From NCBI GenBank assembly GCA_963725665.1, contig CAVRZA010000008.1, positions 1 to 64,000 of the forward strand: 64,000 nt of DNA, in the 5' to 3' direction. This document shows positions 1 through 64,000 of this stretch, in pieces; position 1 is the stretch's first letter; each line of letters starts with the position of its first letter. The notes below the pieces were generated by a model. That model searched no databases and was not told the origin of the DNA. It worked only from the letters and a program-made list of their open reading frames with translations. The stretch comes from an uncultured Actinomycetes bacterium (GTDB lineage: Bacteria; Actinomycetota; Thermoleophilia; UBA2241). The position numbers and the translations under genes were made by a program.

Positions 1-397
1 GTTATCGTTCAGATTATGAGCTACTGCTATAAAATCATATCCGTTTTTCTCCCTGATCTCTTCGAACCATTTGTATCTCAGGTCCCTGGCTGCCATCTGA
101 ACCGAGAGCTTATTTTTTTTTGCGAAGGTTTTTGTTTCAAATCTTACAGTGTAAAACGGAATATTTTTTTCAGATGCAAACTTTCTGACCATACTTTCGT
201 CCTTATCAGATTCTCGGCCCCCGGCAATGAAAAATTGCAGTGAGCAATTGCTATATCATAATTCTGTCCCTGAAACAGGTGTGCCATAACCATAGAATCG
301 ATTCCCCGCTAACAGCAAGAAGTATTTTATCACCCGGTTTTATCAGGTTATTGTCAATAATGAATTTTTTAAACTCACCGGTCATCTTTTGTAGCAT
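1..397 (-). CDS. tilS: tRNA(Ile)-lysidine synthetase, N-terminal part (runs off window; frameshifted in this sequence)
   Basis: Manual translation across frames gives LLAVSG[G]IDSMVM...IAIAHCNF...VQMAARDLRYKWF...IAVAHNLND: the PP-loop SGGxDS, ARxxRY and AHxxxD motifs of TilS. Indels at short G/C runs. Confidence 0.8.
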
Positions 398-414
398 TGA
401 GACGTAAAAATAGA

Positions 415-443
415 AAAAGGTATCCTTTCAGGGGATACCTTTT
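415..443. terminator. Intrinsic terminator after peroxiredoxin
   Basis: AAAAGGTATCC-N7-GGATACCTTTT inverted repeat with A/T tails. Confidence 0.6.
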
Positions 444-1095
444 CAATAAAATCCAAAAGAATCTATTTTTTTGAGAGATATTTCAGAAACACTTTTCTGA
501 GTTTCCTTCATTGCTTTATCTCCTTTGTGCCAGTCAGCCGGGCATACTTCTCCGTCTTCCTCAAAGAACTGAAGGGCATCTACCATCCTAAGTGTCTCGG
601 TTATACTTCTTCCTAGCGGCATGTCATTTACAGTCTGATGCCGTACAATGCCTTTTTTATCAATGAGAAATAATCCTCTGTAAGCTTCAGGGATCCCTTT
701 GAATGTGACATCTCCATTTTCAGCATAATCGTAATTGCCGGCCAGAACATCATAATTTTCAGATATGGTTTTTGAAAGATCCGAGACCATCGGGTATTTT
801 ACGCCTTTGATTCCGCCCTGGTTAGGCTCTGTCTGGAGCCATTTCCAGTGAGAGTATTTTGAATCGACGGAACAGGCGACTACAGCAACATTCTTTTCAT
901 TGAATTCATTCAGTCTTTCCTGAAATGCAAGTAATTCTGTAGGGCAGACAAAAGTAAAGTCTGCCGGGTAGAAAAAGAATATTACATATTTTTTCCAAGG
1001 TATTGCTCGAGTGAGAATCCTTCAACCATTTCTCCTCCATTTACTACTGCGTTCGCAGAAAAAGCCGGCGCTTTTTTTCCAACTAAAACAGCCAT
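443..1095 (-). CDS. ahpC: Typical 2-Cys peroxiredoxin (AhpC/Prx1), frameshift near 990
   Basis: ATG at 1095 (MAVLVGKKAPAFSA), FFYPADFTFVCPTE peroxidatic motif, C-terminal GEVCPADW. The ORF track captures only the 3' part. Confidence 0.9.
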
Positions 1096-1201
1096 TTTCT
1101 TGATTTTAATTTAAGGTTTATAAATAAGTATCCTTTTATGGATACAAAAAAGATAAAGTTTTGTTCACTACCTGTACGGAATTATCGCAGGTGCTCCGGG
1201 C

Positions 1202-2999
1202 TCAAAATTTTCTGGCCGGAGGAGTTGTTCCCCCGAGACATTGACCAAAGAAGATCCTTGAGTATACCGGTGGGTTTGGGAAATAGCCAATCCTTATCTG
1301 CAGCGTATTAAGAACAAGGTTGTCATTTCTGATCCTGATTCCCACACCTATACTGGAAAGGGCATGACCACTACCAAGGTTTTGGGTAGTACCGGAAAGA
1401 AATGCGAAATCAGTGAAAGCGAAAAATGCAAATCTGAATCCGTATGAATTTATCGGACTGAACAGGACCGATTCAAGGCTGACATCCAGTCTTTGCCTGC
1501 CTGTTATCGAATCATTGTAGAAACCTGCAAAACCATTGTCATTGATAAATTTAAGATACTCATTTGAATATCTTCCGAAACCTCTCGTATAATTGAGGTA
1601 GACAAAGTTCCTGATCCTGGAACGTCCCATAAAAATAAGATTTGAAAAATAATTCAGCTTCAGAGCTAATAGTCCCTGCTCCGTCGCTGTCTTATTCAGA
1701 TAGGTTGAGAAACCTGCATAGCTATAAAAATACCCGAGTGCTTTACTCGATTTGCTGAATGATACCTCGGTGCCCAGATAAGTTCTTTGCTTGAATTCAT
1801 TAAACTCTCTCCCCACTGTAAACTTGAATAAAGAGCCGTACGGGATATCCTCGGTACGTCCGTAACCATAGATGAGACTTGTTTTTGCATACTTCTGGAA
1901 AGACAGAGCAGCAGATCCCAGGTACAGTCTGTATTTCTGAAGATTATGGTAAGAATCGGGAAGTATTTCAGGGTGATTGAATACATTGTTATTTGTATAC
2001 CGTGCACCAATTATTATCCTTGAAACGGAAGATTTGTTAATCAGGAAGGATCTTGATAACCAGTAGTCCTGTAAATTGTATTTAAGCGGAGCGGGAATTA
2101 AAAGAGTGTCGAGGTCTTCTGATGTGTACATCATCCTTACTGAAACTCCTCCTGCATATTTTGTGGAAGAACTGACGAGTTTGCGGGCCAGATCGAATCC
2201 ATATGTTTTTTCACCAAGGCCATGAAGAAAGTATACATTCAGGTTTACAAAGGATTTTACAATATTATTTATTGTATAATGTGCCCCGATTCCGGGAGAT
2301 TCCGGCAGAATATTATTGAAAGGGATATCGAGTCCAAGTTCGTGTCCGGTTCCCATTATGTTTTTGTCAAAGACAGAAACAGATCCTTTCTTTAAGCCCC
2401 TGTAGTCGTAAGATGCACCGAGTGAATAAATATCCTTGGTGAAGACCACAATATCAGCTTCGGTTTCAGATACGGGAAGCACTACAATCCGTGCATCATC
2501 GATATAGGGAAGCTGCCGGAGCAGTCGTTCATTATCGCTCAGTGCCAGAGGTGAAATCGGATCACCCTCCGAAAAAAGCAGGTTATTTCTGATAATATTT
2601 TCATTTGTATTAACGTGGGTTTTGTTAAGCAGGTTTTCTATCCTGCTCGGTTCTGCCGCTTCGGGATTATTGATATTAACCCCGAAAACATTAAGCCTTT
2701 GAATTATGATCTTTCTGATCTTTTTCCCGGCATGGTTCAGATAGTCTGCTTCACTGGTACCTGTGAACTGTTTTTTGAAAGTGGTATCCGGATTTACTAT
2801 AATGATACTATAGAGTCTTTTAGTCAGTTGATTCCTGGAGGCTCTGACCTTGAGCGAATCAAAAAAAACTATATTTCTGTCCTTTATCTGAACTGTGGTA
2901 GGGATTATAGTACCGGGAATGCTTAACAATAACTCTTTTGTAAAAAGAGTCAGGATATTAGTCATTCTGTTGACGACCTCAACCGGGATCTTTTTTTTT
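1202..2999 (-). CDS. BamA/TamA-like outer-membrane protein (POTRA plus beta-barrel), 5'-truncated at the junction
   Basis: 587-aa ORF with NLLFSEGD...ERLLRQLPYIDDA POTRA-like segment and C-terminal GVGIRIRNDNLV..LQIRIGYFP strand pattern typical of Bacteroidota proteins. The frame stays open up to the poly-T at 2991-2999. Confidence 0.65.
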
Positions 3000-3002
3000 C
3001 GA
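2991..3002. other. Abrupt compositional junction (AT-rich to very GC-rich DNA)
   Basis: Composition flips within a few bases at a T9 run, and the genes on both sides are truncated there. Confidence 0.9.
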
Positions 3003-4047
3003 GCGCGAGCAGCTTCTGATGGGTCGCTACGACCACGATGTTGTCCAGGCCGACCTGGCGCAGCACGCGCGGGCTGATCTGCTGGTTGCCGCGTCCGAAG
3101 ATGTGACCCTGGCCGCCGATGGCCGTCACGACGACGGTCGCCGGCCGCTCGGCCGTGAGCCGCAAGAGGTCGTTCTCGCTGACGTCGCTCGCGACCACCG
3201 CGCGCTCGCCCACCACGTCGACGCCTAGCAACGTGTTGGGCAGCTCCAGGATGCGCATGATGCCGCGCGTCGTCGTGCCCGGTCCGATGACATAGAGCCG
3301 GCCCGGCTGCATGCCGTTGACGACCTCGCTGGCGATACCCTCCAGGGCTACGGCGTCGCTTCCGCCGGCGCCGGCCTTGGCGCTCTGCAGGAGGTTGCGC
3401 TGGTAGGGCACGCGCAGGTAGCCGTAGAGGCGCGCCGAGACCCGATCCTCTCTGAAGGCCTCCTCATCGATGTCCATGACCTCGGCCTCACGCAGCTCTA
3501 CGCCGCGCGCCTGGGGCCTGAAGAAGAGAGCGGCGAGGTCGCCGGCCGCCGCCGGCGTGGTCGCATAGACGGCGGAGTGGATCTTGACCCCCGCCGGGAT
3601 GCCCAGCGTGGCGATCTGTGTGCCGATGGCGTCGTAGATGTTGCGCGCGGTGCCGTCGCCGCCGGCGAAGAGCAGCAGGTCGACACCGATGTCGCGCATC
3701 GCGCGGGCCGCGTTGACGGTGTCCTCGGCGGTCGTGGCCGGCGCGCCGTCGGGCAGCGGAGCGCCCCACGGCGCGCCGATGACGCTGTCGAGGACGCGGG
3801 GCGTGAAGCCGGCAGCGACGGCCTCGTCGGCGCCCATCTCGCCGGGGCAGGTCACGAGGTCGATGTCGCCGGCCAGGCCGGCGAGGCGCGCGAGGGCCTG
3901 CTGGGCGCGGCGCGGGCTCTCCCGCGCCGCGCCCAGCTCGAGCGCGCGCCGCAAGATCTCGATGCCGTCGCTTCCCTTGAGCCCGACGCGGCCGCCGACC
4001 CCCGCTACGGGGTTGACTATCAGGCCCAGCGTCTTGCGTTGCGTCAT
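3000..4047 (-). CDS. ATP-NAD kinase-fold protein (COG3199/AcoX-like), 3'-truncated
   Basis: MTQRKTLGLIVNPVAGVGGRVGLKGSDG, FAGGDGTAR, GIPAGVKIHSAVYA, IGGQGHIFGRGNQQISP motifs. The C-terminus is replaced by junction sequence. Confidence 0.85.
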
Positions 4048-4099
4048 CTCTGCTTCAGGGTCGTGGCGTCTCGGAGTAGCAGGGCGGGCGCAAGGCGGG

Positions 4100-4699
4100 C
4101 TAGTGCCGCTTGCGCCCGCCCTTGCGCTGCCTGCTCTTCGGATTCGACTGCGCGCGCTCGCGGTTGGGCTTCGACGGAGGTCGCGATGCGCGCGTCTGCG
4201 CGCGCCCCGCTCGCGCCGCCGCACGCTGCCGGTTGCGCTCCCGCGCCTTTTCCTCCTGCTTGGCGAGGTAGGCGGGCGAGAACAGAGTGAGGATGCCGTA
4301 CGCGGCCGCGCCGGGCAGCACCAGCGATGCCAGGGCTGCGGCAAAGCGGGCGTCGCCGACGAGCGCGAAGCCAAACGCCGCGGCCGCCGTCGCCGCGAGC
4401 ACGACGTAGGCCGCCCGCATCCGCTCGCGAGGCACCAGCCGGTCGCGCAGGAAGGAGGCGTTCAGCCCCAGCACGAGCATCTCGGCGCAGACGAGGGTGG
4501 CCAACACCAGCGCCGCCAGCGCAAGGGGCTTCGCGACACTGCTCGTCCAAGTCCTGGCCACGACTAGGCTGACCGTGGCGTAGCCCGTGTAGAGGGTCGT
4601 GAAGACGAGCGCGGCCACGAGCACGCCACGGGCCAGGGTGCCCGTCCGACGCTGCGAGCCGCGGCCGGTCCCGCTCGGTTGCTGCTCCGTGGGTGTCAC
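4100..4699 (-). CDS. Hypothetical membrane protein (~4 TM, basic C-terminal tail)
   Basis: Hydrophobic segments. Likely GTG start at 4699 overlapping the upstream stop (GTGA), with AGGAGG upstream. Confidence 0.6.
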   Translation of the reverse strand: MTPTEQQPSGTGRGSQRRTGTLARGVLVAALVFTTLYTGYATVSLVVARTWTSSVAKPLALAALVLATLVCAEMLVLGLNASFLRDRLVPRERMRAAYVVLAATAAAAFGFALVGDARFAAALASLVLPGAAAYGILTLFSPAYLAKQEEKARERNRQRAAARAGRAQTRASRPPSKPNRERAQSNPKSRQRKGGRKRH

Positions 4700-4794
4700 G
4701 TCGGCTTGGTGAACCTCCTGGCGAGCCACCACACGGCCACGCCGAGAGCCACCGAGACGGTGGCAAAGAGCAGCGTCTTGATCAAGAAGCGCAT
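4696..4794 (-). CDS. Small single-TM protein, 32 aa (MRFLIKTLLFATVSVALGVAVWWLARRFTKPT)
   Basis: Fills the gap between gcvPB and the next gene. GGAGAGG SD upstream, stop overlaps the next start. Below the ORF-track length cut-off. Confidence 0.55.
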   Translation of the reverse strand: MRFLIKTLLFATVSVALGVAVWWLARRFTKPT

Positions 4795-4798
4795 CACG

Positions 4799-6364
4799 TC
4801 AATCCTCTCCCTTGATCTTGCGCCTGTAGGCGCGGTAGGTCATGGCCCACTTGGCCGGGTCCTCGACCGCCTCGATGCCCTTCATGCGCGCGATGGGTTG
4901 GCTGTGCGGTGCCGTCTTCACCGTCTGCGGGTCCTCGTAGGCTTCCTTCGACACCCGGCGGGCGGTCTCGCACCAGTAGTCCAGGTCCTCCTTCGAGTAC
5001 GTCTCGCACGGCTCGGGGGTGAACGGCTCGGGCACGATGACGGGGTGATGGCTGAGCCACACGCTCTGCACGCCGAAGTCGACCTGGCGATCCTGGAAGT
5101 CGTGGCAGGTGACGCCGGTCTCCTCGGTCATCTGCTCGATACTGTAGCGCACCTGGTCGAGACGCCGCTTCTCGGTGTACGGCATGGAGACGCCGCGCAC
5201 GGCGAGCAGTTGCTTCATCATGTAGTTGTTGTTGAGCACCGACACCTCGGACGCCTCGCGGAGGCCCCGAGGGCCCAGCGAGAGGCACCAGGCCCAGGAG
5301 CGCAGGATCACCGGCAGGTTGCCGTAGAACTCGCGCACCCGGCCGATGCTCTGCGGGCGCTCGTAGTCGAGGTGGTAGGCCGCCCCGTCGAACGTCACCA
5401 CCGGTACGGGCAGGAACGGCGCCAGCCGGTCGCTGCAGCAGTAGGCGCCCGTGGCCGGGCCGGCGCAGGCGTGCGGGCTCGAGAACGTCTTGTGCAGGTT
5501 GAAGTGGCAGCCGTCGAAGCCGGCGTCGCGCGCCCGCGCGATGCCCAGGACGGCGTTGGCGTTGGCTTGGTCGGTGAAGGCGAGCCCGCCGGCGTCGTGC
5601 ACGACCTCGACGAACTTGTCGATGTTCGGGTTGTAGATGCCGGTGTCCTCGGGGTTGGTGATCATGATGCCGGCCGTGCGCTCGCCGACCGCGGCCTTCA
5701 GGGCGTCGAGGGGCGGATAGCCCTTTTCGTCGGGACGCAGGGTGACGACCTTGAAGCCGGCGGTCGCGGGCGCGGCGGCATCACAGGGGTGCGAGAAGAT
5801 CGTCGTGATCATCTCGTCACGCTGGGCCAGCTCGCCGCGGGCGGCGTGGTAGGCGCGCACCACGCAGGCGTTGGTGTAGGCGGCCTGCGCGCCGCCGCCG
5901 CCCTGCAGCGTGACCTCGTCCATGCCCGAGATGGCGCACAGCATGCTGCGAAACTCGTAGTAGACCTGCAGGGCGCCTTGCAGGGTCTCCTCGTCCTGCA
6001 ACGGGTGCACCTCCGCCATCTGCGGCATCCGGCAGAGGTCCTCGTGCGCCTTGGGGCTGTACTTCATCGTGCACGTGCCCTCGCTGATGTCGCTGCCGAG
6101 GTCCATGCCCATGGTCTGCTGCGAGAGGCGCAGGTAGTGTCGCAAGGCCTGGTGCTGGCTGATCTCGGGGAGGGCGGGGGTGTCGGCGCGGCGCGCCGAC
6201 TCGGGCACGAAGGCGGCCGAGTCGGCGCCCACGGCCGCCTCGACCTCGTCTTCGGCGAGCGGCACGAAGATGCCACGCTCGCCGGGCACGGTCATGTCCA
6301 TCACGAGCGGCTCGTCCCAGCGTGCCGCGCGGTAACCTCTCAACTTCACGTCGCCCATGGTCAC
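4799..6364 (-). CDS. gcvPB: Glycine dehydrogenase subunit 2-like PLP protein (divergent GcvPB)
   Basis: GTCTMKYSPK, ITNPEDTG, HFNLHKTFSSPH (PLP lysine), EPCETYSKEDLD. Confidence 0.85.
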   Translation of the reverse strand: MTMGDVKLRGYRAARWDEPLVMDMTVPGERGIFVPLAEDEVEAAVGADSAAFVPESARRADTPALPEISQHQALRHYLRLSQQTMGMDLGSDISEGTCTMKYSPKAHEDLCRMPQMAEVHPLQDEETLQGALQVYYEFRSMLCAISGMDEVTLQGGGGAQAAYTNACVVRAYHAARGELAQRDEMITTIFSHPCDAAAPATAGFKVVTLRPDEKGYPPLDALKAAVGERTAGIMITNPEDTGIYNPNIDKFVEVVHDAGGLAFTDQANANAVLGIARARDAGFDGCHFNLHKTFSSPHACAGPATGAYCCSDRLAPFLPVPVVTFDGAAYHLDYERPQSIGRVREFYGNLPVILRSWAWCLSLGPRGLREASEVSVLNNNYMMKQLLAVRGVSMPYTEKRRLDQVRYSIEQMTEETGVTCHDFQDRQVDFGVQSVWLSHHPVIVPEPFTPEPCETYSKEDLDYWCETARRVSKEAYEDPQTVKTAPHSQPIARMKGIEAVEDPAKWAMTYRAYRRKIKGED

Positions 6365-7794
6365 GCCTCCTTGCCCGCGCTCGCGGCTGGTCGGAGCGCT
6401 TCACCGAGCGCGGCGGCAAGCCGGTCGATGTCCGCCTTCGTGTGGACCTCGGTCACGCAGACCAGCATGCTCTGCCCCAGCGCGGGGAACTGCCGCGAGA
6501 GGTCGTAGCCGCCGAAGATCTTCTGCTCGCGCAGCCTGGCGTTGACGGCGGCGACGGTCGTCCCCGCACCATCGAGGTTCACCACGAACTCCTTGAAGAA
6601 CCCCGGCCCGAAGAGCTGCTTGACACCCGGGATGGCGGCGAGCCGTCCGGCGGCGTAGTGGGAACGCTTGAGGATCGTGTCGCCGAGCTCCCAGAAGCCC
6701 TTGGGCCCCATGAGGCTCATGTACACGGCGGCCGCGATCGTCCACAGGCCGGCGCTGGTGCCGACCCAGTCACGGCCCTGGTCGCGCAGGCCGTAACTCG
6801 TGCGCTCCTCCATGACCTCGGCGAAGGCGTACTCGCCCTCGCGCTCGGTCTCGAGCACCGTGAAGAGGAGCAGCGGGCACTCGCCGCAGTAGACCGGGTC
6901 GTCGCGGAAGGCCATGTAGCCGCCCAGGCCGCCGCCACAGCTCAAATGCATGCCCAGGGGCTGGATAGGCCCGATGGCGATGTCGGCGTCGTATGAGCCC
7001 GGCGCGGCCAGCACGCCGAGCGAGATGGGATCGGCGCCGACGATGAAGAGCGCACCGGCCTCGTGAGCCATGGCGGCGATCTCGGCGCAGCGGCTCTCTA
7101 TGGTGCCGAGGAAGCTGGGCGTCTCGATGTAGACCGCGGCTGTATCGTCGGAGAGCTTGGCGCGCAGGTCGTCGAGGTCGATCTCGCCGCTCGCGGCGTC
7201 GTAGGCGACGGTCTCGAGAGGGATGTGAGCCGCCATCTCCGGCGGCGGGCACATCGTGCGGGCGACGGTCAACCGCTCGGGTCCTGTCGTGGCCGCGCAC
7301 AGGACGTGCCGCCGGCCCGTGATGCGCGTCGCCATGCGCAGGGCCAGCCCGAGCACCGTGCCCCAGTCGTAGAAGGGCATGGTGACGACGTCGAAGTCGA
7401 CGAGCTCGGCGAGCTGGCTGGCGAACTCCCACTTGGCCTGCCACTTGCCCTGGTCGGTGTAGTACATGCCGTCGTAGGCGGAGAGCAGCTCGGCCCTGTT
7501 GACCACCTCGTCGACCGCTGCCGGCACGTGGTGCTGCCATACGCCGGCGCCGAGGAACGACAGGTACTCGTCGCAGTCGGCGTTCTTACGCAGCACCGAC
7601 CTGCCGTGCCGCTTGAGCTCGGCTTCCGAGTGGATGGGTCCGGGGACGTCGAGCAGGCCCTTGAAGCGCAGGTGATCGGGGATCGGCTCGTAGATGTCGA
7701 GCGCGTCCTTCTTGCCGATCTCGCGCAGCATCGCCTCCTTGGTCTCCGGGACCGCGTTGGGGATGTAGGGATGGACGAAGTAGTCCTCACTCAT
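6361..7794 (-). CDS. gcvPA: Glycine dehydrogenase subunit 1-like protein (divergent GcvPA)
   Basis: HPYIPN, FLGAGVWQHHVPAAV, QPLGMHLSCGG, GPGFFKEFVV, VCVTEVHTKADID; 4-nt overlap with gcvPB. Confidence 0.85.
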   Translation of the reverse strand: MSEDYFVHPYIPNAVPETKEAMLREIGKKDALDIYEPIPDHLRFKGLLDVPGPIHSEAELKRHGRSVLRKNADCDEYLSFLGAGVWQHHVPAAVDEVVNRAELLSAYDGMYYTDQGKWQAKWEFASQLAELVDFDVVTMPFYDWGTVLGLALRMATRITGRRHVLCAATTGPERLTVARTMCPPPEMAAHIPLETVAYDAASGEIDLDDLRAKLSDDTAAVYIETPSFLGTIESRCAEIAAMAHEAGALFIVGADPISLGVLAAPGSYDADIAIGPIQPLGMHLSCGGGLGGYMAFRDDPVYCGECPLLLFTVLETEREGEYAFAEVMEERTSYGLRDQGRDWVGTSAGLWTIAAAVYMSLMGPKGFWELGDTILKRSHYAAGRLAAIPGVKQLFGPGFFKEFVVNLDGAGTTVAAVNARLREQKIFGGYDLSRQFPALGQSMLVCVTEVHTKADIDRLAAALGEALRPAASAGKEA

Positions 7795-7913
7795 CTCACG
7801 TCGTCAGCTCCTTTGTCCCGGCCGTCCTAGCCGCCGGGCCCGTGGTCGTCGTGTACGTGTCGCTGCTCGTCGGTTGGCCGGTGGTGCCGTGCCGCGCCGG
7901 CCGCGCGGCGGTC

Positions 7914-8705
7914 TCAGTCGTAGCCGTATCCCGCGCTGGTGCCGAAGTCGATGCTGATGAGCGCCCCGGTGATCGGCGCCGCGAGCGGCGAGGCGAGGTA
8001 GGCGATGAGAGACGCCACCTCCTCAGGGCGGATGAAGCGCGCCTGGTCTCGCTGCGGGTAGCCGGCCAGCAGGCGGCCGAAGTAGCCGTCGGCGTCGCCG
8101 CCGCCGAAGTCGCGCGCCTGGCCCTCGAGCATCGGCGTCATGACGTCGGCGGGGCAGACTGCGTTGACGCGCACCAGGTCTGGAGCGAGTTCGAGGGCGA
8201 GCGACTTGGTCAGCAGGCTCACCCCGCCCTTGGAGGCCGTGTAGATCGCCGTCTCGGGCGTGCCTACGACGCCGGCATCGGAGCTCAGGTTGACGATGCA
8301 GCCCTGCGTCTTCTTGAGCTCGGGTATGGCGTAGCGGCAGCAGAAGAAGGTGCCCTTGAGGTTGACGTCGACGGTGCGGTTCCACTGCTCCTCCGTCATC
8401 GTCTCGCTTGGCCCCTCCACCCAGACGCCGGCCGCGTTGATGAGGATGTCGAGGCGGCCGGCCACCTCCACGGCGGCGTCGATGAGGCGCTCGCAGTCCT
8501 CTGGGCGCGTGACGTCGCAGACGACGCCGTGCGCGGGCCGGCCGCCTCGCGCCAGGTCGTCGACCGCCTTGCGCAAGGTCACCTCGTTCACGTCGCCCAA
8601 AACGACGGCGGCGCCCTCATCGAGAAGCGTGGCCGCGCTGGCCCTGCCGATGCCGCCGGCGCCGCCCGTCACCACTGCCACCGTGCCGTCGAGATCGAGC
8701 TTCAT
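7914..8705 (-). CDS. Short-chain dehydrogenase/reductase
   Basis: TGGAGGIG, INAAG, NLSS, YTASKGG motifs. Confidence 0.9.
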   Translation of the reverse strand: MKLDLDGTVAVVTGGAGGIGRASAATLLDEGAAVVLGDVNEVTLRKAVDDLARGGRPAHGVVCDVTRPEDCERLIDAAVEVAGRLDILINAAGVWVEGPSETMTEEQWNRTVDVNLKGTFFCCRYAIPELKKTQGCIVNLSSDAGVVGTPETAIYTASKGGVSLLTKSLALELAPDLVRVNAVCPADVMTPMLEGQARDFGGGDADGYFGRLLAGYPQRDQARFIRPEEVASLIAYLASPLAAPITGALISIDFGTSAGYGYD

Positions 8706-8815
8706 GGGCCTCATGCCCCCTGTGCAAAGGCTGAATGGTCGTTCACTTTCGCAAGCATACCGTGACGAGGAGCGCCGGCGGAAGGGAGCCGGCGCGGCCC
8801 TCCACAGGCCGTGGG

Positions 8816-9607
8816 TCAGTAGTAGAGCTCGCTCGGGCCCTTGTACTCCTGGATCGTGTTGCCGCCGTCGATGACGACGAGCTGGCCGGTGATGTAGCTG
8901 GCGTCGTCGGACGCGAGGAAGGCGATCAGCTTGCCCACTTCCTCCGGCGTCGCGGCGCGCCCCAGCGGCGTGTTGAGGGCGCCGGCCCGCTCGCCGTCGC
9001 TGGAGGACCCGGTGTCGATCCACCCCGGCCCGACGGCGTTGACGGTGATGCCGTGCTTGGCCACGTCGAGCGCCAGGCCGCGCGTCATGCCCAGCACGCC
9101 CGCCTTGGCGGCGCAGTACACGGACTCGTCAGGATTGGCCACGTTGGGCCCGGTGACCGACGAGACGTTGACGATGCGCCCGTAGTGACGCTCGATCATG
9201 TGGTTGATGATGGCCCGCGTGACGAGGAACTGGCTCTTGAGGTTGATGGCGATGCCGAAGTCCCAGCTCTCCTCGGTGAGCTCCGGGAACGCGACGAAGT
9301 CCTCTTCCTGCCCGAAGACGACCATGCCGGCGTTGTTCACCAGCAGGTCGATGCGCCCGTGGTGGGCGAGAGCCTCGCCGACCACACGCTCGACCTCCGC
9401 GCGCTTCGTCAGGTCGGCCGTGTGCGACGAGACGGTGTGGCCTTTGGCGCGCAGGGCCGTGGCACACTCGTGGACCTTGTCGGAGATGTCGACGATGGCG
9501 ACAGCGGCGCCCTCGTCGCCGAAGACGCCGGCCGTGGCGAAGCCGATGCTGTTCATCTTGGCGACGCCGGTGATGAATGCCACTTTGCCCTCGAGCCTGC
9601 CCTCCAT
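8816..9607 (-). CDS. Short-chain dehydrogenase/reductase (FabG/UcpA-like)
   Basis: ITGVAKMNSIG, VNNAG, NVSSVTGPNVANPDESVYCAAK; GAGGAG SD. Confidence 0.9.
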   Translation of the reverse strand: MEGRLEGKVAFITGVAKMNSIGFATAGVFGDEGAAVAIVDISDKVHECATALRAKGHTVSSHTADLTKRAEVERVVGEALAHHGRIDLLVNNAGMVVFGQEEDFVAFPELTEESWDFGIAINLKSQFLVTRAIINHMIERHYGRIVNVSSVTGPNVANPDESVYCAAKAGVLGMTRGLALDVAKHGITVNAVGPGWIDTGSSSDGERAGALNTPLGRAATPEEVGKLIAFLASDDASYITGQLVVIDGGNTIQEYKGPSELYY

Positions 9608-9746
9608 GCGCGCTCTCCTCATCCCGCCTTGCGGACGTGAGCGGCCGACGGCCCCGCTCGCCTGCGATTCTACCGTCTGTGAGGGCTGCTCGCAGGACGT
9701 CTCAGGGGACGAGGTCAGCTCCCCCCGGCTCCGTCGTTAGGGGATC

Positions 9747-9777
9747 GCGATGGGCGGCCGTCAAGGCCGCCCATCGC
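9747..9777. terminator. 13-bp GC hairpin at the pfpI 3' end
   Basis: GCGATGGGCGGCC-gtcaa-GGCCGCCCATCGC. Confidence 0.45.
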
Positions 9778-10360
9778 TCAGTCGGGCCGCCATGTCGCCC
9801 GGCTGGCGGACGCTCGTGGAGCCCCGCTGGAACCGTCTGACGATGCCGGCACAGAACGCGTCGAGGTCCGCGGGCCGGCGACTGGAGACGATCTGACCGT
9901 CGTCGTGGAGCTCCTCGTCTACCCAGTGTCCGCCCGCGTTGCGCACGTCGGTCTTCACGCTGGGGTACGAGGTCAGCGTCCGTCCGCCCACGACGCCCGC
10001 CTCCACCAGCGTCCAGGCGCCGTGACAGATCACGCCCACGGGCTTGCCGGTCTCGACGAAGCTGCGCACGAAAGCGACCGCCTTGTCGTTCATGCGCAGC
10101 TTGTCTGGGTTGTTGACCCCTCCCGGAAGCAGCAGGAAGTCGTAGTCGCTCGACGCGACGCTATCGATCGTGCGGTCGACCGGGAAGGTCTCCGCCTGTT
10201 CGAGGTGGTCCATGGCCCTGATCTCACCGGGCGCCAGCGACACCAGCTCGACTGTGGCGCCCGCTGCGAGCAGGGCGTCTCGCGGTCTCGTCAACTCGAT
10301 CTGCTCAACGCCGTGCGTGGCCAGTACGGCCACGCGACGACCTCGCAACTCCTCGGCCAT
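9761..10360 (-). CDS. DJ-1/PfpI family protein (general-stress glyoxalase/deglycase type)
   Basis: GVEQIEL, LLPGGVNNPDKLR, ICHGAW nucleophile elbow. Confidence 0.9.
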   Translation of the reverse strand: MAEELRGRRVAVLATHGVEQIELTRPRDALLAAGATVELVSLAPGEIRAMDHLEQAETFPVDRTIDSVASSDYDFLLLPGGVNNPDKLRMNDKAVAFVRSFVETGKPVGVICHGAWTLVEAGVVGGRTLTSYPSVKTDVRNAGGHWVDEELHDDGQIVSSRRPADLDAFCAGIVRRFQRGSTSVRQPGDMAARLSDGRP

Positions 10361-10426
10361 CGCGTCCTCCCTTTCATCTTCGCCCTGTTCGCCCGCACTC
10401 TAGCGTCGGCGTCCCTTCCTTTTCGG

Positions 10427-10451
10427 GTACCCTCTAGCGCTGCCCGGCAAC
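10427..10451 (-). promoter_or_regulatory. Possible SigB/SigF-type stress promoter of the pfpI gene
   Basis: On the minus strand GTTG-N15-GGGTAC, resembling the GTTT-N15-17-GGGTA consensus; inference only. Confidence 0.35.
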
Positions 10452-10565
10452 CCGTTCGTCCCTCGAGCGTCTCTTTGCCAACGATTGACCTGCAAATAAG
10501 GAGTTTACGCGGTTTGCCGAAACGTGGGTGCGGGGACTTGAGTCGCGAGAGAGGAGGTGAGAAGA

Positions 10566-11198
10566 ATGGCTTCATCGGAACAGACCGAACGGGGATACAG
10601 GTACTTCTCCGAACCCCGCGCCGCCAAGTGGCTCTACGGCGGCACCCAGGCCGCCTGGATCTGGCTCGTCGTGCGGCTCTATCTGGGCTACGAGTGGATC
10701 AATGCCGGCTGGCCCAAATTGTTCGGGTCGGAGCACAGCGCATGGATCGGCAACGGGGCGGCCGTCAAGGGCTACCTGACGCTGGCCTCCACGAAGCTGA
10801 GTCAAGGGGACCACCCGGCCGTCGCCTACGGCTGGTACTCCTCCTTTCTCAACTGGGTCGTCAGCAGCGGCCTCTACCACGCCATCGGCTGGACGGTAGC
10901 CATCGGAGAGGTTGCGGTAGGCATCGCACTCATACTTGGCGCCTTCACCGGCATCGCGGCGTTCTTCGGCGTCGTCATGAACTTCAACTACATGTTCGCC
11001 GGGTCGGCCGGCGTCAACCCCCTGTTCGCCATCCTCGGTATCTTCCTCATTCTCGCCTGGCGCGTGGCCGGCTACTACGGCCTCGACCGCTGGCTTCTGC
11101 CCGCGCTGGGCACGCCGAGCGAACCCGGTTGGGTCTTTCGCAAAGGCTCGACCCCGCCCACGGACGAGGAGAGCCGACGCAGGATCGCGGCGGCTTAG
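10566..11198 (+). CDS. DoxX/DoxD-family membrane protein (thiosulfate:quinone oxidoreductase small-subunit-like)
   Basis: RLYLGYEWINAGWPK, GEVAVGIALILG, MNFNYMFAGSAGVNP, AGYYGLDRW; strong AGGAGGT SD. Confidence 0.85.
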   Translation: MASSEQTERGYRYFSEPRAAKWLYGGTQAAWIWLVVRLYLGYEWINAGWPKLFGSEHSAWIGNGAAVKGYLTLASTKLSQGDHPAVAYGWYSSFLNWVVSSGLYHAIGWTVAIGEVAVGIALILGAFTGIAAFFGVVMNFNYMFAGSAGVNPLFAILGIFLILAWRVAGYYGLDRWLLPALGTPSEPGWVFRKGSTPPTDEESRRRIAAA

Positions 11199-11229
11199 AC
11201 GTGAGGCGCGTGGGCTGACCAAGCCCTTC

Positions 11230-11263
11230 GACGCCGCGCCGCTCGCGGCGCGGCGTCTTCTTT
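11230..11263 (+). terminator. Intrinsic terminator
   Basis: GACGCCGCGCCG-ctcg-CGGCGCGGCGTC followed by TTCTTT. Confidence 0.7.
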
Positions 11264-11340
11264 GATGCAATACGACCGATCAGCGCGAACGGAATGCCTA
11301 GTGAGAGGCGCGGCGAAGGAAACGACCAGGGAGGGACGAG

Positions 11341-11688
11341 ATGCCGGTGGGCAACATCGAGGAGCTGACGCCACAGCCGGTCGCGGGTGAGGACGTGGCG
11401 GCCGTGGTCAAGCGCGTGCCACTCTCTCCGCGCGAAGGCTGGGACGGATACGTCATGCGCGTGTTCGACGTGGCGCCCGGCGGTCACACACCGAGGCACA
11501 CGCACGCGTGGCCGCACATCAACTACGTCATCGCCGGCAGGGGGAGCCTGCACATCAACGGCGTCGATCACGAGGTAGAGGCCGGCTCTTACGCGCTCGT
11601 ACCTGCCGGGGCGACGCACCAGTTCACCAACGCGGCGCAAGAGGTCTTCAGGTTCATCTGCATCGTGCCCGAGGAGGGGGAGGCATGA
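11341..11688 (+). CDS. Cupin-domain protein
   Basis: PGGHTPRHTHAWPHINYV...VPAGATHQF. Confidence 0.85.
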   Translation: MPVGNIEELTPQPVAGEDVAAVVKRVPLSPREGWDGYVMRVFDVAPGGHTPRHTHAWPHINYVIAGRGSLHINGVDHEVEAGSYALVPAGATHQFTNAAQEVFRFICIVPEEGEA

Positions 11689-12173
11689 ACACCTACCGCC
11701 ATCGCCAGATAGCATGGGTCACCGTCGTGGGCTTTGCGGCGACGCTCGCCACACAGAGTGGCGCCATGGCGCGGAACCTGCGCCGAGGACGGCGCCTGCG
11801 CGCGCTGGCGTCGCTGCCGTGGTCGCTCTCGCTTGTCGTCTCGATGGGGATGTTCTCGTGGCTCGACACCGAGGTCACGGGGGAGACGTTCGTGGCCTCG
11901 TTCGTCGCCGGCGCTCTGCGCCGCCGCATCCCGCTGGACGAGATCGAGTCGGCCGAGGTCGTGACCGTTCCGTGGTACCACGGCTGGGGAGCCAGGATGA
12001 CACCGCGAGGGTGGCTCTTCGGAGGTTCGCGAGGCTCGCTCTACAACGTCTGGGGCCGCCGTGCCGTCGCGCTGCGTCTGCGGGGAGGCAAGAGCTTCAC
12101 GGTCGGCAGCGATGAGCCCGAGGCTCTTCTTGCGGCGATCGAGGCCGCGCGAACGGCCTCGAGGGCTGCCTAG
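11685..12173 (+). CDS. Hypothetical membrane protein (2 TM plus PH-like domain)
   Basis: ATGA overlap with the cupin gene; IPLDEIESAEV, GWGARMT, LYNVWG, TVGSDEPE. Confidence 0.6.
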   Translation: MNTYRHRQIAWVTVVGFAATLATQSGAMARNLRRGRRLRALASLPWSLSLVVSMGMFSWLDTEVTGETFVASFVAGALRRRIPLDEIESAEVVTVPWYHGWGARMTPRGWLFGGSRGSLYNVWGRRAVALRLRGGKSFTVGSDEPEALLAAIEAARTASRAA

Positions 12174-12391
12174 CGAGACACGCAACGCCTGCGAGCAGCG
12201 CCGGCGGTCCGACGCTCGTCATGGTGCACAGGTCAGGACGTGCCGTCAGCGGAAAACGGGCATAAGGGGTCAGGTGCGTACGAAGGCGAGAGGGAGTCCG
12301 TTGCGATGACGATGAGCGACAGCGCGAGATCGATCCGGTGGGGCAGCTTCGAGCGGGGTGTGGGCGAGCACGCGGGGATGGGAGAGGCGGC

Positions 12392-14086
12392 GTGAGCGCG
12401 CAACGGGAGCACACGGTACTGAGCCTGGGGGGGCACGACGAGCGTGTGCGCACGCGCCTGCGCATTTTCCAGGACGAAGGGTTCGCGCGTCGCTTGTGGG
12501 AGAAGGACCCGTCGGTGTGGAAGGACGACGCCGGGCACAGGCGCATCATCTCCGACGCCCTGGGCTGGCTCGACCTGCCGTCGAGCATGGCTCCCCGCGT
12601 CGACGGTCTGAGCACTCTCGTGAAGGATTGCGCGGTCGCCGGCTACACCGATGCCGTCCTGCTCGGCATGGGCGGCTCGAGCCTCGCACCCGAGGTCATG
12701 CGTAAGACCTTCGGCGTCGCCGAAGGCGCGCTTGACCTGCAGGTCCTCGATTCCACCGACCCCGCCGCCGTCTTGGCCGTCGACCGCAGCCTCGACCTGA
12801 CGCAGACGGTCTTCCTGGTCTCGAGCAAGTCGGGCACGACCACGGAGACGGCGAGCTTCGCCGCCTATTTCTGTGACCGTGCGCGGCGCATTGAGGGCCG
12901 CGGCTGCGGCCGTCACGTGGTCGCCATCACCGACGCCGGCACCCCCCTCGCCGAACAGGCGGAGCGCGAGTCGTTCCGCGCTCTCTTCGTCAACCCGGGC
13001 GACGTGGGCGGGCGCTACTCGGCCCTCTCCTACTTCGGTCTCGTTCCGGCGGCGCTGATCGGCGTCGACCTGCGCGGCCTGCTTGAGAGCGCGCGGCGCA
13101 TGGCCCAGGCTTGCGGACCCGAGGTCGCCGCCGAGGAGAACGAGGCGCTCATCCTCGGGGCCGCCCTCGGCGAGCTGGCGCTGGCGGGAAGGGACAAGCT
13201 CACCCTCGTCGCCTCACCGCCCGTCGAGTCGTTCGGGGCCTGGATCGAGCAGCTCGTCGCCGAGAGTCTGGGCAAGGAGGGCAGGGGCATCCTGCCGGTC
13301 GACCTCGAGCCGCTCGGCGAACCCGCTGCATACGCCGAGGACCGCGTCTTCGTGCGTGTGGGCATGCGCGGCCGCGAGGCGTCGCAACAGGAGCGCCTAC
13401 TGGCGGAGCTCGAGGAGGCGGGGCACCCGGTGATCTCGCTCACCATGGACGACCCGCTCGAGCTGGGCGGTGAGTTCCTGCGCTGGGAGATCGCCGTCGC
13501 CGCGGCCGGCGCCGTATTGGGCGTCGATCCCTTCGACCAGCCCAACGTGCAGGAGAGCAAGGACAACACGCGCGCCGTGCTGCGCCAGTTCCGGCGCGGC
13601 GGGGAGCTCCCCGAGTCGCAGGCCGGTGACGACGAGGCCTCCTTCTACGCCGGTCAGGCCGGGCTGCCCGCCGCCCTGAAGGGTTTCTTGGGCGGCGTGC
13701 AGCCCGGCGACTACGTGGCCATCCAAGCGTACCTGCCGCCGGCGCCCCAGACGTGGCGCGCGCTGCAGGAGATACGCGGCACGGTGCGCGACCAGACGCG
13801 GGCGGCGACGACGCTGGGCTACGGCCCGCGCTTCCTGCATTCGACGGGGCAGTACCACAAGGGCGGCCCCGGTACGGGGCTGTTCTTGCAGCTCACCTGC
13901 GAAGACAGCACGGACGTCGTCATCCCCGGCGAGCCGTACACCTTCGGTGTGTTGAAGCGAGCGCAGGCGCTGGGCGACTTGCAGGCACTGCGCGACCACG
14001 GGCGGCGGGTCTTCCACGTCAGTCTGGGCGAGGACGTCGCCGCGGGCCTGGCACGCCTGCGCGACGCCGTGACGCTGGCGCCGTGA
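12392..14086 (+). CDS. pgi: Glucose-6-phosphate isomerase (type seen as the C-terminal half of Tal-Pgi fusions)
   Basis: LGMGGSSL, SSKSGTTTET, VGGRYSALS, EQLVAESLGKEG, DPFDQPNVQESK. Confidence 0.85.
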   Translation: MSAQREHTVLSLGGHDERVRTRLRIFQDEGFARRLWEKDPSVWKDDAGHRRIISDALGWLDLPSSMAPRVDGLSTLVKDCAVAGYTDAVLLGMGGSSLAPEVMRKTFGVAEGALDLQVLDSTDPAAVLAVDRSLDLTQTVFLVSSKSGTTTETASFAAYFCDRARRIEGRGCGRHVVAITDAGTPLAEQAERESFRALFVNPGDVGGRYSALSYFGLVPAALIGVDLRGLLESARRMAQACGPEVAAEENEALILGAALGELALAGRDKLTLVASPPVESFGAWIEQLVAESLGKEGRGILPVDLEPLGEPAAYAEDRVFVRVGMRGREASQQERLLAELEEAGHPVISLTMDDPLELGGEFLRWEIAVAAAGAVLGVDPFDQPNVQESKDNTRAVLRQFRRGGELPESQAGDDEASFYAGQAGLPAALKGFLGGVQPGDYVAIQAYLPPAPQTWRALQEIRGTVRDQTRAATTLGYGPRFLHSTGQYHKGGPGTGLFLQLTCEDSTDVVIPGEPYTFGVLKRAQALGDLQALRDHGRRVFHVSLGEDVAAGLARLRDAVTLAP

Positions 14087-14141
14087 GAGTACGGGCTGCG
14101 AGCGAGAGGAGAGGAGAGCGATGCGCGGCGATGGGCGCGGC

Positions 14142-15752
14142 ATGACCTCGATCGGGTACGAAGAGAGGGAGGAGGCAGAGCTCCTGCCGGCCACCGCGGT
14201 CGGCGGGCTGCCGCTCGAGTCGCCTCTCGGCGTCGAGCGCCGCCCCGACCCCTGTGCGGTCGTCATCTTCGGCGCCACCGGCGATCTAACCGAGCGCAAG
14301 CTCATTCCGGCCCTCTACGACCTGTTCTGCCACGGCGTCATCCCCAAGGAGTTCGCCATCGTGGGCTTCGGACGCCGCGACTGGAGCGACGAGAAGTTCC
14401 GCGAGACGCTCGCCGCCGCCGTCGACGAGTTCTACGGAGCCGGCACGGCGGTCGGCAGCGAGTGCGGGGAGATCCTGCGCCAGGCGCGCTACTGCCACGG
14501 CGAGTTCGACCAGCCCGAGGGGTACCGCGCGCTCGCCGGGGTGCTCGACGAGCTCGACAAGACGCGCGGTACACGCGGCAACCGCATCTTCTACCTGGCG
14601 ACGCCGCCGAGCCTCTTCCCGGTGGTCATCAAGCAACTCGGCGTCACCGGCCTCGCCCGTCGCCTGCCGGGGGACGGGGCGCGTCACGAGGGCTGGCAGC
14701 GGCTCATCGTCGAGAAGCCGTTCGGCAACGATCTCGAGAGCGCACGCGAGCTCAACAGCGCTGTCCTTGGAGTCTTCGACGAGAGCCAGGTGTACCGCAT
14801 CGACCACTATCTCGCCAAGGAGACGGTGCAGAACATCCTCGTCCTGCGCTACGCTAACGGCATCTTCGAGCCGATCTGGAACCGGCGTTACGTGGACCAC
14901 GTGCAGATCACGGCGGCCGAGACGCTGGGCGTCGAGCACCGCGGCGCCTACTACGAGGAAGCTGGGGCTCTGCGCGACATGATCCAGAACCACCTCCTGC
15001 AGCTCCTGACGCTGACGGCCATGGAGCCCCCGGTCGCCTTCAGCTCCGATGTCGTGCGCGACGAGAAAGTGAAGGTGCTGCGCGCCATGCGGCCGATCCC
15101 CGAGAGTCAGGTCGACCTCTACGCCGTGCGCGGCCAGTACGTGCAGGGCGCCGTCGACGGGCAGCCGGTGGCCGGCTACCGGCAGGAGGAGCGCGTGTCG
15201 CCCACCTCGGGCACCGAGACCTTCGCCGCCGTGAAGTTCCTCATCGACAACTGGCGCTGGCAGGGCGTGCCCTTCTACCTGCGCACGGGCAAGCGGCTGC
15301 CTCACCGCGTCACCGAGATAGCGGTGCAGTTCAAACGACCGCCATACCTGCTCTTTCGCGAGACGTCGCTGCCCGGCGACCGTGTGCCGCCGAACGAGCT
15401 CGTCCTGCGCATGCAGCCCGACGAGGGCATCTCCCTGCGTTTCGAGGCCAAGCAGCCGGGACAAGCGATCCGGCTACAGCCCGTGGAGATGGAGTTCAAG
15501 TACGGCAGCACGTTGAATGAGCTGCCTTTCAGCGCCTACGAGACGCTGCTGCTCGACTGCATGGAGGGCGACTCGACGCTCTTCAATCGCGCCGACCACG
15601 TCGAGGAGGCCTGGCGCGTGGTGGCGCCGATACTGAGCGCCTGGAAGACGGTGCCCCGCCGCGGGGTGATGGTCTACGAGGCCGGCAGCTGGGGCCCCGA
15701 GGCCGCCGACACCCTGCTGGCGCACGACGGCCGCGCCTGGCGACGACCGTAG
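14142..15752 (+). CDS. zwf: Glucose-6-phosphate 1-dehydrogenase
   Basis: GATGDL, EKPFG, RIDHYLAKE, DMIQNHLLQ, RTGKRL. Confidence 0.95.
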   Translation: MTSIGYEEREEAELLPATAVGGLPLESPLGVERRPDPCAVVIFGATGDLTERKLIPALYDLFCHGVIPKEFAIVGFGRRDWSDEKFRETLAAAVDEFYGAGTAVGSECGEILRQARYCHGEFDQPEGYRALAGVLDELDKTRGTRGNRIFYLATPPSLFPVVIKQLGVTGLARRLPGDGARHEGWQRLIVEKPFGNDLESARELNSAVLGVFDESQVYRIDHYLAKETVQNILVLRYANGIFEPIWNRRYVDHVQITAAETLGVEHRGAYYEEAGALRDMIQNHLLQLLTLTAMEPPVAFSSDVVRDEKVKVLRAMRPIPESQVDLYAVRGQYVQGAVDGQPVAGYRQEERVSPTSGTETFAAVKFLIDNWRWQGVPFYLRTGKRLPHRVTEIAVQFKRPPYLLFRETSLPGDRVPPNELVLRMQPDEGISLRFEAKQPGQAIRLQPVEMEFKYGSTLNELPFSAYETLLLDCMEGDSTLFNRADHVEEAWRVVAPILSAWKTVPRRGVMVYEAGSWGPEAADTLLAHDGRAWRRP

Positions 15753-15766
15753 GGGTATACTGAGAG

Positions 15767-16147
15767 GGCAAGCCAGGTGGCCGCGGCGGGGCTGCGTCGC
15801 GACGCTTTCTCGGAGCTCATGAGGCTCCCCGTCGAGGAAAGTCCGGACACCGCAGAGCAGGGCGCTGGATAACGTCCAGCCGGGGAAACCCGAGGGAAAG
15901 CGCAACAGAGAGCAGACCGCCAGCGGCCTCTTCGGAGGTGCGGGCAAGGGTGAAACGGTGAGGTAAGAGCTCACCAGCGGTCCTGGTGACAGGCCGGCTC
16001 GGCAAGCCCCGCCCGGTGCAAGGCCAAATAGGGAAGCGTTCGAGGGTTGCTCGCCCGAGGCTTCCGGGTTTCGGCCGCATGAGCCGTCCAGCAATGGACG
16101 GCCCAGATGGATGGCCACCCACGACAGGATCCGGCTTACGGCTTGCT
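15767..16147 (+). ncRNA. rnpB: RNase P RNA, bacterial type A
   Basis: GAGGAAAGTCCGG, GGAAAGCGCAACAGAGAGCAGACCGCC, GGGTGAAACGGTGAGGTAAGAGCTCACC, ACAGGATCCGGCTTA; P1 pairing GGCAAGCC/GGCTTGCT; TATACT just upstream. Confidence 0.95.
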
Positions 16148-16150
16148 ACT

Positions 16151-16187
16151 GAGAAGCCCCGCCGCTCAGCTGACGGCGGGGCTTCTC
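16151..16187. terminator. Hairpin after rnpB, probably serving the convergent gene too
   Basis: GAGAAGCCCCGCCG...CGGCGGGGCTTCTC. Confidence 0.65.
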
Positions 16188-16294
16188 TACGTCCGGCGGC
16201 GCAGCGCCGCGACGATGCAAAAGGCTGCAGGGATGGCCTCCAGCTTGAAACTGGCGCCACACCACGAGGGCGGCTTCTTCCTCGAGACGATTCC

Positions 16295-17692
16295 TCAGAA
16301 CTGGAAGTATAGGAACGGGCTCGGCTGGGCGATCGTCAGGATCGCTGCGCCGAGCACCAATCCGAAAGCCAGCGCCCAGCTGAGCCGCGGTCGCATGTCG
16401 ACCTCCCAGCTGTTCGGGGCGACGTTCACCCAGAGAAGGCCGGCGGCGACCATCGCGAGCAGTGCCAGCGGAACTCGGGCGGAGGCATCTATGGGGCTCA
16501 GCCCGTGCCCGCCGGCCATCGCCGAGAGCACGTCCGCTGCCACTCCTAGCGTCGGCGCCCGGAAGAACACCCACGCGACGACCACAGCGACGAAGGTGAT
16601 GATGCGGTTCAGCCACGTCCACGAGGGTGTCAGGCCGCCGCGACGCGCGAGCGCGTGGACCACCAGATAGGCGCCGTGCAGGAGCCCCCACACGACGAAC
16701 GTCCACGCGGCGCCGTGCCACAGACCGACGAGGAGCCACACGATCAACAGGTTGCGGAATGTCGTCGACAGTCCGCGGTGCGAGCCGCCGAGGGGGATGA
16801 AGACGTAGTCGCGGAACCAAAACGACAGCGACATGTGCCAGCGCCGCCAGAACTCCGAGATGTTGGCCGACTTGTAGGGCGAGTCGAAGTTCTGCGGGAA
16901 GCGGAAGCCCAGGAGGAAGGCCAGTCCCACGGCCATGTCCGAGTAGCCCGAGAAGTCGAAGTAGAGCTGCAGCGAGTAGCCGACCGCGGCGGCCCAGGCT
17001 CCGCCGAGCCCGAGTGCCTGGTGGGCTACCCAGAGGTCATTCACGTAGGGTGCCACGACATCGGCGAACAGCAGCTTCTTGCACATGCCCATGGCGAAGA
17101 AGGCAAGCCCCGTCCCCGCTAGGCCGGCCGTCAGTCGCGGCTCGAGCCGGCGCAGCTGGCCATCGATGTCGGCGTAGCGGACGATCGGGCCGGCGATCAG
17201 ATGCGGGAACATCGAGACGAAGGCCATGTAGTGGACGTAGTTCTTCGCAGGCTCGACCCTCCGCTTGTAGATGTCGATCGCGTACGACATCGCGTTGAAC
17301 GTGTAGAACGAGATGCCGATCGGCAGGACGAAGCTGAGCACCGGCAGTGGATGGCCCGCATCGAGGAGCGCCGCGATCCCGTTGAGCTGATCGAGGAAGA
17401 AGTGCGCGTACTTGAAGTACCCGAGCAGCGAGAGGTTCATCGCGAGCGCAAGGACGAGGGCGAGTGCTCGCACTCCGCGCCCGCGTGCGCGCACGATGAT
17501 CTCGCCGGCGATCCAGTCGGCGGAGGTCGAGAGGAAGAGAACGGGCAGGAAGCGCCAATCCCAGTACGCGTAGAAGACGCACGAGGCGAACGTCAGGAAG
17601 GCCAGCCGCCAGGTCCCGGGCCGGATAAGCCAGTAGACGAGTAGCGTGACGGGGAGGAACGCGAGCAGGAAGACGTAGCTGTTGAACAGCAT
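16295..17692 (-). CDS. MBOAT O-acyltransferase (AlgI/PatA/DltB family)
   Basis: MLFNSYVF, LPIGISFYTF, FPHLIAGPI, YFDFSGYSDMA, FWRRWHMSLS, GLWHGA, C-terminal FLYFQF. Confidence 0.92.
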   Translation of the reverse strand: MLFNSYVFLLAFLPVTLLVYWLIRPGTWRLAFLTFASCVFYAYWDWRFLPVLFLSTSADWIAGEIIVRARGRGVRALALVLALAMNLSLLGYFKYAHFFLDQLNGIAALLDAGHPLPVLSFVLPIGISFYTFNAMSYAIDIYKRRVEPAKNYVHYMAFVSMFPHLIAGPIVRYADIDGQLRRLEPRLTAGLAGTGLAFFAMGMCKKLLFADVVAPYVNDLWVAHQALGLGGAWAAAVGYSLQLYFDFSGYSDMAVGLAFLLGFRFPQNFDSPYKSANISEFWRRWHMSLSFWFRDYVFIPLGGSHRGLSTTFRNLLIVWLLVGLWHGAAWTFVVWGLLHGAYLVVHALARRGGLTPSWTWLNRIITFVAVVVAWVFFRAPTLGVAADVLSAMAGGHGLSPIDASARVPLALLAMVAAGLLWVNVAPNSWEVDMRPRLSWALAFGLVLGAAILTIAQPSPFLYFQF

Positions 17693-17702
17693 CCCGCGGC
17701 TT

Positions 17703-18917
17703 CTACCTCTTTACACGCCGGCCCATCACGGCGGTCCCGCCGAGTGCGGACGCCGCGTCCCGGTTGGTGAAGACCGCCCGCAGGAGGCGGCGGCAGTTGC
17801 GGACCTTCATGTGGACACCGTCGTAGAAGAGCAGCGGCGAGCCGCCGAACGAACTGATCTCGCTCATGTCGATGAGCACGAACCAGTAACGTGGCCGCAG
17901 GCTGGAGAGATAGGCGAGCACTTCCTTGTGGCGGCGGTTCCAACCCAGCGGGCGCAGGCTCGCAAGGAGCTGCGGATGCACGGGGCTGAGGACGAGCACC
18001 GGCGTGCTGCCCCAGCTGTTCATCAGCGCCAACGTGCGCTCGAACCACGTCTTCTGCACCGCGGCCAGTCCACGGAATTGGCTGCGGTAGCGCTTCGTGT
18101 AGATCGCCCGCGAGGCGGAGATGCCCTTGCTCAGCGGTTGTCCCCTCGCGGCGAGCATGTCGTGGAAGTCGAAGGAGCGGAAGCCGTCTGGGAGGAACTT
18201 GATCTTCGAGGCGGGCCGCCTCGATGCCTGCACGGTGCTCGGCTCCTGTTCACTCTGCGCCAGCTCGGGTTGTTCCTGCCGGTGACGCCACGTTCGCCAC
18301 GACGTGGCCAGGGTGCGCCAGGAGAGGAGCCAGCTGAGATCTGTGATGCGGGCCTTCACACGCTCGGCATTGGACAGATATCGGGAGAGACTCGGGGTGC
18401 TCACGACGCCGGGGTTGATGGGGTCGGGCGCGAACGCTTCCTGGTCGACGACCCAGAGATAGTCCTGGGGGGTCCCAGGGAAGCGGTCGTGGAGCAGCCT
18501 GGTGAACACGTAGGCGTCGACAGGCTTGCCGCCCGACACGGCCGCGTTGAACGCTGGTCTTCCGCTGAGACGCGTCACGTAGCGCGGCTCCATCTTCATG
18601 GCGCGCGACGAGCCGAGGATGATCGTCTCAGGGGGAACCGACAGTCTGTCGATCAGTTCCACCTTGACCTTGCGATCGCTCCAGACGGCGGGTTTTACCG
18701 TGCGCGCGCTGACGATCGCGTAGGGGTCGATCAAGGCGTTGAACGCGGCGACGACGGCCACAAGGAGCACGCAGGCGACGAGCAGCACGGCGATGTACCG
18801 GCGCTGGGCGGGACCGCTGCCGGGCCTCATCTCCGGGGGAGCGTGCACGCCACGCGTCGCCGTGAGGATGCCCTCGTGGGCTTCGCCAGTGGTCTCCGAG
18901 GGTGCCGCAGGACTCAC
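17703..18917 (-). CDS. Membrane-anchored SGNH/DltD-like partner of the MBOAT
   Basis: N-terminal TM then FNALIDPY, ILGSSR (catalytic Ser block), C-terminal FYDGVH (DxxH); start uncertain. Confidence 0.65.
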   Translation of the reverse strand: MSPAAPSETTGEAHEGILTATRGVHAPPEMRPGSGPAQRRYIAVLLVACVLLVAVVAAFNALIDPYAIVSARTVKPAVWSDRKVKVELIDRLSVPPETIILGSSRAMKMEPRYVTRLSGRPAFNAAVSGGKPVDAYVFTRLLHDRFPGTPQDYLWVVDQEAFAPDPINPGVVSTPSLSRYLSNAERVKARITDLSWLLSWRTLATSWRTWRHRQEQPELAQSEQEPSTVQASRRPASKIKFLPDGFRSFDFHDMLAARGQPLSKGISASRAIYTKRYRSQFRGLAAVQKTWFERTLALMNSWGSTPVLVLSPVHPQLLASLRPLGWNRRHKEVLAYLSSLRPRYWFVLIDMSEISSFGGSPLLFYDGVHMKVRNCRRLLRAVFTNRDAASALGGTAVMGRRVKR

Positions 18918-19483
18918 GGGAATCTACCCCGTCACGCCCGTGTGTGGCGCCATACAGAGGCCGGAGCGTCGCCTGAGAGGATCATGCGGGGATGCCGGCG
19001 GTCACGTGTGGTCCGACGCGAACGACTGCCATCGCTCTCCTGGTGGGGCGACTCGCGGGGGCGGAACCCCCGGGTCGAAGTCCCTGTTTGACCGACTATA
19101 GACGGAATCGCGGGTTTTCGCTGCCAGGGAGTACTGTCAGGTCGGCGTGTTAGGCTGCCCGGCAGCATGGCCGAGAGGGTCCGACAACATCGCTTCGCCC
19201 TCGGTCTTCGAGCGACCGCAGTTCGCGCAAGCCTCGGCGCGGACATCGCCGTCCTTTGTGAGGCGCGCGTCGCGTCGGGAGCGCCTTGGGCCAAGCGGTC
19301 GCTTTCGCGGGCGGCTCGTTCGGCGCGAGGCGTACATTGGGCACCGCGAGAGGCTGGCCGCGGCGCGCGCGGGGTAGCCGACCCGGCGTTGCGAACCGCC
19401 TGCTGGGGGAAGTAGTGGCACGAGGGTGCCCGCCACGAGCGCCGTGCGGATACCGGGACACAACCGTCAGGCAGGTGCAAACG

Positions 19484-19855
19484 ATGCCGAGCAGGTCGAC
19501 CGCCAACTCCATCGACGAGTACATCGCGGAATTCCCCCATGAGACTCAGAAGGTGCTGCAAGAGGTGCGCGCGCTCATCAGGACATCGGCGCCCGAGGCG
19601 ACAGAGACGATCAGCTACGCGATCCCTACGTTCGATCTCAACGGCAGACATCTGGTGCACTTCGCAGGGTACGAGAAGCACATCGGGTTCTATCCGACGT
19701 CGAGCGGGATTGCGGCGTTCAAGGAAGAACTCAAGCCCTACAAGAGCGCGAAGGGCTCGCTGCAGTTCCCCCTCGGCCAGCCCATGCCCGCGGACTTGAT
19801 CCGCCGGATCGTCGGGTTCAGGGTCGCAGAGGCCACCGGCAAGGCCTCGAAGTAG
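19484..19855 (+). CDS. DUF1801/YdhG-like protein
   Basis: SIDEYIA, APEATETISYAIPTF, HIGFYP, KGSLQFP. Confidence 0.85.
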   Translation: MPSRSTANSIDEYIAEFPHETQKVLQEVRALIRTSAPEATETISYAIPTFDLNGRHLVHFAGYEKHIGFYPTSSGIAAFKEELKPYKSAKGSLQFPLGQPMPADLIRRIVGFRVAEATGKASK

Positions 19856-19902
19856 GGGCCGCGGGCCGGCGGGGCTTGGCGAAGTGAGAACGAGGGCGTT
19901 CG

Positions 19903-20400
19903 ATGGTCGATGCGGGTTCGGTCGCGCGGATGTGGGATGCTTTCGTGACCGCGTGCCCGCATCTCGTCGGTCCGCAGGCTACGCACTCTTCGTGGCACTT
20001 CTGTGACAACCAGGCGGACGCGGACGAGCTTGCAGAACTCGTGCTGACGGGGCGCAAGCGCGCCACGGCCAGCGCGCTCTGGTCGTATGAGGCCGAGCAT
20101 GAGCCACTGCCGCGGGTGGGTGACTTCAGTGTGATCACGGACTGGTCGGACAACGCGCGTTGTGTCATCCGCACCACGGCGGTCGAGATTGTCGCGTTCG
20201 CGGCGGTCAGCGCGGAGTTCGCGGCAGCCGAAGGGGAGGGCGACGGCTCACTCGAGCAGTGGCGAGAGGCGCACTGGGCTGCCTTCGGGCGCGAGCTCGC
20301 TCCGAGCGGCAGGACGCCCGAGCCAGACATGCCCGTCGTATGTGAGCGCTTCGACGTGGTGTTCCGGGGGCGGCCGCCTCACCCTTCGCGACGGAGGTAG
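19903..20400 (+). CDS. ASCH-domain protein
   Basis: ADELAELVLTGRKRATAS, AEGEGDGSLEQWR, VVCERF. Confidence 0.85.
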   Translation: MVDAGSVARMWDAFVTACPHLVGPQATHSSWHFCDNQADADELAELVLTGRKRATASALWSYEAEHEPLPRVGDFSVITDWSDNARCVIRTTAVEIVAFAAVSAEFAAAEGEGDGSLEQWREAHWAAFGRELAPSGRTPEPDMPVVCERFDVVFRGRPPHPSRRR

Positions 20401-20915
20401 TGGATCCCATGACCCTCGCTCAAGACATCGCTCGCACGCTGAGCCTCGAGCAGCATCCCGAGGGCGGGTTCTATCGCGAGACCTTCCGGTCCGACGTGCT
20501 GGTTGCCACGTCCGCAGGGCCGCGTGCAGCCGCCACCGGCATCCTCTTCCTCGTCACAGCGGCGAGTCCCAGCCGGTTCCACCGACTGCGTTCGGACGAG
20601 CTCTGGCTCTATCACTCGGGTACGCCCCTCGAGCTCGTCTCGCTGCTCCCCGACGGCTCGTCGGAGCACGTCGTGTTGGCCGGCGCCGACGCGCTCGCGG
20701 TGAGCGATGAGGCCTCGCCGCAGGCGATCGTTCCCAGGGGCGCTTGGCAGGCCGCCCGCGTGTTGGCCCAGGACAGCGCAAGCGAGAGTGCGTGGACGCT
20801 GGTCTCGTGCGTCGTCACCCCGGGTTTCGACTACGCCGACTTCGAGCTCGGCGACCGCGACGAATTGGCAACTGCTTACCCGCTGGACGCTGAGCTGGTG
20901 CGGGAGCTGACCTGA
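20400..20915 (+). CDS. Cupin protein, DUF985 family
   Basis: LEQHPEGGFYRET, SRFHRLRSDELW, LVSCVVTPGFDYADFEL. Confidence 0.9.
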   Translation: MDPMTLAQDIARTLSLEQHPEGGFYRETFRSDVLVATSAGPRAAATGILFLVTAASPSRFHRLRSDELWLYHSGTPLELVSLLPDGSSEHVVLAGADALAVSDEASPQAIVPRGAWQAARVLAQDSASESAWTLVSCVVTPGFDYADFELGDRDELATAYPLDAELVRELT

Positions 20916-20996
20916 GGTCGCGGACGATGGTCTGTGGGGTTCGTCCGGCTGCCGGTATACCCTGACCTCATGCCGGTCGAAAGAGCCCACTGAGGC

Positions 20997-23900
20997 GTGC
21001 GAGTGACCGCTCGAGAGAGTGCGACGCGCGCGACTCTCCACCTCGGCAGCATCCGCGACCTCGAGCACGCTTTGGCCGACGAGGTGGGGCGTCTTCAGGG
21101 CGGCGATCCCTTGTGCGCCGTCACGATCATCGTCGGTTCGGGTCTGGTGCGCGATCACGTCCGCCGAGCACTGGTTCGCTTGCGCAGTGGCGGGTCGGGG
21201 CGGCTGAGCGGCGCCCCACCGGGGCACGCCAACATCCATGTCGAGACCATCCACGGCCTTGCCGCGCGTCTGGCGAGGCCCGGGCTCGCGCGCCGTGGCC
21301 TGCGCAAGGCGCCGGATCTGGCGCGCGAGCGCCTCGTACTGCGTCTGGTGCGCGCTCGCGCCGGCAGCGGCTGGTACTTCGCCCCCGTCGGCGGCCTTCC
21401 CGGGCTCCCGTTGGCGCTTGCGCGCACGCTCGACGATCTGCGCGAGGCGTGTGTGTCGCCCGACGGTCTCGAGGGCTTTGCCCGCGAGAACGAGACGCCC
21501 AAGCTGCGCGACTTGGCGGCTCTGTACCGCGACTACGTTTCGTCTCTCGCGGACGCTGGCCTCTGCGACGACGCCGAGCTCTACGCCGAAGCGTCGCGCG
21601 CGGTTCGTGAGGACACGCAGATAGACGAGGGCGGGGGCGCCCGCCTGGTCGAGGCGAGCGCCCCTGCCCTCGTCTACGGTCTGTACGACCTTCCCGAGAT
21701 GCAGCTGCGCGTGCTGGCGGCGCTGCGCCACCGGGTCGCGGCCGTCTTCGTGCCTGACCTGGCGGCGCCGGGCCACGCGCCGGCGAGCACAGAGGCCGCA
21801 CCGGGCGGCGGCAATGCAGACCGCTTGCTGGAGGCGCTCGGTTGCGCCGCCGGCGGTCCGGCTGGGCCGGGGCAGGCGAGCGCCGATCTCATTCCGCGGC
21901 TCAACATCGTCTCGGTCCCCGACGAGCGCGCCCAACGGCGCGAGATCGCGCGCGAGATCATCCTCGCCGCACGCGCAGGCGTCGCCTTTCACGAGACGGC
22001 TGTGGTGGCGGCGGGCGCTCGCGAGCGCGCAGCGCTCGCGCGCGCCCTTAGCGCCGCCGGCGTGCCGGTGGCGGCCCGGCTTCCTGACCGCGACCCGCGG
22101 GCCGCGGCGTGCCGCCTCCTCCTCAACTGCGTGGTGCCCACCGGCGGTCGCGCACCGCTGCAACGCGCCGCGGTGCTCGAGCTCGCCTCGGCCCGGCGCT
22201 TGATCGATGCGCCGTCGGCGGCGCTCGTCGCCCGGTGGGACAGGATCACGCGGCGCGCCCGGGTCGTCGCCGGCGAAGACGACTGGAGCGGCCGGCTCGC
22301 GAGCCTGCGCCGGCGCCTCGAGTGGCGGCGCGCACGCACGGACGGTGGGGACGACGACGGCGACGCGCCCGGTCGCGCCGAGCTCGAGGCCGATCTGGAG
22401 GCGCTCGAGGCGCTGGAGGGTTTCATCGCCAGGCTTGTGCGCAGCCTCAGTTCTCTTCCGCCGGCGGCCGCTTGGCCCGCGATGTCGTCGGCTCTCCTGC
22501 GGTTGGTCGACGGGCTCCTCGTTCGCGACGACGACGACCCGGCGCGCGACGCACTGCGCAGCCTCGCCGGCCTCGAGGCCCTCGAAGAGGAGGTGACGCT
22601 CGACGATGCCGCTGCCGTCGCGCGCCGGCTGCTCGACGAGATCGAGACGCCGACGGGACGGGTGGGTCGCAACGGAGTGAGTGTGCTCTCTCCTCACGAG
22701 GTGCGAGGGCTCGCCTTCCAGACCGTCGTCGTCGCCGACCTTGCCGAAGGCGGTTTCCCGGGCCGGATACCCAACGACACGATCCTGCTCGATGCGGAGC
22801 GCGAGCGCGTGGCGGCGGCGCTCGGGGTCTCGCTCGAGACCGCCGAGCGCCGCGACGCGCTCGCGCCGGCGCTTCTCTCCATGGCGCTGCAGGCCGCTCG
22901 CGAGCGGGCGGTCCTCGTGCTACCGCGGCTCGACGCCGGCACGGGCAGCCCTCGTCTGCCCTCGCGCGTGCTGCTGGGAGCGGCGAGCGCCGCCGTGGGC
23001 CGGCGTGTCGACGCCGACGAGATCGAGCACGGCGAGCTCCCGTCTGAGCTGTTCCGGCAGGGTGCCTGCCTCTGTGGTCCCGCCGGCCCCTGGCGCGTCG
23101 CTCGCAGCCGACCTCGCTCTCGACGAACGCGAGCTCGACCTGGCGCTGCTCCTCGACCGGGGATCCGTCTCCGAGAGAGGTCGGGCGGCATATCTTGACG
23201 GTCTGCTGGGAGCAGCCGGCGCCGCACGCCGTCGGGCGGCGCTGAAGTCACCGCACGGCGCTCTGCTCACACCCTTCGACGGGCAGGTCGACCCCGCTCG
23301 CGCCGACGCCGCGGTGAGAGCGTTACTGGCCGCCCCCATCGGCCCGACCGCATTGCGGAGCTACATCGATTGCCCCTTCGGCTTCTACGCGCGTCACCTG
23401 CTCGGCATCACGGTCGATGAGGAGCCTGGGCTGACGCTCGACATCGAGCCGCTCGACTACGGCACACTCGCGCACGACATCCTCGAGGATCTCTACCGAC
23501 GGGTCGCCGAAGATCCTGCTCTCGGCCTTCCAGAGGCGCTGGCCCTCCTGCCCGATCTCGTTGACGCACGCGCGCGCCGCGCGGAGAAGGACGGGCTTAC
23601 CGGTTATCCGCTGGCCTGGAGCGTCAAGCGGCGGCAACTCCTCGCCGACCTCACGCGCGCTGTCGCGAACGACCCGGTCTGGCAAGGCCAGATGCGCCCC
23701 GCCCATCTCGAGTGGACCTTCGGTGACGCGCTCACGCCGCCGGTCGAGCTCGAAGTCGACGGGCTGGTCGTGCGCTTTACCGGTCGCGCCGACCGCATCG
23801 ACCTGAGCGCCGACGGCAGCGCGGCGGCGCTCATCGACTACAAGACGGGCAAAGGCGAGGCCGAGGAGATGGCCATCAAGCGGGAGATCGACATCCAGTT

Positions 23901-24240
23901 GCGCGTCTACCGGTTGGCCGCAGCGTTGCTGACACCGCCGCCGGCCGAGGTTGAGGCCGCGTATCGGCTCGTGACCCGCAAGGGTGGCTTCCGCGACCTC
24001 GCCCTCGACGAGAGCGAGGGCGAGGTCGCGGAAGCCCTCCGGAGGATCGTGAGCGTGGTCCTCTCGCTCATGCGCGCCGGCGCGTTCCCGCGCTGGCGCG
24101 AGAACGACCGCCGTTGCTCGTCCTGCAACTACGACACAGGCTGCGCCGGGCGTGTGTGGGTCTTCGAGCGCAAGGTCGGCGACGCCAGGCTGGCGCCGCT
24201 GAAGCAGCTCAGGGAGGAGGGCCTTGCCGCCTCTCGCTGA
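20997..24240 (+). CDS. AddB/RexB-like subunit with C-terminal PD-(D/E)XK nuclease; single frameshift near 23056
   Basis: ORF 20997 (degenerate helicase, HEVRGLAF, LAEGGFPG) joins ORF 22681 (YIDCPFGFY, GRADRID, LIDYKTG, CSSCNYDTGC). Confidence 0.8.
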
Positions 24241-27200
24241 CGAGTCCGTGAGGCGTCGCGTGCGCGACGATCTCTCCACCACCTTCCTGGTCGAGGCGGG
24301 CGCGGGCACGGGCAAGACGAGCGTGCTCGTCGATCGCTTCGTCGCCTGCCTGCTCGACGGCCGCGACACGACCATCGACCAGGTGGTGGCCATCACGTTC
24401 ACCGAGAAGGCCGCGGGCGAGTTGCGCCAGCGCGTGCGGCGCAAGCTCGAATCGCTGCTGCGCGACCCCGCGAGGGGCGCCGAGATGTTCCCGGGGCTCG
24501 ACGATCCGGGGCTGGCGCGCCTGACCAAGGCCCTGGTCGAGCTTGAGACCGCTCAGATCTCGACGATCCACTCCTTCGCCGCCAGGTTGCTGCGCGAGCG
24601 GCCCGTCGAAGCGCGCGTCGATCCCGCCTTCAGGCAGCTCGATCAGCTCGGCTCCGAGCTCGTCTTCGACCAGCTCTGGGAGGAATGGCTGGGCGCCGCC
24701 CCCGAAGAGCCCGACACCGGGAGGCTGCTTGCCGAGCTCCTCGAGGCTGAGGTCTCCCTCACGACTCTGCGCACGCTGGCGGCGGCGCACTTCGGTTGGC
24801 GGCACGAGCTTGGCCCCGAGCTACCTGATGTGCCTGCCGCGCCCGTTCTCGCGCCCTTGATCGCCGCTGTGAAGGAGGCCGCGGCTGAGGCTCGCCGCTT
24901 CGCCGAGGTCTGCAGCGACCCGGGTGACGGCCTCCTGCAGAAGGTCGAGGCATTCACGGCGCGGCTCCTCGATCTGCCGGGCGAGGGTGAGCTCCACGAG
25001 CTCGGCGCCGCCATCCTCGCCGTGGCCGCCCAGAAGGCGCCCTCCGCCGCCTCGGGCAGGCAGGATGCCTGGGGAGGCAAGGAAGGCAAGGCACTCATGG
25101 TGCGGCAGTGCGAGCGTTGCGGCGAGCGCCTCGGCGAGGCGGCCCGTCGCTACGGCGCGTACGTCGTCGCGCTGGCGCTCGGCGTGGCGGCGCGCTTCGC
25201 GCGCTCCGCCGCCGAGCGCCAGCGCGGCCTCGGGCTGCTCGACTTCGACGACCTGCTCGGCGTGGCCCGCGACCTGCTCCTGCGCCACGGCCCCCGGCGC
25301 TACTTCCAGCAGCGCTTCAGGTACCTTCTTGTCGACGAGTTCCAGGACACCGACCCCCTGCAGGCGGAGCTCGTCTTCCTGCTCGGCGAGCGCGAGCCCG
25401 CCACCGACGACTGGCGGCGAGTGGACCTGCAGCCGGGCAAGCTGTTCCTGGTGGGCGATCCCAAGCAGGCGATCTACCGCTTCCGCGGCGCCGACTTCGA
25501 TACCTACGGCGCGGTCGAACGACGGCTGCACGAGCTGCCCGGGGCAGAGGTCGTCTCCATCCAGGTCAATTTCCGTACCGTGCCCACGGTCATCGAGTGG
25601 GTCAACGCGGCCTTCGCCCCTCTGCTGGTGCGCGACGAGGCCGGCCTGCAGGCTCCCTACGCGCCGCTCCTGCCGCACCGTGCCGAAAGCCGCGACGGTC
25701 CCCGAGTCTGTGTCGTCGAGGTCGATCCGCTCGAGGAAAAGCAGTCGCGGCTCGAGCAGCGTCGCACCGAGGCGAAGCTCATCGCCGACCTGCTGGCCGG
25801 TCTCGACGAGCTCGGCCGCGAGGTGTGCGACCGTGGGGTCGGAGCCGAGACGGCGCGGCCCGCTCGTCTCGGCGACGTGACGATCCTCTTCCCGACGTTC
25901 AACGGTATCGGCGAATACGAGCGCGCTCTGCGCGAGGCCGGCGTGCCCTACCGTGTCGAAGGCGGGCGTACCTACTTCCAGCGCGACGAGGTGCGCGACG
26001 CCGTGCTCGGCCTGCGGGCGGTCGACGATGCCGCCGGTGAGCTGACCGTGTACGGGGCCTTGCACAGCTCGCTGTTCGGCTTCTCCGATGACGACCTCCT
26101 GGCCTTCCACCTTGCCGGAGGACGCTTCAACTACTTGGCCGACCAGGACGAGTCATTGAGCCGCGACGCCCTCTTCGCCGCTGTGCTGACGGCGTTCTCG
26201 CTGCTTCGCCGTCTCCACGAGGGGCGCAACGAACGCCCGCTCGACGAGACGCTCGACCTGCTCTTGCGCGGCGCGCACCTCGCAGAGGCGCAGGCGGCCT
26301 TCGGCGACGGGCCCGAGCAGGCCGTGGCCAACCTCGACCGGCTGGCTGCGCTGACCGAGGCCTACGCCGCCGAGCCCGAAGCGACCTTCCACGGACTCGT
26401 GCGGCATCTGGCGGAGTCGGTGACCAAGGCCGAGATCGCGGAGTCACCGGTCGGCGAAGAGGGCGGCTTTGTACGTCTGACGACCGTGCACAAGGCCAAG
26501 GGCCTGGAGTTCCCGATCGTGGTGCTCGCCAACACGATGAGCGATCGGCGCGGCGACGGCCGCGAGGGAGGGGCTGATCTTCTGCTGCAGCGGGCGACGT
26601 CCTCGCTGGAATGCAGCCTGCGCTGTGATGCCGGCGACGGCAGCGGCCGCTTCGAGAGCGCGAGCTGGACCAGCGCGAAGGAGCGCGACAGGGCGGCGCT
26701 CGATGAGGAGTACAAGAGGCTCGCCTACGTGGCCTGCACGCGCGCCGCCGACCACCTGTTAGTCCCTGCGGTCGCTCTGGCGCAGGCGGGGAGCACGACG
26801 TTCCTGGGTCATCTGCGTCCGTCGCTCGACAGGGATTCGGCGGTGCCGACCGCGCGCCGACGCTGGCAACCGCGGCGCCGAGCGGTACCGGCAGCTCGTG
26901 ACCGTGTCGACGTCGCAGAGCAGCTACGTCGGCGTGAGTCCTGGGTAGCCGAGCGCACACGCGCCCTCGCGGAGGCTGCCCGTCCGGCGCTGATGACCTC
27001 GCCGAACTCGCTCGAGCCGCGCTGGCCACAGGAGACGCCCGCAGGCGCTCCCGGCGGTGACGGGGCGGCGATCCGTCGGCGGGCGCTCGCAGTCGGCTCG
27101 GCGTTGCACCGGGTGATGGAGCTCGTTCCTCTCGGTGACCGTGACGTGCTCGCCGACGGCGAGCTCGAGAGCTTGTCCGCGGCCGCGGCCGCGGAGTGCG

Positions 27201-27658
27201 GCTGCGCAGATCTGGTCGACCGTGTCGCCGAGCTTGCGCGCGCCGCGTGGAGATCGCCTCCCGTGCGCGCGGCGGCCGCCTCTCCGCGGTCCTACCGCGA
27301 GCTGCCGGTCACGGTCGACGATGACGGTGTGCTGCTCGACGGCGTCGTCGATCTCCTTTACCGCGACGGCGATGAGTGGGTGGTCGTCGACTACAAGAGC
27401 GACGTTGCCGTCGACGCGGCCGAGATCCGCCGCCGCTATGCGCTGCAGGGCGGAGCCTACGCTCTCGCCCTGCAGCGCGTGACCGGCGAGCCCGTGCGCC
27501 GCGTGGTGTTCGTGCTGGCGGCGGTGCGCGCCGACGCGGGCGAGGAGGGCCTCGTCGAGGTGACCGTCGACGAGGCCCTCCTCGCCCGCACGCGCGAGCG
27601 CATGCACGAAGTGGCGGCCGAGCCGTCCGATCCGCCGCTCACGCTGTCGGCGCTCTGA
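24224..27658 (+). CDS. AddA-like UvrD helicase-nuclease
   Basis: EAGAGTGKT, TFTEKAA, DEFQDTD, VGDPKQAIYRFRGA, TVHKAKGLEF, YVACTRA, GVVDLL..VVDYKSD; overlaps the AddB-like stop. Confidence 0.9.
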   Translation: MPPLADESVRRRVRDDLSTTFLVEAGAGTGKTSVLVDRFVACLLDGRDTTIDQVVAITFTEKAAGELRQRVRRKLESLLRDPARGAEMFPGLDDPGLARLTKALVELETAQISTIHSFAARLLRERPVEARVDPAFRQLDQLGSELVFDQLWEEWLGAAPEEPDTGRLLAELLEAEVSLTTLRTLAAAHFGWRHELGPELPDVPAAPVLAPLIAAVKEAAAEARRFAEVCSDPGDGLLQKVEAFTARLLDLPGEGELHELGAAILAVAAQKAPSAASGRQDAWGGKEGKALMVRQCERCGERLGEAARRYGAYVVALALGVAARFARSAAERQRGLGLLDFDDLLGVARDLLLRHGPRRYFQQRFRYLLVDEFQDTDPLQAELVFLLGEREPATDDWRRVDLQPGKLFLVGDPKQAIYRFRGADFDTYGAVERRLHELPGAEVVSIQVNFRTVPTVIEWVNAAFAPLLVRDEAGLQAPYAPLLPHRAESRDGPRVCVVEVDPLEEKQSRLEQRRTEAKLIADLLAGLDELGREVCDRGVGAETARPARLGDVTILFPTFNGIGEYERALREAGVPYRVEGGRTYFQRDEVRDAVLGLRAVDDAAGELTVYGALHSSLFGFSDDDLLAFHLAGGRFNYLADQDESLSRDALFAAVLTAFSLLRRLHEGRNERPLDETLDLLLRGAHLAEAQAAFGDGPEQAVANLDRLAALTEAYAAEPEATFHGLVRHLAESVTKAEIAESPVGEEGGFVRLTTVHKAKGLEFPIVVLANTMSDRRGDGREGGADLLLQRATSSLECSLRCDAGDGSGRFESASWTSAKERDRAALDEEYKRLAYVACTRAADHLLVPAVALAQAGSTTFLGHLRPSLDRDSAVPTARRRWQPRRRAVPAARDRVDVAEQLRRRESWVAERTRALAEAARPALMTSPNSLEPRWPQETPAGAPGGDGAAIRRRALAVGSALHRVMELVPLGDRDVLADGELESLSAAAAAECGCADLVDRVAELARAAWRSPPVRAAAASPRSYRELPVTVDDDGVLLDGVVDLLYRDGDEWVVVDYKSDVAVDAAEIRRRYALQGGAYALALQRVTGEPVRRVVFVLAAVRADAGEEGLVEVTVDEALLARTRERMHEVAAEPSDPPLTLSAL

Positions 27659-27683
27659 GAGGCGACCGCGCCCGAGGCGACGT

Positions 27684-27712
27684 TTGACCGCTCCCTCCGG
27701 CGCCTATAGCAT
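27684..27712 (+). promoter_or_regulatory. Sigma70-type promoter ahead of a ~270-nt leader of the ornithine operon
   Basis: TTGACC-N17-TAGCAT. Confidence 0.55.
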
Positions 27713-27931
27713 GGGTCAGTCAGCCGACCCAGGTCGACGGAGGGAGGAGCCACGCATCCGCAGATCGCGCTCGTGAGCCCCACCCAGGTCGACCAGCCTC
27801 CCCCCGTCTCCCTCCTCTAGTCCAGCTCGCCCTGCCCGGTAGCGACGGCAGCAGCGGCGTCGCCGAGCGTCCATGGAGAGCACGCGCGTAGTGCGCTGCA
27901 TCGTTCCGCCCGCCGCTCCCGGTTGATAGGG

Positions 27932-27950
27932 TTGCATCGTCTTTATGCAT
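27932..27950. promoter_or_regulatory. Putative operator TGCAT-N7-ATGCA
   Basis: AT-rich palindrome ~40 nt before ord; a similar site lies at 41871-41887. Confidence 0.45.
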
Positions 27951-27990
27951 TCCTGCATCGTGCCATGTCGTGCCATGTGAGGAGGAGATC

Positions 27991-29001
27991 ATGATCAGGG
28001 TAGTCGAGTGGGGCACCGGTGAGATGGGACAGGGCCTTCTCAAGTTCATCCTCGACCGGCCCAAGGACATCGAGCTCGTCGGCTGCGTCGTCACCAATCC
28101 GGCCAAAGAAGGCAAGACCGTCGGCGAGCTGCTCGGACGGCCGTGTGGCGTCGTCATGACGAGGGACTACGAGAAGGTGTTAGCGCAGAAACCCGACGTC
28201 GTCTGCATCAACACGCAGTCGAACCTGCACGAGATCACGAGCCAGGTCGAACCGTCCATCACGGCGGGCGCCGACGTGATCTGCATCGCCGAGAAGCTTT
28301 CCTATCCTTGGGCCAGCGACGCCGCCTGGGCCGGCCGCATCGACGCCCTCGCCAAGCAGCACGGCGTCAGCGTTCTGGGTACCGGCATCAATCCCGGCTT
28401 CATGCTCGACGCGCTGATCGTCATGTGGAGCTCGATCTGCCTGCGCGTCGACTCGATCAAGGCGACGCGCGTCAACGACCTCTCACCGTTCGGCCCCACG
28501 GTCATGACCGGTCAAGGCGTAGGCACCACGGTCGAGCAGTTCGAGAAGGGCGTCGCCGACGGCAGCATCGTCGGCCACATCGGCTTTCCCGAGTCGATCG
28601 GCCTCATCGCCAGGGCGCTGGGCTGGAAGATCGACAGGGTCGAGGAGACGCGCGAGCCGATCGTCACGAGCGTCGAGCGCTCCACGCCGCACGTGCACGT
28701 GGCCCCCGGCGACGTCGCCGGCTGTCGCCACATCGGCAAGGGCTACGTGGGCGACGAGCTCAAGATCGAGCTCATCCACCCGCAGCAGATCCACCCCGAG
28801 CTCGAGGGCCAGGAGACCGGCGACTACATCGAGATCCACGGCGATCCCGACGTCAACATGGCCAACAAGCCCGAGATCCCGGGCGGTAAGGGCACCTACG
28901 CAAGCACCGGCAACTACATCCCGCTCATGAAGGCCGCCCCCGCCGGCATGCTCACCGTCGTCGACATGCCGTTGCCGCGCTTCCTCACTCCCACCGTCTG
29001 A
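27991..29001 (+). CDS. ord: 2,4-diaminopentanoate dehydrogenase
   Basis: WGTGEMG Rossmann motif, LGTGINPGF, RVNDLSPFGPTVM..QGVG, GHIGFPES, LIHPQQIHPE, KPEIPGGKGT; operon context. Confidence 0.9.
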   Translation: MIRVVEWGTGEMGQGLLKFILDRPKDIELVGCVVTNPAKEGKTVGELLGRPCGVVMTRDYEKVLAQKPDVVCINTQSNLHEITSQVEPSITAGADVICIAEKLSYPWASDAAWAGRIDALAKQHGVSVLGTGINPGFMLDALIVMWSSICLRVDSIKATRVNDLSPFGPTVMTGQGVGTTVEQFEKGVADGSIVGHIGFPESIGLIARALGWKIDRVEETREPIVTSVERSTPHVHVAPGDVAGCRHIGKGYVGDELKIELIHPQQIHPELEGQETGDYIEIHGDPDVNMANKPEIPGGKGTYASTGNYIPLMKAAPAGMLTVVDMPLPRFLTPTV

Positions 29002-29013
29002 AGGCGGCCGGCC

Positions 29014-29346
29014 ATGAGTGACGCAGCACGCGTACAAACCGGCGACTGGGTCGAGGTCGAACGGACCATTCTCGACCCCTCGCAGCGTTCCAAGAACCTG
29101 CCGCCGGAGACGGCGGAGAAGCCCCTGCTCATGTGGGTGAAGGGTTTCGCCCTGGCCGACGGCGCCCTCGGCGATGAGATGACCGTCGAGACGATGACGG
29201 GACGCCACGTGAGCGGCAGACTCTCCGCCGTGAACCCGGGCTACTTCCACACCTTCGGCAACCCGATCCCCGAGCTCGCGCACGTGGGCAAGGACCTGCG
29301 CGAACGACTGTCCGCCTATCGTGAGACCGAGAAGGGTGGTGCGTGA
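29014..29346 (+). CDS. ortA: 2-amino-4-oxopentanoate thiolase, alpha subunit
   Basis: GDWVEV, PLLMWVKG, ETMTGR, NPGYFHTFGNPIPEL. Confidence 0.9.
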   Translation: MSDAARVQTGDWVEVERTILDPSQRSKNLPPETAEKPLLMWVKGFALADGALGDEMTVETMTGRHVSGRLSAVNPGYFHTFGNPIPELAHVGKDLRERLSAYRETEKGGA

Positions 29347-30758
29347 TGGCCACCCGTTTCGATGAGATCATGGGGCGCCGCGGCGAGATCATGCGCGGCG
29401 CCCTCGGCATGGACTACAGCCGCTTCGAGCGCAGTCCGGTCGCCTTCGACTACGAGGCGATGATGGCCGACCACGGCTACACGCTCGACGACATCAAGCG
29501 CATCCAGGCCGCGGCCGGCGTGGGCGACACCCCGCTGCTCGAGCTGCGCAACATGACCGACCTGGTGCGCTCGATCTCGGAGCCCGGCAGGGGGGCGCGC
29601 ATCTTCGTCAAGGACGAGGCCGCCAACCTCGCCGGCGCCTTCAAGGACCGCCGCGCCTCTATCTCGATTCACACGGCCAAAGAGAAGGGCTACGAGGGAG
29701 TGATCGCGGCGACGTCGGGCAACTACGGCGCCGCCGTCGCCAGCCAGGCGGCGCGCTACGGGCTCAAGTGCATCATCTGCCAGGAGACCTACGACAGCCG
29801 CAAGGTCGGTCAGCCCGAGATCGTCGAGAAGGCGCGCATCTGCGAGGCCTACGGTGCCGAGGTCGTGCAGATGACGGTCGGCCCCGAGCTCTTCTTCCAC
29901 ATGCTCGAGCTCCTCGACGAGACCGGCTACTTCGCCGCCTCGCTCTACTCCTCGTTCGGCGTCTCGGGTATCGAGACCCTCGGGCTCGAGATCGCCAACG
30001 AGATGAAGGAGCGCACCGGCGCCTACCCGACCGCTGTGGTCGTCACGCACGCCGGCGGCGGCAACACGACAGGCACGGCTCGCGGCCTCAAGCGCGCCGG
30101 GGCCAGCGAGACGGAGATCGTGAGCGCCTCGGTCGACCTCTCCGGCCTGCACATGGCCTCCGACCGCGACTTCAACCGCAAGAGCTTCACCACGGGGCAC
30201 ACCGGCTTCGGCGTGCCCTTCGCCACCTGGCCCGACAGGGCCGACGTGCCGCGCAACGCGGCGCGTCCGCTGCGCTACATGGACCGCTACCTCACCGTGA
30301 CCCAGGGCGAGGTGTTCTACGTGACCGAGGCGCTCGTCAAGCTCGAGGGCCTCGAGCGCGGGCCGGCCGGCAACACGGCCATGGCCGTGGCCGTCTCGCT
30401 GGCCCGCGAGCTGCCTCGCGAGGCTACGATCGTCGTGCAGGAGACGGAGTACACCGGCGCCGGCAAGCACCACTGGGCGCAGCTCAACTTCGCCAAGGAG
30501 ATGGGTGTCGAGGTGCGCCGCGGCGACCCGCTCGAGAACAAGCCCGGAGAGGTGATCGTCATCCCGGAGCGGCCGGAGCAGATCCAGGCGAAGGACTTCG
30601 ACCTGGCGCGCATGCGCAAGAGTTACGTGCGCAACGCGCTCAAGGCCGCGCCCGAGGGTTATGCGCCGACCGCCGACGACCTGGCCTTCCTGGCCGCCGA
30701 CACCAACAGCGACGTGGCCACGGTGGACGGCATGGTCCGCGAGCTGGCGGAGACCTAG
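29343..30758 (+). CDS. ortB: 2-amino-4-oxopentanoate thiolase, beta subunit (PLP)
   Basis: KDEAANLAGAFKDRRA, ATSGNYGAAVAS, FNRKSFTTGHTGFG, VQETEYTGAGKH. Confidence 0.92.
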   Translation: MMATRFDEIMGRRGEIMRGALGMDYSRFERSPVAFDYEAMMADHGYTLDDIKRIQAAAGVGDTPLLELRNMTDLVRSISEPGRGARIFVKDEAANLAGAFKDRRASISIHTAKEKGYEGVIAATSGNYGAAVASQAARYGLKCIICQETYDSRKVGQPEIVEKARICEAYGAEVVQMTVGPELFFHMLELLDETGYFAASLYSSFGVSGIETLGLEIANEMKERTGAYPTAVVVTHAGGGNTTGTARGLKRAGASETEIVSASVDLSGLHMASDRDFNRKSFTTGHTGFGVPFATWPDRADVPRNAARPLRYMDRYLTVTQGEVFYVTEALVKLEGLERGPAGNTAMAVAVSLARELPREATIVVQETEYTGAGKHHWAQLNFAKEMGVEVRRGDPLENKPGEVIVIPERPEQIQAKDFDLARMRKSYVRNALKAAPEGYAPTADDLAFLAADTNSDVATVDGMVRELAET

Positions 30759-30760
30759 CG

Positions 30761-31129
30761 ATGGCCCGCGAAGACACCTACCTGGAGTGGCGGGGGCACC
30801 TGGCGGGCCTCGACGACGAAGAGCTCGAGGCCCGCTTCTGGGCGCTCGTGGGCGAGATCGTCGATCCGCTGGTCGAGCTCGCGCGCACGCACACCTCACC
30901 CTCGATCGAGCGCTCCGTGCTCATGCGCATGGGCGTCGACTCGCGCACCTGCATGGCGGTCGTGACGGAGGTCGACAACCGCGGCCTCCTCGGTCACGGC
31001 GCCGGCCACGTGGTGCTCCACTGCGCGACCGAGTGGGGCATCAACGTGCGTGAGGCGGCGGTCCGCCTGGCCGCCGGCGAGGGCTGGGAGACGGTCGCGG
31101 CGCGCTGGGGGGTGGCGAGCAATGTCTGA
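30761..31129 (+). CDS. oraS: D-ornithine 4,5-aminomutase, alpha subunit
   Basis: EELEARFW, HTSPSIERSVLMRMG, LLGHGAGH (3' part of track ORF 29768). Confidence 0.9.
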   Translation: MAREDTYLEWRGHLAGLDDEELEARFWALVGEIVDPLVELARTHTSPSIERSVLMRMGVDSRTCMAVVTEVDNRGLLGHGAGHVVLHCATEWGINVREAAVRLAAGEGWETVAARWGVASNV

Positions 31130-33380
31130 CGACCAGCTCGCCAGCGACGCCCAGCGCGCCGCCCACGACGCGCTGCCGCTCTCGCCCGATGAGAAGCTCG
31201 ACGTCGTCGAGCTTCTCAAGGACATCGAGCACTACCGCCCGCGGCGCAAGGGCTGGCACTGGCGCGAGCAAGTGCCGCAGCAGCGCATCGGCCCGTTCGA
31301 GTACCGGCAGACGTCCAAGCCGCTCGAGCGCAGCGTGCCGCTGCCCTCGGCGCACTACTTCGGCGACATCGATCCGCAGCCCGACTGCGTGGTGACCACC
31401 GAGATCGCCTCGGGCCGCTTCGAGGACGACATCAGACGCATGCGCATGGCCGCCTGGCACGGCGCCGACCACATGATGGTCATCCGCACCGCCGGCCAGA
31501 GCCACATGGACGGCCTCCTCGAGGGCACGCCTGAGGGCGTCGGCGGCATCGCCGTCACGCGCAAGCAGGTGCGCGCCACGCGCAAGGCCCTCGACCTCGT
31601 CGAGGACGAGGTCGGTCGCCCGATCAACTTCCACTCCTACGTGAGCGGGGTGGCCGGCCCCGAGATCGCCGTCATGTTCGCCGAGGAGGGCGTCAACGGA
31701 GCCCACCAGGACCCGCAATACAACGTCCTCTACCGCAACATCAACATGTACCGCTCGTTCGTCGACGCCGCCGTGGCCAAGAAGGTCATGGCAAGCGTGG
31801 GTATGGCGCAGATCGACGGCGCCCACAACGCCAACGCCACGGCGCGCGAGGCCTGGAAGGTCATGCCCGAGCTGCTCGTGCAGCACGCCATCAACTGCGC
31901 CTACTCGGTGGCCGTCGGCATGCCCAAAGAGGACATCTGCCTCTCGACAGTGCCGCCCGACGCGCCGCCGGCGCCCAAGATCCGCCTCGACCTGCCCTAC
32001 GCCATCGCCCTGCGCGACCTCTTCGAGGGCTACAAGATGCGCGCCCAGCAGAACACGCGCTACATCGAGTCCTGCGGCCGCGAGGCGACCGTCACGCACG
32101 TGCTCGACCTGCTGATCTCGCGCCTGACCTCGGCCGACATCCAGTCGACGATCACGCCCGATGAAGGGCGCAACGTGCCCTGGCACTACAACAACGTGCA
32201 CGCTGTCAACACGGCCCGCCAGGCGCTCGTCGGCATGGACGGTCTGCGCGACATCGTCACGGTCGACCCCGAGAACGCGGAGCTCAAGGCGCAGGTACGT
32301 GAGCTCAAGGAACGGGCGGTGCTCTTCCTCGAGCACATGATCGCGGACGGCGGCTACTTCGCCTCCGTCGAGCAGGCCTACTTCGTCGACTCCGGGCTGT
32401 ACCCGGAGACCAACGACGACGGCATCGCGCGCAAGGCCGACGGCGGTGTGGCGGCGGGATCGATCGTCGAGCGCGCCGACGACTACCTGGCGCCGGTCTG
32501 CCACCACTTCGGCGCGAACCACCTGCCCCAGGGTCTTGTGAAGCCCTGCGACCTGATCGGCGGCTGCACGCTCTGCGACGGTGAGAAGGTCCCCTTCATC
32601 GACGAGCTCGACCCCGAGGACAACGTCAACGTGCGCCTCGAGCGCACGCGGGCGCTGCGCGAGAAGGGCCTTATCAAGCCCGAGGTGGAGTGGGCGGCCG
32701 ACGGCTGGGTGGTCGTCACCCTCATGCTCCCGGCAGCCGAACGCGTGGCCGAGTTCGCCGCCCTCGAGTTCGGCAAGGCGATGAACCTGCAGGACTGCGA
32801 GGTCATCCACAAGCAGGTCCTGCACCCTGCCGAGGGCACGCTGATCGAGCTCAAAGGGCGGCTCGACGTGACCGTCGATCCGGCGACCCTCGTCATCCCC
32901 GAGAAGCCGGAGGTGCTCTCGCCCGAGGAGGTGCGCGCCTGGGTGGCCGAGCATGGCCTTAAGGTGATCGGCGCCACAGTAGGCTCCGACGAGCACTCAG
33001 TCGGCATGCAGGAGATCCTCGACATCAAGCACGGCGGGCTCGAGGCGTTCGGCGTCGAGTGCTACTACCTGGGCACCTCGGTGCCGGTCGAGAAGGCCAT
33101 CGACGCCGCGATCGAGCACGCCGCCGCCGCCATACTGATCTCGACCATCATCACTCACGGCGACGTGCACCGCCTGAACATGCAGAAGCTCAACGATCTC
33201 TGCGTGGAGAAGGGCGTGCGTGACCGCTTCGTGCTGGTCGGCGGCGGCACGCAGGTGGCCAACGAGGAAGCCGTCGAGTGCGGTATGGATGCCGGCTTCG
33301 GCCGCGGCACCAAGGGCATCGACGTGGGATCGTTCATCGTCAAGGAGCTGCGCCGGCGCGAGGCGGGAGGCGAAGCCTGA
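31122..33380 (+). CDS. oraE: D-ornithine 4,5-aminomutase, beta subunit (AdoCbl and PLP)
   Basis: EIASGRFEDDIRRMRMAAWHGADH, HQDPQYNVLYRN, DEHSVG cobalamin motif, DIKHGGLE PLP lysine. Confidence 0.95.
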   Translation: MSDDQLASDAQRAAHDALPLSPDEKLDVVELLKDIEHYRPRRKGWHWREQVPQQRIGPFEYRQTSKPLERSVPLPSAHYFGDIDPQPDCVVTTEIASGRFEDDIRRMRMAAWHGADHMMVIRTAGQSHMDGLLEGTPEGVGGIAVTRKQVRATRKALDLVEDEVGRPINFHSYVSGVAGPEIAVMFAEEGVNGAHQDPQYNVLYRNINMYRSFVDAAVAKKVMASVGMAQIDGAHNANATAREAWKVMPELLVQHAINCAYSVAVGMPKEDICLSTVPPDAPPAPKIRLDLPYAIALRDLFEGYKMRAQQNTRYIESCGREATVTHVLDLLISRLTSADIQSTITPDEGRNVPWHYNNVHAVNTARQALVGMDGLRDIVTVDPENAELKAQVRELKERAVLFLEHMIADGGYFASVEQAYFVDSGLYPETNDDGIARKADGGVAAGSIVERADDYLAPVCHHFGANHLPQGLVKPCDLIGGCTLCDGEKVPFIDELDPEDNVNVRLERTRALREKGLIKPEVEWAADGWVVVTLMLPAAERVAEFAALEFGKAMNLQDCEVIHKQVLHPAEGTLIELKGRLDVTVDPATLVIPEKPEVLSPEEVRAWVAEHGLKVIGATVGSDEHSVGMQEILDIKHGGLEAFGVECYYLGTSVPVEKAIDAAIEHAAAAILISTIITHGDVHRLNMQKLNDLCVEKGVRDRFVLVGGGTQVANEEAVECGMDAGFGRGTKGIDVGSFIVKELRRREAGGEA

Positions 33381-33448
33381 GCGCCTCGCGCGCACACGGC
33401 GGCGCGCCTCGCAGGCCCGGCGGTGACGAGCCGCCGGGCCGCACGCCG

Positions 33449-34822
33449 GTGATCGACTCGTCGGGGCGGACGTGTGATGCCGCGCGCCCCGTCGACGCCC
33501 TCGTGGCCGAGATCGGCTCGACGACGACCGTCGTCTCGGCCTTCGACGGCCTACAGGGGGACGCGCCGGCGGCGCCGGCGCTCCTTGGCCAGGGCGTCGC
33601 CGCGACGACGGTCGGCGACGGCGACGTCACGCTCGGTGTGAATCAGGCGCGCGCGGCGCTCGAGGCCCGTTCCGGGCCGCTGGCGCCGCGCGCCATCCTC
33701 GCTACGAGCTCCGCCGCCGGCGGCCTGCGCATGACGGTGCACGGTCTCACGCAGCGCATGACGGCCATGGCTGCGCGCGAGGCGGCCCTCGGCGCCGGCG
33801 CGGTCGTGAAGTACCAAACGGCCGGCAGGCTGCGCGAGGGCGACATCGAGCGCATCGCGCAGGAGCGTCCGAACCTCATCCTGCTCGCCGGTGGGGTCGA
33901 GGGCGGCGACGTCGAGACCGTACTCGCCAACGCGCGCCTGCTGGCGCGGCTGCCCACGCGGCCCAACGTCGTCTTCGGTGGCAACTCCGAGGTGCGCGAC
34001 GAGGTGCGCGCGCTGCTCGAGGAGGCCGGCTTCAAGGTGAGGACGACGCCGAACGTGTATCCGGCCGTCGACGAGCTCGACATCGTGCCGGCGCGGGCGG
34101 TCATCCACGACGCCTTCGAGGAGCACATCACGCACGCCCCGGGCATGGAGCGCATCGTCGACCTCGTCACGGGACCTATCCTGCCCACGCCCGGCGCGGT
34201 GCTGCTGGCGGTGGAGCGTCTCGCCGAGGAGCTCGGCGACCTGGTCGTCATCGACGTCGGCGGGGCGACCACCGACGTGCACTCCGTCACCGACGGCAGC
34301 CCCGATCTCGCCGCCCTGCAGACGGAGCCACAGCCGCACAGCAAGCGCACCGTCGAGGGCGACCTGGGCACGTTCGTGAGCGCGCGCCACGTCGTCGACC
34401 TGCTGCCGGCGGCCGAACGGCCGGCGGCTCTGCCGCCGGCGCTGCCGACGACGGCCGATGAGATCGACGCAGCGCGCACCCTCGCTCGCGCCGCGGCCGT
34501 CACGGCCGTGCAGCGGCACGCCGGCGCTCTCGTGCACCTCTACACGCCTACCGGACGCAAGACGGTGGCGCGCGGCCGTGACCTCACGGCTTGCCGTTGG
34601 GTGATCGGCACCGGCGGCGCCCTGACGAGATTGCCGGGCGGGGAGGAGGTGCTCGCGTCGACGCGCGCGTCGACGGGCGGCCCCTCGGAGAGGCTCCTGC
34701 CGCCCGCCGACGCGCGCGTCGCCCTCGACGGCGACTACATCTTCGCCTGCTGCGGCGCGCTGCTGGCGCGCTTCAGCGCCGACCGGGTGGTCGCGCTCAT
34801 GCGGCACAGCCTCGGCTGCTGA
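33449..34822 (+). CDS. Aminomutase reactivating factor (GlmL/MutL family)
   Basis: VAEIGSTTT, ATSSAAGGLRM, DVGGATTDVHS, KRTVEGDLG, IGTGGAL; start uncertain. Confidence 0.85.
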   Translation: MIDSSGRTCDAARPVDALVAEIGSTTTVVSAFDGLQGDAPAAPALLGQGVAATTVGDGDVTLGVNQARAALEARSGPLAPRAILATSSAAGGLRMTVHGLTQRMTAMAAREAALGAGAVVKYQTAGRLREGDIERIAQERPNLILLAGGVEGGDVETVLANARLLARLPTRPNVVFGGNSEVRDEVRALLEEAGFKVRTTPNVYPAVDELDIVPARAVIHDAFEEHITHAPGMERIVDLVTGPILPTPGAVLLAVERLAEELGDLVVIDVGGATTDVHSVTDGSPDLAALQTEPQPHSKRTVEGDLGTFVSARHVVDLLPAAERPAALPPALPTTADEIDAARTLARAAAVTAVQRHAGALVHLYTPTGRKTVARGRDLTACRWVIGTGGALTRLPGGEEVLASTRASTGGPSERLLPPADARVALDGDYIFACCGALLARFSADRVVALMRHSLGC

Positions 34823-35015
34823 AGGAGCCTGGGCCAGACCCCGTGTAGCCTCTCCCGCGTCGGTGGGGAATGCAGGAGGCAGGCGATAGGCCCTGGGGCG
34901 CACGGTAGCAGGCTTCGGTCCCGTTGTACGGGCCCAGACGACGCGGCAGGGCACCACGAGCCCTCCGCGACCGCGCCTCCCAGCCGCTTCGCAAGACGAC
35001 GGGAGGAAGGGCGAG

Positions 35016-35918
35016 ATGGACGAGATGGAGCGCTCCGCTGAGGGCAAGACGATACTCATCACCGGTGCGACGTCGGGTATCGGCAGAGCCACCGCCCTCG
35101 CCCTCGCGGCTCGCCGGCCGCACTTGGTCATCCTGGCTAGAGACCCGAAACGCGGCGAGGAGGTGGCGGCCGCGGCTCGTCGGGCGGGGGCCGCAGACGC
35201 CGAATTGCTCCGCTGCGATGTGAGCCTGATGGAGTCGGTGCGCGCGGCTGCGGCGGAGTTCGCCCGCCGCCACGCCGTCCTTGACGTACTCATCAACAAC
35301 GCCGCAGTCTTCACCGCCCATCGCGAGGTGACCGCGGAGGGGCACGAGCGCATGCTCGCCACGAACTACCTCGGCCCGTTTCTGCTGACCAACCTCCTGG
35401 CCGATCGCCTCGCCGCCGCCGCTCCCTCACGCGTTATCATGGTGACCGCCCCGGCGACGACCGCACCCCACGTGGACGACCTCGAGAGCGCGGGCCGCTT
35501 CCGGCCGACGCTGGCCTTCGGTCGCTCGAAGGCCGCCGAGCTCCTCTTCAGCTACGCGCTGGCACGACGTCTCGGGCCTCGCAGCGTGGCCGTTTGCGCG
35601 TACCATCCCGGGGTCACACAGACCACCCTGCTGAAGAACGGGCCGCTTGCGATGAGAGCACTGGGGGCGGTCATGAACCTCAGGGCCCAGACAGCCGAGC
35701 AGGCCTCCCGGGGTCTCGTCGAGCTTTCCCTTTCGCTGGGGATCGAGCGGCTCGCCGGTGGGCTCGTGCATGACGGTAAGGCGATCAAGGCGCCCTTCGC
35801 CGATGATGGCGAGCTGCAGGAACGACTCTGGGCGGCGAGCGAGCGACTCGTGGGGATGATCGAGCCGGACGCGACGAAGGACGCGCGTGCGGATGACCAC
35901 AGGCGACTCTCTAGATAA
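35016..35918 (+). CDS. SDR, retinol-dehydrogenase-like
   Basis: TGATSGIG, INNAA, ATNYLGPFLLT; the catalytic Tyr appears replaced (FGRSK). Confidence 0.85.
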   Translation: MDEMERSAEGKTILITGATSGIGRATALALAARRPHLVILARDPKRGEEVAAAARRAGAADAELLRCDVSLMESVRAAAAEFARRHAVLDVLINNAAVFTAHREVTAEGHERMLATNYLGPFLLTNLLADRLAAAAPSRVIMVTAPATTAPHVDDLESAGRFRPTLAFGRSKAAELLFSYALARRLGPRSVAVCAYHPGVTQTTLLKNGPLAMRALGAVMNLRAQTAEQASRGLVELSLSLGIERLAGGLVHDGKAIKAPFADDGELQERLWAASERLVGMIEPDATKDARADDHRRLSR

Positions 35919-36056
35919 GCAGACCGGCAGGAGCGAGCAGACCCAGCATCCCGCGCTCGCTCCTTTCACGCCCCAGGGCGCGACTGGTTCGGGCGGGCGT
36001 TCGTGGAGCCTACGCCCGCGCATGGCTCTGAGAGCTAGGGCGTGGGAGTCAACTGC

Positions 36057-36251
36057 TTAGGATGCTGCTGCGCCGGATCCCTTGGAATCGCCCAACTGTT
36101 CGACCGCGAGCGTCAGCTTCTCGATCCTGTCGGCGATAAGCGCCAAGAACAGGCGAGTGGCTTGGGCGTCGGTGGTGCGGCCGCTCAGGATAGAGCTCTC
36201 GATAGCATCCACGAGGTCTTGCGTCGCCGCGTTCATGCCGGCAACCTGCAT
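36057..36251 (-). CDS. Small hypothetical protein (64 aa, helical)
   Basis: GAGGAG SD 6 nt before ATG; protein-like composition in an otherwise empty gap. Confidence 0.5.
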   Translation of the reverse strand: MQVAGMNAATQDLVDAIESSILSGRTTDAQATRLFLALIADRIEKLTLAVEQLGDSKGSGAAAS

Positions 36252-36481
36252 TCTTCACTCCTCTCGAGCGTGACAGAAGTAGAGGAAGACTAACGAACGG
36301 AGCTGGGGCCCGCTAGCCGAGCGTGCCTGCCTGAGGGTGGAGTCCTGGCGCGACGGCGGACGCGACGGCGGGGTCTTGCTCGTCGGTGCCGCACACGCAC
36401 TCCTCTCCCGTGGTCGCGCGCTGCGGGAAGACGTCGCATCATCCAGGCATCAAGGGTGCGGCGAGGGGTATCCTGACTCTC

Positions 36482-39400
36482 GTGGTCGCGACGACGCCTC
36501 ATCCCGCACTCGCTCCCTTCACGCCACAGGTGCGTGACTGGTTCGCGCGAGCGTTCGCGGAGCCGACGCCCGCGCAGATCCAGGCGTGGCCGGCCATCGC
36601 CACGGGCGAGCACGCGCTCATCGCCGCCCCGACCGGGTCGGGCAAGACCCTCGCCGCCTTCCTCTGGGCGCTCGATCGGCTCGTGGCCGATCCCTCGCCG
36701 GCTGACCGGCGCAAGCGCGTCACTCGTCTCGTCTACGTCTCCCCGCTCAAGGCGCTGGGCTACGACGTGGAGAAGAACCTTCGTGCGCCGCTGCGCGGCA
36801 TCGGCGCCGACGTGAGGGTCGCTATCCGCACCGGCGACACCCCGCAGGTCGAGCGCCGCGAGATGCTGCGCGAGCCGCCTGACGTGCTCATCACGACGCC
36901 CGAGTCGCTCTATCTCATGCTCACCTCGCAGGCGCGGCGACTCTTCTCCGGCACGGAGTGGGTGATCGTCGACGAGATCCACGCCGTCGCGCAGACCAAG
37001 CGCGGCGCGCATCTCGCCGTGACGCTCGAGCGACTCGTCGAGGAGGCCGGTCGCGACGTGCAGCGCATCGGCCTCTCGGCGACGCAGAAGCCGCTCGAGG
37101 AGGTGGCCCGCTTCCTGGTCGGACCGCAGCGCTCATGCAGGGTCGTCGACGCCGGCCTGCGCAAGGAGCTCGACCTGCGCATCCACGTGCCGGTGGAGTC
37201 GATGGTCGAGCCCGACGAGGTCGATCTCGGGCTCGACCAGTCGACAGGCAAGGAGGCGACGCGGCGCTCGATCTGGCCGGCGATCTATCCGGAGCTCTTG
37301 CGGCTCGTGCGTGAGCATCGTTCCACGCTCGTCTTCGTCAACAACCGTCGCGCCGCGGAACGCATCGCGCTGCGGCTGAACGAGCTGGCCGAGCGGGAAG
37401 AGGAGGGCGACGCAGGGAAGAGAGCGTCGGGTCCGATCGCGCGCGCCCATCACGGCTCCCTCGCACGGGAGGAGCGGCTGCAGATCGAGGACCAGCTCAA
37501 GGCCGGCGTGCTGCCCTGTCTCGTGGCGACCTCGTCGCTCGAGTTGGGCATCGACATGGGCGCCGTCGACCTGGTGATCCAGGTCGAGTCGCCCAAGTCA
37601 GTGACGCGCGGGCTGCAGCGCATCGGGCGGGCCGGGCACGGTGTCGGCGATGTGTCCAAGGGGAGGATCTTCCCCAAGTTCCGCGCCGACCTGCTCGAGT
37701 GCGCCGTGGTCGCCAAACGCATGCGCGAGGGTGAGATCGAGACGACCGTCGTCCCGCGCAACCCCCTCGACGTGCTGGCGCAACAGATCGTGGCCATCGC
37801 CGCGACGGCGGGCGACGAGGGCGTGCCGGTCGACGACCTGCACGCCCTCGTCGCCCGCACCTACACCTACGCCGAGCTCGAGCGGCGCCAGCTTGAGAAC
37901 GTGCTCGACATGCTCGACGGTCGCTACCCCTCGGACGAGTTCGGCGAGCTGCGGGCGCGGATCGTGTGGGACAGGCTCTCGGGCACGATCCGCGCCCGCA
38001 AGGGCGCCCTCGGCCTCGCGGTCGCCAACGCGGGCACGATCCCCGACCGCGGACTCTTCTCGGTGAACCTGCCCGACGGGCGTCGTGTCGGCGAGCTCGA
38101 CGAGGAGATGGTCTACGAGGCGCGGGCGGGTCAGACGTTCCTGCTCGGCGCCTCGTCGTGGCGCATCGAGGAGATCACCCGCGACCGCGTCATCGTTTCT
38201 CCTGCTCCGGGCGTGCCGGCCGCCGTGCCCTTCTGGCACGGCGACGGGATCGGGCGCCCGCGCGAGCTGGGCGAGGCGATCGGTGCCTTCGCGCGCTGGG
38301 CCGTCGCCCGCCAGCCCGAGGAGCTCGAGCGCGACTACGACCTCGATTCGCGGGCGGCGCGCAATCTGGTCGAGTTCCTGCGCGAGCAGGAGCAGGCGAC
38401 CCGCGTCGTGCCCAGCGACCACACGGTCGTCGTGGAGCGCTTCCGCGACGAGATCGGCGACTGGCGCCTGTGCGTGCTCTCGCCCTACGGCGGGCGCGTG
38501 CACAGCGCCTGGGCGCTGGCCCTAAGCGGCCGTCTGCGCGAGCGCTTCGGGCTCGAGGCAGGCGCCATCTGGTCCGACGACGGCATCATCGTGCACCTGC
38601 CCGACGCGGACGAACCGCCGGGCACCGACCTGGTGCTCATCGACCCCGACCAGGTCGAGGATCTGGTCGTCGCCGAGCTCGGCGGCAGCGCCCTGTTCGG
38701 GGCCCGCTTCCGCGAGAACGCCGCCCGGGCGCTGCTCATCCCGCGCGCCTACCCGGGCAGGCGCACCCCGCTCTGGCAGCAGCGCCTGAAGTCGCAGTCG
38801 TTGCTCGAGGTAGCGCGCCGCTACGGGCAGTTCCCGATCGTGCTCGAGACCTACCGCGAGTGCCTGCGCGACGTGCTCGACGTACCCGGGCTGGTCGAGA
38901 TCCTGCGCCGGATCCACCGCCGCGAGCTGTCCCTCGTCGAAGTAGAGACCGCCACCGCGTCGCCGTTCGCCTCCTCGCTCCTCTTCGACTACGTGGCGAC
39001 CTACATGTACGAGGGTGAGACGCCGAAGGCCGAGCGGCGGGCGGCGGCGCTCGCCCTCGATCGTGAGCTGCTGCGCGAGCTGCTCGGCCAGGAGGAGCTG
39101 CGCGAGCTCATCGACGCCGGCGCGCTGGAGGAGGTCGAGGACAACCTGCAGCGGCGATCTGAACGCACGCGGGCGGCGTCGCCCGACGAGCTGCACGATG
39201 TGCTGCGGCGGCTCGGCGACCTGACCCTCGAGGAGGTGCGCGGGCGCGTTGTCGCGCTGGAGGAGGCCGAGGCGTGGCTCGACGGGCTCGCCCGCGAGCG
39301 GCGCGCTGTGCGCGTCCGGCTCGCGGGCGAGCTCCGCTGGATCGCGACCGAGGACGCCGGCCTGATGCGTGACGCGCTCGGTGCCGTGCCCCCGTCGGGC

Positions 39401-40964
39401 CTGCCCGAGGCGTTCCTCACCGACGTGCCCGACGCCCTCGCGCGTCTCGCGCGTCGCTACGCTCGTACGCATGGGCCCTTCGAGTCGGCCGAGCTGCGTG
39501 CGCGGTACGGCATCGAGCTCACCCCCGTGCTCGAGAGCCTCGAGCGCGAGGGGGAGCTCGTTCGCGGCGAGCTGCGGCCCGGCGGCAGCCGGCGCGAGTG
39601 GTGCGACCCCGAGGTGCTCCGTCGACTGCGCCGGGCCTCGCTCGCTGTGTTGCGGCGCGAGATCGAGCCCGCGGAGCGGCGCGTGCTCGCACGGTTCGCG
39701 CCCGAGTGGCAGGGGATCGATCGGCGTTCGTCGGCAGGCGCCGGTGTCGACCGGCTGCGCGAGGTACTCGTGCCGCTGCAGGGAGTGCCGCTCTCGCCGG
39801 AGGTGTGGGAGCGCGACGTGCTGCCGCGGCGCGTCGGCGCCTACTCGCCCGCCTGGCTCGACCAGTTGTGTGCGAGTGGGGAGGTCGTCTGGGTCGGCGC
39901 CGGGCCGGTCGGCAGACGCGGCGGCAAGGTCGCGCTCTACTTCCGTGAGGACGTCGCCTTGCTCGGGCCCCCGCCGATGCCCGAGACGGCAGCGGTGACT
40001 GGCGAGGTGCACGACCGTATCCGCGAACGCCTGCGGCGCGCCCCCTGCTTCTTCACCGACTTCCTGGTCGAGCTCAGCGGTGTCACGACGCAGGAGCTCC
40101 AGGACGCGCTCTGGGATCTGGTCTGGTCGGGGGAGGTGACCAACGACGCCTTCGCGCCGCTGCGCTCGGCGAAGCTGGCGCCGCCTTCGGTGCCCGAGCG
40201 ACAGCGCTCGCTGCACGCCGCGCAACGGCGGCGGCGTTTCGGCGCGCGGCCGACCGGAGCCATGCCGCAGGTCCAGGGACGCTGGTCGCCGACCGAGGCC
40301 CTGTTCGCCGGCGCGCCGTGCGGAGCCGGCAGCGCGCCGGCGCGCCTGGGCCGAGCTCTTGCTCGAGCGTCACGGCATCGTGACGCGCGAGCTCGTGCGC
40401 GCCGAGGGCATTGCCGGCGGCTTCGCCGCCCTCTACGATGCCCTCACCTCGCTGGAGACGCTCGGCGTCGCGCGCCGGGGCTACTTCGTCGAGGGCCTGG
40501 GCGGCGCGCAGTTCGCGCTGCCCGCGGCCGTCGAGCGGCTGCGCGGGCAGCGCGACGACGAGCGCGTCGCCCTCGTCCTGGCCGCCGCCGACCCCGCGCA
40601 GGTCTACGGCGCCGCGCTGCGCTGGCCGCAGCTCTCTGACAGAAGCCCTGGGCGCCACGGCGGCGCCTACGTCGTGCAGGTCGGCGGCGATCCCGTCCTC
40701 TTCGTCGATAGAGGCGGCAGGGGCCTGCAGACGCTGGTCGACGCCGACGACGGGCGCGTCGACCAGGCGCTGCAGGCACTCGTCGAGAGCGTTGCGCACG
40801 GCCGGGTGCGTCGGCTCGCCGTCGAGAGAATCGACGGCGAGCCGGCCGTCGCCTCTCCTTTCGCGAACCGCCTCATCGCCCTGGGCTTCCGCGCCGGCCC
40901 GCGCAGGCTCACGCTGGCCGCCGACCACATCGGGGCCACCGCGTCCGATCGCTCCGGGCCGTGA
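36482..40964 (+). CDS. lhr: Full-length Lhr helicase (SF2 core plus C-terminal domain); frameshift near 40319
   Basis: APTGSGKT, SPLKAL, DEIH, HHGSL, ATSSLELGID, QRIGRAGH, GTIPD; the C-terminal LLERHGIV...RRGYFVEGLGGAQFA is in the next frame. Confidence 0.92.
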
Positions 40965-40993
40965 GCACCAGCCGGCCACCGCTGTGAACGGCG

Positions 40994-41779
40994 ATGCCTG
41001 AGGGCGACACCATCCACTACGCGGCGCGCCGCATCCGCGCCGTCCTCGAGGGTCACGTCCCCGACGAGATCCTCACTACGCACCCCCGCTTCGCGCGCGA
41101 CGAGTGGCCGGAGCGGCTGGCCGGGCGCCGCGTGACCGTCGTCGACGCCGTCGGCAAGCACCTGCTCGTCCGCTTCGAGGGCGGGCCTCGTGATCCATTC
41201 GCACCTGCGCATGCACGGCCGCTGGCGCATCGTTCCGGCCGACGAGCGATGGCGCCGCTCGCGCGGCACCTGGCTGGTGATCAGACGTGGCCAGACGGAG
41301 GTCGTGCAGTCGGGCGGGCCCGTCCTCGAGCTCATCGACTGTCCGCACAAGCCCGGCTCGACCCGAGGCTGACCCAGCTTGGCCCTGACATCGTCGCGCC
41401 CGAGCCCTTCGACGAGGCGCGCTTCTTGCGCCGTCTGCGCGGAGACGACCCCACGCGGCCCATCGGCGATGCGCTGCTCGACCAGCGAACGGTGGCCGGC
41501 ATCGGCAACTTCTGGAAGGTCGAAGGCTGCTTCCTCGCCGGGATCGATCCCGGGCGGCCCGTCGCGGAGGTGAGTGACGAGGAGGCCCGCGCAATCGTCG
41601 CCACGCTGCGGCCACGCATGCAGGCCTCAGCACAGGACGGCCACCAGTCGCGCTTCACGACGATCTACGGGAAGAGCGGCTCCTACTGTCCCCGGTGCGG
41701 CCCTCGAGCGCGGATCGCCGCACGCCACCAGGGTGACGACAACCGCATCACCTACTGGTGCCCGTCGTGCCAGCACTGA
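40994..41779 (+). CDS. nei: Fpg/Nei-family DNA glycosylase (compensating frameshifts ~41185 and ~41345)
   Basis: MPEGDT N-terminus, GKHLL, HSHLRMHGRW (alternate frame), LLDQRTVAGIGN, CPRC...WCPSCQ zinc finger. Confidence 0.9.
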   Translation: MPEGDTIHYAARRIRAVLEGHVPDEILTTHPRFARDEWPERLAGRRVTVVDAVGKHLLVRFEGGPRDPFAPAHARPLAHRSGRRAMAPLARHLAGDQTWPDGGRAVGRARPRAHRLSAQARLDPRLTQLGPDIVAPEPFDEARFLRRLRGDDPTRPIGDALLDQRTVAGIGNFWKVEGCFLAGIDPGRPVAEVSDEEARAIVATLRPRMQASAQDGHQSRFTTIYGKSGSYCPRCGPRARIAARHQGDDNRITYWCPSCQH

Positions 41780-41838
41780 TGCGGGTCGTAAGAGCGGTTC
41801 CTTTTGCCTGCGCCGCCCCTGGGTCACAGCCCCTCGGC

Positions 41839-41887
41839 TTGCACATCCGGGGAGGGCTGCAATACGCTCCTGTATAGGAACTATTCA
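41839..41887 (+). promoter_or_regulatory. Promoter (TTGCAC-N18-TACGCT) with TGTAT-N7-ATTCA palindrome over the predicted start site
   Basis: Direct reading; matches the site upstream of ord. Confidence 0.45.
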
Positions 41888-41955
41888 CCCTGCGTGGCAC
41901 CCGCATCGTGCGACGGGCATGGTCGGAGGCCGGCCGCGGAGAGGCGCGAGGGAAC

Positions 41956-43076
41956 GTGTCGAGAGCAGCGACCATAGTCATCGACCTCGACGCCATCGAG
42001 CGCAACGCGCGCACGTTGGTGGAGCGGCTGCCCGGCATCGACATCACCGGCGTGACCAAGGTCACCTGCGGCGAGCCCGAAGTGGCGCACGCTCTCATCC
42101 GCGGCGGGGTGGCCGCCGATCGGCGATTCCCGTCTGCGCAACCTCACGACGTCTACGCCGCGGCGGCGTCACGGTGCCCGTTTGGCTCATCCGTGCGCCG
42201 CAGCCCGCCGAGGCGCTCGACACGGTGCGGCTCGCCGACGTCTCGCTCAACAGCGAGCTCGAGACCATCGCGGCCCTCGACGCCGCCTGTGCGCGTCTCG
42301 GCGAGCCGCACGAAGTCGTCCTCATGGTCGACGTCGGCGACCTGCGCGAGGGCGTGCTGCCCGACGATTTGCCTCGCCTCGTCGAGCAGGTCCTGGCGCT
42401 GCCGCACGTGCGTCTCGCCGGCATCGGCGTCAACCTGACCTGTTACGGGGCCATCGTGCCCAGTGTCGAGAACATCGGCCAGCTTGTCGCGCTCGCGCGT
42501 GAAGCCGAGGAGGCCACCGGACGCAAGCTCCTCGTCTCGGGCGGCAACTCCGGCAGCCTGCCGCTGGCGCTCTCGGGAGTCATGCCGGATGGCGTCACCA
42601 ACTTGCGCGTCGGCGAGTCCATCCTGCTGGGGTTGAACACGCTGACGCGCGAGCCGCTCATCCCCGAGCTCGCTCTCGACACCTTCACGGTGCGGGCGCC
42701 GGTGATCGAGTGTCTGGTGAAGCCATCGCTGCCCGTGGGCGAGGTCGCCCAAGACGCCTACGGCAACCGGCCCGTTTTCGTTGACCGAGGTCTGCGGCGG
42801 CGGGCCATCTGCCAGGTCGGGCGTCAGGACGTCGTCCCCGAGGGGCTCACGCCGCTCGATCCTCGCGTCGAGGTGCTGGGCGCGTCGAGCGACCATCTCG
42901 TGCTCGACGTCGAGGCGCTCGACGCGCCCCCCGCCCTGGGGAGCAAGATCTCGTTCCGTCCCAGCTACGCCTGCGTACTGCAGGCGATGACGTCGCCGTA
43001 CGTCGAGAAGGTCTTCAGCCGCATGCCTGAGTCGGTCGTGGCGCGGTCAGCCAGTGAGGAGGAAGAAGGAGAGGGC
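41956..43076 (+). CDS. orr: Ornithine racemase-like PLP enzyme (alanine-racemase fold); indels at ~42115-42150; no stop before the next gene
   Basis: GVTKVTCG (PLP Lys), IGDSRL, MVDVGDLREG, GVNLTCYG, SGGNSGS, LRVGESILLG, GASSDHL, MTSPYVEK. Confidence 0.85.
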
Positions 43077-44408
43077 ATGACTGACGGCCGCACGAAGGTG
43101 CTCATCATGGGAGCCGCGGGGCGCGACTTCCACAACTTCAACACGTTCTTCCGCGACAACGAGGACTACGAGGTCGTCGCCTTCACGGCCACGCAGATCC
43201 CCTACATCAACGACCGCAAGTACCCCGCCGAGCTCGCTGGTCGCCTCTATCCCGAGGGCATCCCCATCCACGACGAGTCGGAGATGCCCGAGCTGGTGAA
43301 GAAGCACGACGTCGAGCAGGTCGTGTTCGCCTACAGCGACGTGCGCTACGAGTACGTCATGCACCGCTCGGCGCTGGTGAACGCGCTGGGCGCCGACTTC
43401 CGTCTGCTCGGCCCCGACCACACGATGGTCAAGAGCACGAAGCCGGTGATCGCCGTGTGCGCCGTGCGCACGGGCGCCGGCAAGAGCCAGACCACGCGCA
43501 AGATCCAGGTGCTGCTGCGCGAGGCCGGCAAGAAGGTCGTCAGCATCCGCCATCCCATGCCGTACGGCGACCTCGTCAAGCAGCGCGTGCAGCGCTACGC
43601 GACGGTCGAGGACCTCGCCAGGTACGACTGCACCATCGAGGAGATGGAGGAGTACGAGCCGCACGTCAAGGCCGGCAATGTGATCTACGCCGGCGTCGAC
43701 TACGAGGCCATCGTGCGCGAGGCGGAGAAGGAAGCCGACGTCATCCTCTGGGACGGCGGCAACAACGACTTCAGCTTCTACAAGCCCGACCTGTACATCA
43801 CCGTCGCCGACCCGCATCGCCCCGGCGACGGCCTCGTGTACTACCCCGGCGAGGTCAACCTGCGTCTCGCCGACGTCATCGTGCTCAACAAGATCGACAC
43901 CGCCGACCGCGCCGGCATCGAGGCCGAGCTCGAGGCCGTGCGCTCGGTGAACCCCACGGCTCAGATCGTCATGGGCGCCTCGCCGGTGACGGTCGACGAC
44001 CCGGCTGCGGTCAAGGGCAAGCGCGTGCTCGTGGTCGAGGATGGACCTACACTCACGCACGGCGAGATGAAGTACGGCGCCGGCACCGTGGCCGCCAGGC
44101 AGCTCGGCGCCGCCGAGTTCATCGACCCACGGCCGTTCGCCGTCGGCGAGATCAAGGCGACGTTCGAGAAGTATCCGAACGTCGGCGTGCTGCTGCCGGC
44201 CATGGGCTACTCCGACGAGCAGCTCAAGGATCTCGAAACGACCATCAACACCTCAGGCGCCGACCTGGTCGTCATCGGCACCCCCATGGACCTGCGGCGC
44301 ATCATCGACATCAAACTGCCCGCGGTGCAGGTCAAATACGACCTGCAGGAGATCGGCAGCCCGACGCTGCGCGACATCCTGGTCGAGCGCGGGTTCATAG
44401 CTGTCTGA
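43077..44408 (+). CDS. arcE: COG2403 P-loop protein (cyclic 2,3-diphosphoglycerate synthetase-like; probable arginine synthetase)
   Basis: MGAAGRDFHNFN, FTATQIP, RTGAGKSQTTR, RHPMPYGDL, CTIEEMEEYEPH, WDGGNND, EDGPTLTHG, PAMGY; own SD; function inferred from position between racemase and OTCase. Confidence 0.7.
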   Translation: MTDGRTKVLIMGAAGRDFHNFNTFFRDNEDYEVVAFTATQIPYINDRKYPAELAGRLYPEGIPIHDESEMPELVKKHDVEQVVFAYSDVRYEYVMHRSALVNALGADFRLLGPDHTMVKSTKPVIAVCAVRTGAGKSQTTRKIQVLLREAGKKVVSIRHPMPYGDLVKQRVQRYATVEDLARYDCTIEEMEEYEPHVKAGNVIYAGVDYEAIVREAEKEADVILWDGGNNDFSFYKPDLYITVADPHRPGDGLVYYPGEVNLRLADVIVLNKIDTADRAGIEAELEAVRSVNPTAQIVMGASPVTVDDPAAVKGKRVLVVEDGPTLTHGEMKYGAGTVAARQLGAAEFIDPRPFAVGEIKATFEKYPNVGVLLPAMGYSDEQLKDLETTINTSGADLVVIGTPMDLRRIIDIKLPAVQVKYDLQEIGSPTLRDILVERGFIAV

Positions 44409-44430
44409 TCGCAGGGTTGCGGAAGAAGGC

Positions 44431-44476
44431 GCTCGCGGGCGGGCCGCCGTCACATGACGGCGTCCCGCCCGCGAGC
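44431..44476. terminator. Long GC hairpin after the arcE-like gene
   Basis: GCTCGCGGGCGGG..CGCCGTCA-c-ATGACGGCG..CCCGCCCGCGAGC; no U-tail. Confidence 0.4.
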
Positions 44477-44637
44477 TCTGACGCCCCAGTTTCCTCCCGC
44501 CACCTGCGGTCGCCCCAACGGTTCCCGTTGCCCGCGCTCTGCGCCGACGACCCCCGCCGCCGGGCGGCTCGGAGGCCCCCGATGCGTGACCTGTAGACTA
44601 GCCTGACCATCTGCCACCGATAGCGAAAGAGGGGGCC

Positions 44638-45609
44638 ATGTCGACTCCCGTCTCCGGGCTCGCCGAGCGCGCCGCCGGTCTGGGCCTCAAGGGCACGAGC
44701 TTCCTCACCATGCACCATCACACCCCGGCACAGATCGCCGGCCTGCTCGATCTGGCCGCCGACATCAAGGCGCACCACAAGGGCGGCGTCGCGCCGATGC
44801 TGCTCCAGGGACGCTCTGTGGCCATGATCTTCATGAAGACCTCGACGCGCACGCGCATCTCGTTCGAGGTCGGGATCACCCAGCTCGGGGCCCAGCCGCT
44901 GTTCCTCAACGCCAACGACATCCAGTTGCGCGTGGGCGAGACGATCAAGGACACGGCGCACGTGCTCTCGCGCTACGTCGACGCCATCATGATCCGCACT
45001 TTCGCCCAGAAGGACGTCGAGGACCTGCGCGACGAGGGCTCGATCCCCGTCATCAACGGCCTCACAGACGACTGGCACCCCTGCCAGGCCATGGCCGACC
45101 TGCTCACCATCCGCGAGCACTTCGGCGAGCTCGCTCGGCGGCGGCTTGTTTACGTCGGCGACGGCAACAACGTGGCCCACTCGCTGATGATCGGCGGCGC
45201 CAAGACCGGCATGCGCGTGACCGTCGCCACACCGGCGGACTACCAGCCCAAGGATTGGGTCGTCGCGTGGGCGCGCGAGGACGCCCGGGAGACCGACGCC
45301 ACGATCGATCTCACGACCGACCTGCGCGGCGCCGTGCGCGGGGCCGACGTGATCTACACCGACACCTGGACGAGCATGGGCCAGGAGGCCGAGGCTGCCG
45401 TGCGCGAGCAACGCCTGGCCGACTTCCAGGTCAATGCCGACCTGGTCGTCGAGGCTGGGCCGCAGGTGCGCGTCATGCACTGTCTCCCGGCGCACTGGGG
45501 CAAGGAGATCACCGAAGAGGTCCTCTACGCTCCGCAGTCGATCGTCTTCGACCAGGCCGAGAACCGCCTGCACGCGCAGAAGGCGATCATGGCGGCTCTC
45601 ATCGGGTAG
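44638..45609 (+). CDS. argF: Ornithine carbamoyltransferase
   Basis: KTSTRTR, HPCQAMAD, GDGNNV, YTDTWTSMG, HCLP, DQAENRLH. Confidence 0.95.
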   Translation: MSTPVSGLAERAAGLGLKGTSFLTMHHHTPAQIAGLLDLAADIKAHHKGGVAPMLLQGRSVAMIFMKTSTRTRISFEVGITQLGAQPLFLNANDIQLRVGETIKDTAHVLSRYVDAIMIRTFAQKDVEDLRDEGSIPVINGLTDDWHPCQAMADLLTIREHFGELARRRLVYVGDGNNVAHSLMIGGAKTGMRVTVATPADYQPKDWVVAWAREDARETDATIDLTTDLRGAVRGADVIYTDTWTSMGQEAEAAVREQRLADFQVNADLVVEAGPQVRVMHCLPAHWGKEITEEVLYAPQSIVFDQAENRLHAQKAIMAALIG

Positions 45610-45652
45610 GGGATCGCAGTCTGGGGAGGCGGCCGTTCCGCTGGCATCGGGC

Positions 45653-46873
45653 CTAGCCGGTCGACCTCTGCTCCGGTCTCGGTGGGGTTCCTCCGGACGA
45701 CTCGATCCGTCGTGAGACCCGCGCCAGCCCCACGGCCGCCACCGTCGCCGCCGCCGCGGCGACGGCGAGCATGAGGAAGACGTACTGCAGGCGTCCGCCG
45801 GCGGCGTCGGCGATGAGGCCGCCGGCGAGCGCCGCCAGCGAGCCGAAGCCAAACGACAGTCCGAAGCTGAAGCCGTACCCAACGCCGCGCCGGCCGGGAG
45901 ACGTGTACTTACCGGTGAAGGTGTTGTCCATCGGCTGCGTGGTGAAGTGCACGAAGCTGAACGTCATGAAGAGCAGCAATAGCGCCCAGTCCCAGGCGAA
46001 GAAGGCGAGCGCGAGAAGCGCTGCCTGCATCCCCAGAAGCAGCACGTAGAGGCGCTCTGGGCGCCGCCAGGCGCCGAGGTGGCCGCCGGCCCATTGGCCG
46101 AAGAAGCCGACGGCGTAGACCAGCGACGCGACGATGCCCCCGCGCACGAGCGGACTCGCGGGCAAGAAGTCGGCGCGCACGCCGGCGTATGAGGGCAGAA
46201 AGGTAACCACGCCGCGGAAGATGAAACCGAGCGCGATCGTGATCGCGTAGACGTAGACGAGCGCCTCGACGTAGGTGCGTCCGTGGCTGTGTCTGGTGGC
46301 TGGCGAGGCCGAGTGTGCGGCCGGCGCGGGCTCGTTCGCGGGTGCCCGCGCCAGCAGCACCACGCCCAGGACCACGCCGAAGCCTGCCGCGAGCGCGAAC
46401 GGCAGGCGCCATGAGACGAGCCAGGCGAGGATGCCGCCGAACGCCGGCGCGGCGGTGAGGCCGATGTTGCCGATCATGCCGTGGTGGCCGAGGAAGACGG
46501 GGTCGTTGCCGCTGGCCGTCGAGACGAGCGTCACCCCGGCGGTGTGGTAGAGGGAGCATGAGACGCCGAGGCCGAAGAGCGCTGCCGAGAAGGCGATGGG
46601 CGTGGGCGCGGCGGCGACCGCCAGGGCGGCCGCCGCCGCGCCCAGCACGCAGATACGCAGGAACGTGAGCGCGCGCACGCGGCCGATGGCGAGCCCTACG
46701 CCCAGGGCGCCGAAGCCGTACACCATGGTCGCGGCGGTGTAGACGCCGCCCAGGCTCGCGTAGTCGGCGTGCCACTGCGCCCGCAGCGCGAAGAGCACGG
46801 CGGGGAAGAGGCTCATGGTGAGGTGGACATAGGCGTGCGTGGCGTACACGGGGAGCAGGTGGCGGGAGCGCAT
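45653..46873 (-). CDS. MFS transporter
   Basis: ~12 hydrophobic segments in two halves; SLYHTAG, HGMIGNIG. Confidence 0.8.
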   Translation of the reverse strand: MRSRHLLPVYATHAYVHLTMSLFPAVLFALRAQWHADYASLGGVYTAATMVYGFGALGVGLAIGRVRALTFLRICVLGAAAAALAVAAAPTPIAFSAALFGLGVSCSLYHTAGVTLVSTASGNDPVFLGHHGMIGNIGLTAAPAFGGILAWLVSWRLPFALAAGFGVVLGVVLLARAPANEPAPAAHSASPATRHSHGRTYVEALVYVYAITIALGFIFRGVVTFLPSYAGVRADFLPASPLVRGGIVASLVYAVGFFGQWAGGHLGAWRRPERLYVLLLGMQAALLALAFFAWDWALLLLFMTFSFVHFTTQPMDNTFTGKYTSPGRRGVGYGFSFGLSFGFGSLAALAGGLIADAAGGRLQYVFLMLAVAAAAATVAAVGLARVSRRIESSGGTPPRPEQRSTG

Positions 46874-46959
46874 CGTCGCTCGCTGATCGTAGCGGCCGCG
46901 TCCGGCGGCCGGCGGCCCAGCGCCCGGCTGTCCGGCGGTCGCCCGCGACGAGGCCGTGT

Positions 46960-48594
46960 CTAGATCCAACTGCCGAACCACATGAGGCGGTAGAAGTGGG
47001 TCGACGGGATGGCCAGCGAGAGCACGATGGGCAGGAACACCAGGCACCATCCCACGACGGCCCCGGACCAGACCCAGAGGAACCGCCGCCGCAGGCCGCG
47101 GCACGGCGGAAGGACGAAGACGCCGATCAACACGGCCGCCGCCAGCACCCCCGCCGTCACGCTCACACCCCAGGCGAGGGCGGGGGAGACCGCATGCGGC
47201 AGCGTCCAGAAGACGGCCTTGGCTACTTGCCCGATGGGATACCAGAACAGCGTCATCACGGCCAGGCCGGCGGCGAACAGGATGAGCGGCCGACGAGTCA
47301 GCCAGGCCAGGACGGATCGGCCGGGCTCCTCCTCTGATCCACCGCCGAGCCCGCCGGCTTGCGTCTCGTCGGGGTCGGCCCGATCCCAGGGTGGGTGCTC
47401 AGGAAGCCTTACGTCGACCCCGTTCACGGTGGCGATCGCGGTCGCGACGAGCACGGCGAGCAGGGGCGCGACCGGCTGCATGTAGTACATGAACGAGGTC
47501 CGCGTGGTCAGGAACCATGGGAAGTAGAGGACGGCGACGAGCAGCGGCGCGACGGCGAGCCCGCGGCGGCGCCGCAGAAGAGCGACGAAGGGCAGCACGA
47601 GGAGACACGCCAGGGCGCTCCACCAGAGGAAGGCGTTGCCGATCGAGATGACGCCGTGGACGACGTCGTTCTTGCTCACGAAGTAGTACCAGACCGGGCG
47701 ATAGTCGGCGATCCAGGTCGGCGCCAGCGAGGCGTAGCTGTGGGTCGCGTGCAGGTGCAGGTTGAACTGCCACATCTGGCGCTGCAGCTCGCGCCACTGC
47801 GCCCAGGTGTGCCCCGCCGCGAAATACTGCCAGTAGCTCGCCACGTACAAGCCCACGGGGAGCGCTACGAGCAGGGCGAGCGGCGCCAGCGCCGCTCGCC
47901 CTGCTCGTAGCAACTTCGGCCACGCACCGGCATCCGGCTCGCCGGCGGGCCGGCTTCTCAGGAGGAAGAGCAGCAGGAGTGCGGCCAGCAGCGCATAGGC
48001 GCCCGACCACTTGGTGCCCAGAGCGAGGCCGCCGACGACGCCCGCGAGGACGAGCCAGAGCAGCCGGCGTCCGTCTTGCGCGTAGCGCAGGGTGAAGAGC
48101 AGGCAGAGCACCGTCCAGAGGCCGACGAAGATGTCGAGCGTGGCGATGCGCGATTGAGCGATGCCGAGCGTGTCGGCCGCCGCCAGCGCCAGGGCCAGGA
48201 GCGCCCAGACCGGCGCGAGGCCGAGCCGCCGCGCCAGCGGATAGACGCCGGCCAGCATCACGAGCCCGGCGAGGGCGCTGGCGAAGCGCCAGCCGAGGGC
48301 GTTGTCGCCGAAGAGAAGGATGCCGCCGGCGATGAGGAATTTGCCCCACTCGGGATGTGGCCAGGAGATCTCCTTGCCGGGCTCCCACGGGAAGGCCTTC
48401 TCGGTCGGCCCCACCCGCCCCTTGAGGATCGTCTTGGCGTCCTTGGCGTAGTAGACCTCGTCGAAGATGTAGGACTTGGGTGTGCCGAGGTGGTAGAAGC
48501 GCGCGCCGGCGGAGAGCGCGACGATCACCACGATGGCGATGATGACGAACCGGCGGGTCACGAGCCCGACCGAGCGGGAGCGGGCGCCGGGCAC
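46960..48594 (-). CDS. Protein O-mannosyltransferase (GT39/PMT family)
   Basis: IFDEVYY, HPEWGKFLI, SRIATLDIF, KWSG, HSYAS..W...RPVWYY, GNAFLWW, FMYY. Confidence 0.85.
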   Translation of the reverse strand: MPGARSRSVGLVTRRFVIIAIVVIVALSAGARFYHLGTPKSYIFDEVYYAKDAKTILKGRVGPTEKAFPWEPGKEISWPHPEWGKFLIAGGILLFGDNALGWRFASALAGLVMLAGVYPLARRLGLAPVWALLALALAAADTLGIAQSRIATLDIFVGLWTVLCLLFTLRYAQDGRRLLWLVLAGVVGGLALGTKWSGAYALLAALLLLFLLRSRPAGEPDAGAWPKLLRAGRAALAPLALLVALPVGLYVASYWQYFAAGHTWAQWRELQRQMWQFNLHLHATHSYASLAPTWIADYRPVWYYFVSKNDVVHGVISIGNAFLWWSALACLLVLPFVALLRRRRGLAVAPLLVAVLYFPWFLTTRTSFMYYMQPVAPLLAVLVATAIATVNGVDVRLPEHPPWDRADPDETQAGGLGGGSEEEPGRSVLAWLTRRPLILFAAGLAVMTLFWYPIGQVAKAVFWTLPHAVSPALAWGVSVTAGVLAAAVLIGVFVLPPCRGLRRRFLWVWSGAVVGWCLVFLPIVLSLAIPSTHFYRLMWFGSWI

Positions 48595-48689
48595 GGCCGG
48601 CGCTGCGGCTTGGCCGAGGGAGCTGATAGCTCAGGGGCAATCTCGTCGTATCGGCGGTTGCTGTGCATCGTCGGCCGCCATTATAGTTT

Positions 48690-50084
48690 TTGCCGAGCAT
48701 CCTGCCGCGAGCGACGGTGGCGTCTACGACGAAAGGGGAGACGATCAGACCGCGCAGTCTTTCGCCGTGCCATCGATCGCACCGGCGTCCCACGGAGGGG
48801 GGAACGAGGCCGCTGCGCAGGCTCGCGCTCGGCGTCGTCCTCGGTCTGGCGGTCGCCGTCCTCCTGCCGTCGCCGGCGACCGCCGTCGTCACGACGAGTT
48901 ACCAGACCCAGCCCCGACCGGGCGTCACGGAGCGTGTGATCTGGGGCCAGAACCAGGTCGCCATCTACAAGGTCTCCGGCGTCAACCACGTCGGCAGCAT
49001 GCACTTCGCCGTCCATTGGCGGCCGACGAGCGCCGACCTCGACATCTACCTGCTCGACCCCTCCCAGATCTCTCTCAACGAACCGCAGGGCTTTCTGGGC
49101 ACGTCCAAGGGGCGCGAGGCAATCGACTACTACGTCGCCTCGATTTCGCCGGCCGGACTGCAGCTCGGCGAGGACCCCGCCACGCACGAGCCCCGGCCGG
49201 TCGGCGACACCTACTACGTCGTCGTGACCGCCTACAACGGCTCCGCGCGCTTCTGGGTCGATGGGACATACCCGTACATCGCCGCGGGTGGCGGCACCGA
49301 CACGATCGGCCCTGCGAACCTCGCAGCCGCCACCTATCGCCGGCCGGTCTTTGCCGGCACGCGGTCGCGCCTCAGCGGCGCCGCCTTCGGCGCTCCGTTT
49401 GACTACGTCCCGACCTCGGTGGGCGTCGCGTCGGCGGCGCTCGAGTGGCCGGCCAACGTGGCCACGAAGCGCGTGACCTACGATCCCGTCGCCGCGCCGA
49501 AGCCGGCGAACTTCCAGCACTATGGGTTGGCTGGCTCGGTGCTCGACCCCGTGTTCGCCTCGCTTGGGCCGGCGAACTGGTCGCCACCGGTGCACGGCGA
49601 CCCGCCGTCGTGGTACAGCCTCTTCGCCACCTACACGGTGGCGCGCTCGACACCCACGCCGCCCGGGCGCCTGGAGCACTACGTCCCGGTGCTGTACCTG
49701 GTCGCCAAGGACCCCGCCCTGGGGCCCGACGGCCCGCTTAGGACGGGGATCAGCACCGTCGGCTACAAGGCGACGCTCGACTTTCCGCAGAACCTCTACC
49801 TGGCCAGCGCCCCGGGTAGCGTGCTACGGGGCATGCCGGTCGCCCTCAAGGGAACGCTGGCACGCGATGGCAGCTGGGCGCCTGCGAAGACCCCGGTGAG
49901 GATCCAGCGGCTCAATGACGGGGAGTGGAGGACGGTCGTCACGACTCGGGTGGGCAAGAACGGCGCCTGGACGGCGATCCTCTACCCGCGGACGAGCGCG
50001 CGCTGGCGCGCCGAGGCGGCGGGCGACGCGCTCACGGGCCTCGCGCTGGAGCACTCCACGGTCCGTAGGATAGTCGTCAACTGA
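48690..50084 (+). CDS. Secreted hypothetical protein (true start probably ~48813)
   Basis: Signal peptide RRLALGVVLGLAVAVLLPSPATA after a GGAGGGGG SD; DLDIYLLDP beta-sandwich-like segment; Pro/Thr-rich. Confidence 0.65.
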   Translation: MPSILPRATVASTTKGETIRPRSLSPCHRSHRRPTEGGTRPLRRLALGVVLGLAVAVLLPSPATAVVTTSYQTQPRPGVTERVIWGQNQVAIYKVSGVNHVGSMHFAVHWRPTSADLDIYLLDPSQISLNEPQGFLGTSKGREAIDYYVASISPAGLQLGEDPATHEPRPVGDTYYVVVTAYNGSARFWVDGTYPYIAAGGGTDTIGPANLAAATYRRPVFAGTRSRLSGAAFGAPFDYVPTSVGVASAALEWPANVATKRVTYDPVAAPKPANFQHYGLAGSVLDPVFASLGPANWSPPVHGDPPSWYSLFATYTVARSTPTPPGRLEHYVPVLYLVAKDPALGPDGPLRTGISTVGYKATLDFPQNLYLASAPGSVLRGMPVALKGTLARDGSWAPAKTPVRIQRLNDGEWRTVVTTRVGKNGAWTAILYPRTSARWRAEAAGDALTGLALEHSTVRRIVVN

Positions 50085-50226
50085 CGCGAAGAAGGGGACG
50101 GCTCTTCCATCCTTGGGACGACCACCGCCACGAAAGGGGCGCACACGACCATGGGCAAGATCTCGATGAGCCTGCCTGCTGGGTCGATGTCGCCCAGCGC
50201 GCACAGGCGCGCGATGGGAGGTCCTC

Positions 50227-51780
50227 TTGGCTGATCGTCTCGCCCAGACGGAGGTCGTCGTCGGTGAGCGGCCTCTGCTGATCGAGGACGTCGTCGCGGT
50301 CGCGCGCGGTGGCGCGGCCGTGAGGCTGGACGCCGCCGCGCGCGACCGCATCGACCGCGCCCGCGCGGTCGTCGAGCAGATCGTGGCCGACGAACGCGTC
50401 GTCTACGGCGTCACGACGGGCTTCGGGCAGCTCGCGACGACACATATCCCGGCGACCAAGGCGCGCGAGCTGCAGGAGAACCTCATCCGCAGCCACGCCG
50501 TCGGCGTGGGCGAGCCGTTGGCGCGCGACGTGGTGCGCGCGGCGATGGTGATCCGCATCAACACCATCGCCAGAGGTCACTCCGGTGTGCGCACCTCGGT
50601 CGTCGACCTGCTCGTCGAGCTCCTCAAGCGCGACCTCGTAGGCTGGGTGCCGTCGCGCGGCTCGCTGGGGGCGAGCGGCGACCTCGCCCCGTCGGCGCAC
50701 CTGGTGCTGGCGATGATGGGGGAGGGAGAGCTGCTGGGCGCTCACGGGGAGCGGGTCGCCGCTCGCCCCGCGCTCGCCGCCGCTGGCCTCGAGCCTCTGC
50801 GTCTGGAGGCCAAGGAGGGCGTCTCCCTCATCAACGGCACACAGTTCATGGCCGCCGTCGGCTGCCTGGCGGTGGCCGACGGTGAGAGCGTGCTCGACTC
50901 GGCCGACCTGATCGGGGCGATGAGCATCGAGGGACTCAAGGCGTCGGTTGGTCCGTTCCAGGATCGCATCCAGCTTCTGCGCCCCATCCCCGGCCAGTTG
51001 CACACGGCGCGCCACGTGCGCGCCGCGACCGAGGGCAGCGAGATCATGCTCAGCCATCTCAACTGCGACAAGGTGCAGGACGCCTACTCGATCCGCTGCA
51101 TCCCGCAGGTCCACGGGGCCTGTCGCGACGCCTTCCGCTGGCTGCGTGAGGTCGTCTCGATCGAGATCGAGTCGGTGACCGACAACCCGCTCATCTTCCC
51201 CGACACCGGTGAAGTGATCTCGGCCGGCAACTTCCACGGCGAGCCGCTGGCGCTAGCCCTCGACGTGGCCGCCATGAGCATGGCCGAGATCGGCGGCATG
51301 TCCGAACGGCGCACCTTTCGGCTCCTCTCGCCGTTCCTTTCGGGGCTGCCGCCCTACCTTACGCGCGAGAGCGGCCTCAACAACGGCTACATGATCTCGC
51401 AGTACACTGCCGCGGCGCTCGTGGCCGAGAACCGCATCCTCTCCCATCCGGCGAGCGTCGACTCCCTGCCTACTTCAGGCGATCAGGAGGACCACGTCAG
51501 CATGGGCATGACGGCGGCCCTCAAGCTGCAGACCGTCATGCGCAACACCGAACTGATCCTCGGCATCGAGGCGCTCTGCGCGGCGCAGGCGATCGATCTG
51601 CTGGCCCCGCTCCAGCCCGGTGCGGGCACCAGGCGCGGCTACGAGCTCGTGCGAGGCGTAGCCCCGCCCCTCGAGGGTGACCGCTACCTGGCACCCGAGA
51701 TCGAGGCCTGCGGTGAGCTCGTGCGCCGAGGGGCTTTCGCAGGGCTGGTGCGCGAGCTGCACGGCGACGAGGGCGGCTGA
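50227..51780 (+). CDS. hutH: Histidine ammonia-lyase
   Basis: VYGVTTGFG, LQENLIRSHA, GASGDLAP (MIO), QDAYSIRCIPQV, GNFHG, QEDHVSMG. Confidence 0.95.
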   Translation: MADRLAQTEVVVGERPLLIEDVVAVARGGAAVRLDAAARDRIDRARAVVEQIVADERVVYGVTTGFGQLATTHIPATKARELQENLIRSHAVGVGEPLARDVVRAAMVIRINTIARGHSGVRTSVVDLLVELLKRDLVGWVPSRGSLGASGDLAPSAHLVLAMMGEGELLGAHGERVAARPALAAAGLEPLRLEAKEGVSLINGTQFMAAVGCLAVADGESVLDSADLIGAMSIEGLKASVGPFQDRIQLLRPIPGQLHTARHVRAATEGSEIMLSHLNCDKVQDAYSIRCIPQVHGACRDAFRWLREVVSIEIESVTDNPLIFPDTGEVISAGNFHGEPLALALDVAAMSMAEIGGMSERRTFRLLSPFLSGLPPYLTRESGLNNGYMISQYTAAALVAENRILSHPASVDSLPTSGDQEDHVSMGMTAALKLQTVMRNTELILGIEALCAAQAIDLLAPLQPGAGTRRGYELVRGVAPPLEGDRYLAPEIEACGELVRRGAFAGLVRELHGDEGG

Positions 51781-51814
51781 GCCGCTCGCGTCGCAAGGCT
51801 GGCTGTGCGGCGAT

Positions 51815-51890
51815 CCGCCCGCCAGCGAGCCGCCCGCCAGCGAGCCGCCTGCCAGCGAGCCGCCTGCCAGCGAGCCCGTTCGCCAGCGAG
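51815..51890. repeat. Tandem repeat, 15-bp unit CCGCCYGCCAGCGAG x4 plus one degenerate copy
   Basis: Units start at 51815, 51830, 51845, 51860 and 51875. Confidence 0.9.
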
Positions 51891-51925
51891 CTTGCGCGCG
51901 ACAGCGGGGCGGACGACTCCAAGAC

Positions 51926-51937
51926 GAACACTTGTTC
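51926..51937. promoter_or_regulatory. LexA (SOS) box-like site GAACACTTGTTC
   Basis: GAAC-N4-GTTC; exact reverse complement of lexA box 1. Confidence 0.5.
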
Positions 51938-51970
51938 CCGGTCTTTCACCTGAACTTCGTCTCGGGTGGG

Positions 51971-51999
51971 TTGGACTCGGGGCATTAGATTGTGATACT
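51971..51999 (+). promoter_or_regulatory. Sigma70-type promoter upstream of satP
   Basis: TTGGAC-N17-GATACT with a TG extension. Confidence 0.45.
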
Positions 52000-52127
52000 A
52001 GTCGCAAGGCCCGAGCGGCGCGTGGCGCCGTCGTGCCCTGCCCGCCTGCCGGGCCCTCCTCACAGTCGATCGGAGGCGCGGCGCGGGCGCAGGTTGACAG
52101 GCAACATCATTGGGAGGCAGCGCATCG

Positions 52128-52781
52128 ATGGCTGAGCAGAGCACAAGAGTCCTAGCGGAGCTGAGGGATCGTACCGCCAACCCCGCCCCGTTCGGGCTGA
52201 TGGCGTTCGGCCTCACGACCGTGCTCCTGAACCTGCACAACGCGGGCCTCTTCGGGATGAACACGATGATCCTGGCCATGGGCGTCTTCTACGGCGGCGT
52301 CGCGCAGCTCATCGCCTGCGTGCAGGAGTACAAGAAGAACAACACCTTCGGGGCCACGGCCTTCGGGTCCTACGGCCTCTTCTGGCTCACGTTCGTCGGC
52401 ATCTTTGCCTTCCCCAAGTGGATGGGCATCGAGGCGCCGACGGCGACCGCGATCGGCTGGTACCTCATCTCGTGGGGCGTCTTCACCGGCCTCATGTTCA
52501 TCGGCACGCTCAGGATCAACCGCTCGCTGCAGACGGTGTTCGGCAGCCTCACCATACTGTACGTCCTGCTGGCGATCGCGGAGTGGACGGGCAACGGGAC
52601 CCTGACGAAGGTCGCCGGCTGGGAAGGCGTCTTCGTCGGCCTCTCGGCCGTGTACGGCTCGATCGCGCTGATCTGGAACGAGCTCTACGGGCGCACCGTG
52701 CTGCCCATCGGGCCGGTGGTCAGGGCGGCGGCTACCAAGCCGGCCTCCATCTTGACGAAGGGGGAGCAGGTCTCGGCCTGA
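52128..52781 (+). CDS. satP: Acetate uptake transporter (SatP/GPR1/FUN34/YaaH family)
   Basis: ANPAPFGLMAFG, FYGGVAQ, NTFGATAFGSYGLFW. Confidence 0.9.
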   Translation: MAEQSTRVLAELRDRTANPAPFGLMAFGLTTVLLNLHNAGLFGMNTMILAMGVFYGGVAQLIACVQEYKKNNTFGATAFGSYGLFWLTFVGIFAFPKWMGIEAPTATAIGWYLISWGVFTGLMFIGTLRINRSLQTVFGSLTILYVLLAIAEWTGNGTLTKVAGWEGVFVGLSAVYGSIALIWNELYGRTVLPIGPVVRAAATKPASILTKGEQVSA

Positions 52782-53027
52782 CGGATGCGTGCGGCGGGCG
52801 GCCCGGGAGGGCCGCCCGCCGCGCTCCCTGAGGGGCGGGGCGAGCGACGCCGTGAAGGCGCCGCTCGCCCCGCCCCTCTCGTCTGTCTGGGCGGTCTCTC
52901 TGAGCAGGACGCGAGCCGATCCGCGGCGCGGTATATGCTGAGAGGAAGACGGCCGGGCAGCTGCGCTCGAGACGTGAGTGGCGGGCCGCCGCCGCGGGCA
53001 GACCACGATCGTTCCAGGGAGGCAGCG

Positions 53028-54350
53028 ATGGCCGAGCGCTCGGCGCGTGAGCCCACGAGCGCCGCGTGCGACTTCGTCCTGCGCGGCGCCTCCGAGCTCG
53101 TCAGCATGCGCGGCCCGGATCTCGGCGTGGTCGAGCGCGGCGCGCTGGCGGCGCGCGAGGGACGGATCGTCTGGGTGGGCGCGGAGAGCGAGCTCGAGCG
53201 CGTCGTCACGCTGCGCGACGACGCGCTCGTCGTCGACGCTGAAGGCGCCACCGTGCTCCCGGGGTTCGTCGACGCGCACACGCACGCCGTGTTCGCGGGC
53301 GAGCGCGCTGCCGAGTACGGCGAGCGCCTCGCCGGCGTCTCCTATCAAGAGATCCTCGCCCGCGGCGGCGGCATCAACGCCACTGTGCGGGCGACGCGGC
53401 TAGCTTCCGAGGAGGAGCTGGCCGAGCTCACAAGGCACAGGCTCGACTCCTTCCTCGTGCACGGCACGACGACGCTCGAGGTGAAGAGCGGCTACGGCCT
53501 CACGCTCGAGGACGAGCGCAAGATGTTGCGCGCCGCCGCCGTCGCGCATGCGACGCGCCGCGTGCGCACGATGCTCGGCGCCCACTTCACGCCCCCCGAG
53601 TACACGGGTGACGACGACGCCTTCGTCGACCTCGTAGCGCGCGAGATGGCTCCGGCGCTGCGCGACGAGGCCGAGTTCTGCGACGTCTTCTGTGACGAGG
53701 GCGCCTTCACGGTGCAGCAGTCGCGGCGCGTGCTCGAGGCCGCGCGGGCCGCTGGGTACGGCCTCAAGATCCACGCCGACGAGCTGGCGCGATCGGGGGG
53801 TTCCCTGCTCGCCGCGGAGATGGGCTGTGTGTCGGCCGACCATCTCGTGCACGTCGGCGACAACGAGATCGCCGCGCTGCGCGCGGCCGGCGTCGTCGCC
53901 GTGCTGCTGCCGGGGACGAGCTTCACGCTCCACTCCTCCTACGCGCCGGCGCGCGCCTTCGTCGACGCCGGCGTCACCATCGCCCTCGCCAGCGACTTCA
54001 ACCCCGGCACCTGCTACTGCGAGAACCTGCAAACGATCGTCTCCCTCGCCTGCCAGGAGATGCGTCTGACGCCCGCCGAGGCGCTCCGCGCGGCGACACT
54101 GGGGGGCGCGTACGCGCTGGGTCTGCAGGCTGAGGTCGGCAGTCTCGAGGTGGGCAAACGTTGCGACCTCGTCGTCCTTGCGGCGGCGACGCACCGCGAG
54201 CTGCCCTACCACTTCGGTGTGAACCTGGTCGATGCGGTCGTCGTCAACGGCGAGCTGGTCGTGAGCGGGGGGACGCTGGTGGTCGGGGACCAGAGCGCGC
54301 GGTGCGGCGGCCATACGGGCGCCGGGCAGGGAGGAGGCGTGACGTCGTGA
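53028..54350 (+). CDS. hutI: Imidazolonepropionase
   Basis: PGFVDAHTH, GGGINATVRATR, EVKSGYGL, DVFCDEGAF, KIHADEL, SADHL, ASDFNPG. Confidence 0.95.
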   Translation: MAERSAREPTSAACDFVLRGASELVSMRGPDLGVVERGALAAREGRIVWVGAESELERVVTLRDDALVVDAEGATVLPGFVDAHTHAVFAGERAAEYGERLAGVSYQEILARGGGINATVRATRLASEEELAELTRHRLDSFLVHGTTTLEVKSGYGLTLEDERKMLRAAAVAHATRRVRTMLGAHFTPPEYTGDDDAFVDLVAREMAPALRDEAEFCDVFCDEGAFTVQQSRRVLEAARAAGYGLKIHADELARSGGSLLAAEMGCVSADHLVHVGDNEIAALRAAGVVAVLLPGTSFTLHSSYAPARAFVDAGVTIALASDFNPGTCYCENLQTIVSLACQEMRLTPAEALRAATLGGAYALGLQAEVGSLEVGKRCDLVVLAAATHRELPYHFGVNLVDAVVVNGELVVSGGTLVVGDQSARCGGHTGAGQGGGVTS

Positions 54351-55255
54351 GTCTGATCGAGTGCATCCCCAACTTCTCCGAGGGACGGCGACAGGAGGTC
54401 GTCGATGAGATCGTGGGGGTCATCGCCGGCGTCGAGGGTATCGACGTGCTCGACCGCCAGAGCGATCCGGCCCACAACCGCAGCGTGATCACCTTCGTCG
54501 GGCAGGAGGGCGCGGCCGCCGAGGCCGCGTTCCGCGGCATCGCGGCGGCCGCGCGCCTCATCGACCTCAACCGGCACGAAGGCGCCCACCCGCGCTTTGG
54601 CGCCGCCGATGTGGTGCCCTTCGTCCCGATCGCGGAGGGCGACATGCCGGTCTGCGTCGAGACCGCGCGCGAGCTCGCGCGCCGCGTGGCGCGCGAGCTC
54701 GCCATCCCCGTGTACCTCTACGAGAAGGCCGCCCTGCGCCCCGAGCATCGCGACCTGGCCGACGTGCGCCGCGGCGAGTTCGAGGGGCTACGCGAGGCGA
54801 TCGCCACCGACCCCGAGCGGCGGCCCGACGAGGGCGAGGCGAAGATCCACCCGACGGCGGGCGCGGTCGCCATCGGCGCCCGCGCCCCTCTGGTCGCCTA
54901 CAACGTGAACCTCGATAGTGCAGACGTCGAGCTCGCCAAACGCATCGCACGCGAGATCCGCGAGCGCGACGGCGGGCTACCCAAGCTCAAGGCCATCGGC
55001 CTTGGGCTCCACGACGGGCGCGCGCAGGTATCGATGAACCTGACCGACTACCGCGAGACGTCGCTCCTCGACGCGTACGAGGCCGTGCGCTCGCGAGCCG
55101 CGGCGGCGGGCGTAGCCGTGGCCGAGAGCGAGGTCGTGGGACTCCTGCCTCAAGACGCTCTCGTGCGTCTCGCGCGCGCCGTCCTGAGGGCGGAGGCGTT
55201 CGGTCGTGAGCAGGTCCTCGAGGCGCGCCTCCTCGAAGGCCTGCTGCGCGCCTAA
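54347..55255 (+). CDS. ftcD: Glutamate formimidoyltransferase (stand-alone, no cyclodeaminase domain)
   Basis: ECIPNFSEGR, DPAHNRSVIT, HPRFGAADVVPF, GARAPLVAYNVNL, QVSMNL. Confidence 0.92.
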   Translation: MSLIECIPNFSEGRRQEVVDEIVGVIAGVEGIDVLDRQSDPAHNRSVITFVGQEGAAAEAAFRGIAAAARLIDLNRHEGAHPRFGAADVVPFVPIAEGDMPVCVETARELARRVARELAIPVYLYEKAALRPEHRDLADVRRGEFEGLREAIATDPERRPDEGEAKIHPTAGAVAIGARAPLVAYNVNLDSADVELAKRIAREIRERDGGLPKLKAIGLGLHDGRAQVSMNLTDYRETSLLDAYEAVRSRAAAAGVAVAESEVVGLLPQDALVRLARAVLRAEAFGREQVLEARLLEGLLRA

Positions 55256-55285
55256 CGGCGCGGTGGAGACGCAAGGAGGAGCGAT

Positions 55286-56056
55286 ATGAGCTCACGTGCC
55301 GGTGAGCGGGGCCGCCGCGAGCCTCGGCTTTCAGTCGGCGTTGCGGGCGCGAGGCGGAAGCTCTCGACCTTCTCGATCGCGGCCCGCGATCCCGTGACGG
55401 GGATGCTCGGCGTCGCCGTCTCGTCGAAGGCCTTCTCGGTCGGCAGCCTTTGTCCCTTCGTCGCCGCCGGCGTGGGCGCCGTCGCCACCCAGGCCTGGGT
55501 CAACCCTTACCTGGGCCCTGTAATCCTCGGCCTGCTGGGCGGCGGGCTGGGCGTTGAGGGAGCCCTCGCCAGGGCTCTGGCCGACGATCCTCGGCCCGAG
55601 CTCAGGCAGCTCAGCGCTGTCGACGCCCTGGGGCGTAGCGCGACCTACACGGGGCCGGGCACCGACCCCTGGTGTGGCGGACGCAGCGGCGCCGACTACG
55701 CGGTGGCGGGCAACATGCTTGTCTCCGAGGCGACGACCGACGCCATGGAGAGGACCTTCCTGACGGTCAAGGGCCACGACCTCGCCGACCGTCTCATCTC
55801 TGTGCTCGAGGCCGGGCAGGCAGCCGGGGGAGACCGCCGCGGGCGGCAGTCGGCGGCGGTCATCGTCGCCAACCGCACGATCCTTCCCTACCTCGATCTG
55901 CGCGTCGACGATCACTCCGATCCGGTGGCCGAGCTGCGCCGCCTCTATCAGGTCGCCGCGGCCGAAGAAGACGGCGAGCTCCTGCGCTTCCAGCTCAAGA
56001 TGTCGTCGGTCGTGGGGACCTACGAGGGACTGGAGGAGGCGGAGGAGAAGCGGTAG
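55286..56056 (+). CDS. DUF1028 Ntn-hydrolase-like protein
   Basis: STFSIAARD, GVGAVATQA, AGNML, AGGDRRGRQSAA, DLRVDDHSDP. Confidence 0.88.
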   Translation: MSSRAGERGRREPRLSVGVAGARRKLSTFSIAARDPVTGMLGVAVSSKAFSVGSLCPFVAAGVGAVATQAWVNPYLGPVILGLLGGGLGVEGALARALADDPRPELRQLSAVDALGRSATYTGPGTDPWCGGRSGADYAVAGNMLVSEATTDAMERTFLTVKGHDLADRLISVLEAGQAAGGDRRGRQSAAVIVANRTILPYLDLRVDDHSDPVAELRRLYQVAAAEEDGELLRFQLKMSSVVGTYEGLEEAEEKR

Positions 56057-56125
56057 AGGCGCCCCCGCCCGCGTGGGGTCTCCGTCCGATCCATCCGTCC
56101 GCCCCCTTCTCTATCATCGACTCCG

Positions 56126-56171
56126 TTGACACGAACAAGTGTTCTGGTAACATCGACACGAACACTAGTTC
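56126..56171 (+). promoter_or_regulatory. lexA promoter with two SOS boxes
   Basis: TTGACA-N16-TAACAT; GAACAAGTGTTC (56133-56144) and GAACACTAGTTC (56160-56171). Confidence 0.85.
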
Positions 56172-56186
56172 GATAAAGGAGCCGGC

Positions 56187-56780
56187 GTGAACGACCTCAC
56201 CGAACGGCAGCAGCAAGTGCTCGATTTCATCCGCGCCTTCAGCGAGCGCACCGGGTACCCGCCCACGGTGCGCGAGATCGGCCGCGAGCTCAAGCTCTCG
56301 TCGCCTTCGACGGTGCACGTCCACCTGGCGAACCTCGAGCGGCGGGGGCTCATCCGGCGCGACCCGAGCAAGCCGCGCGCGCTCGAGCTCGTTACCGGCC
56401 TGCGGCCGTCACGGCCGCTGCCTCTTGTCGGGCAGGTCGCGGCCGGCCAACCGATCCTCGCCGAGCAGAACATCGAGGCGTACGTCGAGGTCCCGTCGTT
56501 CATGCGTCTCAGCGACGACGACTTCCTGTTGCGCATCGAAGGCGATTCCATGGTCGGGGCGGGCATCTACAACGGCGACTACATCGTCGTACACGCTCAG
56601 GCCACCGCCGACAACGGCGAGATCGTCGTCGCACTGGTCGACGACGAGGCCACCACCAAGCGTTTCTACAGCGAGCGCGGCAAGATCCGCCTCCAACCCG
56701 AGAACGAGTTGTATGAGCCGATCGTGCTCGACGAGGTCGAGCTCGTCGGCAAGGTGGTGGGGGTGATCCGTAGGCTGTGA
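56187..56780 (+). CDS. lexA: SOS repressor LexA
   Basis: GYPPTVREI, SPSTVHVHL, KPRAL, VAAG cleavage site, GDSM, TTKR. Confidence 0.97.
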   Translation: MNDLTERQQQVLDFIRAFSERTGYPPTVREIGRELKLSSPSTVHVHLANLERRGLIRRDPSKPRALELVTGLRPSRPLPLVGQVAAGQPILAEQNIEAYVEVPSFMRLSDDDFLLRIEGDSMVGAGIYNGDYIVVHAQATADNGEIVVALVDDEATTKRFYSERGKIRLQPENELYEPIVLDEVELVGKVVGVIRRL

Positions 56781-56980
56781 ACGTCGCTCTCGCACACGTC
56801 CCCGAGCCGACGCTGGCCGAGGCCGCCGGTGAGCTGCTTCTACTCGCGCCCAACGGGGCCGGCGCCTGCTTGTGGTGCGGCTCCCGCCGTCTCACCGCCC
56901 GCCGCAACACGGCCGACGGCTCCCTCACCGTGCGCTGCGGCTCCTGCGGCAGCGTCCTGTCCAGCGCGCCTCGCGAGTGA
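56777..56980 (+). CDS. Small zinc-ribbon protein (67 aa)
   Basis: CLWCGS and CGSCGS pairs; GTGA overlap with the lexA stop. Confidence 0.6.
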   Translation: MNVALAHVPEPTLAEAAGELLLLAPNGAGACLWCGSRRLTARRNTADGSLTVRCGSCGSVLSSAPRE

Positions 56981-56983
56981 CCT

Positions 56984-57376
56984 GTGGCGAGGCCTGGCGA
57001 CAGCCCGCGCACATACGCCGAGTGGCCCGTGCCCGCCGGGCGCGCCGCTGAGCGGCGCGCCCGGCGGGCACGGGCCCGCATCCGCCGGCAACGACGCGTG
57101 CGTGGGCTCGTGCGGCTCGCCGTGCTCGTGATCATCGTGGCGGCCGTCGTCTGGGCGGGCGCTCGCGTCGCCAACGCGACCGCCGATCGCTCGGCCGTGA
57201 GTGAGCACGTCTACGTGGTGCATCGCGGCGACACTCTGTGGCAGATCGCGGCCGGCACCTACCGCGGCCGCCGCGATCTGCGGCCGCTCATCTACGACAT
57301 CGAGCGGCGCAACGGCATGGATTCGGCTGATATCACGCCCGGCCAGCGCCTCGTGCTGCCGGTGGCCCCACTGTGA
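56984..57376 (+). CDS. Membrane-anchored LysM protein (YneA/ChiZ-like)
   Basis: Basic N-terminus, one TM, YVVHRGDTLWQIA...ITPGQRLVLP. Confidence 0.85.
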   Translation: MARPGDSPRTYAEWPVPAGRAAERRARRARARIRRQRRVRGLVRLAVLVIIVAAVVWAGARVANATADRSAVSEHVYVVHRGDTLWQIAAGTYRGRRDLRPLIYDIERRNGMDSADITPGQRLVLPVAPL

Positions 57377-57494
57377 CGACGCGGGCGCGGCAGCAACTGC
57401 GGGGGAGGACTGGCATCGCGGCCGCTGGCAATCGCACCGGCGGGCGGTGGGCTCCGGTCTTGTCCAAGGTAGAGCCGTCTCTGGCAGTCGCGTC

Positions 57495-58475
57495 CTAGAG
57501 CCAGCCCTTGCGCTTGAAGGTGAGGTAGAGCAGACCGGAGGCGACGATCATGGCGATCAAGGCGTAGGGGTAGCCGTACCGCCAACCGAGCTCCGGCATG
57601 TGCACGAAGTTCATGCCGTAGATGCTGGCGATGACGGTGGGCAGGGCAATGATGGCCGCCCAGGCGCTCACTTTGAGCACGACCGTGTTCAGGCTGTTTG
57701 AGACGACGGCAAGGTGGTCCTCGAAGGCGGCGGCGATGATCTCACGGTCCATCTCGATCTCCTCGAACACACGCACGACGTGGTCGTAGAGGTCGCGGAA
57801 GTACTCCTCGATAGGCTCGTCGAAGATGGTCTCGTCGCGGCGCACGAGTGCATTCATCACCTCGCGCAGCGGCGCGACCACGCGGCGAAAGTGGATGAGG
57901 TCGCGCCGCAGTGTGTAGGCCTCGCCCACCTGCCCACCTTCACGCGCACCCCACACGAGGTGCTCCTCGACGTCCTCGAGACGTCCCTGCAGACGATCGG
58001 TCACCTCAAAATAGCCGTCGACGATATGGTCGAGCACGGTGTAGCCGACAAATGCGCCACGTTTGGCGAGGTCGGCCGGCGCCCGCTCGAGGCGCGAGCC
58101 CACGTCGCTCAGGTCGAACCCAGCGTCGTGACGCACCGTGATGACGTAGCGACGGGCCACGAACATGCTGAGCTCGTGCAACTTGATACGTCCGTCCTGG
58201 CCCCACTCGGCCGCGTAAGCGGTGACGAAGGCGAAGTCCGGATAGCGGTCGAGCTTGGGGCGCTGGTGCTCGTGCAGTGCGTCCTCGAGTGCGAGGGGGT
58301 GCAGCCCGAACTCCTCGCCAAGACCCTCGACCTGCTCGGGAGTTGGCCCGACCACGTCGAGCCAGATGAGCGTGTCGGGCTGTTCGAGGACCTCCGAGAC
58401 CTGCTCGAGGGGCAGGTCGTCCTCGGCCGGTTTGCCGTCGCGGAAGACTCTCGCTTTAACGCTCACGGTGTTCAT
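57495..58475 (-). CDS. corA: CorA-family Mg/Co transporter
   Basis: HPLALED, HQRPK, YFRDLYDH, YGMNF..MPEL.W.YGY. Confidence 0.93.
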   Translation of the reverse strand: MNTVSVKARVFRDGKPAEDDLPLEQVSEVLEQPDTLIWLDVVGPTPEQVEGLGEEFGLHPLALEDALHEHQRPKLDRYPDFAFVTAYAAEWGQDGRIKLHELSMFVARRYVITVRHDAGFDLSDVGSRLERAPADLAKRGAFVGYTVLDHIVDGYFEVTDRLQGRLEDVEEHLVWGAREGGQVGEAYTLRRDLIHFRRVVAPLREVMNALVRRDETIFDEPIEEYFRDLYDHVVRVFEEIEMDREIIAAAFEDHLAVVSNSLNTVVLKVSAWAAIIALPTVIASIYGMNFVHMPELGWRYGYPYALIAMIVASGLLYLTFKRKGWL

Positions 58476-58591
58476 GTTCAACACGCGGGGCCAAGGTCTT
58501 TCCTCACACCCGGCCGAGAGTCTCCAGGCCGGCAGCGCTCTGCCGTCGGGGGCCGCCGTAGGGTCGAGGGGCGATGCTATACTGGCCCGGC

Positions 58592-58668
<77 letters not shown>

Positions 58669-58677
58669 ACACCACGA

Positions 58678-58753
58678 GCGGGAGTAGCTCAGTCGGCAGA
58701 GCGCCAGCCCTCCAAGCTGGAAGTCGCGGGTTCGAGGCCCGTCTCCCGCTCCA
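58678..58753 (+). tRNA. tRNA-Gly(UCC), C at position 33
   Basis: GCGGGAG acceptor stem, CCAGC-CCTCCAA-GCTGG anticodon arm, U73, CCA. Confidence 0.9.
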
Positions 58754-58774
58754 CCTGCGTCGCCCAATCAGCGC

Positions 58775-58851
58775 GCGCCCGTAGCTCAGTTGGATAGAGC
58801 GGGAGCCTTCTAAGCTCTAGGTCGCAGGTTCGACTCCTGCCGGGCGCGCCA
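58775..58851 (+). tRNA. tRNA-Arg(UCU)
   Basis: GGAGC-CTTCTAA-GCTCT anticodon arm; CCA. Confidence 0.95.
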
Positions 58852-58937
58852 CCTCCACCGTTTTGCAGGCACTCTGCAAACCGCCCGAGACGTAGGCGAG
58901 GCGTTTTGCCCTCGCTTTGACCTCGCTCTTCTCACCG

Positions 58938-59445
58938 CTACCCGCGATCGACGCGTGCTGCCATGAGCTCCGCGGCGCTCTCCTGCAGGGCGGGGATGGC
59001 GTGCGAGTACCCGTCGAGCGTCATGGCGACGCTCGAGTGCCCGAGCCGCTCGCTCATCACCTTGGGGTTAATGCCGGCCGCCAGGCCGTTCGTCGCGTGT
59101 CCGTGCCTAAGGTCGTGCAGGCGGATCCGCGGGAGATCCTTGAGAGTGCCGCCGCGGCCCCGCGCTTGCGTCTGGTCAAAGAGCTTCGTTACGCGGTCGG
59201 GGTGCAGCCCCGCGCCCTTCTCGTCGGCGAACACCCACGTCGTGTCAGCAGGCTTCGCCTCGAAGCGGGGCAAACTCGCTCTCCTGTCGCTCGCGCCACG
59301 ACTGCAGGATCACTGTTGTCTTTGCGTCGAGTGTGATCGACGGGCGGCTGCCTCTCGTCTTCGGCTCGCTCTCGGCGACCTTGTAGCCGACCTGGATGCG
59401 CGCCCGCCGTATCGCTAGCCGACTGCCGGCGAAGTCGATATCGCA
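58938..59445 (-). pseudogene. Tyrosine integrase remnant (C-terminal half, frameshift ~59270)
   Basis: DIDF...EPKTRGSRPSITLD, then RLHDLRHGHAT...ERLGHSSVAMTLDGYSH; N-terminus absent; converges on tRNA-Arg. Confidence 0.85.
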
Positions 59446-59465
59446 CTGTCAGGAGGATGCGCCTG

Positions 59466-59551
59466 GTACATCATTCACAGTGATGCCGGGCACGCAGGAG
59501 GAGGCCGCGGAGAAGATCGACGCCAGGCTGCGGAGGGCACTGGCGGGATAG
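59466..59551 (+). pseudogene. Possible extreme C-terminal scrap of a second integrase
   Basis: MPGTQEEAAEKIDARLRRALAG* resembles the post-catalytic-Tyr tail (compare IPALQESAAELMAARV in the neighbour). Confidence 0.4.
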
Positions 59552-59801
59552 GACGACCGGCAGAACAACGCCGGATGCCCGTAGTCGAGGTCAAGAGGCA
59601 AGACGGCGCCAACGGGGTCCACGAGGCCGCCGGAGCCATCGCCGTCACGCAGGGCGCCTTGCCGACGGAGCCGATGCTCTCGAGCCCGGCGGCTCGGCGG
59701 GTCACTCGGCGGGTGGCCTTCGACGGGCGGTCGTCAGCAGCAGCCGCCTGCGCGTCGTGGACAGGTCGCCCGCCGGACGCAGCGCTCCCCGCCGCACGCC
59801 C

Positions 59802-60731
59802 TCAGGGCACGAACAGAACGTTGTTCCGAGTGTAGTAGAGCGTCTCGCGGGCGATCTTGCCGTCGCGGATCTCGAGCATGGTCACGCCGTCGCCGCCGGC
59901 GTTCCAGATGACGGCCGCCCAACCGGCGCCGAAGGCATAGCTGAGGTTCGTGAAGGTTAGGCTCCAACCGGCCGGCGTCTTGAAGATCTTGGCATAGTGG
60001 GCCTGCACCTGGCCGGGATCGTGCCCGACCGTGTCGGAGGCGGTGTCGGCGAAGGCGATCGTGGGCGCGCTCAAGGCGGCCATCGCGGCGGCGTCCTGGG
60101 CCTGCAGCGCAGCCGCGTACTTGAGCGCCACGCCCTCGGCCGCCGCCGGCGAGTCCTGCGGTCCCGGCGCCGACTTGAGCGGCGCTGGCGCGAGTGGCCG
60201 GCCCTTCTCGGAGGCCTCGTAGTACCACGCCTCGTACCCGATCTTGCCGCTGCGGCTCTCGAGGACTACGAGGACTTGCATCGATCCGTTGGTGGATTCA
60301 TCGCGGTAATCCCAGCGCAGCTCAGTCACCCCCCAGCCGACGCCGGCGTAGCCCGCGTAGACGCGAGCGCCGGTGGTCATGGCGAGGCTCCTTCGGAGTG
60401 CCTTGAGAACCACCGCCTTGCCCTTCCCGTGCACGTTGTAGGCGCAGTCGACGAAAGCTACATCGGCCGCGTAGAGAGGGCCGAACCGGTCGGTTCTCCA
60501 CGCGACCCACGCGGCGGTGTAGCCGTCGACCACCTTCTTGGTGACGGCGACCGAGTCGCTGCCGACGAGGGCCACGGGCGTGGCGGCAGCGAACGGCGTC
60601 GCGGAGGGCGAGGTCGCCGCCCTTGTGCTCGAGCCGCCGCAGGCAGCGAGCGTGAGCGTGGCGACCACGACGAGCGACGCGAGCCCGATTGCGATGGATG
60701 CCGATGACCCGAATCCCCATTGCGGCTTCAT
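59802..60731 (-). CDS. Lipoprotein with two NTF2/SnoaL-like domains
   Basis: Lipobox LAAC, S/T/P linker, internal repeat (LYAADVAFVD / LSAPTIAFAD; ESRSGKIGYEAWYY / EIRDGKIARETLYY). Confidence 0.75.
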   Translation of the reverse strand: MKPQWGFGSSASIAIGLASLVVVATLTLAACGGSSTRAATSPSATPFAAATPVALVGSDSVAVTKKVVDGYTAAWVAWRTDRFGPLYAADVAFVDCAYNVHGKGKAVVLKALRRSLAMTTGARVYAGYAGVGWGVTELRWDYRDESTNGSMQVLVVLESRSGKIGYEAWYYEASEKGRPLAPAPLKSAPGPQDSPAAAEGVALKYAAALQAQDAAAMAALSAPTIAFADTASDTVGHDPGQVQAHYAKIFKTPAGWSLTFTNLSYAFGAGWAAVIWNAGGDGVTMLEIRDGKIARETLYYTRNNVLFVP

Positions 60732-60788
60732 GACCTGCTCCCTTCTCCCTTGCCCCTGAGTCGTTCGATCCTCAGGCGCCGCTGCGCC

Positions 60789-61557
60789 TCACCAGGGGAA
60801 ATACCGCCCAAGCCCGTACGCCGCGGGCTTTCCCCTCCCGTTCTGCTCAGTGACGTAGATCTGCAGGACGCCGACGCCGGGCCAGCCCACGATGTAGCCT
60901 GCGACGATGGGTTTGGCTGCGGTAGGCCAGTCCAGCTTCGCGACGACGCGGTCGTAGAACCAGTATTTCGCCGCGTCCATTGCCCAGGTCTCACCCTTGC
61001 TGAGGACCCCATACGATTTCCACGGAATCATGCCGTGAGTCCACGGCGGCACACCAAAGTAAGGATCGTCGTACCCCCCCGCTGATGGTGGCGATGGGGC
61101 GCACCTCTCCGCTGGCCGTGTCGACCACGGCGGACACGTCGATGCCGGCCTGCATCAGCACGACCACGTAAGCGACGATCGCCCCCGGCTGGCCGACGTA
61201 CTTGCGATAGTCGTTGCGGTCAGTGCGGTAACCCTGGTACTCAGGGTCATTGACGAAGTCGGCGGCCGCCGCGAGCATCCTCTTCTCGTGTGTCGTCAAC
61301 TGGTGCTCCCCGAGCGGGGCGGCGGTGAACCACGTGATGGGCCTCTCGCTTGGCGAGACCGTCGCGCTGCCTTGTGCCGCCGCACTCTTTGCGCAGCCGC
61401 CGAGCGTCAGCGCAGACAGACCGCAGGTCGCGACAGCGAGGAGCGCGCCAAGGGCGAGAGTGAGCGGCAGGCGTGACCCGCGGCAGACTGTGCTGCGACG
61501 GGCGCAGCGTGCTGTCTCTTGTGCGGGGACTGATCTGGTGGCGAGTCGAACGTCCAT
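60789..61557 (-). CDS. Hypothetical lipoprotein, split by a frameshift at the C-run ~61075-61080
   Basis: SD GGAAGGAAGGAA, LGGC lipobox; ORFs 60991 and 60789 join at the homopolymer. Confidence 0.55.
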
Positions 61558-62077
61558 GGCGCCATTCCTTCCTTCCGGCCCTGGCTCCCTCCGCTCCAGA
61601 GACGAGTGGCTCCAAATGTGGCAGAAACGCTTAGACGTCCGACGGGTCGATTTCTTCGCCCCAAGAAGCACAAAGACCGGCCTGCGGGCCGGTCTCACCA
61701 GTGGCTCCCCGCCAGATGATAGTGGCCGCGACGTGCCGCCGGCGGATCAGAGCTCCCGTACGAAGCGCTGCCTCTCTTGAGGAGTCTCGTATGCCTTGGC
61801 CCTAACTCTGAGGTCCACGGCACAAACCGGCGTCGTGTTACGGGTGTGCAGGAGCGCGAAACAGGGTGTCCGATGGGCCTATGGACGTGGAAATCGATAG
61901 CAGTGGGGGCGCGACTCTCCAACCGCTCGTCAGCGCCAGCGTGACCGCTGCCTCACGGGTGGCGAGCCTCAGTGCAAGGCCAACGGCCCGGACCCGGCCA
62001 CCGGGTGTCCGGGCCGCTGCCCCGCGGATTCGGCGCAGGCCCCCGCGAGCCGGTGCGCACCGGCCGTGTGGACCGCC

Positions 62078-62329
62078 TCACTCCAGGATGAACCACCATT
62101 CGACGGCAAACACGCTGGCATGCTCGGCGGTCGCTGGCCACCTCGCAGAGAGGGCGTACTCACCGCGCGTCCTGGGCGTGATCGTCCATCTGAAAGTGCC
62201 CAGCGTGCTGGCGTCCCTGATGATGCGCTCCACTCGCTGGACCACCCGCTGGTGGCCGTCCGATCCCCTCTTGAGGGTGAGCTTGACCTTCTCGCCCACA
62301 GACCAGGTAGGTGCTGCGCGCGGGCCCAC
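62078..62329 (-). pseudogene. Probable gene fragment (beta-rich C-terminal domain)
   Basis: GEKVKLTL...GTFRWTITP..RGEYALSARWP looks protein-like, but there is no convincing start. Confidence 0.35.
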
Positions 62330-62364
62330 TGCCCACTGAGCATCTACCCGAGCGATAAGGCCAC

Positions 62365-63402
62365 TTACGCGGCTGCCGCCGGGGGTGTCTGCCTCGTCCG
62401 CTCGTCCCTAGCCACGTCGCGCTTCTCGCGCCGCCAGTCCCAGAAGGCCATGAAGGCGGCGCCGAAGCCGACGATCCAGAGCACGCCAACGGCGATGGCG
62501 CCGGCGATCGGGATCAGGCCCACCAGGCGCACGATGAGCACTCCGACGACCCCGGCTAGGAGCAAGCTCTCGTTCTTGGAGCCCAGCCAGGGCAGGACGC
62601 GGTCGCCCACCAGCACGGCCGCGCCGACCGCTCCGAACAAGAACGCTGCGAACACGACCAGTGCCCACGGGAGCAGCGCGAGGATGCCGACGATACTGAT
62701 GATGAGGAGCACCGTCACGACGGGCACCACTACGACGGCGCCCAGCAGTCCCCATCCGAACGTGGGCCAGAAGCGCTCCCGGATGCGGTTCTTGATCGCG
62801 AGGGTCTGCCGCTGCGCCAGGGCGATGATGAGCATGGCGACCAGCGCGTAGAGGATGGTCGAACCGACCCAGCCGACGAGCGAGGTGGTACGGAAGGGTC
62901 TTACGATGGGATCGACGATTCCGGTGCGCCAGATGTCGCCGGCCCAGCTGCCGCTGACCGTCGTGGTCTTGCCGTTCACGACCGCCCCGGACGCGCGTGT
63001 GACCGAGCTGCCGACCAGGACGAGTGTGCTGTCGCCGGCCTTGGCGTTGGCGCCCACAACGGCCGTCGGCAGCAGGTTGACCTTGCCGCCCACGTTGACG
63101 AGCGCGTCTCTGACGGTGCCGGCCACGGTGACGTCTCCTCCCACGACGATGACCGCCGCAGCGGAATCTGTTTGGGGGATCGTGACGTCGCCGCCGACCT
63201 TGAAAACAGTCCCTCGATCGGCCGCCAAGGCTTGGCCGACGAGACCGGGGACCAGCAACAGGACGAGCGTGATGAGCAGCGCGGACACAAGGGCGAAGGC
63301 GGCCCTTGCAGCGACCGGCCGCTCGGCCGTGACGGCCACGGACCGTACCATTCGCTCACGAGTTCGCGCAGGTGTCTGATATGCGGGAGCCACTGTGTGC
63401 AC
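62365..63402 (-). CDS. Membrane protein with N-terminal beta-helix (bactofilin/polymer-forming-like) repeats and C-terminal TM bundle
   Basis: VGGDVT repeats after a signal/TM segment; multiple C-terminal TMs; start uncertain. Confidence 0.7.
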   Translation of the reverse strand: MHTVAPAYQTPARTRERMVRSVAVTAERPVAARAAFALVSALLITLVLLLVPGLVGQALAADRGTVFKVGGDVTIPQTDSAAAVIVVGGDVTVAGTVRDALVNVGGKVNLLPTAVVGANAKAGDSTLVLVGSSVTRASGAVVNGKTTTVSGSWAGDIWRTGIVDPIVRPFRTTSLVGWVGSTILYALVAMLIIALAQRQTLAIKNRIRERFWPTFGWGLLGAVVVVPVVTVLLIISIVGILALLPWALVVFAAFLFGAVGAAVLVGDRVLPWLGSKNESLLLAGVVGVLIVRLVGLIPIAGAIAVGVLWIVGFGAAFMAFWDWRREKRDVARDERTRQTPPAAAA

Positions 63403-63634
63403 CTTGGCACCTCGGGTCTCGTGGATTGCCGGACAAGCGGCTCATCCCCCGCGAGAAGTGCGCACAAGCCGTTTCGCTGGCCACGCGGCGGCCGCACATC
63501 TCGCTGCGTCCGCCGCGGATGGCCAGCGGACCGTTGCATCGGCCACGCTGAGCGGTCGCGGCCACGGATGACGGCCGCGAAGCGGCGGTGGTATCCTATT
63601 CTGCCGCCGCGCGGGTGACCGACGGCGACACGGT

Positions 63635-63711
63635 GGTGAAGGTAGCTCAGGTGGTAGAGCTCCAGGTTGTGGCCCTGGCGGTCGCGGGTTCGAGTCCCGT
63701 CCTTCACCCCA
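63635..63711 (+). tRNA. tRNA-His(GUG) with encoded G-1
   Basis: CCAGG-TTGTGGC-CCTGG anticodon arm; G-1:C73; CCA. Confidence 0.95.
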
Positions 63712-63793
63712 TCTCCCCTGGTGCGACCGGGGTTGCGCTGCGACGCGTGGGGAATACCCGGTTGAGTGCGGTCCGGTCGCGGGGTAAACGCTC

Positions 63794-63879
63794 GCGGGTG
63801 TGGCGGAACTGGTAGACGCGCTAGACTTAGGATCTGGTGGGCACTGCCCGTGGAGGTTCAAGTCCTCTCACCCGCACCA
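63794..63879 (+). tRNA. tRNA-Leu(UAG)
   Basis: CTAGA-CTTAGGA-TCTGG anticodon arm, long variable arm, CCA. Confidence 0.95.
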
Positions 63880-63988
63880 AGCAGCACCAGCGGCCCGGCA
63901 CCCCCTCCTTCCGCCGCGGGCGGCGCACTCCCGCAGCCGAACCCGGGGCCGCGCAGCTCGCCACAACAGACGCAAAGGACGAAGAAGA

Positions 63989-64000
63989 GTGAAGACAGAA
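63989..64000 (+). CDS. Start of a gene at the window edge (possibly trigger factor)
   Basis: GTG AAG ACA GAA after a purine-rich SD. tig often follows tRNA-Leu, but only four codons are visible. Confidence 0.25.

Follow-up and report, generated by a model that had tools for sequence, protein, structure and literature searches.

The stretch of DNA analysed here (the window; 64,000 nucleotides, positions 1-64,000 of contig CAVRZA010000008.1 in assembly GCA_963725665.1) comes from an uncultured Actinomycetes bacterium of the Thermoleophilia lineage UBA2241. The habitat of this actinobacterium is soil or wetland. The following genes are discussed in the present work:

27991-29001, + strand: ord, 2,4-diaminopentanoate dehydrogenase (NCBIfam NF040740, 447 bits against a cut-off of 400; Pfam DAP_DH_C)
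29014-29346, + strand: ortA, 2-amino-4-oxopentanoate thiolase subunit A (NF040739, 111.6 bits, cut-off 70; Pfam OrtA)
29343-30758, + strand: ortB, thiolase subunit B, a PLP enzyme (NF040741, 792 bits, cut-off 550)
30761-31129, + strand: oraS, D-ornithine 4,5-aminomutase small subunit (Pfam OAM_alpha, 140.3 bits)
31122-33380, + strand: oraE, B12-dependent D-ornithine 4,5-aminomutase large subunit, ATG at 31122 (NF040743, 1328 bits, cut-off 800)
about 33449-34822, + strand: or-4, GlmL-like putative mutase reactivase, start uncertain (33278 or 33449; Pfam MutL, 458 bits)
35016-35918, + strand: SDR (Pfam), in the insert between or-4 and orr
36386-40964, + strand: Lhr helicase (Pfam), in the insert, with a frame change near 40320-40356
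40994-41779, + strand: Nei/Fpg glycosylase (Pfam), in the insert
41956-43030, + strand: orr, ornithine racemase, interrupted in the assembly (300-aa frame-0 piece, 320.6 bits against a racem_Orr cut-off of 480)
43077-44408, + strand: arcE-like gene, COG2403 'predicted GTPase', 443 aa, assigned by sequence to the arginine synthetase family
44638-45609, + strand: argF/arcB, ornithine carbamoyltransferase (OTCase; TIGR00658, 411.9 bits, cut-off 280.85)

In the oxidative ornithine gene set, Ord, OrtA, OrtB and OraE are identified at the equivalog level and OraS by Pfam, its product being 50% identical to the OraS of a Spirochaetota locus (L127) discussed below. Or-4 scores 521.8 bits against NF040744, under the cut-off of 600, and this is still its best family, matched over the full length. 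The ATG of ord at 27991 is preceded by a ribosome-binding-like stretch, GAGGAGGAG. An ORF at 30661-31053 was considered as oraS and rejected as a spurious overlapping frame. A preliminary description of this DNA had placed the cluster from ord to the reactivase some 7 kb upstream of the orr group, and the coordinates bear this out: the cluster spans 27991-34822, all on the + strand, and the 7.1-kb gap between or-4 and orr is occupied by SDR, Lhr and Nei (insert block 35016-41779). It had also taken orr, the COG2403 gene and argF to be adjacent. The three genes do lie side by side on the + strand at 41956-45609, but orr is not one open frame. The argF product gives 297.6 bits with the putrescine carbamoyltransferase model, whose cut-off is 500. 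The window holds neither arginine deiminase nor arginase, as had been stated; there is no ADI-family or arginase-family match in its 64 kb, and the genome-wide matches all lie on other contigs.

The 443-aa protein had been proposed to be an arginine synthetase (ArcE), and by its sequence it belongs to that family and not to the cyclic 2,3-diphosphoglycerate synthetases (cDPGS). With the Hyperthermus butylicus homologue P0299 it shares 49% identity over 432 aa, and it is 47-66% identical over its full length to archaeal and bacterial homologues at all 80 of the best 80 of 593 genome loci, among them Desulfurococcales, Ignisphaera, Caldisericia and Brocadia; no Thermococcus locus is found in these best 80 of 593 hits, nor among the named hits. 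The comparison was made with homologues from genera named in PMC11032458. According to that paper, ArcE occurs in Hyperthermus, Pyrodictium, other Desulfurococcales, Caldisericum and others, and homologues of the Thermococcus enzyme TK2200 are annotated 'predicted GTPase', which is also the JGI label for relatives of the present protein. The paper also likens the TK2200p model to LpxK (4EHY). The predicted structure of the 443-aa protein (pLDDT 93.9, pTM 0.91) is a P-loop NTPase fold whose core resembles LpxK: 4EHY is the third-ranked fold match in Foldseek, with E 3.7e-7 and a TM-score of 0.64 on the target. A Walker-type G-x-G-K-S is near invariant. Among 28 longer homologues, fusions are seen to OTCase domains (2), AA_kinase (8, of which JGI labels three carbamate kinase) and the class-III aminotransferase domain Aminotran_3 (10, three with the JGI label ornithine aminotransferase); the representative P0129 has a carbamate-kinase domain (TIGR00746, 337 bits; NF009007, 314 bits against a cut-off of 266). 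Within the best 80 of 593 loci, arcE adjoins arcC in 13 and an OTCase gene in 8.

That the protein could instead be a cDPGS, unrelated to arginine, is suggested by the names of some relatives and by its fold: several 83-90% identical proteins are called 'cyclic 2,3-diphosphoglycerate synthase' by NCBI, and the Methanothermus fervidus cDPGS (8oru, 8ork, 9sxb) tops the PDB matches in Foldseek with E 1e-16. The structural alignment, however, has an identity of 14-15% and a TM-score of 0.40-0.46, the sequence match to the solved cDPGS is limited to 35.7 bits over 110 residues (215-325), and the family profile gives 77.7 bits. The two proteins have a distantly related P-loop fold in common, but their sequence similarity is only local and their gene neighbourhoods are entirely different. 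With OTCase, carbamate kinase, Orr and class-III aminotransferases as neighbours and fusion partners of the present family, we regard the cDPGS assignment as extremely improbable.

The preliminary description had proposed to search the genome for carbamate kinase and for the absence of arcA. Carbamate kinase is indeed encoded, by an arcC gene (415 bits, above the cut-off) outside the cluster, on another contig (G000:C4:415692-416618), where it sits with another OTCase paralogue. No match genome-wide reaches the curated arcA cut-off, the best with TIGR01078 being 34.8 bits against 489.1, in a 284-aa DDAH-like protein, and for arginase the best score anywhere in the genome is 107 bits, where the cut-off is 227.6. 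As two DDAH/ADI-superfamily genes lie beside other OTCase paralogues, another arginine-to-citrulline enzyme is possible. The genes argG and argH are present and adjacent, and an argCJB operon is located at C2:163793-167031. The window argF is the best-scoring OTCase in the genome and may also serve biosynthesis, since contig C2 has no OTCase-like hit. The description of the host as apparently anaerobic does not hold: a heme-copper oxidase subunit I and cytochrome bd are encoded, so the host is not an obligate anaerobe.

Among 21 Thermoleophilia loci of the same family, arcE is adjoined by orr in 17 and, downstream, by argF in 14, which argues that the adjacency of the three genes is more than chance. 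Of the 15 family loci with long flanks, 8 have genes of the ornithine cluster on the orr side, and in two genomes (loci L038 and L049) the cluster is contiguous with orr-arcE-argF. In relatives, or-4 and orr either abut, or are separated by about 1.5 kb, or have Lhr between them, in some cases together with Nei; the SDR-Lhr-Nei block of 7.1 kb is a lineage-variable later insertion outside the pathway. All 16 ArcE sequences of the family form one clade in the tree (support 99), with the orr-linked ones basal, and orr-arcE-argF is the ancestral arrangement in the host's family. A Spirochaetota MAG (L127) has the order arcE-ord-ortA-ortB-oraS-oraE-or4, where the coupling of arcE to the ornithine cluster is independent, and locus L092, with arcE beside arcC-otc-orr, is another independent coupling. 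The physical coupling of arcE with orr, with argF and with the B12 ornithine genes is conserved in the family and recurs independently in another phylum. No description of arcE coupled to the B12 ornithine pathway was found in the literature searched, and the earlier impression that it is undescribed appears to be correct. Across 151 genomes of the class, arcE occurs in 58 (52 with arcC) and oraE in 24 (23 with arcE), and arcA-like genes are present in 8 of the 151 and in 4 of the 58 arcE-positive ones. The arcE-oraE coupling is not general, because 34 of the 35 arcE-positive genomes outside the host's family are without oraE.

We consider it reasonably likely that the two gene groups of the window together make up a single set for arginine catabolism. 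Starting from arginine, ADP and Pi, ArcE (43077-44408) is predicted to form citrulline, NH3 and ATP. Phosphorolysis of citrulline by ArgF/ArcB (44638-45609) would yield L-ornithine and carbamoyl phosphate, and from the latter the carbamate kinase on the other contig would make a second ATP. Orr would convert L-ornithine to D-ornithine, which would be taken to acetyl-CoA and alanine, with NAD(P)H, by OraSE (B12, PLP), Ord and OrtAB (27991-33380). The position of arcE beside orr, argF and the ornithine-breakdown genes points to a high-yield, so far undescribed path from arginine to acetyl-CoA, and the genes may be co-regulated. The preliminary description had drawn the same chain, via citrulline, ornithine and D-ornithine. 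The gene identities, their conserved linkage, the family of ArcE and the genomic complement are seen in the data; orr is interrupted, and the activities, the catabolic direction and the co-regulation are what we infer from the genes.

The interruption of orr consists of three indels. Extra bases are seen near 42118 and 42152 by three-frame reading against relatives, 12 of 12 of which are intact, and a DNA alignment of the 3' end with relatives places a missing base near 43017/43018, which shifts the conserved TGA (43028-43030) out of the reading frame, so that the frame continues into arcE. The indels are probably assembly errors, since frameshift-like splits are seen in 9 of 82 genes in a comparison with a close relative (about one per 10 kb genome-wide); with the neighbouring Lhr, which is split relative to five relatives, this marks the assembly as error-prone. 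Three indels in 1.1 kb nevertheless exceed that rate, and real decay is therefore possible. In that case orr would be a true pseudogene and arginine breakdown would end at L-ornithine, to be excreted or used otherwise, unless the Orr-like paralogue at G000:C11:283873-285051 (327 bits against racem_Orr) supplied the racemase step. Decay would fit with the lack of any indel in the roughly 9 kb of ord-ortA-ortB-oraS-oraE-or-4, arcE and argF, with the absence of the two 5' extra bases from relatives' metagenome contigs (about 92% identical and 2 bases shorter across 41969-42202), and with another locus, at C11:212-216 kb, where OTCase-like and ADI-like genes are broken. It fits poorly with an error-prone assembly, with the lack of in-frame stops in orr apart from the indels, and with an identity to relatives (mean 61%) that is about that of the relatives among themselves (mean 67%, range 55-89%). 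The existence of Orr-like paralogues, the one on C11 and another at C4:440516-441643, also speaks against it. We judge a true pseudogene to be possible, though on the whole rather doubtful.

The direction of ArcE is a separate matter. The enzyme and ArgF could mainly be biosynthetic, taking ornithine via citrulline to arginine at the expense of ATP and free ammonia, and their siting beside orr and the ornithine cluster would then reflect a shared ornithine node and not degradation. According to PMC11032458, the ArcE reaction is reversible, and a biosynthetic role is raised there. Two family genomes, G002 and G014, have the same ArcE orthologue (80-82% identical) at the head of argC-argJ-argB, and in 9 of the 25 family genomes, among them these two and G026 (each about 98% complete), no argG was found. 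The direction of ArcE thus depends on context, and for this reason the catabolic direction proposed here is an inferred one. The position of argF as the best OTCase in a genome whose argCJB contig has no OTCase-like hit points towards biosynthesis. In the present host, however, argG and argH are adjacent, and with both present ArcE is expected, in that paper, to act only in degradation. The arg-operon context is moreover nested and derived in the tree, whereas the orr linkage is basal; a racemase making D-ornithine has no role in arginine synthesis, and the fusions to carbamate kinase and to the class-III enzyme labelled ornithine aminotransferase point to catabolism. A mainly biosynthetic function is, in our view, unlikely.

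The oxidative ornithine degradation cluster was reportedly first described by Fonknechten et al. in 2009. With ord, ortAB, oraSE, a putative or-4 and an interrupted orr, the gene set here is the one known from Stickland clostridia, but the host is a high-G+C actinobacterium that encodes aerobic oxidases, orr stands apart from the cluster in a triad with arcE and argF, and the predicted entry of arginine is by ArcE and not through arginine deiminase. As in the arcABC pathway, ornithine, CO2 and ammonia would be formed from arginine by way of citrulline and carbamoyl phosphate, and carbamate kinase would yield ATP, but the first step would be the ATP-yielding ArcE instead of the hydrolytic ArcA. 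A close parallel is with ArcE (TK2200), ArcB and ArcC of Thermococcus kodakarensis as given in PMC11032458. The family is the same, through full-length homology to homologues from the genera named there, LpxK and, distantly, cDPGS are the fold relatives, an OTCase lies next door, carbamate kinase is in the genome, and canonical arcA is absent. On the other hand, the host is bacterial and not archaeal, arcC is unlinked, and arcE has orr as its neighbour and shows linkage to the B12 ornithine genes. From this last difference it is predicted that ornithine is oxidised further and is not an end product or a proline precursor.

Taken together, we tentatively propose that an ancestral block of the family, ord-ortAB-oraSE-or4-orr-arcE-argF, may unite both pathways and yield as many as three ATP per arginine by substrate-level phosphorylation (from ArcE, carbamate kinase and acetyl-CoA) in hosts that can respire oxygen; that the combination would have arisen independently in Spirochaetota; and that the argG-less subclade may reuse ArcE, at the head of argCJB, as an arginine-forming enzyme. 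If this is true, one reversible enzyme would have opposite physiological roles in sister genomes, and the argG-less genomes with the orthologue in an arginine-biosynthesis operon are a natural test of the synthetic role.

Arginine synthetase was first described in 2024, to date solely in a hyperthermophilic archaeon. The conserved bacterial block would link ArcE to the complete oxidation of the ornithine skeleton. If so, the two-ATP conversion of arginine to ornithine would be lengthened into a full carbon route, fermentative or respiratory, which would help to explain how abundant uncultured Thermoleophilia of peat, wetland and sediment could live on protein-derived arginine.

The genome that contains the window (G000; 3.73 Mb in 12 contigs, G+C ca 70%; the window is C8:1-64000) has closest protein relatives that are labeled Thermoleophilia. 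The whole gene order claimed in the preliminary description is recovered, namely an ornithine cluster, a gap of ca 7 kb, and then orr, the COG2403 gene and argF:

27991-29001, + strand: ord (NCBIfam 447, cut-off 400)
29014-29346, + strand: ortA (NCBIfam 111.6, cut-off 70)
29343-30758, + strand: ortB (NCBIfam 792, cut-off 550)
30761-31129, + strand: oraS (Pfam OAM_alpha, 140 bits)
31122-33380, + strand: oraE (NCBIfam 1328, cut-off 800)
ca 33449-34822, + strand: GlmL-like Or-4 (522, below the cut-off of 600)
7.1 kb between Or-4 and orr: SDR, Lhr helicase and Nei glycosylase (Pfam)
41956-43030, + strand: orr, interrupted
43077-44408, + strand: arcE-like gene encoding 443 aa (no Pfam or NCBIfam family)
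44638-45609, + strand: argF (TIGR00658, 412 bits, cut-off 281)

The frame at 30661-31053, considered as oraS, has no family match and is a spurious overlapping frame. Within 27-46 kb no Rfam family, riboswitches included, was found. Shuffled sequence yields promoter-like and terminator-like sites at least as often. Six genomes share a strongly conserved 45-base spacer that separates the stop of orr from the start of arcE (43031-43076; GATCGTGGCGCGGAGGGACC...GGAGTGAGCATG) and may have a role in translation or regulation.

Elsewhere in the window, glycine-cleavage P subunits are encoded at 4799-7803, and genes for histidine utilization (histidine ammonia-lyase, an amidohydrolase that is likely imidazolonepropionase, and formiminotransferase) at 50170-55255. 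RNase P RNA, a three-tRNA cluster beside a phage-integrase fragment, and a c-di-GMP-II riboswitch (minus strand) are located at 15769-16149, 58592-58848, 58938-59309 and 61678-61765. The first 2 kb have a G+C content of 40%, compared to ca 70% elsewhere; the start of the window (1-4000), with a 587-aa frame lacking a Pfam match (1202-2965, minus strand) and a peroxiredoxin fragment, may derive from foreign DNA or reflect a chimeric end of the contig.

The COG2403 protein had been proposed to be ArcE-like, that is, of the arginine synthetase family, rather than a true cyclic 2,3-diphosphoglycerate synthetase (cDPGS), and the comparisons bear this out. Neither Pfam nor NCBIfam has a model for the 443-aa protein, cobW/HypB matches being sub-threshold only, and the cluster names in the protein atlas are just "putative GTPase" and "cyclic 2,3-diphosphoglycerate synthase". 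A family profile scores 77.7 bits, and a solved cDPGS gives only a local match (35.7 bits, residues 215-325). Homologues from archaea and bacteria, on the other hand, are 47-66% identical over the full length in 80 of 80 loci (the best 80 of 593 genome hits), and the Hyperthermus butylicus protein is 49% identical over 432 residues. PMC11032458 names Hyperthermus, Pyrodictium, other Desulfurococcales, Caldisericum and others as holders of ArcE. It also states that homologues of TK2200, the ArcE of Thermococcus kodakarensis, were annotated as putative GTPases and resemble cDPGS only weakly, a description that fits the labels and the weak cDPGS match obtained here. The structure model (pLDDT 93.9) has cDPGS (14-15% identity) and then LpxK as fold matches, the latter including 4EHY, which according to that paper was superimposed on the TK2200p model. 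Cluster look-ups, the genome scan and a search with a Thermoproteota homologue returned no Thermococcales ArcE protein; it is by homologues in the genera named in PMC11032458 that the 443-aa protein is predicted to belong to the ArcE family.

Natural fusions provide independent support for this identity. Among 28 longer homologues, OTCase domains occur in two, an amino-acid-kinase domain in eight (three with the JGI label carbamate kinase) and a class-III aminotransferase domain in ten (three labeled ornithine aminotransferase by JGI), while an Orr-ArcE fusion is found in none. The fusion proteins with an ArcE domain are among P0129, P0407, P0409 and P0414-P0431; in P0129, carbamate kinase forms the N-terminus. 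In another homologue, P0238, the ArcE sequence is interrupted by an intein that has a LAGLIDADG domain.

In the window, orr is split over three frames, with the N-terminal 53 codons in one, the next 11 in a second and the remainder in the third. The N-terminal part, also confirmed with the Orr of a relative as query, contains a VTK motif that is likely the PLP-lysine site. The third change is a missing base near 43017/43018 that displaces the conserved TGA stop, so that the orr frame runs into arcE. Across 41969-42202 the window is two bases longer than metagenome contigs (X1 record 1, X3 record 17), which come from relatives and not from the source sample; the matching sequencing runs include no RNA run, and the highest share of sampled words in any of them is 0.17. 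It is possible that orr is genuinely decayed, since three indels in 1.1 kb exceed the number expected from the genome-wide split rate. Outside the indels, however, its divergence from the relatives (mean 61%) is near that among the relatives themselves (mean 67%). Furthermore, orr is a single uninterrupted frame in 12 of 12 relatives, and Lhr (36386-40964) also switches frame near 40320-40356, where the sequence is GC-rich and repeated and where five relatives read through. In 400 kb sampled against the close relative G056, frameshift-like splits affect 9 of 82 comparable genes, i.e. ca one split for every 10 kb of coding DNA, which points to an indel-prone assembly. Because the relatives are intact and Lhr and these other genes are split as well, the orr indels are probably assembly errors.

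The linkage of arcE was examined in 151 sampled genomes of the class. The gene is present in 58 of them, and in 23 of 25 from the organism's own family; oraE occurs in 24, all but one of which also have arcE. Within the family, orr immediately precedes arcE in 17 of 21 loci and argF follows it in 14 of 21, while orr adjoins arcE in 0 of 8 loci from other families. When the flanks are extended, 8 of 15 family loci show genes of the ornithine cluster on the side of orr, and two relatives (L038 in G080, L049 in G122) have an uninterrupted ord-ortA-ortB-oraS-oraE-or4-orr-arcE-argF. Other family loci have an insert of ca 1.5 kb, or Lhr alone or together with Nei, at the place of the window's 7.1-kb SDR-Lhr-Nei block, and no gene matching the SDR at E 1e-8 or better occurs in the loci of the 20 relatives. 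Since relatives are contiguous or differ in their inserts at this place, the block is, judged from gene order, a lineage-variable insertion. In other families of the class (L052-L055), arcE instead adjoins arcC and OTCase. A tree built from 107 ArcE sequences unites the 16 family members in a single clade (support 99), in which the orr-linked members are basal. A Spirochaetota MAG (L127), where arcE is directly followed by ord-ortA-ortB-oraS-oraE-or4, and locus L092, with arcE beside arcC-otc-orr, fall outside this clade; these couplings therefore arose independently.

As had been stated, the window has no family match to arginine deiminase or arginase, and arcA has no match reaching the cut-off anywhere in the genome. 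Of ten ureohydrolase-family matches genome-wide, three pass the threshold for agmatinase; the arginase threshold is reached by none. Carbamate kinase is present (415 bits, contig C4) and adjoins another OTCase paralogue. The adjacent argG and argH are also on C4, and argC-argJ-argB on C2, where no OTCase-like match occurs. An alternative for arginine deimination may be offered by two DDAH/ADI-superfamily genes that adjoin further OTCase paralogues. One is an intact 284-aa DDAH-like amidinotransferase beside OTCase (TIGR00658, 349 bits) and a cyclase-family gene (L154, C3:86289-88616), possibly an arginine or citrulline module; the other is fragmented, with it and two OTCase-like genes each in pieces across frames (L155, C11:212000-216000). 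The genome also encodes an agmatine deiminase cluster, the lysine aminomutases KamA and KamDE, and two Orr-like paralogues. At L151 (C4:440516-443171) the genes for an Orr-like racemase and for a DokD-like ornithine/lysine decarboxylase are divergently oriented, an arrangement resembling the Salmonella OrnR operon described in PMC13397332. The organism had been called apparently anaerobic, which is unsupported because heme-copper oxidase subunit I and cytochrome bd are encoded.

The ArcE reaction is reversible, according to PMC11032458. Two small same-family genomes (L050, G002:C1:1470600-1488000; L051, G014:C1:989600-1007000) have arcE, 80-82% identical to the window's, at the head of argC-argJ-argB. 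We did not find argG in either, and it is missing in 9 of 25 family genomes; together with G026, the two form a nested subclade in the ArcE tree. For these reasons a biosynthetic use of arcE is likely there, and the gene content suggests that ArcE stands in for argininosuccinate synthetase and lyase when these genomes' hosts make arginine.

The coupling of arcE to an ornithine cluster had been considered undescribed in this lineage, and the literature searched contains no mention of it. Titles and abstract openings of full-text hits for "arginine synthetase" since 2024 show only Thermococcus kodakarensis work and a database paper treating the enzyme. The main texts of both Thermococcus kodakarensis arginine synthetase papers lack racemase, aminomutase and Stickland, while the supplementary gene clusters and trees of PMC11032458 could show related clusters; no search hit treated an ornithine racemase or an aminomutase together with either diphosphoglycerate synthetase or COG2403. 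By comparative genomics, known modules would here be joined in a combination so far undescribed, and in the window's genome the catabolic direction is favoured, because argG-argH are present, the orr linkage is ancestral and the ornithine cluster lies close by.
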